Program-made: the position numbers and the translations under genes
The notes under the pieces: model-generated
Database searches by the model: none
What the model was told of the DNA's origin: nothing
The model's input: the letters and a program-made list of their open reading frames with translations, nothing else
Assembly: GCA_001949185.1 (NCBI GenBank)
Contig: BDGG01000010.1
Location: forward strand, 163,337 to 227,336
Direction: 5' to 3'
From: Ramazzottius varieornatus
Taxonomy: Eukaryota; Animalia; Tardigrada
DNA: 64,000 bases
Shown here: in pieces, positions 1 through 64,000 of the stretch
Position numbering within the stretch: position 1 is the first letter of the stretch
How the letters are laid out: each line of letters begins with the position of its first letter

Positions 1-39
1 CCCCACACATTTTGCCAGTGAAACGGCGTACCACCTCAC

Positions 40-2508
40 CTGCTCTTGCATGAGGTTAAAACAGCAAGCAATCAACGCCAACCCCAGCAAGACATACACA
101 CAACAGCCAATCAGTTTCTGGCTGGAAGGATCCTGCTCCAGCATGGCACCCGGCACCAAGTCTCCGAAGCCGATGGTCGTCAGCGTCACAAAGCAAAAGT
201 AGAACGCATCCAAGAAGGGCCAGTCTTCCCACAGCGCGAACAACAACGACCCACTCAACACGTAGCTGATCATGATTAGAAGGCAACAGACGACTGGAAC
301 GTGGACTTTGCGTTTCTTTGGAGTTTCTTCGGTCTGTGTGCCGTCCGCTACAGTTTGATCCAGTCGCTCAATTTCGAAGAGAGATGGCGCTGCTTGGCTT
401 GGCTCGCTGTCACGCTTGGAGTGTCTTCGGACACGGATGCTGCATCGAGAGGCGCGACGGTAGTTGGGATCAAGACCGTCGGCAGAACAGCTGAACAAGT
501 GGGCGAAAAGTCGGCGAAAGATGACAGCTAGACAGATACCGATATTGCGGAGGAAGAGTAGCATGATGGGGATACCGACGATGGCGTACAGGACTGTCAC
601 CATCTTGCCTTGAAGAGTGCTGGGTGTCACGTGTCCGTAGCCTGAGAAGAACGTAACTCAACCTCAAGACAAGAGATAGACGCTTACATGCACTAATGAC
701 CAGTTTGTTCAGTAAACTCCGTGGGTTTTGGCGGCGGAAGAAAAACAACCACAGAAACCCATGGTATAGGCCGTTATGCTACAATTATGCTACACTTTGA
801 TCGTGTATTTGCATCCACAACTCCGGGCCTGAGTATGGACCTTGGCTGAGACTCGTGGGAGTAAATGTGGTCCTTGGTTTGTGTTTTATGTCCAGTAATA
901 AGCAGATAATCAGTGGTTGCGGCTAAATTGTTCTGGTGTCCCTGGCGTTTCTAATAATGATTCTGTTATGAAATCTAATCACGCTCGCGTCGCAAAAATT
1001 ACATCATTAACTTACCGATGGTCGTGATTACGGAAAAGGCATAGAGGAACGAGCTGGCGAGAGTCCATTCCCCCGACGTTCTTTTTCCATTGTCCACGCC
1101 CTGTTGCTTCTGATAGACGATCCAACTTCCACTGTGTTGATCGAGTTCCTGCCTCTTCCTTTCATAACGGACACTCCCATTACTCTTCTGCAGAATTGAA
1201 CCCAGTCAAATCCAGAGTTAGCAGCTAACTGTTGAAATTTAGAATATTTATATCCAACTTCAATCTCGTTCGTCCTTACGTCTGATCCATCAGAATTATT
1301 CAGAGGAACGTCACGACAGATGGTTGTGCATTCCAGAGGAAGTACCGTTAAGGTTCCGCGACTTCTGTCGGATCGTTCAACAGAGAGATTATGTACCGAC
1401 GCAAGGAGAGCGTTCAGCTGGGTTTCCGCTTGTATCGTCCAGTTATCCTGTTTGTGAGAAGCAAACATCAGCGTAAAAAAATTGGGTCATCGTAGTGAAA
1501 GGTTTCCGAGATACCCGTTAGCGTATGGTGACGAGATGTTCAAGTTTGCTCTACTTCTGGAAAACCAATCACCGAAGTGTTGTCGTAAATCACGCTAATT
1601 GATTTCTCTCAATCCGTCAACGCACGATTTGACTGTCAGCGCTCGACTTTAGAGTTTCCACATATGGGAGTTCGGCGATGGAGATCGACCAGATCGTTTT
1701 CCCAGATGGCGCACGTTCTCAGTACTCCTGGCCGGAAGGGCGCGCCAGTAGGAAAACGATCTGGGCGAGCTTTTCTTTAAAGTTGTGCGAAGTCAAAGTA
1801 TTCCGGACAGAAAGAGCAATCACGTTGTTTCAATAGGGGCAATTACAGTTGCCCGATTCAATCGAGAGTATGTTGAGGAGTGTTTCTGATTGTGCTGGGA
1901 GACAACCAAAGACAGGAAATTAAAGTGGCCGAAGTTGGACTCAATGTCGCGACGAACCTTCCACAAGACATTGAAGTCCAGTGTCAAGTTCCATAGGCGT
2001 TGAATGGTGGCCTGCTTCACCATGTCTAATCGCGCCTGATCCTCCAAATTTGCATTTGCGTGCCAGCCGGCATCGACACTTGATCCGAAGTGGCGCTGCG
2101 CCAAAGACTTGATGGGCTGACAGAAGGTCGTGCAGTTCTGTAAACGCAACAACAAACATACGTCACATCAGTAAAAATCGCTAATTTGGTTCACATGTGT
2201 TGCAATTTGGCAAGGCAAGAAGAACCTAGCAGCAGGATACTTTGGCAGCATAATCTGTTAACAGGTTTCTGCTGGAAAGTTTCAGCACCCCGACATACAC
2301 GCATATACGGACGTACACATCTCACCTGAGAAAGATCTTCCGATGGTCCCTCGAGGTACTGAAACAGGAAACCGCCCATAATCGAATACGCCACGACAAG
2401 CGCAGTCAATCCCACATGGGAAAAGAGATATGCCGAAGTTATCCGACAGCATTTTCGGCAACCACAACGTCGCTTCCTTTTGCTGATCAGAATTACGTTT
2501 TCCGCCAT
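40..2508 (-). CDS. Two-pore-domain potassium channel (K2P, TWIK/twk family), multi-exon, 3' end outside the window
   Basis: Exon 1 (2508 to ~2325) encodes M1 (LFSHVGLTALVVAYSIMGGFLFQYLEG). A cap exon (~2140-1958) has IQRLWNLTLDFNVLWK. The exon ending at 1016 gives WTLASSFLYAFSVITTI-G, spliced to exon 641-40, which starts GYGHVTP (pore 1) and contains WEDWPFLDAFYFCFVTLTTIGFGDLVPG (pore 2). Canonical GT/AG sites at 1015, 642 and 39. Boundaries of the middle exons (~1190-1450) are approximate. Confidence 0.92.
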
Positions 2509-3848
2509 CGGAAGAAAACTCCTTGGTAAAACGAGAACGCAAGCAAATGGGTGGAGAAACTAAATGCGAGGTGCCGGTCCTCGTGGTAGGTTAGTGAGAT
2601 ATTTTGGGGAACTCTTGTCACGCACAGTAAAAACATTCAGGCACCGCTACAATACAGTCAACAATGGCTTTGTAAACGTCCGGTAACTAGCACCGTTTTA
2701 TATACTGAACAAAAAAATATGGTACGACGAGATAAGCTAACAAGTTTAAGACAACACAGCAAATGCGGATCTTGCTCGAGCCACATATGGTGTAAATAAA
2801 CAAGGAGGAAAGCTCCGTGCCATTTAAGTGAGTTAGTGGCATAGAGTGCCGGTCTGGGATTCAGTTAACAGCAACTTAACGATGGGATCCTTCCTGCAGC
2901 AGACATCGTGATGCGCTTTCCCAGGGTAACAGCCTGTCCGTAGCGCAGAAAGAACCGTAGCGGGAGCCATGATGTACTGTATACAGTAGCTGTGCGGATC
3001 GCAGCGGTGGAAGATGTGTTGGGCTAGCGCAGTGAACCAGAATTGACGATATGCATGCTATTCTCGCATGAACGATTTGTCATGTCGCTCTCCAGTATCT
3101 CTGGTATCTACCATCGCTCGTCAATTAGCGTTCTCATCATACCCCCACTTTCTTTTTCGAGCTTCCGCCTGAACAGATTACGGCGTTGGACGGCGACCTG
3201 CTGGCTGCGATCTCACTTAGCGAGGTGCTTACCAGCACGATCTAGCTTGGAAACGTCTTCTCGCGTTATGCACATGTGCACAAATGGTCTCGTGCCGGAG
3301 AAAACTGCATATTTCAAGAAAACTTCGATTCGGAAAGTTCGGATCGAGCCAGTTTTGAGTGGGTCCGCTCTGGAAATACTGTACGTACCTTGTCTCGACG
3401 CTTTCCGTCCTATCTTGGTCAGCTCAGCATTTCACAAACACAATACAGCACATTCCAATCGAGGCCTTTCGCAGCCCGAAGTATTATATTGCTTGAAGTC
3501 TCACCCCAGTTCGATACCACCTGCTTTAGATGGAACTACGTCTCGCAGTCGTATACGCGTGAACAAGTACTTGCTCCTTTACATTTACCGCTGAAACAGA
3601 GCGCCAGATGCCGCCACGCGCCGGTACTTGTACGCAAACGCACAACTAGCCCGCCGAAGTCACTGTCGGATTCTGACGATAGTAACAGCCATGACATCTC
3701 AGCTCTACTGTACCCTAAACTTCTCACAGAATTTGGCTTTTTGGGAGACAGCACCGACACCGTCTTTCTGCGGAGTGGCGAATTATAATTCACGCTGAGG
3801 AAAAGTTTTCAAGGATTCCGTTGATTACGAAAAAACGTTTATTGAATT

Positions 3849-3962
3849 AGTCTTTTCCTGTTTGACAGGTATTTCTGTCAGGTTCCAACATTTGATTGAT
3901 ATGGTGTCACGCATTGTATGATATGGCGGCTGACAGAAATACCTGTCAAACAGGAAAAGACT
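3849..3962. repeat. Perfect 33-bp inverted repeat with 48-nt spacer
   Basis: agtcttttcctgtttgacaggtatttctgtcag (3849-3881) is the exact reverse complement of 3930-3962. Confidence 0.9.
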
Positions 3963-4139
3963 TATGGCGGCGATGGCCGCCCATATTCGGAAGCGAAGAA
4001 TCCCCTCGTTCGAGGAAAGCGGTATTTTCAAACGTGGATCGTGGTGACCGAGAGATGTTTGGCCAAGAACCACCTCAACCAGCCCTCAATAACACGCCAT
4101 GTTCGCATTTTCATATAGCATTCGGAGAAAGAACCACAA

Positions 4140-4384
4140 GCTATACTGTAATGCTTCATGAACTTCGCGAAGTGAGGCACAAACCGCGTAGGGTTTACGG
4201 GTATGATGACGCATACAGCACACGCTCACTACGGCATAATCACTGATGTGCTGCTGAANNNNNNNNNNNNNNNNNNNNNNNNNNNNNNNNNNNNNNNNNN
4301 NNNNNNNNCAACTCAGCAATGGGCTGTTCAGTAGTACATCAGTGGACATAATTCGCGAAGCTCGTGAAGCATCACAGTACTAGC
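4140..4384. mobile_element. Foldback/MITE-like inverted-repeat element spanning an assembly gap
   Basis: gctatactgtaatgcttcatgaacttcgcgaa pairs with ttcgcgaagctcgtgaagcatcacagtactagc, and cactgatgtgctgctgaa pairs with ttcagtagtacatcagtg, on either side of the N run. Confidence 0.6.
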
Positions 4385-6497
4385 TGTCCTCTGTCGCTGT
4401 CAGCGGATGAGCCAGGTAAGCAGACATGATGACAAAGTTGGACAACCAGCCTTCTTCTGTATGAAGACTCTGCTATTCCGGACCGGAAGTCTCACAGAAA
4501 GAATCTTCAGTCTTTAGAGCCCATACAGAGGTAATCCGGCACCGGAAACTGGCTGTTTTTAAACTAACGCAACGGAATCATTGTAAGTCGGCCCCGTGGT
4601 TCACCTTTTCTGCACCTGCAATGGGCGCTTGCAGGCTGTTGGAGCACCGTTTTCTTCCGTTGTAGTTTCCCCAGGACGGATGAGAATACACCTTGTTTGT
4701 TCGCGATAACAAATACGCTGAATGCAACAAAACCAAATCCTCAGGAGAGACTGAACGTTCCCCATCAGGCTTTGCCGTACGCACTGGGAGAGCTCTTCAG
4801 CTTCTCCAGACTTTTATGATTTTTTTGTCATGTCATATATCATGTCATGTACTATCACGTATAACATATCACGTACAGTGACGTTAAAGCACGTGGTGCA
4901 TGCGTTACTGTTTACAGTCAACAGCTGGGGTTGAATGGCCACGCGGACCCGAAGCCATAAATTGAAGCTCTATAGTCTACAGTGTACGACAAAATAATCT
5001 GTTAAAAATAGGTGTTGGGGGGAGCAAGATGGATGAAGCCAACAAAATTTGCGCATGCAGCAAAATATAATTCTCATTGACTGAGTCGTAAATAAGCTCC
5101 AGCTGCAGTATTACGCCCATTTTCAACGGTTAATTTTGTCGTACTATGTATGAGACTACCGTCGACGCATTTCAAGCAACCAATCGTAAATGCGTACCGC
5201 AAAACTTCGGCATGATCCAGATTGTTGCCTCTGTGCATAAAAATGGAAGTCCGCAGGGAGTGATCCTTATAACTAATCAAAACGACCTACCTTTGACCAC
5301 TTCGAATTGAACAGGAAGGCGACTAATGAGCTACTCAGGTAAAAAACGCGCACCTTTGTATCAAGCGATCAATACTTGCTAATGATAAATATGAAGGTAT
5401 CAGTTATGTGCGTTTTGGCGTGATTGATGTGACGCTCAACCGTTATCATTGTAAATTGTGACAGATAGCGCGGTACAAGAAGATGGTTTCTTTTTCCAGA
5501 TTGAACTACAACTGCCGATTGTCACACGTCTTTATGGTCTTCGGAACCAGGGAATATTTTAAAACCTCTCATATATGACAAGGCTTCGCAGACAGTTGGC
5601 ACTTCTACTTCACGGTTAAGAAGCCGCTTTAGTGTGACCGTCGACAGGCGCACACACAAGACGAGAAATTATGTTTCAGTAAAAATTATGGGAGAGGCGG
5701 AAAGGACGGCGAAATGGAAATTCGACCGTAGAAAAGTGTCGAAAAATGTATTACTCTGAATCGGTTGCGTACGTACGTACTCGTACCGCCGTAGCGAGAA
5801 GGCCTGTTAAATAATTTTTACTGTACCATAATTTCTTGTCCTGCATGTACGGCAAACATTCATAGTACTCCTAACATCGATAATTTCCAGATGTGTGGAT
5901 TAAACCGGCCTACAGATCACAATGCTTACTTGATGTCAATCATAGCGCTGGTTGCGGATGTAGCGTCTTTCAGATGCACGATGGCAAGAAGTATAGTTAT
6001 AACTTATGAGTTAAAGAACATAACGTGATAAGCAGAAATAAGGGTATAGTCTTATTTGGCAGTTCTTGACTGTCTAAACGCGTCGATGGGTGTCGCGGAT
6101 GCAACTAGAGGTGGCTCACAGTCTGTAGGTGAGACCGAGGCGGAAGTGATGGCTTGGCGGATTAGTCTTCCACCTGTTCCTCTGAACTGCAACGGTCACG
6201 TTAGCGAGCTCAGAAACCCCATTTTTAATTGCGGAGAAGAATTTTGCGAGATAAAAAGAGCGAAACAAAGTTATTCATCAAGAACATCTTCTCGAGAAGA
6301 CTTTCAGACACAGAACAATGAGAATATGGTTACTCGTACAAGAATGTTGCACGGAAGGAGCTCACAGCCGGACATGGCGAATGGTCAAGACGGAAATGCC
6401 ACCATACAGTAATTAGGGAAACCTGCGAGGAAGTACACTTGTCGACAAAACAATTTTCTCTAGCGTGATAGCTGGATTTTGAACATTGAGCAGATTG

Positions 6498-9400
6498 CTA
6501 CAGTGGAGTGCTGAATTTAGGTGATGCCAGGGCTTTCTTGACACAGTCGCGGAAACGCTTGGACAAAAGGGTGTACAGGAGCGGATTGGCACAGCAGTTT
6601 AGGAAGACCATGCACTTGCAGAACAGGACGTACCACAGGTCCAGCCAGGGTTCTTCCACCAAGCTGTTGTAAATCAACAGGCCCCGGAATGGCAGCCAGC
6701 ATATCGCGAATAGCAACACTGTTGCCACCAAAATCCGAAGGCTCTGCAAATGAAAACCTATATTTCGAACGAGCCGACTGTACGTTACTCATTGCTCACT
6801 TGCGCTACATTGCGCCGGTTGGGTGTACCCCGCTGCGCGGTAGTATCGCTTATCTGTTGGCTCGCTTGGCCGCTTCCTGACGACCGCTTGCGGGAGGATT
6901 GTGTTGAAAACATAGTGCCGTATTCGCGATCCACGACGGACACCGCTCGTGATAAAGGCTCCTCCGTTGTGATTCTCATCCTCCGTAAATATGTCCGGCT
7001 GCTGGATGACCGACGTCCAGTAGCATGTTCCATATCTGATCCTCGGTAGACCATCCTGACAGTGCCCCGTTCCTCTGGAAGGCTGCGTAGTACTCGACCA
7101 ATGTTCCAGTAGACAAACATAGCTTCAACGAGAGGAACAACATAGAAGAGGGCAAGGTCGGTGGTGAAGAGAGCGATGTATTGACTCTGAGAAAGAGAGA
7201 GCTGGCAGTGCCTTATTTCAGCCTGAAAGTACTCGTCTTGAACAACTTCTGCCAACCAGAACCACGGTGCGCAGTATAGAAACGCGACAGCCCAGCAGCC
7301 AGCAGTGATCTTTCGACTTCGATTAAGTGTCAGCTTTTGCGCCAGGAATGGCCGGCAGGTCGCAATGTATCGTTCCAGCGTAAAGGCCATCATGCTGCGG
7401 AACAAAGAAGCTGCGTTAAGATACCATCACTGCTCATAATTAACACCCACCCTGCCTGAGGAGGTACCGTACCGGGATACCGTTTGCACAAAATTTAAGC
7501 TGACATTGGGTCAACTAATCAGAAAATCGACATCCGGGATATGAGCATACGACATTTGGGTTTCGGCGGCCGAATTCTATAACGATCGATCAGTGTGCAA
7601 AGTGTTCGGGAAACGAGCTTAAAGTTTTGAGACCTCGAGGGCAAAGTTGAACTATACTGTACTGATGCAGGCAGGTGTAGCAGACATCGGGGAAGACGAT
7701 ACAGAAGCCTGTTTGACTGTCTGACCAGTAGTCAAGTGACTACGTCAAGAAAATCTGAAAGGGTTCGGAAATGTTGCAGTGGAAATGTTTCAACGTCACA
7801 ATGACGTCAGACCGTGTAAACATGCGCCTGCATCTGTTTGGACGCAAAACCCCGCGTGCGGGTATCTCAGCTGGTAATCACCCCAGAACTTTCGGGACCA
7901 TTTCCCCAAATAGGAGAACAGTGTTTTATTTTAGACTTCGAGCCACGGCGAGGTACGACAAACTGACGAAACAATGACGCCGGATATTCGCAACAACTTG
8001 ATGTTCAAGGTAAACGACATAATTCGAGCAACCCGAAAAGTTCGAACATCATCCACAACGCTTGGTTCATCTCTCATCGTACGTCAGGCTTTTTAACACT
8101 GGACTGGCCCATCTTTCTCAGAGAAAATGATTCCTGTGATCTACAGCGCGTGGTTGTTCTAATACCCACTAAGACCTCGAACAGAGGGATCGATCTACCT
8201 CAGGAAGCAACGAGCGGTTGATTACAGGCAACAGGAGCTGAGAAAATATATGCCCGAATTATGTCGTTTACCTCGTAAGGAAATGGTTATTCGGAAGCAG
8301 AAAAAGTCAGTACGCAATTCGGCTGTCGAAACCCGTTAAGACCGGTTAAACATATGGCTCGTACAGTAACGTCTTCCAATGATACTGCGCACAGCGCCAT
8401 CTCCGAAGTTATAACAACAGATGCGGTGGCATGCACCTTTCGATCTTTACGTCAGTGATCACTGATCACTCGTACTTGACAAGAAAAGTGCTTAGAAAAG
8501 TGCTCCGTGACGCGATATACCTGTGGGAGGCTTTACTGCAAATATAGGAGTGGGTTGAAATCTTAAAGCTTAGGTATCCGGTATGCATGGTCAACAAATG
8601 TTATCAAATGCAGCAGGACGTAGATATTGCACGGGTTACTCTGCCTTGTTCTTCAGCCAAAGATAGTCAACAACTTAGTACCTCAATGTACCAACGTTGA
8701 TGCAGAAGAAATTGGTGAAAACGAAAGCCGAGCACGCGAAGGACGTAGAATACCAAATTCCACTGGAGATAGTGTATCTGCAAAGGGTGTGATCTGTGAG
8801 GTAATAAATCAGTAGTTCCTTACTCATTGCTCAGCGAACTTACTACTAAAGCCTTCTGACCACACAGGTTTACGAAGGCAAGCCCTAATTCCTGACTGTT
8901 TGATTGGCCTGATATGGCAGCTTCCCCAAGTTGGTCGATAAGTCGAGCGGAAACGCAGAAGGGTGGCGGGGAACATTACGGAGGGGTTTGACCCATACAA
9001 AATTGGTTCTTCGTGCAGCTATGGCGCTGGAAAATTCAAATGTGACAAACAGCTGGGGAACGGCAATGCTAGGTCTGACGTCACGACTCAAACCGGTGTG
9101 CTAGCCGTGAAGTACCCGTGTACGTACGCTGCACCCATGGAGCCGCTACGTAGACAAAGCCGGATTCGCTCAGATAAACTGACCCGACTGCAAGCCGATG
9201 GCCACATGACGGGCAGCACATACGGACACCAAGCTGTTTGTCACACTGGCTATTGCGAAGCGCCATGGCTGTCTTCGTGAGAAAATGAGGAGAAAGCGTC
9301 CGATTTGCGGCGTCGACATATTTTTAAACATTGTCCTTCGAGTCATGTTTAGGGCATGGATAACGCCCAGTTTCATCAAACATTGACCTGGAACCACGTG

Positions 9401-12400
9401 ATCACCAGCTGCAGGGAAGCAAGACAGCAAGACAAGGTGATATCCGAGCCGGAGCCACAGGCATTATTTGTTACTTACACGAGGCCTTCCGGAACTGCAG
9501 TGCATATCGCGAGCAGATCGGCGCAGGCAAGGGATGCCTACAAAATTGCAAACATTAGCACAAGAAATAAACCGTGAAATTAATGATCTGCCATCCGCAA
9601 TGCCCCTGAATCTGCCACCTTTCTGCGGGAATGATACAAAAACTTGACGGACTCAGCTGCGACACTGTAGAAGCGTCAACCAGAACGGGGGTGCGTCCCC
9701 TGCTCGAATGAACACCTGAGCCGCTACAGGCATGACTGACGCCCTATATCGAATGGATCAAACTACTGTTTATGGGACGGTCATGCTGTCGAAACACAAA
9801 AATACTTTGCTTTGACTGTTCGGATGCGTTGTCACCACGATACTACACATCCTCCATTAATCACAGCAGCAATTAGAAATCTATACAACGGTGTAAACTA
9901 GTTTATACAAGGTCTGAGGGCTGCCTGTGTTTGAACTGATTTTGGTTTAACAAACAAAGGCATTGGCCAACAAAGGCAAGCCACAGAGCATTGCACATTG
10001 TGCAAACTTCGATGTGTATCTAACGCTCACGTTCAGTCAACGCATGAATTCTGGCCGTCCAAAAATATCAAAGAAGATGTGAGAATAACAATTTCAGGGT
10101 CATTCGCATGTCGTTGGTAAACATGAATGGGCAACCTACCAACGAACAAGATATGCAGGACGCATTGCACTTGCTCGAAAATAAATGTGTTTTCTGTAGC
10201 CTGTCCCTGACTCAGTTCTCGATCAAGGTCTTGCTGCGCATAGATGCCCGTTCAAGCGGAAGAATACCACACTGTTTAACGGAGGAAACAGCCTTGAAGT
10301 GCCGTCATTGGGATAATGTTTGTTCCTTATCGCCGGCCTTTTTTGCTTATAGACTCGCGCATTTGAGTGCTATTTTCCATCACGGTTCCGATTGCGTTCA
10401 CCGGATATGCGGCTCTGCGTATTATTTCTTGTTGTTTGGACCTGTTACGGTGCAACGAGACTCTACGACATCGCCGATTATGTGACCAACGACTGCAACA
10501 CCGTGGATCCCCACGTGCTCAAGTTCCTGCTGCATCGGGACGAAGACCATACCACTGCGATGAAGTAATTCATACGGGAGGGGCGCGAAGCAGGTGAGAA
10601 ACCATCAAAATATTTTCGTAAACCATCGGAATGGCCCATACTCCAAGACCATGAATGGCTGGAATGATCAAACAAAAACAGTTCAGCTTACTGCCGTTAC
10701 TGCGGGTTGGGTTTCACGGGTTGGGTACCCATGACCAAAAAAGTCGGTGAGTTTGTCAAATTTCCAATCACAAATTTCTACCAGGCGCAGTAAGACATGC
10801 CAACCGACATGATCATGTCTAAGCGGAAGCAGATGCTCTTGCATTCAAAGAGACCAACATGTTACTGCTTAATTTCAAGAAAAGCTACAAGGTCTCTGTT
10901 CTGATTTCGTCATCAAAAATCGTCGGACTTCTGGCTAGACAGCGAATTGCTTTTCACGGTACCAAATGTGAGCTGAAAAGTGAGGAAATGAAAGTCAGTA
11001 CGGGTCACGAGCTGTTCGATGTCGGCGGATGTTGGTTCAGCAACTTTGGAGTGATGTATTTGTTCCGGATGAACGCTGGCGACGTGGACCTTCTTAACAA
11101 TATCAGCAAGATTGCTGTCGGTCGGGATAGTCTTGTACTCTTAGCCTTGGCCGTATAATTCTCGCTAACCTATTAACCAAAACTTTTTCCCTTCTTTTGT
11201 TGTTGTGAGTTCCGACTGTGCGAACAATACCGGTGCATCTTGATAACCATTGAACGAAAATGTTTGACGTGATGGTACAGACTTAAGCTTCTTCTAGCAT
11301 ACGTCGACTGGTCAGCATGCGGAACCAGCTTTCCGATTCTAAAGATCACTTTCTGACGAAGCACCAGTACAGTTTTGTGGCTTCATTGTGATTCATCAAT
11401 CAAATCAAAATATTTTTCTGTTTCGACATCATAACCGTCCCGTAAGCAAAAGTTTGATCCATTCGATATAGGGTGCGTCGGCCCTGGGTACAGGGATGTA
11501 GCCGTGCCTTGAATCAGGGAAGGCTCGTTGAAGTGCGGCGAATTATTCTCACCATGTTTCACCGCATTAGTGAAAATTTCACCGACGCGGGAAGAGCGGT
11601 GGAGGACTGTGGAAGATGGTGAAGGAAGCAGATTCCGTCTTTTAGCTAACTGATTTATCGCACTTGATTGATTGGTTGCACCTTAGTCAATCAATCAAGG
11701 TACAAGTAATCAGTCAATCGAAGGACCGAATTTGCTCTCTTCACCATCCTTCAGTATTTTTCATCGTTCTTCCTCGCGTCACTGAAATTTTCAGTAAGTC
11801 GGTGGAGGATGATGAAAAAAATCACCGTAGTTCACCGAGCCTTCCTCCGGCGCAATTGAACCTTGATGATACCTATGTATCGGTGCCTATCCAGCACTGA
11901 TCCAAAAAGTTCGATCAATCGACGGCTACATCAGCCCTGCTTTCATTTAACACTGTGCTGCGAGCAGGAAATGCCGAGTTCGTCTAGGTTTCTATTAATT
12001 CGAAAACGCTGGGGCATTGCCTGAGGGTGCGCATGTCTCGTCCCATTTTCTGTAGCGTGGTGCGTGACGAATCTCCAGCTCACAGTGTGGCGCGATAAGC
12101 ACTTACATAATTAACGTACTCACACGCTCAGCTGTTGCGCATTTGTAAGGGGTTGACGCGCTTCAATCAGTGATCGAGCTGTTGTTCGATGTTTTCGATA
12201 TTAACTTGCTATACAGCTGGGAACTAGCATTAAACAGGCACTGACGATATCATCATTAACTTACGAGGTAACCATAGGCCGATGTGTGCAAGGAATCGGA
12301 AACGTAGATGGTAAAGATAACGATGGAATTCCCCGTGATTCCCAGCAGAAAGACGATGGTATAAGCTAGTATGGCCACAGTTCGATACCGTACTCCAAAC

Positions 12401-12474
12401 GGTTCGAAATAATAGCTGCCATTGCTGAAAGCCAATGTATCATTGTACTGCTCGAGAAGGTCGTCGGGGTGCAT
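6498..12474 (-). CDS. Class A GPCR, thyrotropin-releasing hormone receptor-like, paralog 1 (5 exons, ~401 aa, intact)
   Basis: Exons 12474-12265, 9537-9479, 8777-8682, 7394-6800, 6743-6498 join in frame with GT-AG introns. Motifs: TM1 LGITGN, TM2 SLACADLL, ECL1 W..C, TM3 FCINVGTLSMMAFTLERYIATCRP, TM4 W, TM5 LFYVVPL, TM6 FAICWLPFRGL, TM7 DLWY..F.K...FLNCCANPLLY. The AFTxERYIAxCxP-AQ and LWY..F.K..N...NP.LY patterns resemble TRHR. Confidence 0.9.
10470..11010 (+). pseudogene. Degenerate hAT (Tip100/ZMYM1-like) transposase fragment in GPCR1 intron 1
   Basis: The translation shows HEWLE*S...AYCRYC (TTF-type zinc finger), GFTGW and LLARQRIAFHG (DUF4371-like motif), broken by stops and frameshifts. 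Confidence 0.6.
11491..11939. mobile_element. Nested MITE-like inverted-repeat elements in GPCR1 intron 1
   Basis: Outer IR cagggatgtagccgt (11491) / acggctacatcagccctg (to 11939). Inner long imperfect IR ggaaggctcgttgaa (~11518) / ttcaccgagccttcc (~11845). Central ttgattgatt...gtcaatcaatcaa palindrome. Confidence 0.7.
11954..12101. repeat. Dispersed repeat, copy 1 (second copy at 29801-29939)
   Basis: Shared blocks ctgcg(a/g)gcaggaaatgcc, gcatgtc...cccattttctgtagcg, gtgacgaa and ggcgcga(t/c)aagca occur in the same order. Confidence 0.7.
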
Positions 12475-14553
12475 TGTAAGCTATGATTTCGTTATGTTGG
12501 CCCAGACTCCAAGGACGCATACAGCACGATATAATAGGTATGTTCCTAATGGAGACTTGGGTCAAATATTACCCACACAATGAAAGGAACGGCATTGCAT
12601 CACTCAATCCGGAAGAAACCGCGAAACTTTGCCGGTCGTGCCGTCTCCAGCAAAATTCACGATCTCACGATAGTCCGTGTTATCGGACAGAGACGGTACT
12701 CTAGAGTATCATGACATTGCATGTACAGTTAGCGTGCGCCGATCGCAGAAGTTAGGATCGATGTCTTCGGCTCGGTCACATCGACGTGTAACTTACGACT
12801 GGATTTATATACAAGTATGTCGAAGGTCAATCTTCGAAAACATTGGAGATAAGAGATGAGACAATTTACCAACGGATGGGAGAGTAATAATAACGTCGGC
12901 CTGGCTGTATCCATTGGAAAAAAATCATAGACGCAGAAATCGAAAACTATCTCTGGGGATGCAGCAGGCTGTGGATTACAATAGATGATAACAGAAATCA
13001 TATCAACACTGGCCGTACTTTCATCAGCTAGTGATTAGAGGAATAGCCTTTATCGGAACCCAGGGTGCTGATCCCAATAAGCTCCCTATACGTTCTCAAG
13101 GTTAGGATATTCACTCGTTGGTTAATCGTGAAGCAATGCGATGGAAAACCCCACTGAACGCCAAAGACAAGCGAACGCGGTTTGGCAAGAAAGATATCGC
13201 ATGTCGACACTGTTTGCTTCCGCTCAGATTCACTTCTATCACCATACGCAAAAAGGAGAGCACCGTGGCCCATGCATGAGATAGGCCGCGGAATCGCTAT
13301 TGCGTGGCTTATCAACAGAGGAGAACACAAACACCAGTTGACAGTTTATATACTGCGTAATACGTAGCTGTTTGGGCTTCGGTCGAAGAATTTGTGGGGA
13401 AGACGTTAGAGAGTATTTGAATTGCCACTTCAACATGGACCAAAGCAGCTCGTACTGAAGGCGTGGACCGCAATGGGATGCTGGTAATTAGTTTCCGTAA
13501 CGTGATCCTCGAGGCAGATAACTACTACTTTCACCAGTGACTTTTTACGATTTGCCAAGTATTGATAGACTGCTGAGGAACCAACGGTGGTGCAAGTTTA
13601 ACGTGCACGATCAAACAGCAAGCGATGACGTGAATTACAGGCGCTTTGCAAACGAAGTCACATGCCACAGAGTCATTTCGTTCATCAGGAGACAATTAAA
13701 GTGGTCTTCCGATTCCAGAACATTGATCTTAGGAGGACGGTCGTTTTGAATTAAAATCTTCTTCGTGATTGAATGACAGATTCGTTTGCCTTCTGACCCT
13801 CCCAGCCCCTTTATCGCATCATATGAGATGAGCAAGAAAAACAGAGTAGAAAGCAGGGAGGGTGGACGCATCCCTCCCGCTGGCGTTAGAAAATTCTAAT
13901 GTGGCAAACAGCAGGGGAACGGCAATCTTAAGCCTGACGCCGCGGCTCTAGCAGTGTCCGTGTCCTGCACCCATTGAGCCGTTACTTGGGCAAACCTGGA
14001 TTTGCGTAATCTAACTAACCCGACCCTACCGCGAGCCGAAAGTCAGATGATGGCACCAACTTTTTCTCTATATTTGCTATAGTGAAGCTTCAGGGCTGGG
14101 CGGACGGCAAAACTCCAAGCGGATAGCGAGCGGATAATTAACGAAATTTTTTCGAGAAAGACCTGGTTATCGCTTACCGGCGAACCAGCAGTTGAAATTT
14201 CATATGGTTACGTTTCAGATCGACCAACTACAGTCTAGGCAAATAGCTACTCTGAAAGTGGGGTGGCAGCTATGGGCGTACCATAGTACTAAGTACCCAT
14301 AAATAACATTCAGCGGCAATTCGTTTACTATATTACTTGATGAAAATTGACTTCCACAGCTGAGTACTGTCCGTCGAGCTGGGATAGATAGATGTCCAGG
14401 AAGAAAGCTTTCAGAACAACATGAACGTTTTGCCGAGTGTTACGTAACCTGTTGAAGCGAGGCTAGGTGCAGCGTTTTGTGTGTTCTCAAACACCTATTC
14501 GTGCGTGCGATAACTCTTTTTTGATGCGGCGGGATTTGCAACAGTACGCCCAC

Positions 14554-14976
14554 TCAAGCTGCCCGAGAGAAGGGACCATCGTCTTTGAGGAGCGGGAGCG
14601 GAGAACGAGACGTTGAACACCGTTGCCTGAAAAATTTTTTTCCATGAGCCGCGGGCTGGCGCAGGATTGGTGTCATGAAGTATTTCTTGTGTCGTCGGGG
14701 ACCGTCCTGGTGGAACGAGCTATGCTGCTGCCTGTCCACCGCTTCAGATGGCTCAAGGCCGACGCCGGGGTTGCCCGCGAACAGCCTTTGCCAACGAAGA
14801 TTAGGGTAGCCAGCTTTATCCGGCTGTGCTACTAACACAACGCCGCCATGCGCTCGATCGACCACGGTGCCCGGAGCAAGACGTTGGACAGTCATGAGGT
14901 CAGAAGGGAAGTGGGCTCCGTCGACTAGTAGGCTTCCTGCCAGGGTCCACACCACCAACCCACAATACAAAGCCAT
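14554..14976 (-). CDS. Secreted peptide-precursor-like protein 1 (~140 aa, single coding exon, unrecognised family)
   Basis: ATG at 14976 with signal-like N-terminus MALYCGLVVWTLAGSLLVDG. Basic site RRHKK, then YFMTPILRQPAAH-G-KK (amidation signal). Homologous to the ORF at 48407-48844. TATAAAAA on the minus strand at ~15084-15091. Confidence 0.7.
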   Translation of the reverse strand: MALYCGLVVWTLAGSLLVDGAHFPSDLMTVQRLAPGTVVDRAHGGVVLVAQPDKAGYPNLRWQRLFAGNPGVGLEPSEAVDRQQHSSFHQDGPRRHKKYFMTPILRQPAAHGKKFFRQRCSTSRSPLPLLKDDGPFSRAA

Positions 14977-17230
14977 CGCTGGTCGCGGATTTGGAAGTGT
15001 CAACAAAGGTAGCGAGACCGCTGAACAAAGGTGTGAGTCTGGGGAAAAAAAACAAATGGATATTCCGGGAAGGGTAAATCCTGTTTTTATACTAAGCATG
15101 GTCCATGTTCCAGAGGGTGCAGAGGGATAGTGGGTTTACGTTTCTTGGAGCCTCACAGATCCGGAGCTATTCCGGCATAAGAATATGACCATGCTTCAGG
15201 GTTCACAATCAGGGTTGGTCAGCTTTTAATTACGTATCTTGCATCGCTCCCCCTGTGATAAGCGGTCTGTTTAAATCGAAATTTGAGACCACTGCTCTCA
15301 TGATCGCTCACCGAGTGCCGTAAGAAGGTGCCACGTCACCTGATAACTGGAGATTTGTTGCCGCTAGTTCCGGTTTGAATGACGAGTTTGGTTCCTTTGA
15401 TAGTGATAACGTCTCAAGTTGAGAACCCCTGTAGCACAACGTGGACTGTCTGGGCTGTTCGAACGCGGAACAGAATTTTACTCTCAGAAGAAGTACACAT
15501 TTTCCACCCAGTTCCCCCGGATCTAAAAAAACCTTTTATTAAACATCAGATAGGCTGAACATTCGATGGAAAGAAGCACAGAAAACGCTTTTTTCAGCCT
15601 GTCAAGAAGAGCTTTTTCTGTGTCCGAAAATAGGCAGTTGGAACACGGATTAATATTTATTCAGTGTCAGAAAAGCTATAACATAGCTATCCCTTCGAAA
15701 AAAAATCTGCATAATTTTGGCGCTAATTCTGCTGTGCTTCCTAGCTAAAGGAAAGGTAAAGAACCTGATTTCTGGAGGGAAATTTAATTTCATCGAAACT
15801 TTTCCAAAATCACGAAACCAGAGTGATACACGTGCCGAAGCTGTTTGCCATGCCAGGCTTTGTAGCATTGGATGGCATGGCACAATCACGCGGAGAGTTG
15901 GGTTTGGCATGCTATGGGGTTCTTTTACCAGTGGAGAAAGCAGCAAGTATGTTCTGGCTAGTGTTCAGCATGGCTCTTAGTGAACTGACGCAGCTTTGAC
16001 TTTTCTTCCCACTCTGTCAAGCAACTTTCTGCCGGATCCGTTGTTCCGTTTAAAATGTTAGATTTTGAGGGCTATCTTTTTACTCAAAGGAAAAAACATG
16101 TGCGGCCATTGCAAGCCGGTAGAATAATTAATACAGTAGTAAAGTTAATTGCGTGTTACAAACTGTACTCGAATAACACTTAAGATCACGATCCTACACA
16201 CACTGTCTGATATGGCATACTTCCACCAAACCAATCAGACATCTATTCGGACAGGTTATAATTCCCAGCTTCTCCTAAACATAAAATTCTGGTTGGCACA
16301 GACCTGTTAAGGAGCTATTAACAGGGGTGTGCTGTATGACGCAATGTTCGCGCGTTTTCACGAACAACTTTTTCTTCCTGTGTGTCTGTTTGCGGAACCA
16401 ACCTCGATCTTCTTCCCTTCCTGTCAGCTTATGGTAAGACTGCTAACTGGATTTGTCGTGATTGCATACAGTAAGTACACCAGCTTTTTATTTGCAGATT
16501 ATCCTGAACGTCTTCGCTCTGGACAAGTACATCACCACCGTCTGCAGCTGCTGTCTGAAAGTCCATCACCGCGACTCGTCCCTGCCTTTTCCGTCTTCTT
16601 TCAATTAATCACAGATCTACAAGTGCCTTCGCAGTGACACAGGTGTGTAGCTAATCCATTTTACGTGTTCGTAGTACATGAACGTATATAGAAATCAGTG
16701 TTATTCTACTAATGGAAATAGATAATTGAAAGTAGCCGAAAACTGGGACTTTCAAATTTTACTATGATAATTGAGATTATGAAATCGAGACGACGAATTT
16801 TACTATATAGTAAAATTACAGTAAAATTAGACCCACAAGTCAATAGTAAAATAGGTAATTAAAATTCGTACTTGCAGCAATTGAAATAATTAAAATTTGG
16901 AGGAGCTGGGCTTCGAATTTTAATTATGACAGGATGCCCAGCAAATCCACAGTGAATTGTACCACGAAAATCCCTTAGTAAATATTATCCCGGACGAGAG
17001 CTGGTTAATCAGTACAAGAGATGGATACGGAGCGCTGATTCTAAATTTCAGCTTCAGTTAAATTGACGTACTCGATTACTCAATCTCATACCGTGAATTT
17101 GGTGAATTGATTATTCGACTTGATTTAAATATAGTGATATCTGTTAGACTCGCAGTTAGCTCTTCTTTTCCTACCGTTCGTACTTCAATTGGTATTCTCG
17201 GTTCTTGGCCATATAATTTTAGCATCAGCC

Positions 17231-19794
17231 ATGACCAAACCCACGAAAAATAGTCAGAAGCGAAAAAGTCAGACAGGGCCAAGCTCGACCAAGCCGAAGA
17301 AGCAGGCTATAAACGAGAGGAGGACTCAGCCTGGGACGACGGTGGACTTGACCGGACCGGCGGAAAATTCTCCCCCTTCGCCTTCTACAACTACCGCGAG
17401 CGACACAGGTGTTGGAGAATCAACTGTCAAGAAGAAGAAGTCAGGAGCAGAAAGGCCGAAAGATTGACCGATATGGACCTTTTTCAGACATGATGAGTTG
17501 GAGGATAAGTCGGTCTGTCTCGTGGAAGCATGCTCGGCCAAGCTTAAAGGAATGAATACAGGAAACAATCGGCTTCATCTGATGAAGCACCCAGTGGCAA
17601 ACAAGGAGTTTCTAGCGATGTGTGAAGCAGAAAGCTCAGAAGGAGCCGAAGGGCGGCGAAAAACATCGCCAGCCGACGTTGGCAGAGATGGCCCAAGCAA
17701 GAAAACCATACAGCAAGGAGAATCCAAGGCGAGCGCATTGTTCAAATCCGAATCTTTATACATGAATAAGCTTACCGGTCTTTACACTTGCGGGTATGAC
17801 AGCATCCTGAAAAAAGTTGGCCTTTACGTTCTGCGATCACCGTCATGATTCTCGATGACGTCGAAGATGATAGCTTCAAGGATCTGATTTACCATTGGGA
17901 CCCCAGTAACCAAAACCCACGTCGAAGCTCGTACGTGCATCTATGGATTCTATCGAACGACAGCTTGGTCAAAATATCAAAGATTTATTGAAGAATGCAG
18001 GAAGAATCTGCTTTACAACCGGTATGAAACAGTTTCACTGTCCACGTTGGAATTCCAACTGTTGGACCTCCAACATGTCGTTTTCCAGATATTTGGACGA
18101 AAAAGGGGATGACCGAAGCGTTCCTTGGAGTCGCAGCACACTTTGCAGACAAGAAGACCCATGTAAGGCACCACCTCTATCTGAGCTGTGTCTCATTTCC
18201 GCCCCCACATAAAGCCAAGAATGTGTACGAACTCTTCAAACTGGAGAAATGGGGTATCAATCCAGAAAAAGCATCAGTCGTCATGACGGACAACGCATCC
18301 AACATGATTGCAGCCTTCAAGCTGTACGATAAGAAGTTAGTAGAATGTGTTACGGAAGAAGACGAGTTGCAGGTGATAGAAGAAGCGATGGTCTAGCGTA
18401 TGCTGAATAAGGAGGAACCACTGGAAGACGACGAGGAAGTTGATGAGATGGTGGCAGGGTTTGATGCTTCCGAGTTGGAAGCTTCAAACCTTTTCACCGA
18501 GTACTCCCGATATCCGTGCTTCTTGATCACTCTACAGCTCGTGGTCAAGTTCGAGAAGAGTCCGCCGATCAAGGATGTCATGGTGAAAGTTCGCGCGATT
18601 GTGAATAGCTTCGGCCATTCTCACACCGCCGTCGCTGCACTTATGGCGCGGACTGGCGGTCTGAAGCTCATCTCAGACAACGCGACACGATTGTCCAGCA
18701 CTCTTCTGATGGCGGAAAGAATGGTCAAAATTCAGGCTGCTGTAGAAACGATAATCATGGTTGACAAACTAGTCAAAGTACCTAACTTATCTCAAGGTGA
18801 ATGGCTTGTGCTGAAAGGAATTGTCAAGTTCCTTGGCAAGTTCAAGCTGGTAAGTAAAAATCGCAAATTGTTGGATTTCCAACAGTTGGAAATCCAACGG
18901 AAACATGCTGTACTTTTCAGATTACGGTTCGAATGCAAGCTGAAAAGGAAAGCACCATCCATAAAATCATACCGCATCTGAAAGACATTCTGGCTCATCT
19001 ATCCCATATGAAGACTTTGGCTGAAGAGTTGGACCTAGGCTCCTATGGAATTGAGGATCCCTTTTCTCCGCTGATTAGAAGTATATAATTCTCGATAACG
19101 AATCGAAACAGCACTATCTAATCCTTTCTACGCAGACATGCAAGTCGACATAGTGGTACGCTTCGGTGTATGGTTGAACCCTGAACACTTAACGTTCGAT
19201 CCCATCATGATGGTAGAAACTCTGTTACATCCAGCGCTACGCCGACTTCTGACGGAGAAGGAGCAAACCATTGCAATGAAAGGTGTTCTGCAGTACGATG
19301 AAAAGTGGAATTCGACTGTCAACGATGATTCTTCTGGTTCCACGAATACAGGTGACTAAACTCTCTTTGGAGTTCCAAACGTTGGAATTTCAACTCATCG
19401 TCTTTGTTTCTAGATCACGATCAACCTCAGTCCAAGGTCGTCGGTAACGACGTCGAGTTTTCGTACCTTACGGAACTTCTGGCGCGTGCTCCAGTGAATA
19501 CTACAGCAGAACAACAGTAGTTGCCTATAGAACGTCAGTTAAACTCTTACATGGTCTCAGCAACTGCTGCCGCCTTCCCACAGAAGGGCGAACCAAGCAA
19601 GTTCTGGTTACAACACAACTGAGTATCCTGAGCTGAGTGCTTTCGCTTTGGATGTTCTGGCAATACAATGCTCTTTGGCGCCATCGAAAAGACTGTTTTC
19701 GACAGCAGGTGATGCTACAGCCGGTAAAAAGAATCGACTTGGCGGTGAAAGATTGGAACAGAAAGTTTTTGTTAGACGAAATGCTAAATATTAA
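17231..19794 (+). pseudogene. hAT transposase (BED zinc finger, DDE core, C-terminal dimerisation domain), intron-containing, inactivated
   Basis: BED finger W.FF...C....C...T.N..HL..H. Catalytic CFTT|DIWT across intron 18022-18088. VMTDNASNM, PCF..TLQL, and C-terminal YPELSAFALDVLAIQ...RLFS.AG. Several stops and frameshifts. Confidence 0.88.
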
Positions 19795-20333
19795 TGTTGC
19801 TGAAAGATGTTGGATCTCCAACTGTTGGAATTCCAACTACTACTAATTATTACTGTACAATGAACTATCGCATCCTGTGTTATTCCATCGCACCAATGTT
19901 ACTTTTCTACTTCGCTTTTTTGATTTACCGTTGTAATTATTAAGAAAAGAAAGACCGTCAAAAATACTGCACCAACAGTGACACCAAAGAGCCATAAGTG
20001 CTACAGGAAAAACTGAAAGGACGTACACTGCAGGACATGCTTTTGTCCGGTCGTCAACAAGACAGAGTTATGGACCATCTAACAATCAAACATGGAAACC
20101 AAAAGCCAAGGGGCATAAGACTTGACTTGTTCCGTGGCAACATCTCTACCGTACTAACCGACCGGACAGAATCGCTTCCCGTACTGTAACTAAACCAGTA
20201 GAGAAACTCTAAACGAGATCTTCACCACGAAACATGGCGCAGTAGTCAGAAGTTCGCTGCTCGAAATCTAAGTCTTCTTGTTTACAATCGAGAACACGAC
20301 GACAAATGACCAAGCTTCACTTGTCTCCCATAC

Positions 20334-20930
20334 CTTCGTGAGAAGTAGTTTTCAACTTTTCACTCTTCGCCAGTGGATCATTCGATACCGTTTCAGGCTT
20401 TTCATCCTCGTAGTTCAACTCTGAAAGACAGGAAAAAAAAGGTATTATTGACGTCAAGAGCTACGCCTAATTGCAGTGCAAAACTGATGGTAACGCATGA
20501 CGTCACAATATAAACTATAATACATTCGATACAGGTCTTGATCCAGACTCTACATAAGACTTACGAATAGTCTTCAAAGCGTCAGGAGTGATCGTCAGGC
20601 TCTTCGAGCTTCCCATGGCGTCCTTCAAGAGAGCGGACACAGTGGACATCTCTGCTTTGCCTGCAAAGAAGCGAAGAAACATACAGCACGACAACATAGC
20701 AGGACTTACAGTATGATTTGCCAATGGTTTTCCAAATTGTACAGTCTCGTACGAGTTTACTGTTACTTTTGTAACTCATGTCAAACGGAAACCAGCAAAA
20801 CCACGTTTGCTGTAGATTCGAGCTTCAATCTGTAATATCCCACACTCTTTAAATAATCACCCAGCTTCTCCACCACGACAGAACAACGGCATGCGGTGTG
20901 CGGTCAGATTCTTGAGATGGCGAAGAGACC
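20334..20930 (-). other. Putative spliced passenger gene inside hAT1, antisense/convergent to the transposase
   Basis: Phase-1 GT-AG introns at 20709-20661 and 20564-20421 join open exons: ...TWFCWFPFDMSYKSNSKLVRDCTIWKTIGKSY|CKAEMSTVSALLKDAMGSSKSLTITPDALKTI|QLNYEDEKPETVSNDPLAKSEKLKTTSHE. A further donor lies at 20333. Confidence 0.55.
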
Positions 20931-21551
20931 TACAGCTCGCGCTACCAACACCTGAAGAATCCAACTTCCTTTGGGATGATCAAACTGTTTTCCGATTCCT
21001 TGTTCCGTAATAACCAAAGGAAAGCCCTTGCAAACAAAAGAGATAGTAGGAAGAAAAGCTGGAGAGTGGTGCGAGAACGGCGTGGAGACACGAGAGAATA
21101 CAGACAGAAAATTTTGATGGACATGTGGAATGACATACTATCTGAACAAGATGACATAACAACGGATACATACTTTTACTAACTGTAAAAGACATTAAAA
21201 TTCCAAAACCATTAATAGAATAACATTGACAGAAATCTTTCCGTTTTCACACATGCAAGTGCTATAACCCACCGAGGCTGCGTGCGACGTTACAAGTCAC
21301 GTGTGCAACATACGTGACTACCGCACGTGACCTAGACGTCATGCGTGCGTTTGGGAAACATATACAGGATATGCGCACCAGTGCATGCACATAGAGTTGC
21401 GCACGGGTGGAGCTTTACTTAGCAAGTATTTGCACATATTGGGCAACCAATCAGCACTGGTTACGCAAAAGCGGCGCGTTTTGAGTGACTGCGCCAACCA
21501 TCCAGACGTTACTTGTAATAATTCATTAATATCACTTTCTTCTGTTTTCAG

Positions 21552-22245
21552 GCTATACGTTCCAGAAAATGCCATTCATAGTGTCATTGCTACCGGCGTC
21601 CAATATGATTTTCTTCAACTCGGGACAACGAAGAAAGGTATGTACACGGTGGAACGCATCGAGAATCCTTTCGATCCAAAAGACACGGAGTTTGAACATC
21701 AGACCATCGGAAAGGGCGGTTACTTAGAAGAGGTCCGCCGAACAGAAAACGGAAGCAGCAATTGTTCTCTCTTGTGGGGCGGAGACTCAAGGGTGAAATC
21801 GTGTGCCGCTTATTTCGGGAGCGTCAAAGGCTCTGCAGTTTTTTTCAGTTCTTGGTCAGGTGCCAGAGTGGTGGATGTTCTTGCATTGACGCAAATGATG
21901 CTTGGAATGAAGATCGGTACCAGGGGAGTGGTTCTGACTTTCGGAATTAATGATGTGCTGACTGCTTTTAAGAACGGAAGATTCCATGACCCTTCGGAGC
22001 GGTAAAGCGTCATCGCTGAACTTCTCGAGCCTTTCACCCTTTTCTTGGAGGCACCTGGTAGTAGATCTCGCTTCCTTTTGTTATTTGTGACGGAAGTAAT
22101 CAAGATCAACAAGAACTACAGGATCAACGGAGCCCCCGTCGAACCCCATGACCTTGAGTATATCAACAGTATCATCGATATGTATAACAGAAGGCTTCAG
22201 CGGTGTATGGAGTTGCACGAAGGCGATTACATCGGTTTGAAACAT
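21552..22245 (+). pseudogene. SGNH/GDSL-hydrolase-like domain, one in-frame stop, C-terminally truncated
   Basis: Block I LLWGGDSRVK, block II SWSGARV, block III VVLTFGINDV, then IIDMYNRRL. The stop at 22003-22005 is followed by a same-frame continuation. No DxxH block seen. Confidence 0.65.
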
Positions 22246-22246
22246 C

Positions 22247-23870
22247 CTGGGAGTTTCACATAAGATTGAATCTGTGACGTACGTAGTCGATGCTTTTTGC
22301 CGATACGTTTCTTGAGTAAACTCCAGTAATTTTCTAGGGAACAGTTGATCAAATTGTCTCACTCCTTCTCCGTATCTGAAGGCAGTAAAATCTACCACAT
22401 GTGGGACGCACCCCATCTTCTAAAGCGCACGCGGAATAACCTGATTGTTGGCAAGCCACTGGGAAATCCGTTGAAGGTACACACTAATGTGGTTCAGGGC
22501 TTACTGTCATAAAGCCAGTTGTTCTGACAGTTTCTTGATTCTGAAACCCGGGAAGCGATGCAAGACCAATATGGATTCCTGTGTGCCTCGCCTCGGTTCT
22601 TCCTAAATGAGTAGAACGACGTCCCAAGAAGACATGGCCTGTCTCCAGCCCCAAAAATGAACCGAAATTGCCTCGAGTTCAACAACTTTGAGAAGCAGAA
22701 CGTTCGAAGAGCTGGACTGTGGTTGAGCGTATCGACTGCTGTCGCCATGTTTGTTCTGGAAAACTCCGATGTGTACGGAACTGCCAGAGGCGCAGCAGCA
22801 CGCGCTTTTTGTCTCTTCTTCAACAACTTGAACGATCGTCAAAGCTCCGTGTCCGTAGAGAATCACTACCAAAACCGTCGAGCAGTGACGCAGGTCAACG
22901 GACAGCTAAAGGTCAATTTCAAAATTTCACGCAGCTCTAAAACATGTAGCATGATCGTATGACTTGCAGGAGTCTCAGACTAACTTCCTCGAAGAATACG
23001 TCAATAAAATCTCCAAAGATGAACGCTTACCGGACCTGGTTCTCGTGCAGTGGATGATGAACATCAAAAGTCACTTGTCCATCTCGCAGAATCTTTTCTC
23101 TGAAGAATTTGACCATTATGCTACTCAGACAATGAACCAGGGTACGCTTGAGGTATGCTCAGTAACAGACGTGCACACGTGAACCTAAGTAACACAGTGT
23201 TTTTGTGGCGGTTTTTCTCTTGAGCTCGATCAATGCTTGGAGAAAGGCTGAACAATCCTGACAGCGCAAAAACGGCGGCGATCATCCGAACACTTTCGAT
23301 GACCAGTATCGCCAAGATTCAGACCCAAAAGGCGCTAACATTGAAGAGCAAGAGCACATCACCTTCGTCAGCTATCTGGACATTCTGAAGGAAAGGCGCA
23401 AGCAGAGAGTAAAGAGCTTCCCGGAGGAGGAGTACGAATGGACCGAAGAGCCAGTCCGCAAAGAAGATTTGGACGAAGTCGATCTTGCTTGCGTCTACCA
23501 CCATCTAGGGGCTCCGTCCATCCAGAAACAGCTGAACTGTTTCACTTGTGCCGAATGTCGACCAGCGTACTTTCATACTCGGCAGGCGGATGGTGACATC
23601 TCCATCCCCGTCGACCTTCTTCGACCTTCTCGGATCACGTACCTCAAAGACAGTGGAAACCTGTTTTACGGTACCGAGGAGTTGTACGAGCATTTCATTA
23701 AACTGGAAAGTATATTTCGACAGCACGTCGACAAAAGTATCCAGTTCAAGAATCCGAGGAAGATCTACTGAAGATCTTGGAGCTCCCAGCGTACAATGTG
23801 GCCGAAGAAACCTCTTTAGCTTTTAAACTTCTGTTGCGAGATACGAGATGTACTTGTAACGCGTATTTGT
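22247..23870 (+). pseudogene. P-element/THAP9-type transposase relic (5' part missing)
   Basis: WDAPHLLKRTRNNL (P-family DxxH motif) at ~22402-22443, NFEKQNVRRA, FCLFFNNLND, TQTMNQGTLE...FFS..RS..G...NNP, and C-terminal CxxC plus GNLFYGT. Frameshifts and stops throughout. TIRs not found. Confidence 0.8.
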
Positions 23871-26760
23871 TTTTCACGAACTCTTCAGATAGCTATATTC
23901 GGTTTCGTCTGCATTGAAAGTTTCGTGCTCTGAAGAGGCAGCGCGTGGCAGAGCGTAAGTCCAAAGCTTTTGCCAGCAAGGTGAAAAATGTGCTTGGTCG
24001 AAAATCCAAAAGAGAGAAATCTGGAAAATCTCAGAAAGGTTCATGTGTGAATCGCCAAATTGCAAAGTTTACCATGGGCAAATAAAATCACCCACATTGG
24101 TGAAGTCGAAACTCAAGTTATTTTATCTTGTGATCACTTATCTACCCTGTTCTGTCTCCAATGTTGATCTGGTAATTTCAAATAATAGATAGTGTGAGTC
24201 TAAAGTAAATAAAGTAATGTCTCACTAAGTAAACGTGTTCTGCCTTGTCGGTTCGATGGAGCTTCGCAATCCACCACTCACAGGTAAGTCACACCCCGTG
24301 CACATAGCTGATCCGCCTCGACTTGATGCATTTTCATGTTGACCAATTAGGCGATTAGCTCTATTTTTAAAATCTCTGTTTTTACCTCTATCTGGGCGGA
24401 GTTATATCATCCAATCCCAGTGGAGAAATCCTACGTCATCCAACTCTCCTCGTGATTTTCCATCAGAATTTTAATACATTCTGCACGTGTATCACTGACG
24501 AAACACTTCATAAAACACCAAGAATGCAGTAAGTTTGAAATCTTACAGAATTGAGAAAAATAACCGAACCGAATCAAAAGACACCAGCTCGGAAAGACTA
24601 CACCACAACACCACAGTCAAAACAGAAAAGAATAACTATACAAAAGTAGAGAACGGATGTTTCTTTTCAGCTGCAGTTCAGTTGTCCTGTAAAATTAAGC
24701 AGTAGTCAGCCATCGGATAGCTGGAATGTTCACCAAAAACCATCCGAGATGGCTCCAGTCCCAAGCTGGCTGACGATACTTACCGGCCAGCTTACGTACT
24801 AAAATCTGCGAGCTCGCTATTCAAGCTTCCGTCCTGCTTACTGACGTGTCTTGTGATGGGCTATCCGTTTCACGTAGAAGGAACAACGTGAACCCTGAGA
24901 CCTGCAAGATGAGAATCACCATATAATTGCAAGTAGTCAATCAGCGCAAACACAATCAACGGAACCAAAGTCACCAAAGAACGGGAGACGGCTCAGCACG
25001 GACAACCGTTAAGCTCGAGGTAGTTCTTAGTCAGCAATTTCAAGTTCTGGAGAGTGAGGTATTTACCTTGTAACTGATGTCTCCAAGCCTAGGGCAAAAG
25101 ACGGCGAGAAGCGACCTGATCAAAAGGGATCGTCATACCATAGCCAAACGCAGTCCGTCCGATTTCCTTGTCCTGCCCGTCTGCAGGGCAGCGGCGTTCT
25201 CGTCTCCAGAGCGGGTACTTGTCCCGTCGTCGAGCACGGAGTTCTTTCCATAAAGCACAGCTACTAGAAGCCGATCACAGGATGGGATCGGTTCTTCCGA
25301 GAAAAGGGGAGAGCTTAGAAAAGCAAAGTTCAAAATGGCCTCTTGTTAAAAAAAACCCGCTGAATCAAACCAGGCGTGGCTGATTCCAGTAGGGAAATTT
25401 TTAGCTGTGCTAGTGAGGCTCCGTCTCCATCCGTTTCTGTTTGGACTTAGCTTTCTCAGAGCGTACGACCGAATTGGCTTGATAACCAGCCACAAAATAA
25501 AAAACTCCACCCAATTAGCTATTTAGTCACTGTGCTTTGACACAGCAATGCGCGACTGAATCGCGCAACTTTATTCGGGTCCTTCTGCGTAGTAGCTTCT
25601 CACAGGTAGGAGTTCAACCGGAGCATCCTTTGGTCGGTAGCTAAAAGCGCTCATTATCCCCGGCTGAGTGGTACTTCTCCGTCAGAGATTTTCGTTGGTT
25701 GTGCAGTATCTTTCTCTCCTCCAGTGGTGTGACCGAAGTGTTGATGTCTCGGTATGAAAGGGTGCGGTGACTGTGGTCGTGGAAAGTAGGCCGTCAGTAA
25801 AGCTGAAGTGTGCTAGCTTGCACAAATTGACTGAAGAAAGCGTGTGGTCTTTGGGATAGACTTTTCGAAGTGGACAATAAAAGGTGGTCCTGCACACCTA
25901 GCTGCGGTGAGTGTATCGTGACAGGATTCCAGCATCTTGAGACTTACGACTTGTGGTGCAAAACTACCAATTACCTTCTTGCAAGCAAAATTTTCAACAG
26001 CTATCAAAACTTTGATATCAGGTGCGAAGTATGACTTGTTACTTTTTAAAAAATCAAATTCAAGTTTTTTCTTGCAAATTCGGTAATCGTGGCTCTGGTT
26101 CTCCCGCATGAACTTTGTTGTCTACCAACACTGCTCGATCTTTCACAGTAGCAGAGTTGGTCAATAATAATTAAGAAGGTCTAATCAATCAACTGCTAAA
26201 CCGGCCCACCTTCCATGGAACACTGTAGACGCACGAAAAGAAAGTGCGGGTCACTAAAAAGTTTGGGTCAGACGGATAAGACAGAAAATTGAAATTCAAC
26301 CGCAGAGATGGTTGAAAAGTGCTGTGGAGTGAATTGCACACGTACGTACGTACTCCCGTTTCGCTTGGCGCTTGTAGGCCGTTCTTTTAGGCTTTTTGTT
26401 TTGACTGGCTATTCAGAACATGACGTATCAGCACGCCTGATGCCTTTGTTGGGTGACGTAGAAGACCTCGTATCAGATCGTTTGATCGCTCCGACTGAGA
26501 CATGCTCGTAATGTTCGGACTGGTACCCGAAAGAGCTTCCTGTATTGCCGCAAACTGCTGATTCACACGGCAGTCTAGCAAGCTGTTCCGAGATCTTTTC
26601 TCAGCGGAACTTGCCCAAACTGTTCACCGAGTTGTCTGTGCGCTGTGCTCGCTCGCGCATGTAACGCTACGCTGTCGTACAACAGTCGTACGATACGGCC
26701 AACGTACATGCAATCGAACTGCAAAAACTTGAAGAAAGCTGTACGAAGTCTGGCTATAGT

Positions 26761-29749
26761 CAGGGTTGTTCCGATACGATGTATTCTAATGCATAATGCA
26801 GAATTCAATTCCGATATGGCCCGCTTAGAGTANGGCATTGGATCGCGCGGCGGNNNNNNNNNNNNNNNNNNNNNNNNNNNNNNNNNNNNNNNNNNNNNNN
26901 NNNCGCTTCCGCCCTGGAATCTGCTGAAATTGTTACCGCTTGGACTCGCTTAGTATATGATGTGACTGTTTTCCGCCCGCCCCGCATCGATGATAATTAC
27001 GATAAATGTTTAAAAGTAAACCTTGTTGCGTCACATTGCGAACAATCTATATGATAGGCAACCACAGGAAACTGTTTTCGTATGTACAGTTGGGTTTGTT
27101 CGTACTGTAACATCCATGAGTTGAATGTTATAAACGCAATTTCGGTAATGTATTCCTTAAATTCGCGAATTCATGTTTTCCTTCCCGATTTCTGTTTGGT
27201 CTTTATTATTGCACATGATCTTGACTGCCACAGATTGATTGTACTTTCGGGTCAGACGATGAGATGGAAGACATTGCCGAAGAGGAGGAGATCGATCTCA
27301 CAAGCGCCGGAATTCCGCAGAAGAGAAAGAAACACAATGTGACAGGAAAACCCAAAGCCGTAAAGCGTACAATCCGCAGCACTGAGCTGACCAGAGAGGA
27401 GGTGGTGAAAGGCATCGGAGATGGTGTTTACGACAGAAAAGCGAATGACGGTGGAAGAAGTGAGATCTGGCGAGCATTTTCCAAAGTTGAGACAAGCGAC
27501 ACTAAAGAAGAACTCGACTTCGTGTCCTGCAATAAATGTCATCATGTCTACTCTCATAAAGTAAACTCTGGAACGACGGCGTTGGCAAACCATGTGGTGA
27601 GTTGCAAAGGGAAAAGCGGCGGTCCAATGGATGGCTATGTCAGAACCGTCGATGGGATATCCAGGAAAACCAGAAGATCGTTTCGGATGCTCTCGCTCAG
27701 TAAGTCTGAATTCAGAGTTAAATAATCATCGTAATCAGGCGTAATACGTGTTATGTACAGGTATTGTGCGATGGACTCAAGATTGTTTCGGGAATGTGAA
27801 GGAAAAGGATTCCAGAAAGTAATCGATGCTGTTATCTACGTAGCAAAGAGACACAAAGGTGTTCTGGAAGCGAAGGATATCATGCCCACGGCCAAGACTG
27901 TTAGCAGTCACGTCACAAGTCAAGTCCGCGCACTGCGGGAAAAGGACGGGCCCAGAGTAAAAGATATCCTTCTGAACCGAGGTGGCTGCATCACATTGGA
28001 TGGGTGGACCGAAGATTACGCCAAGACCAAGCACATGGGGTTCAAACTGCATTACATTGAAGATTATGTTCTCAAAAAGCAGCTTCTATCAATATCCGAA
28101 CACGACTGTTCTAAAAGTCAGGAAGGTGAGAAATAATGTCAAACGAGATATTTCTTATAACCAAATACGCAATATATTTATACTACTTTATTATTTCAGC
28201 TGAAGAAATACGAGAGTTTGTAGTCAAGAAGCTTTCTGAATTCAGTTTATCGGAGGAGGATTGCAAGAAAGTGACATTCGTCAGTGATGCGGCGCCGAAC
28301 ATGATGAAAACATTCAACCTCAACAATCGAGCACTTATGAAGCGCATTAGCTGTGCTTGCCACATGCTGAACACTTGTCTTGCGAATGCAGTGAACCGTC
28401 GACCCAATTCCCAATCCAAACTCAGTGACGATGGACTACCAGTGCTGAAGTTGTTTCAGCAATGCAAAGAGCTGGTGACCTACTGTAAGCAAGCTTACCT
28501 GTTTCGAGAGTTGTCAGCAGCTCCCAAGCAATCTGTCGATACTCGATGGAATTCCAGCTTGGACATGCGAGACTCAATCATTCGACTTTATGAAGAATCA
28601 GGAGACCTTCTTCAAGCACGGGACGAAAAAGATAAGCTACCGGGACCGCTAGGTTTTCTGCAGGCTGTTGCAGATCTTTCGCCGCCTTTCAAGAAGCCCT
28701 AAGCGCAGCCACGAGTCCAACCTTACAGTTGGTCGTAGAACACTTTCTCGAAATACGAATTCATGTGAAGGACGCCCATGCGCCGGAGTATCATGATCTG
28801 CCTCAGTACAGAGCACTTCAAGCTTATCAGGTACATTAAGTTTTGTGAACTCAGATAGATAGTTGCTCAATTATTGATTCAAGTTTTCAATCCACAGGTT
28901 CAACTTCAAAAATGTGCTGAAGCCAAGCTTACTGTCGACGAGTACCACAAAGTAGCAGTCTTTTTGGATCCAGCCATGAAAGACCTGTTGATGTTCGAAG
29001 GTCAAGACAAAGAAGCTGTTCTAAACAGTGTTCGTCGGTTAAGCGGTGACACCACTTTGAGTAGTTCCCGGAATCCAAACAAAGATGAGTCCACTGCTAC
29101 CGCGTCTGAATTCAGCAAATTTCGTCGATATGCCAGCGTGAAGGAGACCAACAACTACACCGATGAGATCGCGCTTTAATTGAGCCTACCGCCGCGGCCC
29201 AGTACAAAGACAATGCTTCAGTTTTGGAAGGAACATGCAAGTGATCTACCGAAGCTTTACGCGCTAGCCCTCAATATCTTTGCCATACAGGCATCAAGTG
29301 CGTCGTCCGAAAGATTGTTCAGTGATGCGGGTAATATTTTTACTGATAAACGTACTATGCTTGGAAGTGAAAAGCTTGATGACTTGTTGTACTTGAAATG
29401 GAATTTGGAGTTTGTTGTATCAGAGCCAATAGTCTCTACCGTCAAGGCTAAGACTTGATAACTATGTTTCTTCCATAGTAGTTGCTTCTGAATTCAGACT
29501 CGTTTACCTTGCCTGAAGTACCGCTCACTTCCGCTTTCGCGTCGGCATTAAAGGTTTACTGCCCGCTTTCGCCTTGAGATTACCAAAAATTATTCCGTAC
29601 AGTCCAGCGTGGACAAGAAAATTTTGTGAAATTCTGGTTTCCGCCAAGGAAAAGTTGAACGGTTCCCTACTCTCGGCCCGCTGTAGCCATAGACTTGACA
29701 TGGGTGACCGGATTTGAACTAGTTCCGCTGTCGTTTCGGAACAACACTG
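26761..29749 (+). mobile_element. Full-length degenerate hAT DNA transposon 2 (Hermes/hobo-like, ~3.0 kb as assembled, contains an N gap)
   Basis: TIRs cagggttgttccgatacga / tcgtttcggaacaacactg. 8-bp TSD gctatagt (26753-26760) / cctatagt (29750-29757). Confidence 0.9.
27264..29458 (+). pseudogene. hAT transposase, intron-containing, with frameshifts/stops
   Basis: BED finger RSEIWRAF...CNKC...GTTALANHVVSC; DSRLFRECEGKGF; CITLDGWTEDY; FVSDAAPNM; CACHMLN; DTRWNS; QFWK...PKLYALALNIFAIQASSASSERLFS. Confidence 0.92.
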
Positions 29750-29800
29750 CCTATAGTTCCGCTGCTTCGGAATCGCCTGGACCAAACTTCTTTTTGTGCG

Positions 29801-29939
29801 TGTACTGCGGGCAGGAAATGCCTAGGTCTCGACTGGTTCAGTAAAACTGTGGTGCTGCTAGAGCGTGTGCATGTCTTCTCCCATTTTCTGTAGCGAGCTG
29901 TGTGACGAAACCCAATCTCATTGTAGGGCGCGACAAGCA
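29801..29939. repeat. Dispersed repeat, copy 2 (first copy at 11954-12101)
   Basis: Same conserved blocks as 11954-12101. Confidence 0.7.
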
Positions 29940-29990
29940 TGCACAGACTTCGTGTGCTCTCACGCAGCCATGAGCATTGGTGAGTGGGCT

Positions 29991-30243
29991 CAGAGGTTTT
30001 CCTGACCCATAGACCATGGCACATGAGCTACGGTGGACAGGTTACGGTCTTACGCGCTTAGCTCGTTACGTCACGATCAGCTGATCGGTGAACCAAGGTA
30101 GTAATGTGGCATTGCCGCTCATCAACCGTACACCACACAGTCGGATTGGATGAGGTAGCGATCAGTCAGAATTCAGATTGGACGAAACGAAACCTGCCTA
30201 TTGTAGCTCATGTGCCATGACCAATGGGACAAGAAAACTTCTG
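29991..30243. mobile_element. MITE (253 bp) with perfect 8-bp TSD, probably hAT-mobilised
   Basis: Long imperfect TIRs cagaggttttcctgacccatagaccatggcacatgagctac / gtagctcatgtgccatgaccaatgggacaagaaaacttctg. TSD agtgggct on both sides. Confidence 0.88.
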
Positions 30244-32681
30244 AGTGGGCTGGCCTTTTTCTACCTCTGCTCCAGTCAGTCATCAGACCGTTGTTCCATC
30301 TCTTCGTCGGTACGACATTTAGGACCTTCTTAAGTATTGTTTACAAATTCTGCCAGTAGGTTTCAAGCCTGCGCGTTGACCCCGCGAAAAGAAATCCTAG
30401 TCCAGACCCAAATAAGGAAGACTTTTCCGTTTTTCCGATTTTTGCCTCTGAGAAGCGGGCTAGGCGACTTTCCTGCAAATTTCACTATTCTGTGCAGCTA
30501 AGTTGGAGCCCTATGATGGTACTTTGAAGTTGTCGCATTACGGCTAAATTTTAGAAGGAGGAAAATGTTGTTTTCCGCTTGCAAAAACGACCTGCAAAGT
30601 GCGCCACTTTAGTAAGATAGAGAGGACTAAATTTCACCCGCCTCATGGACTTCCTGAAACGCTCGGACAAGCTATCCAGTAGATTCACCAGGATGTGTGT
30701 TATCTTTAGCCGAGGTTGCTTGGGATTGAACTGTTGCATCTCCGGGAATGCAAGAACAGGTGTTAGAAAATTTGTTCGGATTCCATCCGAAAACGTTGGC
30801 AGCGCACGTTATCGGGAAGAATCGAAACTGGTTTTGAGACAGCTGAAGTCGGGGTATTGAACGGGACCATCGGCACGTTTGGAACAGAATTTGGGCACAC
30901 GAGTTGTTTTTGTATAGGTGGTGGTATTTTCAAACATGACGACTTTCTTCGAGCGAATTTTCGAAGTCGACACGAGAAAAACTCGGATGTTAAGAAGCTG
31001 ATCCGAGAGCCAAATGATAATAAACCATGATAGAAGAAGTTTGGGAGAAAATGCTTTGCGGGAACGGGAGAAAACAATTTTTGAAGTTGGTGTTAGGGAG
31101 AGAGTAACAAGTCGCACTGCCGCACCTGATCGTTCTTTCATTACGTAGGACTACGGCGCTTCTCGATCAGCGCAACCCGATACCAATGGCCAGGCTCGTG
31201 TAGTGTCCGGTGCCACGGTGGATAGGTAGGAGGGCTCGTAATATTTGCATGGGGACGACTGTCTGAACCAAGAGAGTCATCTGGACTGGAGTAGTGGGCT
31301 GTACTGTGGACATCAGCGGGTTGCGCCCCCTGAACCCCCCGCCAGCTCGCAGTCCGGCGCTTTGCGCCTCCTTTGCGTGGTCGTCCACCATGACGCCAGT
31401 TCGCCTGGGGTAGTGAGCTGTGGGGGGTTTACAGTTGCTGTTCTCAGTGGTGCAGCTATTGGTCAAAAAACGTTTCCGAAATTGCGCACTGTCAAAATGG
31501 CTATGTGGTTCGAGCAGCAGCTGACTTGGCGACATTGGTTTTGTGTGGCGGAAATCGGTGACAGTTGGCTGAGGTGGACCGTCGTGACTGCCTACCGAGC
31601 TGAGTAGGGTTTGCGAGTAGACGATTCTGGTCATCCGGATCAAGTCCAATTAACTTTTCAGTACAGAGTTTGCGATTCTGAAAAAGCTCGAAAAATCCGA
31701 TCTTCCATTGAAATCCGGACAGACTAATGAGGGCTTCGCATCGCTCGACCAGATTATAAAGCAAGAAACAGAAAAACACAAAGAAACACAAAGAATCGCT
31801 CCTCACACTTGTATCTACTGTCTGATTGCATACTAACAAGAAGATCATACGAGCGACATGCAGAGACCTGGGTGCCATTTCCACAAAAAATTGCCAGAAC
31901 GACTACCTTAGACGAATTTTCATGCTACAGGACTTCAGTGTGACGTCAAAACTTTTTCAGTTAAAAATTCGAGCACCTTCAGACTTTCCCGACGTAGCCC
32001 ACTGACCAATGGTCAGACGGCCAAATGGATGCCATAATCTGGTTGCTCGATGTTTGTTATCGCAGTAGCAGTTGAGGATTGCCCCTGGGGTGCCAAAACT
32101 TCAAAACCGTTTCCTGAACAATCGTGTTATTGGTCAATGTTCCGGAAATTGGGCTGCCGAAATCCATGTATGTCTGTTTACCCAACCGGTCTACGCCTAC
32201 GAGAAAAAAGAACCAGATTTGTTCAGTTAAGTAAAAAATACGGCAGATGACAATTCCAGAACTCAAAACAAGGCCTAAAGCGCCTGTTCGAGGTCTCCGC
32301 AGGTCGCTTCCCGACGGAAGCAACGATTAAAACGATTCTTCCTATTCTCAACAGCTAGGGGACTTTTTACTCTTCCCAGTGCTGGTTTTTCATTCTTCGG
32401 GACGTTCAGGTCACGTAACGGTGCGCCCAAAACAGGCTAGGTTTGGACCTTGACGGATTGAGACCTGCCAGTTGATTTGTTGATCAAGTCTGCGGAAAGC
32501 CAGCCGACCGAGTAGACCAGAACTTTATCACTGAGATACAGTTTAAACTTTGCAAATTGGAGTAGAGCGGCGGAAGATACTGTTTTTTGACTGAAGGATT
32601 AGAGGGGGTAAGTCACATAGGGGAGTCAGTGACTTGCATGTGCAGAAAGATTTAATATCAATAAGGACTCCAATCAGAAGT

Positions 32682-34458
32682 TCAGTCATGAGTACAGTGT
32701 GGTCTGTGCATTTCGGGGCAAGGCGAATTCAGAGTTCGCGCGTGCAGCAGGGTTAACCTTCTGAAAGTCAAAGCTTTCTTAACGCATTCGCGAAAACGTT
32801 TGGACAAGAGGGCGTACAGGAACGGATTAACACAGCAGTTGAGAAAGATCATGCATTTGGAGAACAGGGCATACCACAAGTCCAGCCACGGCTCTTCAAC
32901 CAAACTGTTGTAAATCAGCAGACCACGGAAGGGTAACCAGCAAACCGCGAATAGCAACACTGTCGCTACCAATATGCGAAGACTCTGCAGACGAAGCCAA
33001 TATTAACAAGTTTGCAAGACATGCAGTTTGAAGGTGGGTCCTTACCTGAGCAACATTACGCCGCGTATTAGGTCTGCCGCGTGGTGTGACACTATGGATT
33101 ATCTGCGGGCTCGGTTGTCCGTTCCTCTCAGACAGTGTGCGTGTCGCACTTGTCACAAGCGTGGCGCCGTGATCGCGGTCCGCGAAAGACTCATTGCGTG
33201 ATAAGTGGTGTTCCGGTGTGCTTCTGGGCTTTCGTACAAATTTCCGGTTGCTGGATGGGTAGGGTTTCATCGAGTTTTCCATCTCCAGTCCCTGATGAAT
33301 CATACTGACAGGGCCCAGCTCGTCTGGAAGGCTTCGTAGTACTCTTCCAATGTTCCAGTAGACAAACATGGCTTGGATCAGAGGTACCACGTAGAGCAGT
33401 ACCAAGTCGGTGGTAAAAAGGCCGGTGTATAAACTCTGTGTCAGAGTCAACTGACAATGATACGATCCAGCAAAAATCTCGTCTTCCAGGACTTGTGCCA
33501 GTCCCAACCAGGGACTACAGTAGAGAAAACCGAGCACCCAACAACCAGCAATGATCTTGCGACTGCGTTCTACTGTGCACAGTTTCTGAGCCAGGAACGG
33601 ACGGCACGTTGCGATGTATCTTTCAAGAGTGAATGCCATCATGCTGTAAGATATCAACGATTATTTATGCAGAAAGTTGCATGGCTTCGTACCAGTGCCA
33701 GATCTTTCAAGCGTCTGACTTATCGGCTTGTTATCATAGTAGACAATGTACCTACCCGGGCTTCGACGGGATACAGTTATTTGTCTGGGGGCTTACCTCA
33801 AAGTGCCGACATTGATGCAGAAAAAATTCATGAAAACAAAAGCCGCACAGACAAATGATGTCGAGTACCAAAGCCCGCTGGATATAGTGTAGCTGTTAGA
33901 AGGAAGAAAAACGTGTTACAAAGAGCATACCGCATGAAAATCGATGACATCGGAAGTAACGACCATAAAAGCCTGATCAATGCAAATTCAGTGAGAGCAC
34001 AGAGGCGTGACTTACACGAGACCTTCCGGAACGACAGTGCATATCACCAACAGATCCGCGCACGCTAGAGATGTCTACAAAATCAGAAAACGTGTCCGTC
34101 GACAACATTAATTCTAGCCACTTGGGCCAGTAAACATTACTAAACATAGCCTGATTAGCGGGATGAGATGTGCACATGGAATGCGTTACGGTAGCAGAAT
34201 CTTTGATAGTGAACCATAATGGTGACACCATTAACTTACGAGATAAGCGTAGGCGGAAGTGTGCAGGGAATTGGAAACATAGATGGTGAAGATAACGATG
34301 GAGTTCCCGGTGATTCCCAGCAGAAAGATAATGGAGTAAGCCACAGTAGCCACGATTCGGTAGCGTACTCCGAAAGGTTCAAAGTAGTAGATTGGTTCTT
34401 CAGTTTCATTGTTGGCGCTTGTCTCGTTGGAGACTTCGAAACTATCGTTCCAGGACAT
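32682..34458 (-). CDS. Class A GPCR, TRH-receptor-like, paralog 2 (5 exons, ~424 aa, intact)
   Basis: Exons 34458-34240, 34074-34016, 33892-33797, 33643-33046, 32984-32682 join in frame. Intron positions and the 59-nt and 96-nt internal exons are identical to paralog 1, with the same 7TM motifs. N-terminal N-glycosylation sequons (NDS, NET). Confidence 0.92.
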
Positions 34459-34726
34459 TGTAACCTCGAGTGTGTTCAGTTCAGATCGGTTACAGCATCA
34501 GCGAACATCCAGTCCGCGAGGTGTCCGTCCATTCTACTTCCTTGTCGCCGCAGAAAAAAACACATACACGTGGACAAATGGAATTTAGGCGTCATAAGAG
34601 AGGGAACAGATGTAATAGATACATCATCCTCAGAAAGTGTTTCCGACAATCCATCTTTGGATGACGGTGTCGGATGAACAGGGTACTGAACGCCTACACT
34701 TGTAGCCGGCGCACTTACCACCCTAT

Positions 34727-35679
34727 CAGTGTTAGATTAATTTCGCTCCCAAATTTAGTTACAGTTTTATCCCAGGGTAAAATATTTAAATTTTAAGGTT
34801 TAAAGCTTTAGTTCAGACGATTCATTTTTGCTCCCGGCCAATTTAGTTTTTTTTCGTTCGAATGCAATTTACTCCCTTGAATTCTAGTTTTACTTAAGAA
34901 ATGTAGTTTTAGTCCCAGGGAGCTTACTTTTAGTCTTGATAGAGTTAATTTACTCTCTCGTTAACAGGTATTTACTGTCAAAAATCCTTTCTTTCTGAAC
35001 ACATTCAAAGGCCTTGAAAAGTGAAGAAACAAATTGAAAACTACGATAAACCGAGTTCCGCTCTTTGAATTATTGTGTTAGCGTCTGCAAACTAGTTTTA
35101 TCCATACTAAACTTAATATCATAGTTGAAACAAGATAGAAGCTCATCTTTCCCATCTTCTTTTTGCTTCAAAGCAAAAATCTGAATCTTAACTCCGATTT
35201 TGGTCCACGCGATTTTGGTAGTTTTCCTCTCATGAAATTCAGTTTTACTCCCAGCCTTTGCATCTTACTCTCTGGAATTTAGATTATACTCTTAAAATTC
35301 AGTTTTACTCTTAAGGGTTTCCCTTACTGCATTACCTCTAAGGTTTCGCGCAGTCATGTGACAGATCAGTGAATTACACCCGGGACCCATATCACTGATT
35401 GTTTGATTGTGGCACATTGCTGCGCCTGATTGGCCAGGAATTTTTGATTGATGGCAGTGAAATGTTTTATCCCTCCATGCAATATTTACTGCCGTGTCAC
35501 GTGGCTGCGCGAAACCTTAGAGGCAATACAGAACACTCCCAACTTTCCTGTTTTACTCCACTTAGGCCACAATTTCGCCCTCGGCTTTCAGTTTTACTCT
35601 GTTTTACTCCAGGGAGAAGATTGTAACTAAAAAAAGAGTAAATCGAATTAGCTCTAGAGTATAACTAAATACAACACTG
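34727..35679. mobile_element. Non-autonomous hAT-like element (~950 bp) 5' of GPCR2, with a nested IR element at ~35328-35531
   Basis: Ends cagtgtt / aacactg. Degenerate 8-bp TSD caccctat / caccgtgt. Many subterminal (a)gttttactc repeats. Inner IR ctgcattacctctaaggtttcgcgcagtcatgtgaca / tgtcacgtggctgcgcgaaaccttagaggcaatacag. Confidence 0.7.
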
Positions 35680-36523
35680 CACCGTGTTACCTAATTGGAG
35701 ATAATAAGTGTGCCGACGTTTGGTAGCAAGTACGACGACCTTTGGCAAATAACTACAGTAGTAAGTAGGACCACCTTCACGAAACAGTCACCTTCTTTCC
35801 CACATCTTACGGTGTATGTAGCACAACGTGGATCACCAAACGGATGCGCATGTCATCTTAGAGGTATTCTCGGAAATAAATGACAGCTGAGACGACTTCG
35901 CTAAAAGACACAAATGTCCTAAAAATCTTCGCAACCCCACACATGAATGGAATATCGGTGATGATCAACGTAAGCTGGATTAACTGTCTCCTAGGTCGGC
36001 GGTATACTGCGTCAAAATTTCAGATCAGTGGAAGACACATAAGTTAACACCTTCAGCACCCCGAGATTTCGGGCTTTGAGAATACCAGGTGGAAAAGTCA
36101 CTTTCGCCTTTTTCTAACTGGTCGACATTGGGGGCGTCGCCAAATAGGACCAGTCACCACCGTTTCGGTTGGCCGAGATACAAGAATATGATGTACAGTG
36201 CGCCACCTATCAGCTTGAAACGGCCAACCTTCATGTTTTTCTCTTGATCACCGGACAAATCATTTCTTGAAACTGAAACATTTGCTAGATGGACAAATGT
36301 TTGAGCTCGAACTACATTTTTTTGGCGACATTGGCTCAACCGAGAGCCTGACTGAAAAATAATTTGCTGGCAAGGACTAGATTTCTATGGAGAACGGAAA
36401 GCATTCCAGATAGTTTTGTAGATACACTGTCCAGTGGCTGCTAGTTGGAGGTTGGAGGGAAGTTGATTCTCCAGGCAAAGGGGGAAAAACGAGGAACAAA
36501 ATTTAAACTGGAATCTCGCTACT

Positions 36524-36723
36524 CATGGATGCCGTCTGCCGTACGAAGTCCATGCCATGATCCCAGGAGAGATGCACTTCAACCCCAAAACAGCTGATCC
36601 CAAATAAACTTTCGGACCCCGGTACAAAAGCACTGGCGGACCCTCGAGCTTAAGCACACAGTTCCAAGGGCACACCTCCTGCGACGGATCATGGCACGGA
36701 CGTTTTGACTGGCGGCATCTATC
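36524..36723. mobile_element. ~200-bp MITE, copy 1
   Basis: Ends catggatgccg / cggcatctatc. TSD tcgctact / tcgccact. Homologous along its length to 38900-39100. Confidence 0.8.
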
Positions 36724-38430
36724 TCGCCACTTATACACCAATATGGGCCGGGACATTGAAGTGAGTTTACCACTCGGTGCTCAAAGTGTTAATGAAAGAT
36801 GGGTTGCATTGGCACGAAATAAGTACCAAAAATAATGTCAAAGACTGTTCAAATCTGCACACCGCAGAAGACTATTGAAAGATCCTTTCTAGAAAGGATC
36901 TTTCAAATGCCGGTGAGTCGGCGATGTCGAACTTACTGTACTTCGAGGCGTCTGAAACCAAGGCAAATCCGGATTCAAAGACGTACGGAGAGTCGATGAA
37001 GTTTGCACGAAGATACTTGATAACTGCGCACCGGCGAACCACGAAAAGGCTCTTGCTATATCAGAACAGGGAAGATATGATGTTTAATCTGTGTGGAGCT
37101 CTCACCACATGTCAGGCACTTTCTTCCTCTAAGTTGATGAATCTTGCTTCCGCTTCAGAGCTTCCCCACTCAAAGTACCGGCACCATGTATGAGCAGCCA
37201 GGCCCAATCAATGGTATTGCCCGGATGTGAGTCTCAGGGGACCGCACTTCTTTTAAGATCATGACGATCAAACAGACGGAGTAGACGAAAGGTCAATGGG
37301 CGATATCATAATCAATTGTTTCTTCGAAAATCAAGACTCCGCTTTCAGTTTGAGGACTTTCGCTTGCGGGAGGGAGGCACCAAAGAGTACTTGAAATTCG
37401 ACGCCGGAGCTCACTTCTGTGCGGATGATTTTACACAGTGCGACACAATTTAGTCTGTAATCTAGATCGGGAAGGCCCGAAAGATCGTACGGATGGCATA
37501 GGCACCAATTCCAGCCCGATGATTACCCTGTGCAATGCGATCAAGGCATCGGCATAACTTTTTGGCGTGTCGGACAGAAAAGCTAATGTGTACTTGCTAC
37601 CACAGATCAAAGGGCGCAGTATAATTAGAACGGAAATCCCAGGTACGATCGTACCAAAAAGGCCTCCCACACGTCAGAGACTCGTCGCTTTAGTGGAAAA
37701 GACACCGAACTCATGCGCGGGAAAGTATCTATTTGTAAAGTCCGAGGATGCGGGATCGATGGTTTTCGACTTGTAATGCGTTCTGCCCGTCTGTGTAATT
37801 TCAGGCTGGCGTTGTCAATTACATGACATGGTACAGCGAACGAAGCTGGGTTCCCGCTACAACACACTGACGTGAGCTATAATTAAATATTTGCAAATGG
37901 AAACGGTTGCCCACGGATTAAGCAACGCTCCCGCGAAGATAATTTTGGTTGCTTTGTATTCACATTTCACCACCGCCAAGTTGGTCGTGAAGGCCAACTT
38001 GGAGACAGTAGCCCAGGCCGTTAGGATTTTTTTCTAGACGCACCGATGAAAACCAAATTTGTGTCGGGCTTAGGTTCGGTAGAGGAAACTCTCCTGAGTG
38101 TTTCAGTTTTTTTCTGAGCGGATGCTGGGCCGGGTATGTACCTCGAGTGAAACCAGGAAATCTAGAATACCACCAAAACCGCCGGAATCTTAGGGATTTT
38201 CTCCAGAGTTTATGGCTTTTCAGAGCGTGTCGAATTTCTGACAAATTAATTTCTGGTTTGGGAGGTATTTTTCCTGCATCAATCAGTTAACTTTGGTTAG
38301 CAATTTATATTTAAAGAGCCGGAAATTAATGTGAATCAGAGTCCGAGTCTAACCTTCAGCTCAGACCGTGTGCCTGTTAATCACTTTTGCGAATACGAGC
38401 AGACTTCCGATTTTTGTACGAGGAGGTGAA

Positions 38431-38541
38431 CCTAACTTTGTCCACTGCCTAAAAACTTTGTACACTACGTCACGAGTTACTCGTAGGCACTTCAGGCTTG
38501 TGACGTAGTGTACAAAGTTTTAGCCAGTAGACATAGTTAGG
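38431..38541. repeat. 111-bp near-perfect hairpin (mini-MITE-like)
   Basis: cctaactttgtccactgcctaaaaactttgtacactacgtcac pairs with gtgacgtagtgtacaaagttttagccagtagacatagttagg. Confidence 0.8.
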
Positions 38542-38899
38542 ACCATTTCTGTTTCCCAACCAAATCTAACGAAACTTTTCATATAGCTGGAGTAGTAATG
38601 GCAGGGATGACCTATGCGGTTGATATCTATCTTTCTCTAATCTGAAACTTACGATAAAATTTATGCGGGAAACAACTGTGACTGCGCTGTTTCCTCAATC
38701 TTATTTACTGCTTCAGAGGAGTCTCAAATTAGTTCCGAGCTAGGTAAAAGATTAAACACCCTAAGTACTGCAACCATGGGCTTAGCCCATGCTTACAGTA
38801 TCCAGGGCCACGGCTTCCGTGTGCTAGCTGACAACACGCAGATCTAATTGAAGATCTGCCTTTTGCTAACTTGGAATTAACACCACACATCCCTATAAT

Positions 38900-39100
38900 C
38901 ATGGATGCCGCTTGCCATACGAAGTTGCCATGATCCTAGGAGAGGTGCACCCCCACCTCAAAGACAGCTGATCGCCAAAACAATTTCGGACCCCCAACCA
39001 GAAAAACATTGGTGGACTCCTAAGTTTCACCGCCACTTGTCCAGGGTGCACTTCCTACTGTCCGATCATGGCACGAACTTTTTGACTGCCGGCATCCACG
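38900..39100. mobile_element. ~200-bp MITE, copy 2, with perfect 8-bp TSD
   Basis: Ends catggatgccg / cggcatccacg. TSD cctataat on both sides. Confidence 0.88.
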
Positions 39101-40000
39101 CCTATAATGCTTAGAAAAGCAACGCGTAGAATGGGTGGGTCGCCTTCTACAGTAGAATCTCCTCTTCAGTTAACCTCAGATCAGGCAAGCTACAAATCTA
39201 ACAAAATTTTACCTAAAATGAAAGACAGCTTCGCTGAGACTGCTGACGCGGTTTTCGCATTTTCACTTCAATTAAGAAATGGGGAAGACTCCGCACACCA
39301 CCATAGTCTCCTGATACCACCTTTCTATTCCAAATCCTCACCGCTGTTTACTCTGTACGCCAGTTTCAAATTAAGGGCCACCACCAGGGACTTCGAGCAC
39401 CACTTTTGGTTAGATTGGTTTCATTTCTTAGTCTCAGGGAAAATAGTTGGATCACGCTTCTATCCTAATTAAGCTTCAACCTACAGGTTATGTCAAAAGT
39501 GGTGCGTGTCCGAAGAACCTTTCTTCATTCACAACAGCCTGCACACACCTCTTAGAAACTAAAGTTGTGCTTCGAGATTTTATATTCTGATTAATTAACG
39601 GTGGTGAAAAAAAGGTGTTTCGTCCAGACAAACGGTGGTGAAAAGCTTTCAACACAGCCAGCGCGGGGAACAAACCGAACTGCCCAGGGAACAGCGGTTT
39701 TTGTCGCTTGCCTGTCGGAGCAGGTACGAAAATCAGCCAGGGTGAAAGGCTTGCAGTAAAAGACAATCAGGGCCTTGGCCCATTTGACATGGCTCTACCA
39801 CCGCTTTCGTTCTTCTTTCTCGTATTGTTCGCCACTCAGTTTCCAACGGTTTTCAGTTTTTTGACGAAAAACTTTCAGTCCGTTTGGCGCATGACTTGGC
39901 CTTTACGACGTATTCCCATGAACTGAACACACGTCGGAACTGGTGAACCTGTTCTTTCCCATAACCAATAAAAGTCTTTCAGAACTACATATTCTCATCT

Positions 40001-40053
40001 TTCTACTTCATCGACAAGCTGTGAGCGAGCCTGAGCCGAAGCGAACAGCTTGT
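40001..40053. repeat. Dispersed hairpin motif, copy 1 (possible transposon terminus)
   Basis: ttctacttcatcg-acaagct-gtgagcgagcctgagccgaagcgaac-agcttgt; near-identical copy at 51248-51300. Confidence 0.65.
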
Positions 40054-41292
40054 ACTGACTACTGCTCAACAGCTGCGTTTTGGTGGTAAGATCACAGATC
40101 ATGCAAAATATATGTAACTTCGATCCAAACCGGGCAAAATGGGAATTGTGCGGAAAGGAAAACTGCGGTGTTGTGCTCACAGTGAGCACGGTGGTAATCA
40201 GGGTGTTGAACCTGCGCGGCAAAGGGGGTGGATTGTGTACGCAAAAATTAACCGTCGAAAATGGGTGTTGGATGGAGCCAGATGACAATGGCCAATGACA
40301 TTTGCCTGTGGGTCAGAGTAACGTTGGTATTGGCCGTTGGATAAATAAGCTCCAGTTTATTTGTCGCGCCCATTATCGACGGTTAATTTTTGCGTATAGT
40401 GGTACATGTGCCTACATCAGCAACCCGCCGCTAGACCAACCCTGAAGAATCAAGTTATCTGCGGAGCTCCCCCACACCTGGTCAGCGAAATAATCGTCTT
40501 TCACACAACTTATATGACTGGCAAAATCTCATTGAACGACACTTCCAGATAGTTGAAGGTGAGCCTGTCGATCATTAAGGGCTTACAAAGACTAAGCTGG
40601 CTTGGTGGTTGTGATTACACCAGCTATTTTGGTGGATACGCCCAGAAAATTATTTTGACCAGTCAGGAAAGCGGTGTAACAGCTCGCTTTGAAAGCCCCG
40701 CACTGCAGGTAAGTACGATTGGAGGATTATGAGATCTTTGATGTCGGAGGAACCACCATACACTCACTAGTAGGACGAGTAGCAAGAAACTTCATCATGG
40801 AAGTGACATTTGGAAGTTTGGAGGGGTGCACAACGCACTAGTGATGTTGTCTAAGTCTGGTGTAATTACGAGTTATTCCGGAGCGACTCGTAATTACACA
40901 GAACGTTTAACGTCTGGTGGAATGAATAGGCGAATCGTAAGGGTGTGCCAATTATATCAGCGTTGTGATTCCACCAGCGGTATAATCTGTCTTTGTGAGC
41001 CCTTATTCTGTGTCAATGTCATATAGCGTAATTACCTGAAGGCTTCCATACTAGATCGAATACGCTCCCAATGACAAAAAATACAGTATGTGTTGCCTGG
41101 GGATCTCCGCGGGAAGCGCAGACGACCTCAGTAGAGTTAGGTGGGTGCTTATGAATACATACAGGCAATCTTCTTGATCCATCTCATACAAAAGGTTCAA
41201 GAAAATGTTTCACTAATTCCTGATGAAAGTGTTCAATCGCAGGTGTGATCGAGTACGACCAATTAGAGGGTACAGAAGCTTTTTTCAGAGTA

Positions 41293-41551
41293 CAGGAGGA
41301 GTAAGCATGTGTGACTCAGTGAGGAAATGTGTGACTCAGTAGTCTCAGACGGCGTGACATGTATCAAGTATGCATTACGTTAACAGAAACACTTTCTATG
41401 TAAGATAGACAACACTGTAATTCAAACACGCGGTTCTACCGTCATAGGCTTTATTTTAATTACGAGTGTCTCATGCTTTTCTATGGATGCGCCGTCTGAG
41501 ACTACTGGGTCACAAACTTCCTCACTGGGTCACACATGCTTACTCCTTCTG
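41293..41551. mobile_element. Tc1/mariner-type MITE with TA TSD
   Basis: ~60-bp TIRs caggaggagtaagcatgtgtgactcagtgaggaa... / ...ttcctcactgggtcacacatgcttactccttctg, with internal direct repeats, flanked by TA. Confidence 0.85.
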
Positions 41552-41561
41552 TACATTAATA

Positions 41562-42829
41562 TCAGGTGATGAGGTATAACTTGTCGGCCACCAACATAAA
41601 ATTCTGTTACAACTTTCCCCAGTTTGAATCTAATCCTTTTCAATCGAAGTATTCACCATTACTATCGACACACTTTTGCCATTTTTCCGGTAGACAAGAT
41701 AGGCCTTTACGGAAGAACTCGAGAGAAAGAGAACCGGCGAAGTTCTCGAAGACACTTTTCACAGCTTCTTCGGAATTAAATTTTCTTCCTCTCAAAAAGT
41801 TATCAAAATTCAAAAAGAAGTGATAATCTGTTGGAGCTAAGTCAGGACTGTATGGTGGATGAGGAAGAGTTTCCAGACCGAGCTCGCGTAATTTGGCAGA
41901 AGTCTTTTTCGCGGAGTGAGCTTTTGCGTTGTCGTGTAGCAGCAGGGGCTTGTCACGATTGACCAACTTTGGTTGCTTGACGGTCAGCTTCTTCATCATT
42001 TCTTCCAGTTCCAGAGAGTAGTAGTCTGCTACTATTGTTTTGCCAGGAGGAAGAAAGTCATAGTGCACTATCCCTTCCATTGTCCACTAAACAGTAACCA
42101 TGATCTTGCGTTGGTGAGGCTCAGGCTTTGGAATAGTTTTCGGGACTTCACCTGGGCTCAAAATTACCTTCTTCCGCTTCCGGTTGTTGTAAAGAATCCA
42201 CTTCTCATCACACGTAACAATTCGATGAAGGAAAGGTTCGTTTCTGGAACGGTTGAGGAGAGAAAGACACACGTCCACCCGGTGCCTTTTCTGGAGTGCG
42301 CTAAGTTCATGAGGTACCCACTTTTCCAACTTTTTCACCTTACCGATCTGACGAAGGTTCAAATCGATAGTCACGGGTGATACGTTGAAGTGTTGAGACA
42401 ATACGGCAGACGTTTGGGAAGGATCGGACTCCACCAGCTTTCTCAGCTCGTCGTTGTTCACTTTCAGTTTTGGCCTTCCGTGAGGGTGATCTTCGAGACT
42501 AAAATCTCCCGAACGGAGACGAGCATACCATCGTTCCACCGTACGTTCGTTAGTGGCGTCTTCACCAAACACATTGTTGGTATTCCGAACTGTCTGTGCT
42601 GCGTTGGTGCCGCGACGAAATTCATACTCGAAAATAGTCCGTAACTTGCTCTTGTCCATGGGCGCGCCAATAACTCCACAGAGAGGGCAGAAGCAACAAA
42701 CTAACATAAACGAAGCAGCGAAAGATAGTAGACGAACACTAGCATCGACACAAAAAAAACGAGACGAAACGAGATGGATTTTTCAATGTGAGACTGGTGT
42801 GAGCCGACAAGTCATACCTTATCACCTGA
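41562..42829 (-). mobile_element. Full-length mariner transposon (1268 bp)
   Basis: 27-bp TIRs tcaggtgatgaggtataacttgtcggc / gccgacaagtcataccttatcacctga (2 mismatches), TA TSD on both sides. Confidence 0.95.
41640..42659 (-). pseudogene. Mariner DD34D transposase (Hsmar1/cecropia-like), single premature stop
   Basis: MDKSKLRTIFEYEF.. HTH region, WVPHEL, TCDEKW, LHDNA, YSPDLAPTDY. The only visible lesion is TAG at 42087-42089 in place of the W of VTVWW; both halves are in the same frame (339 codons). Confidence 0.95.
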
Positions 42830-43879
42830 TAGTACAGTCCCGCTCGATTATATCAGCGCATGTCCCTTCTTTTAGTCTATCTGAAACACGATTCGGAAGC
42901 CATACCGCTCTCACGGTTCGAAATTGCTTAGCGGTTTGAGCGACTTAACTATGTATTTTCCTTGAAGTCGTTCGGTTAACGTGCCAGAACCACACCCGGA
43001 CTAAGGCCGGGAATGCGGGGAATATTCCCATCCAAAAATTAGGACCGGGAACGTCTACCTGGGAAGACCGGGAACGCTAATTGGGGCGGGAAATACGATT
43101 AATACTAATAATAAGTTTCAAAAAAATGTAACGCAGATCACGGGTCGATCGACCGATTTCCAGATCACGAGAACGTCTTACAGGTTCTGCGGTAGCGTTT
43201 GTCGGCGTGACTTACATTTTCCCATTTCGCAATAATTCATGTTGGATCGCGTGGGACTTTCCTACCCCGGTGAATAAGGCCGTACGTCTACCGTGATTGT
43301 TGATTTTAACTACATATTCCAAGCGTGCGCGGGAAACCGTACGACTTTACAGTAACACGGCTCAGTTTTTTCGCAAATACTTCACATTAATTACTACGCT
43401 CTTACGACGCTTTCTGCTTCGTGCTGTGTATAAGATAACACTATTATCCTTAATGCTCTGATTTTTTTGTGTTGTTCGTCACGAAAACACGAGTTGCAGT
43501 CCACGGCGCCTCTTTCGTAGCACACCTCGATCACGCACAAGAAAAGGGTAGAACCAGATGGACCTCTGCGCTTCCAGCACTACTATTTCCCTCACCCCCG
43601 GCACTTCCACGTACCGATGGAGGCTACTCTAGTAGTCAACAGCCAGAATACGATGTTTCGAAACAGAAAAAATCCAGCTCGTTTTAGATTCGTGTTCGGT
43701 CACAACGTCAGTGACACCTAATTTGACCAGCATTTGAGGCTTGGATGGTGACTGGCAATCAAAATACTCATCTCGTACCTCTCTGTAACGCGTCCGACAC
43801 CCTGCCGTAAAGTTTCCGTTCAATTTAGTGAAGTTTGATCTTGAGCATCAGTTCTATCATCCTGTTCTCCCCCTTTTTC

Positions 43880-44348
43880 GAGAGCTATCTCTTCCGGATC
43901 GCTTCGGCCACATCCTACCTACTCTTCGTAGCTTGGACCTGTGCGTGTGTGTGGCAGCGCTTGCTGGGCCTTTTTGAGGCGATCTACAGCTCGAGACGCC
44001 CGGATTTCGAAGCAGGGACCGTCAGCATCCTTCAGACCGTTATCTCCCAAGCATTGCAACCCTCCAACAACGACAATCTGAGGACTGCTCAACGAGAAGG
44101 CGGCGATAGCAGCTTTGATACACTGGTGGAATCGTTCTTGAAATACGCGTCGCAAAACGGAATTCCTGAAGGATTCAACTGGAGTGAAGTCAGGGCCGTG
44201 GTTGTCACTGTCCCCAACGTCGATAACTACACCTTTGGCGGGTATCACCAGCGTATCTCGGGATACCTCGACCGATTCGGAGAGTGGGTCTCCTGAACTT
44301 CAAAGCGAGTCGTGATGCTCGTCTTCGTGCCCTTGATTGAGCGCTCAG
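43880..44348 (+). other. Coding-like orphan exon of unknown origin (one in-frame stop)
   Basis: Long open frame ...GFNWSEVRAVVVTVPNVDNYTF...WVS*TSKRVVMLVFVPLIERS, ending at a strong cag|gtaagt donor. No recognisable family. Confidence 0.3.
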
Positions 44349-44740
44349 GTAAGTCAATTATTGATTTGGTTGCTGATCGTGTTATGCTGTGTCGCGTGAC
44401 TATCAGCGGTTATTTGACCCATGGTTGATCACGTGGTTTCGGTCGTTGTTGTGAAACGCTTCATCCATTTGGAATATCCTTTGAGCCTTCTGAAGATGAC
44501 TCCGGGAAAAACGCACGCGTTTCCCCCGATCGCACGTAGGTTGCTTCCTGCGCACGTCGCCTGACATCCTCTTCTGGGCAGTATTGGTCTCTTTGAAGTT
44601 TTTCAGGTGTTTCCACAATCAACCACCTACACAAGCTCGGATAGTCGAAAACGCAACGCAATTATTCTTAACGTTCGGCTCAACTTCCCTACTAGAAACG
44701 ATAAAGTTGCTGCCTCTGGCCTCTTGAGGACGACTCCGGG

Positions 44741-47460
44741 GTGAACGTAGGCGTTCCCTCGGATCGCACCACGATGGCATCTCAAGGAAAGTCGAAAGTG
44801 AAGTGTGACTTGTGTGGTTTCTTAGCTACCTCAGAGGGTTTCCTGACCAAGCATCGAGGAAAAAGGCCATGCCAGGAAGCCCAGAGAAAGCTACGTGACC
44901 AAGCAGTCATCCTTAGCCAGTCCTCAGCAGCTGACGACGACAACCGATCCGTCAATCCTGTCAAATGATCTGTCCCGACTATCAAAAGAATACCACGTGC
45001 TGCGAGAATAACTGCAGCTTCGGCCCTCCTCGATATTGCAAGAGAGTGTGTCAGGAAGAATGATGTGGAACACTGGCAGAAACTACTTACTTTCCCCTCG
45101 GTTGCTTTCAAACTTCCAGAGCCGTCCTCTAAGAAGAAGTCTTTTACCACTCTCGTAAAAAAACATCACTAGGCCAGCTGCAGCGGTGGATATTACTGCG
45201 AAACCGCAAATTAATAATACAAAGCAGAGGAAGAAATCGATCGACAAAGACTTGCAGATGAAGAGAAGAGTGGAGCTGAAGTTGAACGGTGGCGATATCA
45301 GCGGTGCCGTTAGAGTCCTCGCCTCCGAAGATGTGATAGCCCCTATGTCAACAGGGACTCTGGAAGAGCTTCGGAAAAAGCATCCTCCCGAACATCAAGA
45401 TGCCTATTTCCCCTCGAAAGAGTGCTTTGGTCCTCCCTCGCCACCAGTCACCACGGATGAATTAATTTCAGCTGTAAGCAGTTTCCCCTGTGATTCAGCT
45501 GGGGGTCTTGATGGTCTTCGCCCTCAGCACCTGAAAGACCTGCTAGGGGGTCTGAGGGATCCTATGTCGCTACAGCTGGCGCAAGCACTTGCCGACTTGG
45601 TCGGCTTGATGCTGGATGGCAAAGTACCAGAAGATGTCTGCCCTGCCTTGTATGGTGCCTCGCTGATCGCTCTGCTGAAGAAGACAAGGGGAGTAAGGCT
45701 GATTGCGGTCGGCAACACTCTTCGGCGTCTAGCGGGAAAGATCGTCAGTAAACGAGTGATGGAAGCTACAGGCAAGCTTGTACGACCCCAACAGCTCGGC
45801 CATGGCACTAGAGGCGGCGCCGGAGCAGCAGTACATTCCACTAGAGCTTTCCTCTCAGGCCAGACAGGCTGCCAAACTTTGCTGAAACTCGACTTCAGGA
45901 ATGCATTCAATTCCGTTCAATGAGACAGGCTAATCGAGGAGGCCCAGAAGTTCCTTCCCGAGGTTTACCCTTTTATTGTTCAGATGTACAGATCGCCAAC
46001 AAATCTCATCTACGGCGAGCACGTCATCCCTTCCGCCCGGGAGGTTCAACAGGGAGACCCCCTAAGACCATTGCTGTTCTGTCTTCTGACCCGAAACCTG
46101 TCCAAGTCGCTTCAGTCGCCCTTCAATGTATGGTATCTTGACGATGCAACGCTTGGTGGAGACTTCGAACTGGTAAGCAGGGACTTCCAGACCATTGTGG
46201 AGATCGGCGCTTCTCTGGGTCTTGAGCTCAATCCGTCCAAATGTGAGTTTGTTTTCTGTGGAGGTACACTTACCCAACAGCAAGTTACACGCCAGAAAAT
46301 GAAGCTCCTCTGCCCTGGCGTAATTTTTCCGGACAGAAACACCCTAACGCTACTTGGAGCTCCAGTCATTTCGGAAGCGATCCCTTCGGTCCTAGAGAAA
46401 AAGATTCGACAAGCCGAGCTCATGACTACACGCTTGGAAAAAATCTCGGCCCACCAAGCTTTGTTTCTGTTGAAGAACTGTCTTAGTCTACCTAAGCTAT
46501 TGTATATCCTTCGTTGCAGCCCGACTTTCAGTTGCCTTCCTTCCCTTCAAGCTTTTGATGAGACCATCCGAAAATGTGCAGGTAAAATCGCCAAAATCGC
46601 GATGGACGACACGGCCTGGCGGCAGTCAAGCCTTCCCGTCAGTAGGGGCGGTCTCGGCATCAGACGCGTCGATGAACCGGCTCTCCCGGCCTTTTTGGCT
46701 TCCGTTCACTCGTCGTTCGATCTGATGGAACAGTTCTATCCTCAAGTCGACGTGAATAGTATAGTATCGCCAGCGATACACCTCTGGCAGGAACAAAGTA
46801 TCTCACAGCCTCCCATTCTCCCTCTCCGATCAGCGCAGAAGGCGTGGGACATCCCGATAGTTGACCAGCACTATCAAACCCTTCTGGATGCTAGTTCCCA
46901 AGCAGAAAGAGCCAGACTTGTTGCCGTATCAGCCAAGGACTCAGGAGCATGGCTTAATGCGCTACCCATTTCTGTTTCAGGTACTTTGCTGGACGACAAC
47001 TCGTTTCGCATCTCAGTTGGTTTGCGTCTTGGGGCTTGGCACTGTGAGCCCCATGTTTGTCGTTGCGAAAAACTTTTTGGGGCGCCACGGCTTGTCTTGT
47101 CAGTTGAGTGCCGGACGTCATTCTAGACATTCTGCTCTGAATGACTCCCTCCACCGTGCCCTCATTAGCTGTAAAGTCCCGAACGTTCTTAAGCCCAACG
47201 GGATCCTCCGAGACGACCAGAAACGACCTGACGGACTGACGCTCATCCCGTGGCAACAAGGTAAGGCTCTTGTCTGGGATGTAACCTGTGTTGACACTCT
47301 TGCAGAAACATACCAGCGAGGATCAGCGGGGCAGCTCGGTTATGCCGCCAACAAGGCGGAAGAGCTCAAGAGACACAAGTACCGCGAGCTGGATGGTCGC
47401 TACCTGTTCTGTCCAGTAGCGTTCGAAACTTTCGGCCCTTTGCAACTTTCGGCCCCTTGC
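44741..47460 (+). mobile_element. Non-LTR retrotransposon with restriction-like endonuclease, CRE-clade-like, frameshifted and 3'-truncated
   Basis: N-terminal zinc finger CDLC...H; KRIPRAAR; RT motifs SAGGLDGLRPQHL, LIAVGNTLRRL, KLDFRNAFNS, QQGDPL, WYLDD, GLELNPSKC, LPVSRGGLGIR. C-terminal CRC...HGLSC, RH, KRPDGLTLIPW, WDVT..D, K..KY (PD-D/ExK RLE). Disruptions near 44968, 45170, 45920 and 47070. Confidence 0.9.
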
Positions 47461-48406
47461 AATTGCTTTTGCAAATTGGCTTGCGTTTTGTGCATGGCTG
47501 TAGTTGATTATGAATAAATTTCCTTTTTAAAATACTCATCACATCAGGCACGACATACTCACTAAAACCACACGTTTAACTGCGACACGAGGCACAGAAA
47601 ACTGCAAGCGCAGTCTACGGACAGCTTCATATGTCTTGCGGCTATATCATAAAAGCTGCGGGGTGGGTCACAGACAGCCGTCACAGACGGCCGTAACTGT
47701 TAACGGTCCTAGGGTTGAACTATGCTGAACCGTTCGCGAGCTGGAGAACGCAAAAGTTTGTTCTTCATCATTTCATAGAGTGGAAGGATCGAGTGTTTTT
47801 CCCAGAAATGCCTCTGCTTCGCGCATCATTTGTCGTTCCGATCGTTTGTACGATCAGCCAAGTTATGTTTTGTTATGTTTTGACGTGTTTTTTCCCTTTC
47901 TCCAGAAGTACGTTTTGAATGCTGTTTGTAGCAACATGTAAAAGGTCTGCTTTCTTTGTTCGTAACTTGAGTTTTGACTTAGAGGTTGCTTACACCTTTG
48001 GTTCAAAAGTCACCAGATTTGGAAATGAGGTCCACACTTATCCTCCCATAAGATCTTGCTTAGACTGTACGTAACTGCCGAACGATTCTATGGAGTTTTA
48101 GCGTGTATTTTACTGTCGTGCTCATATACGGTAATTTGAAAATATTTATTGAAAAAATAATTAAAATAATTAATAGATTTTGGAATTACGTTCCCAGGCA
48201 AAGTCAGGCCCTTAGACCACCCCTGCCCAGAACCCTTCTGGTACTGATGATGACAGCTGAAGCTCCTCCCTAATGTGTCTACGACGAAACTCGCGTTTAG
48301 ATCCGTCTTCGTGCAGATTTCCATCACAAAGTAAAACCATAGCTCATTAGCTGAAATACAGAGATTGCAACATGGTTAAATGAAAGTATGGCGGAAACCA
48401 ATCAGT

Positions 48407-48844
48407 TTATGGAGAAATATTCATTGACTTTGACCATGGAGAACTGGCAAGCAGCCGTCGCCGGCCGTTGCTTGCAGGTCGTCGTCTTGCCTGGGACAGT
48501 GGTGGGCGCAAAACAGCAGACACAAAGTATCGCTTGGCTCGCGCAGGGCCATCCGGCAAGACATGCAGGTTATTCGACTGGTCTTCGTCCTCAGCAGCTG
48601 CATAATCATAGCCCGGATATCCTGCGAGAAAGCTCCGTTCCCCGTGGAAACTCAAGTGTTCGTCTTCGCCATTTGCCGTCGCAGAGGTTTCATCGATCCG
48701 GATATCTGGAGCGGCGATTACGTTGTCTGCCAACAGGTCCTGAGCGGGACCGTAGCCTGGGAGAGAGCGAGCTGCTGCTTGGGCGATACTCATCAGCAAC
48801 CCTCCGGCGATGAGCCAGACCACCCTGCTACTCGCAGAAGCCAT
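48407..48844 (-). CDS. Secreted peptide-precursor-like protein 2 (~145 aa, single coding exon), paralog of 14554-14976
   Basis: Signal-like MASASSRVVWLIAGGLLMSIAQA, acidic spacer, AGYP, then DGPARAKR|YFVSAVLRPPLSQA-RRR-PASN-G-RRR (furin-type RxKR site, later Gly + basic site). Confidence 0.72.
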   Translation of the reverse strand: MASASSRVVWLIAGGLLMSIAQAAARSLPGYGPAQDLLADNVIAAPDIRIDETSATANGEDEHLSFHGERSFLAGYPGYDYAAAEDEDQSNNLHVLPDGPARAKRYFVSAVLRPPLSQARRRPASNGRRRLLASSPWSKSMNISP

Positions 48845-51247
48845 GCAATTGCAAAATGATACTTCGTTCGACACCTTACTACTAAAAATCTGAAGAGTGC
48901 TATTCAAACTGCGTGGAAGGAAATGAAAATGTATGTGATGCTAGATGCGCCTTATGGAAGTAATGGTTCCCTTTAATACCAAAGTTTCAAAGGGTATACC
49001 AATTATTGAGCGGACCATGATTGAGATCCTTTCTTCTATGCACGAAACTAACTTAGTTGGGTGAAGCAAATCGGACTTGCCTGACGTGCGGTTTTGCGCA
49101 CTGCAGCTGCATGAAGATGGTAATTTCAAATTTCGTACCATTCATACCACGTCAGGATTCGATCCGATCATAATTTACGATCGGTGGTGTTTAGAGCCGC
49201 CCTTCAACGCAGGGTGGCACACGGGACAGTTGAGTCGTGGGTCGCAGGTTGGACCAACTTGTTCCAAGACAAACATGTGTTAAGTGCAAAACATAACTAA
49301 ATTGCGGTTGATTTAAAGGTCCAGCTAGCAATATAGGTCTGTTTATTCAAACAACTCTCACATCTGATCATCAGAGAACGATTTGCACAAAGGTCCTGGA
49401 TTATTTAATACTGCTTGCATCAGATGATTTGCGGCACTTGGTCCAACCGGGATTTCGAATATTTTCGATTATCGTCATTAGCAAATGGAAGGCATCAGAT
49501 GTCATGAAGGTCGGTCGTGTCGAGATTGCAAGTGCTTGTGAAAAGAATAAGTGTTTCTGGAACTGAATCAGTCGGGTTCTTCAGCTCTATCTTTCTTGGA
49601 AAACGAAGAGTACGTGCTGCCAAGAACGACAAGATGTGGAACCTGCACGCGCGGACACAGAGTTGACGAATTTCATGACGAAGGACATGGCTGTTCGGTA
49701 AAGAGCAGCAGTGCAGGGAACCAGGGATAAGCGGTCATGAAATTCGGGTCTTTACGCCGCGTTCTCGCTACCCGGGACTGATTCACGCGTACGACTCCGT
49801 ACAGGCCCGTACACTATGGGTATTAGAGATCCTATCAGCTGATCTTTCCCGGTAGCGGGATGACCAAGAGCTGATCTCAACTTTCTGTAACGGCCATTCG
49901 GTTCCCACGAGCTAAACAAAAATTATGGCCGTTTCAGATTGTGGGAAAGATGAACGATGGCGCGGCCAGGGTACCAAAAGTACTACGCACCGGCAGATGA
50001 AACAGAGCTTAGCAAATAAGTTGGATAGTGCTATTACCTGACCTCTATGTGCGCTGGCACATACATCTTGCTGTGGTACTCTTCCAGATATTCACTAGCG
50101 AAGAACCCAACAAAGTTAGTCCCTGTTCCGTACACCATTTGAAACTTGGTGGTTCAAACCTACTCGAACTCCACATATGTTTGGCTGATCTAACCGTTTT
50201 GGGATAAGTGGTTTTCCAGCGGACCGTACGTTTCCGAAGTCCACATGTGGACCTGTAGACAGTGATGGGTGGGATACACCTTTCGCTGAAACTTGGTGCA
50301 GCACTTTCTCGAAATCAGCGTGACCAAACGAACGAGTTTTAGAACTTCCCCGGTACCCGCATAACCGTGCGACTGCACAAACATACCGCTTTCACCTATG
50401 TACAAAATTATAAAAGACTTCCATAGCATTCTTTAGATAAAATTTTTATTCCTGGGAAATCAACCAGCAGTGTTTCAACAGAAGTCCCAAGTGTAAAGTC
50501 ACACAGTGCACGCCAAGGTTAACCTTGAGAAATGGCGGGGGATCGGATCGTGTTATTTTGAAGCAGCTCACCATAAAACAGCGTGTCCAGTTCCCAAATT
50601 TTATTGACTGTAGATCGCGGGCACCATCTAACGCCACTCTGAGCTGGCGCACCAAATAGTAGTTCGTCAAGCTAATAAGAAGTAGAGCTATCAGTTTCTG
50701 ACAGAAAGCTACGCAGCAAAATCACCGAAGTAGCCAATTCGGTCTTATGAAATATCACCGCACGAAACCATTGTAATTGTATGAGATTATCGTTTCAAGT
50801 TTCACAAAAGTTTCTACGGGTTGCTGGAAATCTGAGCTGGAAAAGCACGAAACGGAAAAGGTCGACTAAATCAACTAGCTACTGAAAGTAAATAATCGAG
50901 GTAGGGCAATAATACTATTAAAAACGGAGCAACCCCACAAAAGATCGAAAAGTGGCTGTTCTACTGCGCTTGGTTACGGATTTCAAAATATTTCATCTTC
51001 AATCGCGAACCGTCTAAGACGCGGCAAAACTTTTTGCTAATTGGACGATATCATTGAACACCTCGAAAACTTTTTGGGGCGAATATCAAACAAAATCAAA
51101 GTTATCTAATGGTTTCAGTTTACGCAGTATGAGATTCCCTTGTGAGTGCACTATGTCTGGAACGAGCCTACGAGATTTATTCATTCCGAACTAAGCATAG
51201 CTTTCAATATTTACATTGCCATTTTTCTGTGCTATCCGTTTCCGTTT

Positions 51248-51300
51248 TTCTACATCATTGACAAGCTGCGAGCGAGCCGACGGCGAAGCGAAAAGCTTGT
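51248..51300. repeat. Dispersed hairpin motif, copy 2
   Basis: ttctacatcattg-acaagct-gcgagcgagccgacggcgaagcgaaa-agcttgt. Confidence 0.65.
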
Positions 51301-51632
51301 AACTGCTTATCCCTGCTGGGAACTCCGTGTCGATGTGCCTTCAACTTGAACTACCCCATTGATGGGGTAGTTCAAGACTTCAAGTTCCTAGTGTCTCCGG
51401 CCACCATGCCGAAGACACTAGGAACATGGTTTCAAGATGCAAACCGTTATGGCGTGACCGTACGAGTATTGCTGACAGAACTCAGCCAGCTTTGGCATTC
51501 ACGATACCAGAAGCGTACAGTAGGAGAACCACAATAAAACCGTCCCGAAAAACTACGTAAGCACCAACAAACACAAAAGAACAATACTGTAAGATCCGCG
51601 CGAGCACTGTGAACTACCATTTACTGGCTTCC

Positions 51633-51710
51633 TGACGTCACTGCGGGATTTCGGTGTCATTGTACCGGTAGCCAATAGGCGACCAAAGAGGCGGGTCCAT
51701 AATAAAAAGG
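51633..51710 (+). promoter_or_regulatory. Putative prosaposin proximal promoter (CRE palindrome, CCAAT, TATA-like)
   Basis: TGACGTCA at 51633-51640, CCAAT at 51672-51676 and cataataaaa at ~51698-51707, 150-230 bp upstream of the ATG. Motif match only. Confidence 0.35.
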
Positions 51711-51860
51711 TAAACAAACTGGCTGGAATGCGAAGTGGAAGTGGAGTCATCTGATCAAGGTTCCATCGTCCTCACGCCTCTTCCGACCATTTTCCATAGG
51801 ACTTTTCATTTCCTCCATTTTTGCTACATCAAATTGTCCTTTGTCTTAACTCCCATCACC

Positions 51861-53887
51861 ATGAAGTTTCTCCTCTTTGCCCTGTGTGTTCTAGGAGCAC
51901 AATGTGTGCTAGCCGATCGTCGTGTCGTCTCCTCCATGTCGGGTGGCTGGTCGAGTCCCAAGAAGCACCTCCTCGGTACGGAACAATGCAGCCGTGGTCC
52001 CACCTACTGGTGCCAGAAGATCCAACATGCTCGTCAGTGCTCGGCTATCTCCCATTGTATCCAGACTGTGTGGAGCAAGAATGCCGAGCCCGGAGACAAC
52101 GCTGCCGAATGCCGCTGGTGTGATGCCTTGATGGACGATATTCGAGGCTTGGCCCAGACCAACACTTCCAAGACAGCGATGCGTGGCTACTTGAAGGACG
52201 GCTGCAAGCGTTACCCAGGCTCAGTAGACCGAGGTGAATGCCTGGAAAAGATCTCCATGAATTTGGGAGAGATTCGACAGATGCTGGATGCTGGTGTGCC
52301 TGATCGAACTGTCTGTCAGCTGATCGGATACTGCGAAGCCAATCCGGTATGCTTGATTGTTGATTGAGAGTTCGTGTCGGTTTTGCTTTGTCATGTCATG
52401 TATTGCTTGACGTCATGGTTGCGTGATTTTTTCATTTGAATACCGCGTGTAACGTGATCAAGCTGGCGGCGACATGCGCTTGATGCGGCCAATTTGACTT
52501 TCTGTGGTCGATTGACGCTAACTTTGATTGCGTGGTACAGATCGCACCGGAGGTTGCTCGCGTTGAGCCTGCTTACACCACCGCTCGCAACACTTGCCGC
52601 GACTGTTACAACTTCTTCGATGATGCCAAAGACATCTACTTGGGTAACTACACCGAAGACGAGTACAAGGCCATGTTGGTGCAACAGTGCGAGCAAGCAG
52701 GTTACCCTGCCATCACCGAACTGTGCAAGATGGTTATCGAACAATACTGGCCTCAAATCTACGCTCGTCTGGAAATGTTCTTCGACCCGGAACAGACGTG
52801 TGAGACGTTGAATTTCTGTGATGGCTCGAGCAAGCGACCAAAGGTTCTTCCATGGAGCACGCTTACTTCGTCGCGAGTGCGTGGATCGAACACGGCCAAT
52901 CAACAACCACAACAGTTGCCAATCAACCGTATGCTTCTCAACGTTGGCTCTCTTCCTACCATGGTCAACGCCAAAGCCGTCACCACCAGTAGGTCCTTTC
53001 TTGCGTACGTCCTTTGTGTTCTTCCTATCTCAGCAGCTCATTGAGTGCTCCTTTCATTATTTTAGAACCAGTAGGAAGCGATGTGGAATGTGTGGTGTGC
53101 GAGTTCGTCATGCAGTACGTGGATCGTCTTCTCGAGAACAATTACACCGAAGCAAACATCCAGGGTGCTTTGGACCGAGTCTGCCGAATGATGCCCAAGA
53201 CTGTAAAGGATAACTGCCAAAGTTTCGTGGATCAGTACACTCCAGCCATCTTGGTCATCCTGGGAAATGAGCTCGACCCTGCCATGGTTTGCTCCGGTAA
53301 GCTTAGTTTCATCCACAGTGTTTGGGTTTTGGCTGGGTAGGCGCGGCGCACATTGCCGCAGGTGGCGAGTAGGCGTAAGTGGCCAGTGGTCAAAAAGTTT
53401 CACTTCACTGCCTGCCACAAGTACTGCCTGCCAGAAGCTGGTGCCACAGTATGGCTTGCCATTCTTATCAACGTTTAGACAACAGGTGGTCTGGTGTCGT
53501 GGGTTGTGGTGTCGCTCGCGGCTCAGATGGCTCGAGTTCGAATTCTGAATCGCCGCTGTTTTTCATTTGAAACAACGCTAAATTTTCTTTCTGTTTGCAG
53601 GTTTGAAGTTGTGCGACCAGAACAAGCCCGCCATGAAGGTTTGTGGTCCCGCTACCTGTACGACCTGCACCGAAGTCTTCCAGGCCACCAAGACTCTGCT
53701 GGAGAGCTACGAGGAAAATGCACGCTTGGCACAGTTGGTTAAGGGATACTGCGGATTTCTGCCTGGCGAGGCCAAGACCCAGTGCGAGGACGCCGTGGTA
53801 ATGTACCTGCCGTACGTTCTGCAGATGGCGGCTCAACTGATGTCGCCAGCAGGAATGTGCCATGCTTTCAAGTTTTGTAACTTGTAA
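51861..53887 (+). CDS. PSAP: Prosaposin (signal peptide, 1 SapA + 4 SapB domains; 4 exons, ~483 aa)
   Basis: Exons 51861-52346, 52541-52988, 53066-53296, 53601-53887 join in frame. SapA GTEQCSRGPTYWCQ..A.QCSAISHCIQTVW. Four 6-Cys SapB domains (e.g. ECVVCEFVM...C...CQSFVDQY...P.MVC..LKLC). aataaa-like cataaa near 53933. Confidence 0.93.
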
Positions 53888-56800
53888 TTTCATTTTGACG
53901 CTCTTCCGCATCAACTTGCAAAGCTCAACCCGCATAAACAAATGTGACAATTAGCTTTTATAATCAAAACCGAACTTGGTATTTTTGTTGCTTATGGTTG
54001 ACAATTAATGCTAGCTCTTCCTTTACCTGTAAAATATCGTAAGTTTTCTGCTGAAAATTCAAGCCAGTGAATCAGACAGTTAAATGCCATCGACGACGAA
54101 GGCAGATTGTTGTTGAGGTAGGAAGAAAATCGCTACACTTATGTCTGAGGGTGACTTTGTAGGATGTTGGAAGATTGAGATTGATTTTGACAGCTAGCAA
54201 AACCGGGCAATATTTTCAACCAGATTGTCTGTCCGTATGAATCTGGTTAGGGAATGCACGAGTGCGCCGGAAGGTGTTCATTATGACCATCATCGTGAGT
54301 GTGTTCCTTTCATTTCCGTTGACCGTTCTGAGAATTCAAACCAGCCGTACATTCTTCGGGTTTTCTTACAGGTCGATTTTTGACCAAGCTTCCTAAGCTG
54401 GCAGTGTGCCGGCATGTGTCTCAAAGTTTCAGTGGATGCGGGAACGCTGTTGCAAAGTATTTCAGTGGACTGTTAGTGACATTGTCATTGTTATGTCGAC
54501 AAACCCATTTCAATCCATTTGCGTTTAAAAGATGGCCCGGAGTACGTCGAAAGCCCACTCGAGCTACCTCCAGTTATTTACAGTCTGCACGTGACGTTCG
54601 GCACAAACAGGCCATAAATGGCACTAAAGACCGAAGCCATTAGCCAGTATTTCCGTGTACAAACGAGCTGAACGAGGCACTAAAGACATCGGAACTTGGT
54701 TTCCGATGTTCCCAATGACGTTCATGGTCTCATCACTCCTCCACCCACCTCATTAGTAAGCGGTAGCACTACCGGTCTTCGTCGAGTCAAATATCCAGTT
54801 TGTGGACAAAGCAGGCTACTGGTAATAATACCGCGGAATTGTCGACCAGCATCGTTATGCTTGTAGCGCCAAGCTTGACGTAGTGGAATCCAGGACCTTT
54901 CTTTGATTCCCTGTTGGCCAATGTCAAACGACCAGAGTACGCTAAGGTAAACAGGCAAACCAGGAAGTGGGAGGGAGGAAGCAAATCGCACACTGGCAGG
55001 ATACAGCGCGACCCATTGTCAGGTAACTTTGCCCGACATAGTGCTGGGTATCCTCCGTGCAGTTACAGCGTGCTATAAAGCCTCATTTGTGTCCTTCAGT
55101 GAATACACATTGCGTCATGGCTTTACGTTAGGGGTAAGCGGAAACTCTTTTATCGAACTGCCGATCCGTCGATAGATTACGCAAGAAGCGCTATACCAGC
55201 TCGGCTTTCTCCATATCTCCCCTTTGCAGCCCTCTTCTTCCTGCTGGTACCCATTGACGTCGACCCATCGATTAGGTATGAAACTGACGAACAAGTAACA
55301 CATCATGACATGCCGGCACGCCGTGCAGTTTCTAGTGCGAGACGGGTCGAACAACTTGGGTCGATTGCATGGAGGGAAAAGTACCACAGAGCCAGAAGGA
55401 GGGTCAAACGAACACCAAACGAAGTACGCGCACCACACAACACGGGCCCAGGACTCTATGTAACAGAGCGGAGCCGAAGATCACGTTTCCACTACAATGA
55501 CAAACATCCTTTGCTATGCCATCTTAACGGGGGACAAGCGTGAGTTTTCCCGTACTTGTGCTAGGGTGCATAGATTCGCTCATGCTCTGCTAACGCAAAT
55601 CGCGTTAGGTTTGTATCCCGGTCTTGAACGGTTCCTCCGTCTTCCGATCTGCCCTATCTATCTCTATCTATTTTACGTTAGTCTTACTCATCCGGGACTT
55701 GGTTATAAAGGGCTGGCTGAGTGTGGAGGCATTGCTTCTGCGTCCCATTGAGAAACGCCGTAATGCGCGGCGAGTTTCAAACTCGGCACTGATTACATTG
55801 TCGGTACGCCAATTGTCCTCCTAATAGTTCTTTCATTTTGATATAACTGCAGGTCGCTCCTTAGGCTTGGCTTGTTGCACTACGGTACGTATTGGATCCA
55901 GTATCAACTGTTTATGTTTTAGCTTTAGCCCCGTAGCAAAGTGGATCCTCCACTGTTTGGAAATCCCTATCCCGGATATTAAGTTTCTTGCGTGCCGTTA
56001 TTCTCCCCCAGCTGTGTGTACTGCAAATATGCCACAAAGCTTGCTCTAACACGGCAGCTTCAGTGACAATTTAGATTCTCCTTGCTTGATAGTCCTATTT
56101 CCGCATCGTCTCAATACCTCTCTCCCGAGCAGTCGAAGGTACGTTAACGTCGAAGTCGGAAATTGCAAAATATTCTCGATAAATTTTGGATTTTTGTGTT
56201 TTAAAATGTAGTTGTGTACGTAAAATCTTCGGACGTCGTACATTATGTCAGATCCTCTATTATGCAGTTCGACGTTTCAAAAGCCTCGGGTTTGCACGGG
56301 AAAGTGATTGCATGCTAAGTTGAGAGGTCCTTGATCGGTATAACAAGTATGCCCCAAAGGTGCTAGCTATCATCATCCCCTTGTACCCCACTTTTTTTCT
56401 GCGCAGCCATATAGCCATGGTTTTTTGATCAACGTACCTTTCTGATTACGCGAGAGACAGCCGCGTCAGTGTTATAATAATTAATAACATTGTACAATCG
56501 ACTCCGCCACTCTAGATTCTGCTGATGCACGTATAATAGAAATGAAATTCTACAATGGGTTAAGTACAGCATGACAGAGAGTAGATAAGTGACAACAAGG
56601 AGCAATTACACCTGAGTCACATGAAAAAGCTCTCCGCCGGTATTGAGCTGATTTGAAATGACAGACTTTGTTTGTACTGGTGCTCATACCGAAAAAATCA
56701 ATGAAACCAGGAACTCTTTATTCATCTTGTTTGTGCGTTTTTTACAGTGCTCTTCAAGAGTTCTGATTTACCCCAAGTCTGATCGGACTTCACCGGAAAG

Positions 56801-57428
56801 AGAAAGTGCTGGAAAAAAAGTGCGACGCATCAACATTGGTGGCAGCTGACGAACAGACTCATCAACATAATGGTAAAACCCATCTATAATGACGATCTTG
56901 TCGTTTCAAGTCAATCAACATCAACAGCATTATATTGATGGCGAATGTCATGGACAAATTGTGAACCCGGCGCATTGCCGGAATCTGCCAACGAGCTCAA
57001 CTTAGCTTAGCTGCGGGATATAATCACGGAAATTGCTGCAAATCTTCCATATATAGAGCGACCCTCCAACATTGCGTGCTTCAGCTCCAACACCACGTCG
57101 AACACAGATTACCGCTCGATCGTGTGACTCCATGGTCTATTCTTTACTGTCTTCCTTTTTCACCCGCACGTAACTGCAATCGTGCTGGAATTAAACCTTT
57201 TCAAGAAAGGGCTTTCAGAACGATCTGAGCGTACTTCGATCAAGCCGGAAAAACTCTGACCCTCGAAAGCCGACTTGATCCTTTATCTTCGATTGCCTTA
57301 TGTTGTTTTTTCCTTGATGATCGAGCTTGCTCAGCTCCTGCCTCCTTCTTCTGGATGGTAAGCCCGAATCATTCAAGCACAGTTTAACCGGTCGTGGTCC
57401 GTAGAAGAACCGGGCTCACGTTGAACAT

Positions 57429-57484
57429 CTTCCTTCCTTCCTCCCTTTCTCCCCTCCGTCCTTCCTTCCTTCCTTCCTTCCTTC
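57429..57484. repeat. Imperfect (CTTC)n microsatellite
   Basis: cttccttccttcc...cttccttccttccttccttccttc. Confidence 0.85.
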
Positions 57485-58146
57485 TTTAGTTTCTACGTGC
57501 TCTCGTACCAACCCTCAACCGTGTGGTCCGCGAGGAACGTGCGGAAGGAAGAAAAACACCCTGCGAATAAAGGCCGGCAGAGGATTGATCTGCGTGTGAT
57601 TGAAGGTTGTTGAGTGAGATACTGCATAACCGCCTTTTCCTCCATAACCTAAAACTACGCTCTGTATCGAGTCTGCCCTTCCTCTGCGCGGGAACACGCC
57701 AGTCTCCCATCAACGCGACACAGCTCACTATTCATAAATTTCTCACTGCATGTCGCCTTTTTAATCGATGATCAGAGGAGCCTTTTTCTTCGGGCCGAAT
57801 ACCGCAGTTTAATTGTGTAACCACGCTGGCTGCTTGATCGAACGCGAAGACAACAGTTCTCCTCCAGAGAGCTGCGTAGTGGACACAGTTCAACCAAGCG
57901 ACGCTGGAATTGAGCTATAAATAATTGTACGATCATCTCGTTGGCGCTGCTTCAGCCGATATTTGTACTGTCAACGCCGGCAGATATCCTCCCTTTTTTG
58001 CCTCCTGTTTCTTCCCTATCCGTCGTTATACTGTATTGCTCAATCCGTCGCTCTCTTCCCTTCGATCCAGCCGAAGCCGAAGCCTTACCCGGGCTTAGCT
58101 TCATACCAATCTCACCGGCTTAACTGCATGTCCGATCCTCGATGTA

Positions 58147-59670
58147 ATGCTGCCGGCACCCCTCCTTGCTACGCTCATCTTCTTCCTTCCCAAAATGCGC
58201 TTTCTTGACTCTGGAGGTAACTTGTTGTTCTATCCTCTCAGTTACCACCGTACCGCACTTTCGGCAATTGACTGGAACTATTGAAAAAGTTGTTCCAAAT
58301 CGTATTCGATTTTGGGTTGACGGTTCACCAGTGCTGTAATAACACCCCAGTATATTGATTATATTGATGAATTCGAAAGAATATATATCCCTGCAAGGTT
58401 TAACGTGCGAACTAAAAACTCACTCAAAACTCTTTCGTACTGGATACGGTTCTCAAAACTTCCTCGATAATTCCCAAACGCTTCTAGACGGAACCGTATT
58501 CGTAAACTGAATGGAACGCCTGGGAGCGGACTCAGGAAATTCTCTACGCTGCGTCTTCCTCCCTTAAATCTTTTACGATTGTTTGTAGTTACAATGGTGG
58601 AAGGAGTGGGGTACGAATGGGTCAAAAAATGTTACGAATGCACCAGCGGACCGAACGATGGATGTGACGACCCGGCGCGTCTGTCAAAATGGGCCACCGA
58701 CTGTCCTCGTGGAACCCAAGGCTGCCTGAAGATGAAGGCTCCCGGATGTAAGTTTGATTCACTTATCTTCATCTAAACCCTAATCAGCACCGACGAGTGC
58801 CTTTTTTAATAAGATGAAAGGCTTCTTCATGTCGATCATCATTAGATAACAATAGCAGATCGTTTTCTGATTACATTCGGCCCGTTTACGCACAGACAGT
58901 CGGAAGGTCGACTTCAGTTAGTGTGGGCTACTCAGAATTTACGAGACCGTGCAGCGCGACAGGCGACTCCAGAGAAACAACCGCACACTGCTGGGGTTGT
59001 TCCCGCCCTGATTTCAGACATACTAAACTGACGTAAACCCAATCGAGCAGAATCTAAAATTTTCCAAACTGCGCACAATGTAGCATTTTTTGCTTACCCC
59101 CTCCGTCTCCCAACCTGGAACACACTGTGATGGCAATCGTCAACAAGAAATTCGCCTGGCAGACCGACTTGTAATTTTACGCATGTACGCACATGCCGAA
59201 GCACTTTCTTGTTCGGGATAAACCCGGAAGCACTGCTTTTACCCATACACGTGACTTGGCGTCGACCCATGAGTCGATTGACCCATCATTTTTTTTAAGA
59301 TTATGGGAGCGTATGATCGATCGATTCACTCTATGCAGTGGATGATTCGACTCGTGGGTCGATGGAGAACGCAGCCATATACGAGACGTGACGTGAATTG
59401 CTGGACTTTGCGAACCGACCATTCAATAGTATGGCTTTTGCTGTTCGTTTAGCACCACTGACGCGTTCATGCGGTAATCCACCGGACAGCCCCGTGCCGA
59501 TCAAGGATGGTTGCGTCAACAAGCCCGGCGTGGGCATCATTTGCTCCTGCTCCTCTGGGAGTTTGTGCAACCATACCGTGGCTTTCCGACGCTCCTGCTC
59601 CGCCTCCACACTCTATCTCCTCTTGGCCAGCACTTTTTGGCTCATACATCGACACCTCCATCCGGCATGA
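58147..59670 (+). CDS. Ly6/uPAR three-finger protein, probably GPI-anchored (quiver/sleepless-type architecture), 3 exons
   Basis: Exons 58147-58216 (hydrophobic leader), 58589-58747 (KCYEC...C...DC...GCLK) and 59453-59670 (TRSC...C...CSC...LCN plus hydrophobic tail), joined by phase-1 GT-AG introns. Confidence 0.85.
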
Positions 59671-60445
59671 CGGCGCATAACCGCAGTATTTGATAACCTT
59701 CCCCCACCGATAATCGCTTCGTCGATAGTTGATGAACCAAGGTCACTGCGTAACACGCGAGACACCAATTTGCACACACTTCCATGAAAGAAAGACATTT
59801 TCGAAAAAGGATGGATTTATAACACGATAGTACAATGTGATGCCGAAAGGTCTACATTTCCCGATGCCACGATAATTTATAGAGAGACATACCGGTACCT
59901 TCCGTAGCCTTCTGGGACCATGATGCGTCCCTCTCTCCCGCAAAACATTCGTGCTCTTTTTACGCTGGACTGTGTCTTCTCGATGACAACTTCGTGCTAA
60001 TTTTGTGCGAGAGCAAAGTCACTAGTTTTAATTTTCGAATGCTTGCGTAAGTTTCGTTTTCTGTTCGTGTGCCTATCACCATTAACCATTTTGTAATCAG
60101 TGTACCATTAGCGTCGAATTGTGTAACACTTAAACACACCCGTTTGTCATCCTTTTCCTTGTATTGCTAAAGCCGGCGACAACATGCGATGGGTGTGAGC
60201 TAGCTGATACCTTGACGAAGGATCGAAACGGACTTTTACAACTACCACGTTGAAACTTAGCCGGAAACAGAAGTATAATTTATTGGCCGTGCGTCCGCCT
60301 GTGTACAACAAAAACAGGATAAGACTGACGTTCATGTATTGTGCAATAACAAGATCAAGCATCTATCTTCCTAAAGTTCGACATCTCCTTCTGCCGTTCG
60401 TATAAAAACTGGGAAAAAACTACGGCTTCGGCCGACCGACCTTTC

Positions 60446-61146
60446 CTACTGATACAAGTTGTTTCCTCTAGCCGGGCAGAAGCCAAAGTTGGACAGGTCG
60501 CGACACTGGACCCATTCAGATCGATGGTCAAAGTAAGTATTCGCGTCACAAGTCTGCACTTCAGCCACCATGGAACTTCCCGATCCCTTACAGTAGCACC
60601 AGTAACGACTGCAACAGTCCAAAGCGAAGTATTGAAATTGTCCATTCCGCAGCTGACAGTTGGCTACGCTACAGCGGTCCTTCTGCCATCCGGGCAGATC
60701 AGTCAAACGAGCCAAAGCCGTCGGTGGCTGTGAAGGGCACCAGGTACTGTTGCCTGGTTTGCACTTCATCGTGCTACCATCAAAGTAATTGCCGTCACCA
60801 CAACCGTAGTACCGCGGTTGTTGGGCCGTACAGGTACAGAAGTTACGGGAGCATGGAGAGTTCTCATAGGTACCATCCGGTTTGTTCTTGCAGAATGTGA
60901 TGTCGCATCTGTCGTAACATTTGCTAGCGGGCCACGTTGCGCCGTTGACTGCAAAAGAGTTAACCACTGCTGGACTGGGAGTGGTCGACGCCGTTGTGGT
61001 CGGGGTTGTCGTAATCATGGTGCTCGTGGTCGTGGTTCTCGTAGTCGCCATTGTTGGCGTTGTCGTGGGTATTGTTCTTGGGAAAGCATTCGGACCATCG
61101 ATGCTCTGTCCGCCACCACCTGTACCACCTCCAGTGCCGTTACCAC
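60446..61146 (-). CDS. Terminal exon: Gly-rich start, poly-Thr mucin-like linker and two chitin-binding type-2 (CBM14-like) domains; probable alternative 3' exon of the 61499-63128 gene
   Basis: Acceptor ttgttgttgtag| at 61147. FCKNKPDGTY...CSRNFCTC...YGCGDGNYFD...C and CQLRNGQF...CCSRYWCYC...QTCDANTYFD...QC. No start or signal exon of its own between 61147 and 61499. Confidence 0.75.
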
Positions 61147-61498
61147 CTACAACAACAAATTCTATCGTCTTTGAAAACTGGAAGTCTGCAGCTTTCAATC
61201 AAAACTTTTTGGCTCGCAGGCAGACTGCAGGTTGGTACCTTACATCTAGAGGTGGTACAGGCAATTCTAGTCCGAGGTCTGAGTCAGGCCGGAAGGAAAG
61301 AAGACTGAACGAATGGCTAAAACTCGATCTCGTTTTTATTTTATTACGACAGGCAGGCGCGATTCTTCGTACTACACAAAGTGGACGTTACTGACAAAAA
61401 TACGATAAGTTTTCCTGCGATCTGACTACGAGCCTAAAAATTTACGGTTCGACGGCGCAAACACTTATGGTGCACAGCTGTTGAAATGAAAAAGCAGT

Positions 61499-63128
61499 CT
61501 AGCCGCGTGGTGGAACGGTACCGTTTGTCCACGCGCCTGGGTCCAGTGGGGGCAGACCATCGATTCGTCGGCATGCATTGACAATCTTTCTCGGCTGGCA
61601 AGTGTAGACATTGGGATCAGGGTTGAAGTACTGTCCGTAGGGGCATTGATGAGGTGTTGGGACCAGGCCTTTGCAGTAGGACATGCAGCAACACCAGCTG
61701 GGCGAGCAGCCGTTCATGTCGGTCAAAGCATACCCGAAGCGCTTGGTGTTCAAACAGACAGCCACACTAGCTGGGTTGTCACCACATGGTGGGTACAGGT
61801 CGACGACGACCGGCTTGCCGTCGTCCGGGTTCACGACAGGAGGTGTCGGAGCAACATCGCCGCTAGTACCGTTACCCGGCGTGATAATAACGCTTGAGCC
61901 ACCGCCAGCGAAGCTGTTACTTCCCGCTGGAGGCCAAGGTAGGTCGTATGGTGTGCCGTTGATGTAGGTCAGTTCGCGGGCTGGTGGCATATGGAAGACT
62001 AGGCGGAGTTTGATCTTCAGGGCAAAGTCGCTGTTGGTGTCGTTGTGGGTGTGGTTCTTGTTGGGGTCCGTGTTGCCGTTAGCCAAGACTAGTGTACCAT
62101 TCTCCGCCGTGGTGAAATGCAGGTGGATGGGCTCGTTGGAGTTCCAGTCGTGAGACATGGTGGCGTAGTTTTCGGCGCTCGTTGAAGTCGATCCACCCGG
62201 ATACCCAACATGGACCACGTAGTGGCCGCCTCGCTGGGACCTGCGCCAGCTGGAGAAATCCAGCTGTTTACCATCGGGAGGAGGCTTCTCCCAGTTGTAG
62301 GGCGTTTTCGTCTTTTCCATCGACAGCAATGTGTACATGTAGTCTAGGTTGAAATCGTTGCACTTGTTGCCTGCTCCGCAGGTACAGAAGTATCCTGTCA
62401 GCGCTTTGTCGAGGAACCCGCATTTGTTGTAGACGTATCCACCACACGAACGAGTTAGATTACCTGAAAGCCGACCACGGTGGATTTACAGAAAACCAGT
62501 CGGATATTCTGCTTTACTACGGACATCTTGTTACCTGTAGTTCTGTTGAGCATAACGCCACAAGATAGCGCCAGGCCTTGGTGACTGGTTGAGCAGTCAA
62601 AGACTATCTCATTCTCGACGTCATTACGGCACGACCAGGCGTAATTCTCCTGGTTACAGACGTAACACGGATTGGGTGGCAGTTTAGGAGAAGCTTTGTC
62701 AACTACTGCTGGTCCCTGCTGGCGGTGAACCAAAAACTTTCCTGGAGAACACCATAAGTTAGACTGAGTGAGACGGCTGCGGGTTCTGAGTCGATTCAGA
62801 GTGTTTACTGAGAGGGCGACAGACGATCTGCTGGTGATCGTTTCATCAAGTGGTGCAGTTTTCCTTGTCATTGTATGGACACGTACGCCACTTGGGAAGC
62901 GATCTTGAAATCCGACAGGATTTCTTTTTCACGTAGCGCACGCTTTCGGTATTATTGGCTGGAAAGGTGCGCCACTTTGTAAAACGCTCTTGTCGAGCGT
63001 GTTTGCCGGCCTCCTCCTGCAGACTTACCAGCAGAGTGATGAGCCGTCTGAGGATATTGAAAGCGTTCAGACCACGCATCGCACAACGTGGCCAGCGACA
63101 CTGCGATCAGCACGAGGGTGTTTGTCAT
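61499..63128 (-). CDS. Secreted Ly6/uPAR-domain + chitin-binding (CBM14-like) fusion protein, 3 exons
   Basis: Exons 63128-63029 (signal MTNTLVLIAVSLATLCDA), 62903-62535 (CYVC...C...DC...SC) and 62463-61499 (TRSC...C...CTC...KCN, long linker, then C...GCSPSWCCC...QCPYGQYFNP...C...C). AATAAA on the minus strand at ~61335-61346. Confidence 0.8.
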
Positions 63129-63807
63129 TCTGCCACCGAATGTCCGGTGTGATGTAGCCATACTTTGGACAGGCAAACTTGTTGGCTCGTCAGATCTGCA
63201 TGGAGCTGGTCAATAACTTTAGATACTACAAGGCCCAAGTATGTAGCAAGCCGACAAATGTTTCAAGCAGGAAGTATTTCAGCAAAGAAGAAGGGAAGGC
63301 CGCGAGAAAGCCGGCAGCTTAACCTTGACTTCACGCAAAGTACTCGTTGAAAACCTTAGTTCGACGATTCAGAAAGCAAATGTACATCTGGTCGGTTGTA
63401 GGTTTGCCTTTGAAACTCAACCTGTTGCCTAGAGCCTCTGACACACTATGGAATTCGATCTCACCACAAACATGACATATCCAAAACGGAGGGGAGAATC
63501 CAAACCAGATCGGGTATTCGTAAGTCGGCAACGAGGAATCATCGATGAGAAACGCCATCACACTTTTTTATATTTTAGCATTTCTATTTCTGCTACGGAG
63601 GTACCAAACCAGATACCGTACGTATGAGTATATCTGGGTTTTCCTAGGAATACACGAGACAATGAAAACAGATGAAAATTCACATTGCACGGGGTAGTTC
63701 GTGGGTTGTTCAGTCCCCGGTTCGAATTTATAGAAGGTAATTTGCATTGCGGAGAAAATCGAACACGTCTTTAGGCAAGCTTTCACTGCGTGGTTTCGTT
63801 GGGGCCT

Positions 63808-63965
63808 CTAGCCCGCCTGGATGACGGATTTGGCTCGTGCGTCAATCATGGAAGCCAAGCTCCAGCTGTTGCACAAACTTCCCGAACAGGCGCAGTAGTA
63901 GTCCGTGTCGCTGTAGCGAGTGCAAGCAGCATTTGGATCCGCTCCACAACTTCGCAGCAGAACAT
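63808..63965 (-). CDS. Last exon of a third Ly6/uPAR-domain gene (5' part outside the window)
   Basis: Acceptor tttttcag| at 63966, then VLLRSCGADPNAACTRYSDTDYYCACSGSLCNSWSLASMIDARAKSVIQAG*. Same phase-1 intron just before the RSC motif as in the other two LU genes. Confidence 0.8.
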
Positions 63966-64000
63966 CTGAAAAACACAGGCAAAATATACCGCACTCTTAG

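What the first reader, a model, noticed from the sequence alone, without database searches (positions are those of the whole stretch)
6498..48844. Duplicated [peptide precursor + TRHR-like GPCR] arrangement: candidate linked ligand-receptor system
Seen: two intact GPCR paralogs (6498-12474 and 32682-34458), each with a homologous secreted precursor-like gene 5' of it on the same strand (14554-14976 and 48407-48844). The order is GPCR1-pep1-GPCR2-pep2. The spacer is 2 kb in unit 1 and 14 kb in unit 2, where I found no host gene, only MITEs, a mariner, a CRE retroelement and unassigned sequence. Established: TRHR-family receptors bind short processed peptides, and ligand and receptor genes are usually unlinked in animals. 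Inference: the pair duplicated as a block and may be a co-evolving ligand-receptor module with an undescribed peptide. Linkage alone does not prove cognate pairing.
Basis: partly seen in the sequence, partly recalled or inferred. Interest (0 to 1): 0.85.

Follow-up and report, generated by a model that had tools for sequence, protein, structure and literature searches.

The report
Duplicated receptor plus small secreted-peptide gene pair
In the tardigrade Ramazzottius varieornatus, a two-gene block (a hormone-receptor-like gene and a small species-restricted gene for a secreted, cleavable peptide) was copied in tandem long ago, but nothing yet shows that the peptide is the receptor's ligand.

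Summary
The window is Ramazzottius varieornatus scaffold C10.

- **Receptors.** Two intact five-exon class-A GPCR genes lie on the minus strand. G1 is RvY_14136 (401 aa). G2 is RvY_14150 (424 aa here, annotated only as a 199-aa fragment).
- **Upstream ORFs.** Each receptor has a homologous small ORF upstream on the same strand: pep1 (140 aa) and pep2 (145 aa). Each has an N-terminal hydrophobic signal-like segment and a conserved RxK[KR] site, followed by YF....LR.P.
- **Copy number.** The two pep genes are the only copies in the genome. No homolog turned up among 1.84 billion protein representatives.
- **Receptor relationships.** G1 and G2 are sister paralogs (70% identity, dN/dS 0.16) inside a five-member Ramazzottius clade of TRHR-like receptors. 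The other three members have no pep-like neighbour.
- **Binding pocket.** Five of the six TRH-contacting residues of human TRHR are changed: three Tyr to Phe, plus Gln to Asn and Arg to Lys.
- **Assembly gap.** It lies in intergenic repeats between the two units and touches none of the four genes.

An old tandem block duplication is the best reading. The cognate ligand-receptor idea is neither supported nor refuted.

The parts
6498..12474 (-). GPCR1 = RvY_14136, 401 aa. Coding exons 12474-12265, 9537-9479, 8777-8682, 7394-6800, 6743-6498 (with stop). Introns 2727, 701, 1287 and 56 bp.
   Evidence: Exon and junction map; junction residues match the annotated isoforms P0003 and P0004, and the length equals public P0010 (GAV03754.1). 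Pfam 7tm_1 on exons 4 and 5. Best solved relative is human TRHR, E 3.7e-44.
32682..34458 (-). GPCR2 = RvY_14150, 424 aa by the exon map. Coding exons 34458-34240, 34074-34016, 33892-33797, 33643-33046, 32984-32682 (with stop). Introns 165, 123, 153 and 61 bp. The public model holds only 199 aa.
   Evidence: The public fragment is P0002. Pfam 7tm_1.
14554..14976 (-). pep1, a 140-aa ORF from the conserved ATG. It has a signal-like hydrophobic N-terminus, an RRHKK site, a 13-residue YF...H peptide, then Gly-Lys-Lys. The in-frame extension to 15099 gives the 181-aa public model.
   Evidence: The 181-aa form is held by NCBI and UniRef (P0001).
14644..14682 (-). Predicted pep1 peptide YFMTPILRQPAAH. 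It is followed by GKK (14635-14643), an amidation plus dibasic signal.
   Evidence: Read from the sequence. Aligned with pep2.
48407..48844 (-). pep2, a 145-aa ORF. It has a signal-like N-terminus ending in AQAAA, then a RAKR site, a 14-residue YF...A peptide, RRR, PASN-G-RRR and a tail. It is absent from the protein libraries searched.
   Evidence: Not returned by the profile search.
48488..48529 (-). Predicted pep2 peptide YFVSAVLRPPLSQA, with no Gly and so no amidation signal.
   Evidence: Read from the sequence.
15084..15091 (-). TATAAAAA, 108 nt upstream of the conserved pep1 ATG and downstream of the non-conserved in-frame ATG at 15099. It is a possible core promoter that would make the conserved ATG the first in the mRNA.
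   Evidence: Read. Inference only.
26854..26903 (.). Assembly gap between unit 1 and unit 2. It is intergenic and sits at the edge of a young multi-copy zf-BED element.
40570..41010 (.). MITE-like repeat in the unit-2 spacer, at least 40 copies at 84-89% identity.
41640..42707 (-). mariner/Tc1-type transposase copy split into two ORFs, in the unit-2 spacer.
   Evidence: Pfam HTH_48, Transposase_1 and DDE_3.
45186..47517 (+). Reverse-transcriptase-bearing retroelement in several frames, in the unit-2 spacer. Its clade was not tested.
   Evidence: Pfam RVT_1 on two ORFs.

Best explanation
This is an old tandem duplication of a two-gene block. Gene A is a divergent member of the tardigrade TRHR-like class-A GPCR expansion. 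It keeps all signalling motifs, but its pocket has lost most of the polar TRH contacts. Gene B lies upstream on the same strand. It is a small gene confined, as far as can be seen, to Ramazzottius. It encodes a secreted pre-pro-protein that a furin/PC-type convertase would cut at RxK[KR]. The cut releases a C-terminal peptide starting with YF and holding LR.P. In pep1 this peptide is trimmed and amidated to a 13-mer; in pep2 it is a non-amidated 14-mer.

After duplication, both receptors stayed under purifying selection. The pep genes kept only the signal segment, the cleavage site and the peptide core. Unit 2 took up transposons in its spacer, and G1 took them up in its introns.

Shown: the four genes, their homology, intactness, copy number and arrangement. 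Inferred: secretion, processing, a single duplication event, and any function. I take the pairing to be most likely two neighbours copied together, not a demonstrated ligand-receptor pair.
For: - Exons and splice phases are identical in G1 and G2. Identity is 69.6%, dS 1.26, dN 0.20 and dN/dS 0.16.
- G1 and G2 are sisters, with support 96/92 in the exon-4 tree.
- The pep ORF is the only similarity between the two spacers, at protein level and not at DNA level.
- Both pep frames are open over 140-145 codons, although a random frame of that length is open with p about 5e-4.
- Both pep ORFs are GC islands, 0.57-0.58 against 0.42-0.47 in the flanks. Each has a single N-terminal hydrophobic peak.
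- In the conserved core, 6 of 10 identical residues use different codons.
- There are only two pep copies in the genome.
- pep1 is a public gene model.
- TRHR is the best solved relative by more than 20 orders of magnitude over the next hit.
Against: - There is no RNA or peptide evidence for either pep gene.
- pep2 is not annotated.
- No homolog in any other tardigrade proteome was found.
- Synonymous divergence looks higher in the pep pair than in the GPCR pair. That could mean two events, or gene conversion between the receptors.
- The order of the two units rests on a scaffold join across a gap.
Confidence: 0.55

Rival explanations
1. Cognate module. The YF...LR.P peptides are the ligands of the adjacent receptors, and ligand and receptor were born or kept together and duplicated as a co-evolving unit.
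For: - The linkage is kept in both copies.
- The receptor clade has replaced five of the six TRH-contact residues, so a non-TRH ligand is plausible. The changes are Q3.32N, Y3.33F, Y5.39F, Y6.51F and R7.39K, with Y7.43F as well (contacts from PMC9437008).
- F6.51 with F7.43 is specific to this clade among 16 paralogs.
- The peptide layout is that of a processed hormone.
Against: - Linkage is the only link.
- Three further members of the same receptor clade have no pep-like gene within 20 kb upstream, and none exists elsewhere in the genome.
- The C-terminal ends, which usually matter in amidated peptides, are not conserved between pep1 and pep2.
- No conservation outside this species was found.
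Confidence: 0.13
2. Two events of different age. The pep genes duplicated earlier than the receptors, or the receptors were later homogenised by gene conversion, so the present symmetry is not one clean block copy.
For: - Codons differ at identical residues in 29/41 pep positions against 125/263 GPCR positions (Fisher p 0.007).
- Four-fold sites differ at 17/24 against 66/133 (p 0.075).
- pS is 0.78 against 0.61.
Against: - The pep sample is small, parts of the pep alignment are unreliable, and both pairs are near saturation. The JC distance intervals overlap at about 0.9-1.1.
- No long near-identical tract suggests recent conversion; per-exon pS is 0.43-0.81.
- The same order and strand in both units is most simply one event.
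Confidence: 0.15
3. The pep ORFs are not working protein genes. They would be decaying relics, non-coding upstream exons or leaders of the receptor transcripts, or annotation noise.
For: - pep2 is unannotated.
- There are no homologs elsewhere.
- There is no expression evidence.
- dN between the copies is high, at 0.67.
Against: - Both frames are open and homologous in the same frame, while the flanking DNA has lost all similarity.
- The start codon, hydrophobic segment and cleavage site are conserved.
- Both ORFs are GC islands.
- The antisense frames are not conserved.
Confidence: 0.12
4. Assembly artefact: the two units are uncollapsed copies or a wrong scaffold join.
For: A 50-N gap flanked by repeats lies between the units.
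Against: The copies differ by 16-29% in exon DNA and completely in introns and spacers, far beyond allelic divergence. Each unit is gap-free.
Confidence: 0.03

Closest known systems
Thyrotropin-releasing hormone receptor (TRHR), human; structures 7WKD and 7X1T
   Same: It is the best solved relative of G1, E 3.7e-44 against about 4e-18 for the motilin receptor. Shared features are the ERY motif, CWxP, NPxxY, D2.50 and the TM3-ECL2 cysteines. N6.58 is kept.
   Different: Five of the six residues that hydrogen-bond TRH (PMC9437008) are changed: Q105N, Y106F, Y192F, Y282F and R306K, with Y310F as well. G1 and G2 have a long ICL3. The family has at least 16 intact-looking exon-4 paralogs in this genome.
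Ecdysis-triggering hormone (ETH) and ETH receptor of panarthropods
   Same: The ETH receptor is a peptide GPCR of the same broad group. ETH and its receptor are reported in tardigrades (PMC6660194).
   Different: The published R. varieornatus ETH-receptor candidate is RvY_04976, not these genes. The pep peptides lack the C-terminal PRX-amide that, from my own knowledge, defines ETH.
Classical neuropeptide precursors (signal peptide, dibasic sites, Gly amidation)
   Same: The layout of pep1 fits exactly: a hydrophobic N-terminus, an RxKK cleavage site, a short peptide, then Gly-Lys-Lys.
   Different: There is one peptide copy only. The conserved part is the N-terminal half of the peptide, not the amidated end. 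pep2 has no Gly. No family match turned up in Pfam, the protein libraries or the ESM Atlas.
Motilin/ghrelin-type ligands (own knowledge, a lead only)
   Same: Their receptors are the next-best solved relatives. Their peptides act through an aromatic/aliphatic N-terminus, which is the part conserved between pep1 and pep2.
   Different: In those precursors the peptide follows the signal peptide directly. Here about 75 residues intervene. No sequence homology was shown.

Membership tests
Class-A (rhodopsin-type) GPCR | Seven-transmembrane 7tm_1 domain with E/DRY, CWxP and NPxxY | tested here: met
   Pfam PF00001 on exons 4 and 5 of both genes. ERY, CWLP and NPLLY/NPFLY are read.
TRHR subfamily | Closest to TRHR among characterised receptors | tested here: met
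   Human TRHR is the top solved hit, E 3.7e-44, against about 4e-18 for the next hit, the motilin receptor. UniRef names these proteins TRHR. No tree with reference invertebrate TRHR/EFLamide receptors could be built.
TRHR subfamily | TRH hydrogen-bond network Q3.32, Y3.33, Y5.39, Y6.51, N6.58, R7.39 (PMC9437008) | tested here: not met
   G1 has N, F, F, F, N, K at these positions, so only N6.58 is kept. G2 shows the same residues in its exon translations.
TRHR subfamily | Activation by a TRH/EFLamide-type peptide | not testable with these tools
   Needs a receptor assay.
ETH receptor | Orthology to arthropod ETHR | tested here: inconclusive
   The published tree uses RvY_04976 as the R. varieornatus member. 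RvY_14136, RvY_14150, RvY_04092 and RvY_06273 are absent from its files. I built no tree of my own with ETHR references.
Neuropeptide / peptide-hormone precursor | N-terminal signal peptide | tested here: inconclusive
   There is a single hydrophobic peak at residues 8-18, KD 2.1-2.4, and none elsewhere. pep2 has an AxA-type site. No signal-peptide predictor was on hand.
Neuropeptide / peptide-hormone precursor | Conserved mono/dibasic convertase sites flanking a conserved short peptide | tested here: met
   RRHKK|YF... and RAKR|YF... align. They are followed by GKK in pep1 and RRR in pep2.
Neuropeptide / peptide-hormone precursor | C-terminal Gly amidation signal | tested here: inconclusive
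   Present in pep1 (H-G-KK). Absent after the main pep2 peptide, though pep2 has a second PASN-G-RRR.
Neuropeptide / peptide-hormone precursor | Orthologs in related species | tested here: not met
   No hit beyond pep1 itself in the word-based search or in a profile search of 1.84 billion representatives. Unannotated small ORFs in other genomes could not be searched.
Neuropeptide / peptide-hormone precursor | Expression in neurons or endocrine cells, and detection of the mature peptide | not testable with these tools
Linked ligand-receptor module | Linkage kept wherever the pair occurs | tested here: inconclusive
   Both pep copies sit 5' of a receptor. The three nearest receptor paralogs lack a pep-like ORF within 20 kb upstream.
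Linked ligand-receptor module | Physical binding or activation | not testable with these tools
   Needs an assay. See Tried and rejected for the one in-silico attempt.

The most novel reading that the evidence does not exclude
A lineage-restricted peptide gene arose next to a divergent TRHR-like receptor whose pocket had lost its TRH contacts. It became that receptor's ligand, and the ligand-receptor pair then duplicated as one block. This would be a young, physically linked peptide-GPCR signalling module in an animal, with two diverging ligand-receptor pairs side by side.
Probability: 0.12. Interest if true: 0.75.

Novelty: new member of a known kind. Interest (0 to 1): 0.4.

Why it matters
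If the peptides do activate the neighbouring receptors, this would be a rare animal case of a physically linked peptide-GPCR pair, caught after a block duplication. It would give a tractable system for studying how new neuropeptide signalling pairs are born and diverge. It would also deorphanise part of a large tardigrade TRHR-like receptor expansion.

If they do not, the locus still yields three things:
- an orphan, Ramazzottius-restricted secreted-peptide family;
- a corrected full-length model for RvY_14150;
- a receptor clade with a rewritten TRH pocket.

Tried and rejected
- **Complex prediction** with P0010 plus pep1 residues 99-128 returned no verdict: score 0.26 against a mark of 0.34, and the controls were not run. 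It is no evidence either way.
Afterwards pep2 letters went only into local scripts and into one paper search for the two short peptide strings quoted in the finding (no paper found).
- **ESM Atlas** gave no usable hit for pep1. **Pfam** gave nothing for either pep.
- **A genome-wide degenerate DNA pattern** for [KR]YF....LR.P gave 10 hits against 9 for the control. The five I inspected are chance matches with no precursor context.
- **Koziol 2018**, the catalogue of tardigrade neuropeptides, is not held, so I could not check whether this family is listed there.
- **Uncollapsed haplotypes** were considered and rejected, because the divergence is far too high.
- **The antisense 141-aa ORF over pep2** was considered as the real gene and rejected, because it is not conserved in unit 1.
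- **A third family member at C2:6989048** was considered and rejected: it is a 71-aa frame with no signal segment.
- **Joined spliced models** of G1 and G2 were not built or searched. Exons were searched by reference, statistics were pooled per exon, and trees were made per exon. The public protein P0010 served as the full-length G1.
Full report
**Where this is.** The window is scaffold C10:163337-227336 of a 55.84-Mb, 200-contig genome. The receptor proteins it encodes are public Ramazzottius varieornatus models RvY_14136 and RvY_14150, so the organism is this tardigrade.

**Observation: the receptors.** Both lie on the minus strand.
- blastn between the two units aligns four blocks at 71-84% identity and nothing else.
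- Reading the junctions gives five coding exons in each gene. All introns are GT-AG with the same phases.
- G1 is 12474-12265, 9537-9479, 8777-8682, 7394-6800 and 6743-6498, giving 401 aa. That equals the length of the public isoform RvY_14136-1 (P0010), and the junction residues match the annotated isoforms P0003 and P0004.
- G2 is 34458-34240, 34074-34016, 33892-33797, 33643-33046 and 32984-32682, giving 424 aa. Its public model is only a 199-aa fragment.
- G1 has long introns (2727, 701 and 1287 bp) where G2 has short ones (165, 123 and 153 bp). The last intron is 56 and 61 bp.

**Observation: the small ORFs.** pep1 (14554-14976) and pep2 (48407-48844) lie 5' of G1 and G2 on the same strand. 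The spacers are 2,079 and 13,948 bp.
- They align from the start codon: 27% identity, E 1e-8. The Smith-Waterman score is 94 against 28 +/- 5 in 2000 shuffles, and 82 without the signal segment.
- In a six-frame search of the whole genome, each finds only itself and the other.
- tblastx of the two spacers, and of the window against itself, finds this ORF as the only colinear similarity besides the receptor exons. There is no DNA-level match.
- The arrangement is therefore real and far beyond chance.

**The gap.** The gap at 26854-26903 lies between pep1 and G2.
- Its left flank is an old repeat with at least 43 copies at 73-88% identity.
- Its right flank is a young element with a zf-BED ORF, at least 20 copies at 94-98% identity, whose copies begin exactly at the gap edge.
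- No other copy joins the two flanks, so continuity is unproven and could not be tested with reads.
- No gene of the finding crosses the gap. Each receptor-pep unit is contiguous. Only the relative order and strand of the two units depends on the scaffold join.

**What the receptors are.**
- Pfam finds 7tm_1.
- Human TRHR is the best solved relative by a wide margin: E 3.7e-44 for P0010, against about 4e-18 for the motilin receptor in the search with isoform P0004. Exon 4 alone shows the same ranking.
- ERY, CWLP, NP..Y, the TM2 aspartate and the TM3/ECL2 cysteines are present.
- The published TRH hydrogen-bond network is Q105, Y106, Y192, Y282, N289 and R306 (PMC9437008). It reads N, F, F, F, N, K in G1, and Y310 is also F. 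G2 carries the same residues.
- The genome holds 27 exon-4 matches to this family.
- Per-exon trees place G1 and G2 as sisters (96/92). They sit within a well-supported five-member Ramazzottius clade with C2:2.01 Mb (RvY_04092), C2:8.59 Mb (RvY_06273) and C6:1.56 Mb.
- F6.51 together with F7.43 is specific to that clade among the 16 paralogs read.
- The only H. exemplaris and Paramacrobiotus proteins recovered (36% and 35% identity) fall outside it.
- The published tardigrade ETH-receptor candidate is a different gene, RvY_04976.
- These are therefore divergent TRHR-like peptide receptors whose ligand is unlikely to be TRH-like.

**What the pep genes are.**
- Each ORF has one hydrophobic peak at residues 8-18 and none later. 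Each is a GC island (0.57-0.58 against 0.42-0.47 in the flanks).
- The best-conserved stretch is DGP.R.K[KR] followed by YF....LR.P.
- RAKR in pep2 is a furin-type site, and RRHKK in pep1 is a dibasic site with arginine at P4 (established convertase rules, own knowledge).
- pep1 continues with AAH-G-KK, which predicts an amidated 13-mer. pep2 continues with LSQA-RRR and then PASN-G-RRR.
- Six of the ten identical residues in the core use different codons.
- A random frame of this length stays open with probability about 5e-4. The antisense frames are not conserved.
- I conclude the ORFs are, or recently were, under protein-level selection.
- pep1 is a public model of 181 aa starting at a non-conserved upstream ATG. 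A TATAAAAA sits between that ATG and the conserved one, which would favour the 140-aa form; this is inference.
- pep2 is absent from the protein libraries.
- Nothing similar was found in Pfam, by word-based search, by a profile search of 1.84 billion representatives, in the ESM Atlas or in the paper library.

**Duplication history.**
- G1 and G2 show 69.6% identity, pS 0.61, dS 1.26, dN 0.20 and dN/dS 0.16. Both are maintained.
- The pep pair shows 36% identity over 120 aligned codons, pS 0.78 (saturated) and dN 0.67.
- At identical residues, codons differ in 125/263 GPCR positions against 29/41 pep positions (Fisher p 0.007). At four-fold sites the counts are 66/133 against 17/24 (p 0.075).
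- The pep pair is thus at least as old as the receptor pair and may be older. The sample is small and parts of the alignment are weak. The distance intervals overlap at about 0.9-1.1, and per-exon pS shows no conversion tract.
- One block duplication remains the simplest account but is not proven.
- The larger spacer of unit 2 is partly insertions: a MITE, a split mariner and an RT element. It also holds about 6 kb of unique, GC-flat DNA with no family hit.

**Is it a ligand-receptor module?** The only positive evidence is the repeated linkage plus a receptor pocket that has moved away from TRH. Four points count against it or leave it open.
- The three other members of the same receptor clade have no pep-like ORF within 20 kb upstream. 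A profile search on six-frame translations found nothing there, with the window as positive control. A degenerate motif scan of the genome stayed at control level.
- The amidated end is not conserved between the copies.
- No relative's genome could be examined.
- No expression data could be obtained.

I therefore rate cognate pairing at roughly one in eight.

**Limits.** Joined spliced models were not built or searched.

**Verdict.** This is a real, tidy tandem duplication of a TRHR-like receptor together with an orphan secreted-peptide gene. It is worth a receptor assay, but the co-evolving module is at present a hypothesis resting on linkage alone.

Noticed in passing
window 32682-34458: The public model RvY_14150 covers only 199 aa (exon 4). 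The sequence supports a complete 5-exon, 424-aa receptor with canonical splice sites.
   Followed up: yes
window 6498-12474: Two annotated isoforms of RvY_14136 would give non-functional receptors. Isoform -2 skips exon 3, which encodes the start of TM3 with the disulfide cysteine. Isoform -3 retains the 56-bp intron 4 and ends after ICL3.
   Followed up: partly
window 26904-27725: A young transposon with a zf-BED ORF has at least 20 copies at 94-98% identity across the genome. It looks recently active and probably caused the assembly gap.
   Followed up: partly
G000 C2, C5, C6, C7, C9, C12, C28 (loci L007-L022): There is a large expansion of TRHR-like receptors: 27 exon-4 matches, of which at least 16 look intact. 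Some are local clusters, for example C7:1.06-1.10 Mb and C2:0.64 Mb.
   Followed up: partly
window 48388-48813 (+): A 141-aa antisense ORF overlaps almost all of pep2. It has no counterpart opposite pep1, so it is probably a by-product of the GC-rich coding strand.
   Followed up: partly
window 51735-53044 (+): Saposin A and saposin B2 domain ORFs, a prosaposin-like gene, lie just upstream of pep2 on the other strand.
   Followed up: no
window 60449-61198 (-): An ORF with a chitin-binding peritrophin-A (CBM_14) domain.
   Followed up: no
window 4259-4308: A second 50-N assembly gap lies outside the finding, and there is a single N at 26833.
   Followed up: no
window 13880-14058 and 14229-14454: Two short multi-copy repeats (about 25 and about 8 copies) sit inside the 2-kb spacer between pep1 and G1. 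One of them recurs in a G1 intron at 9021-9188.
   Followed up: partly
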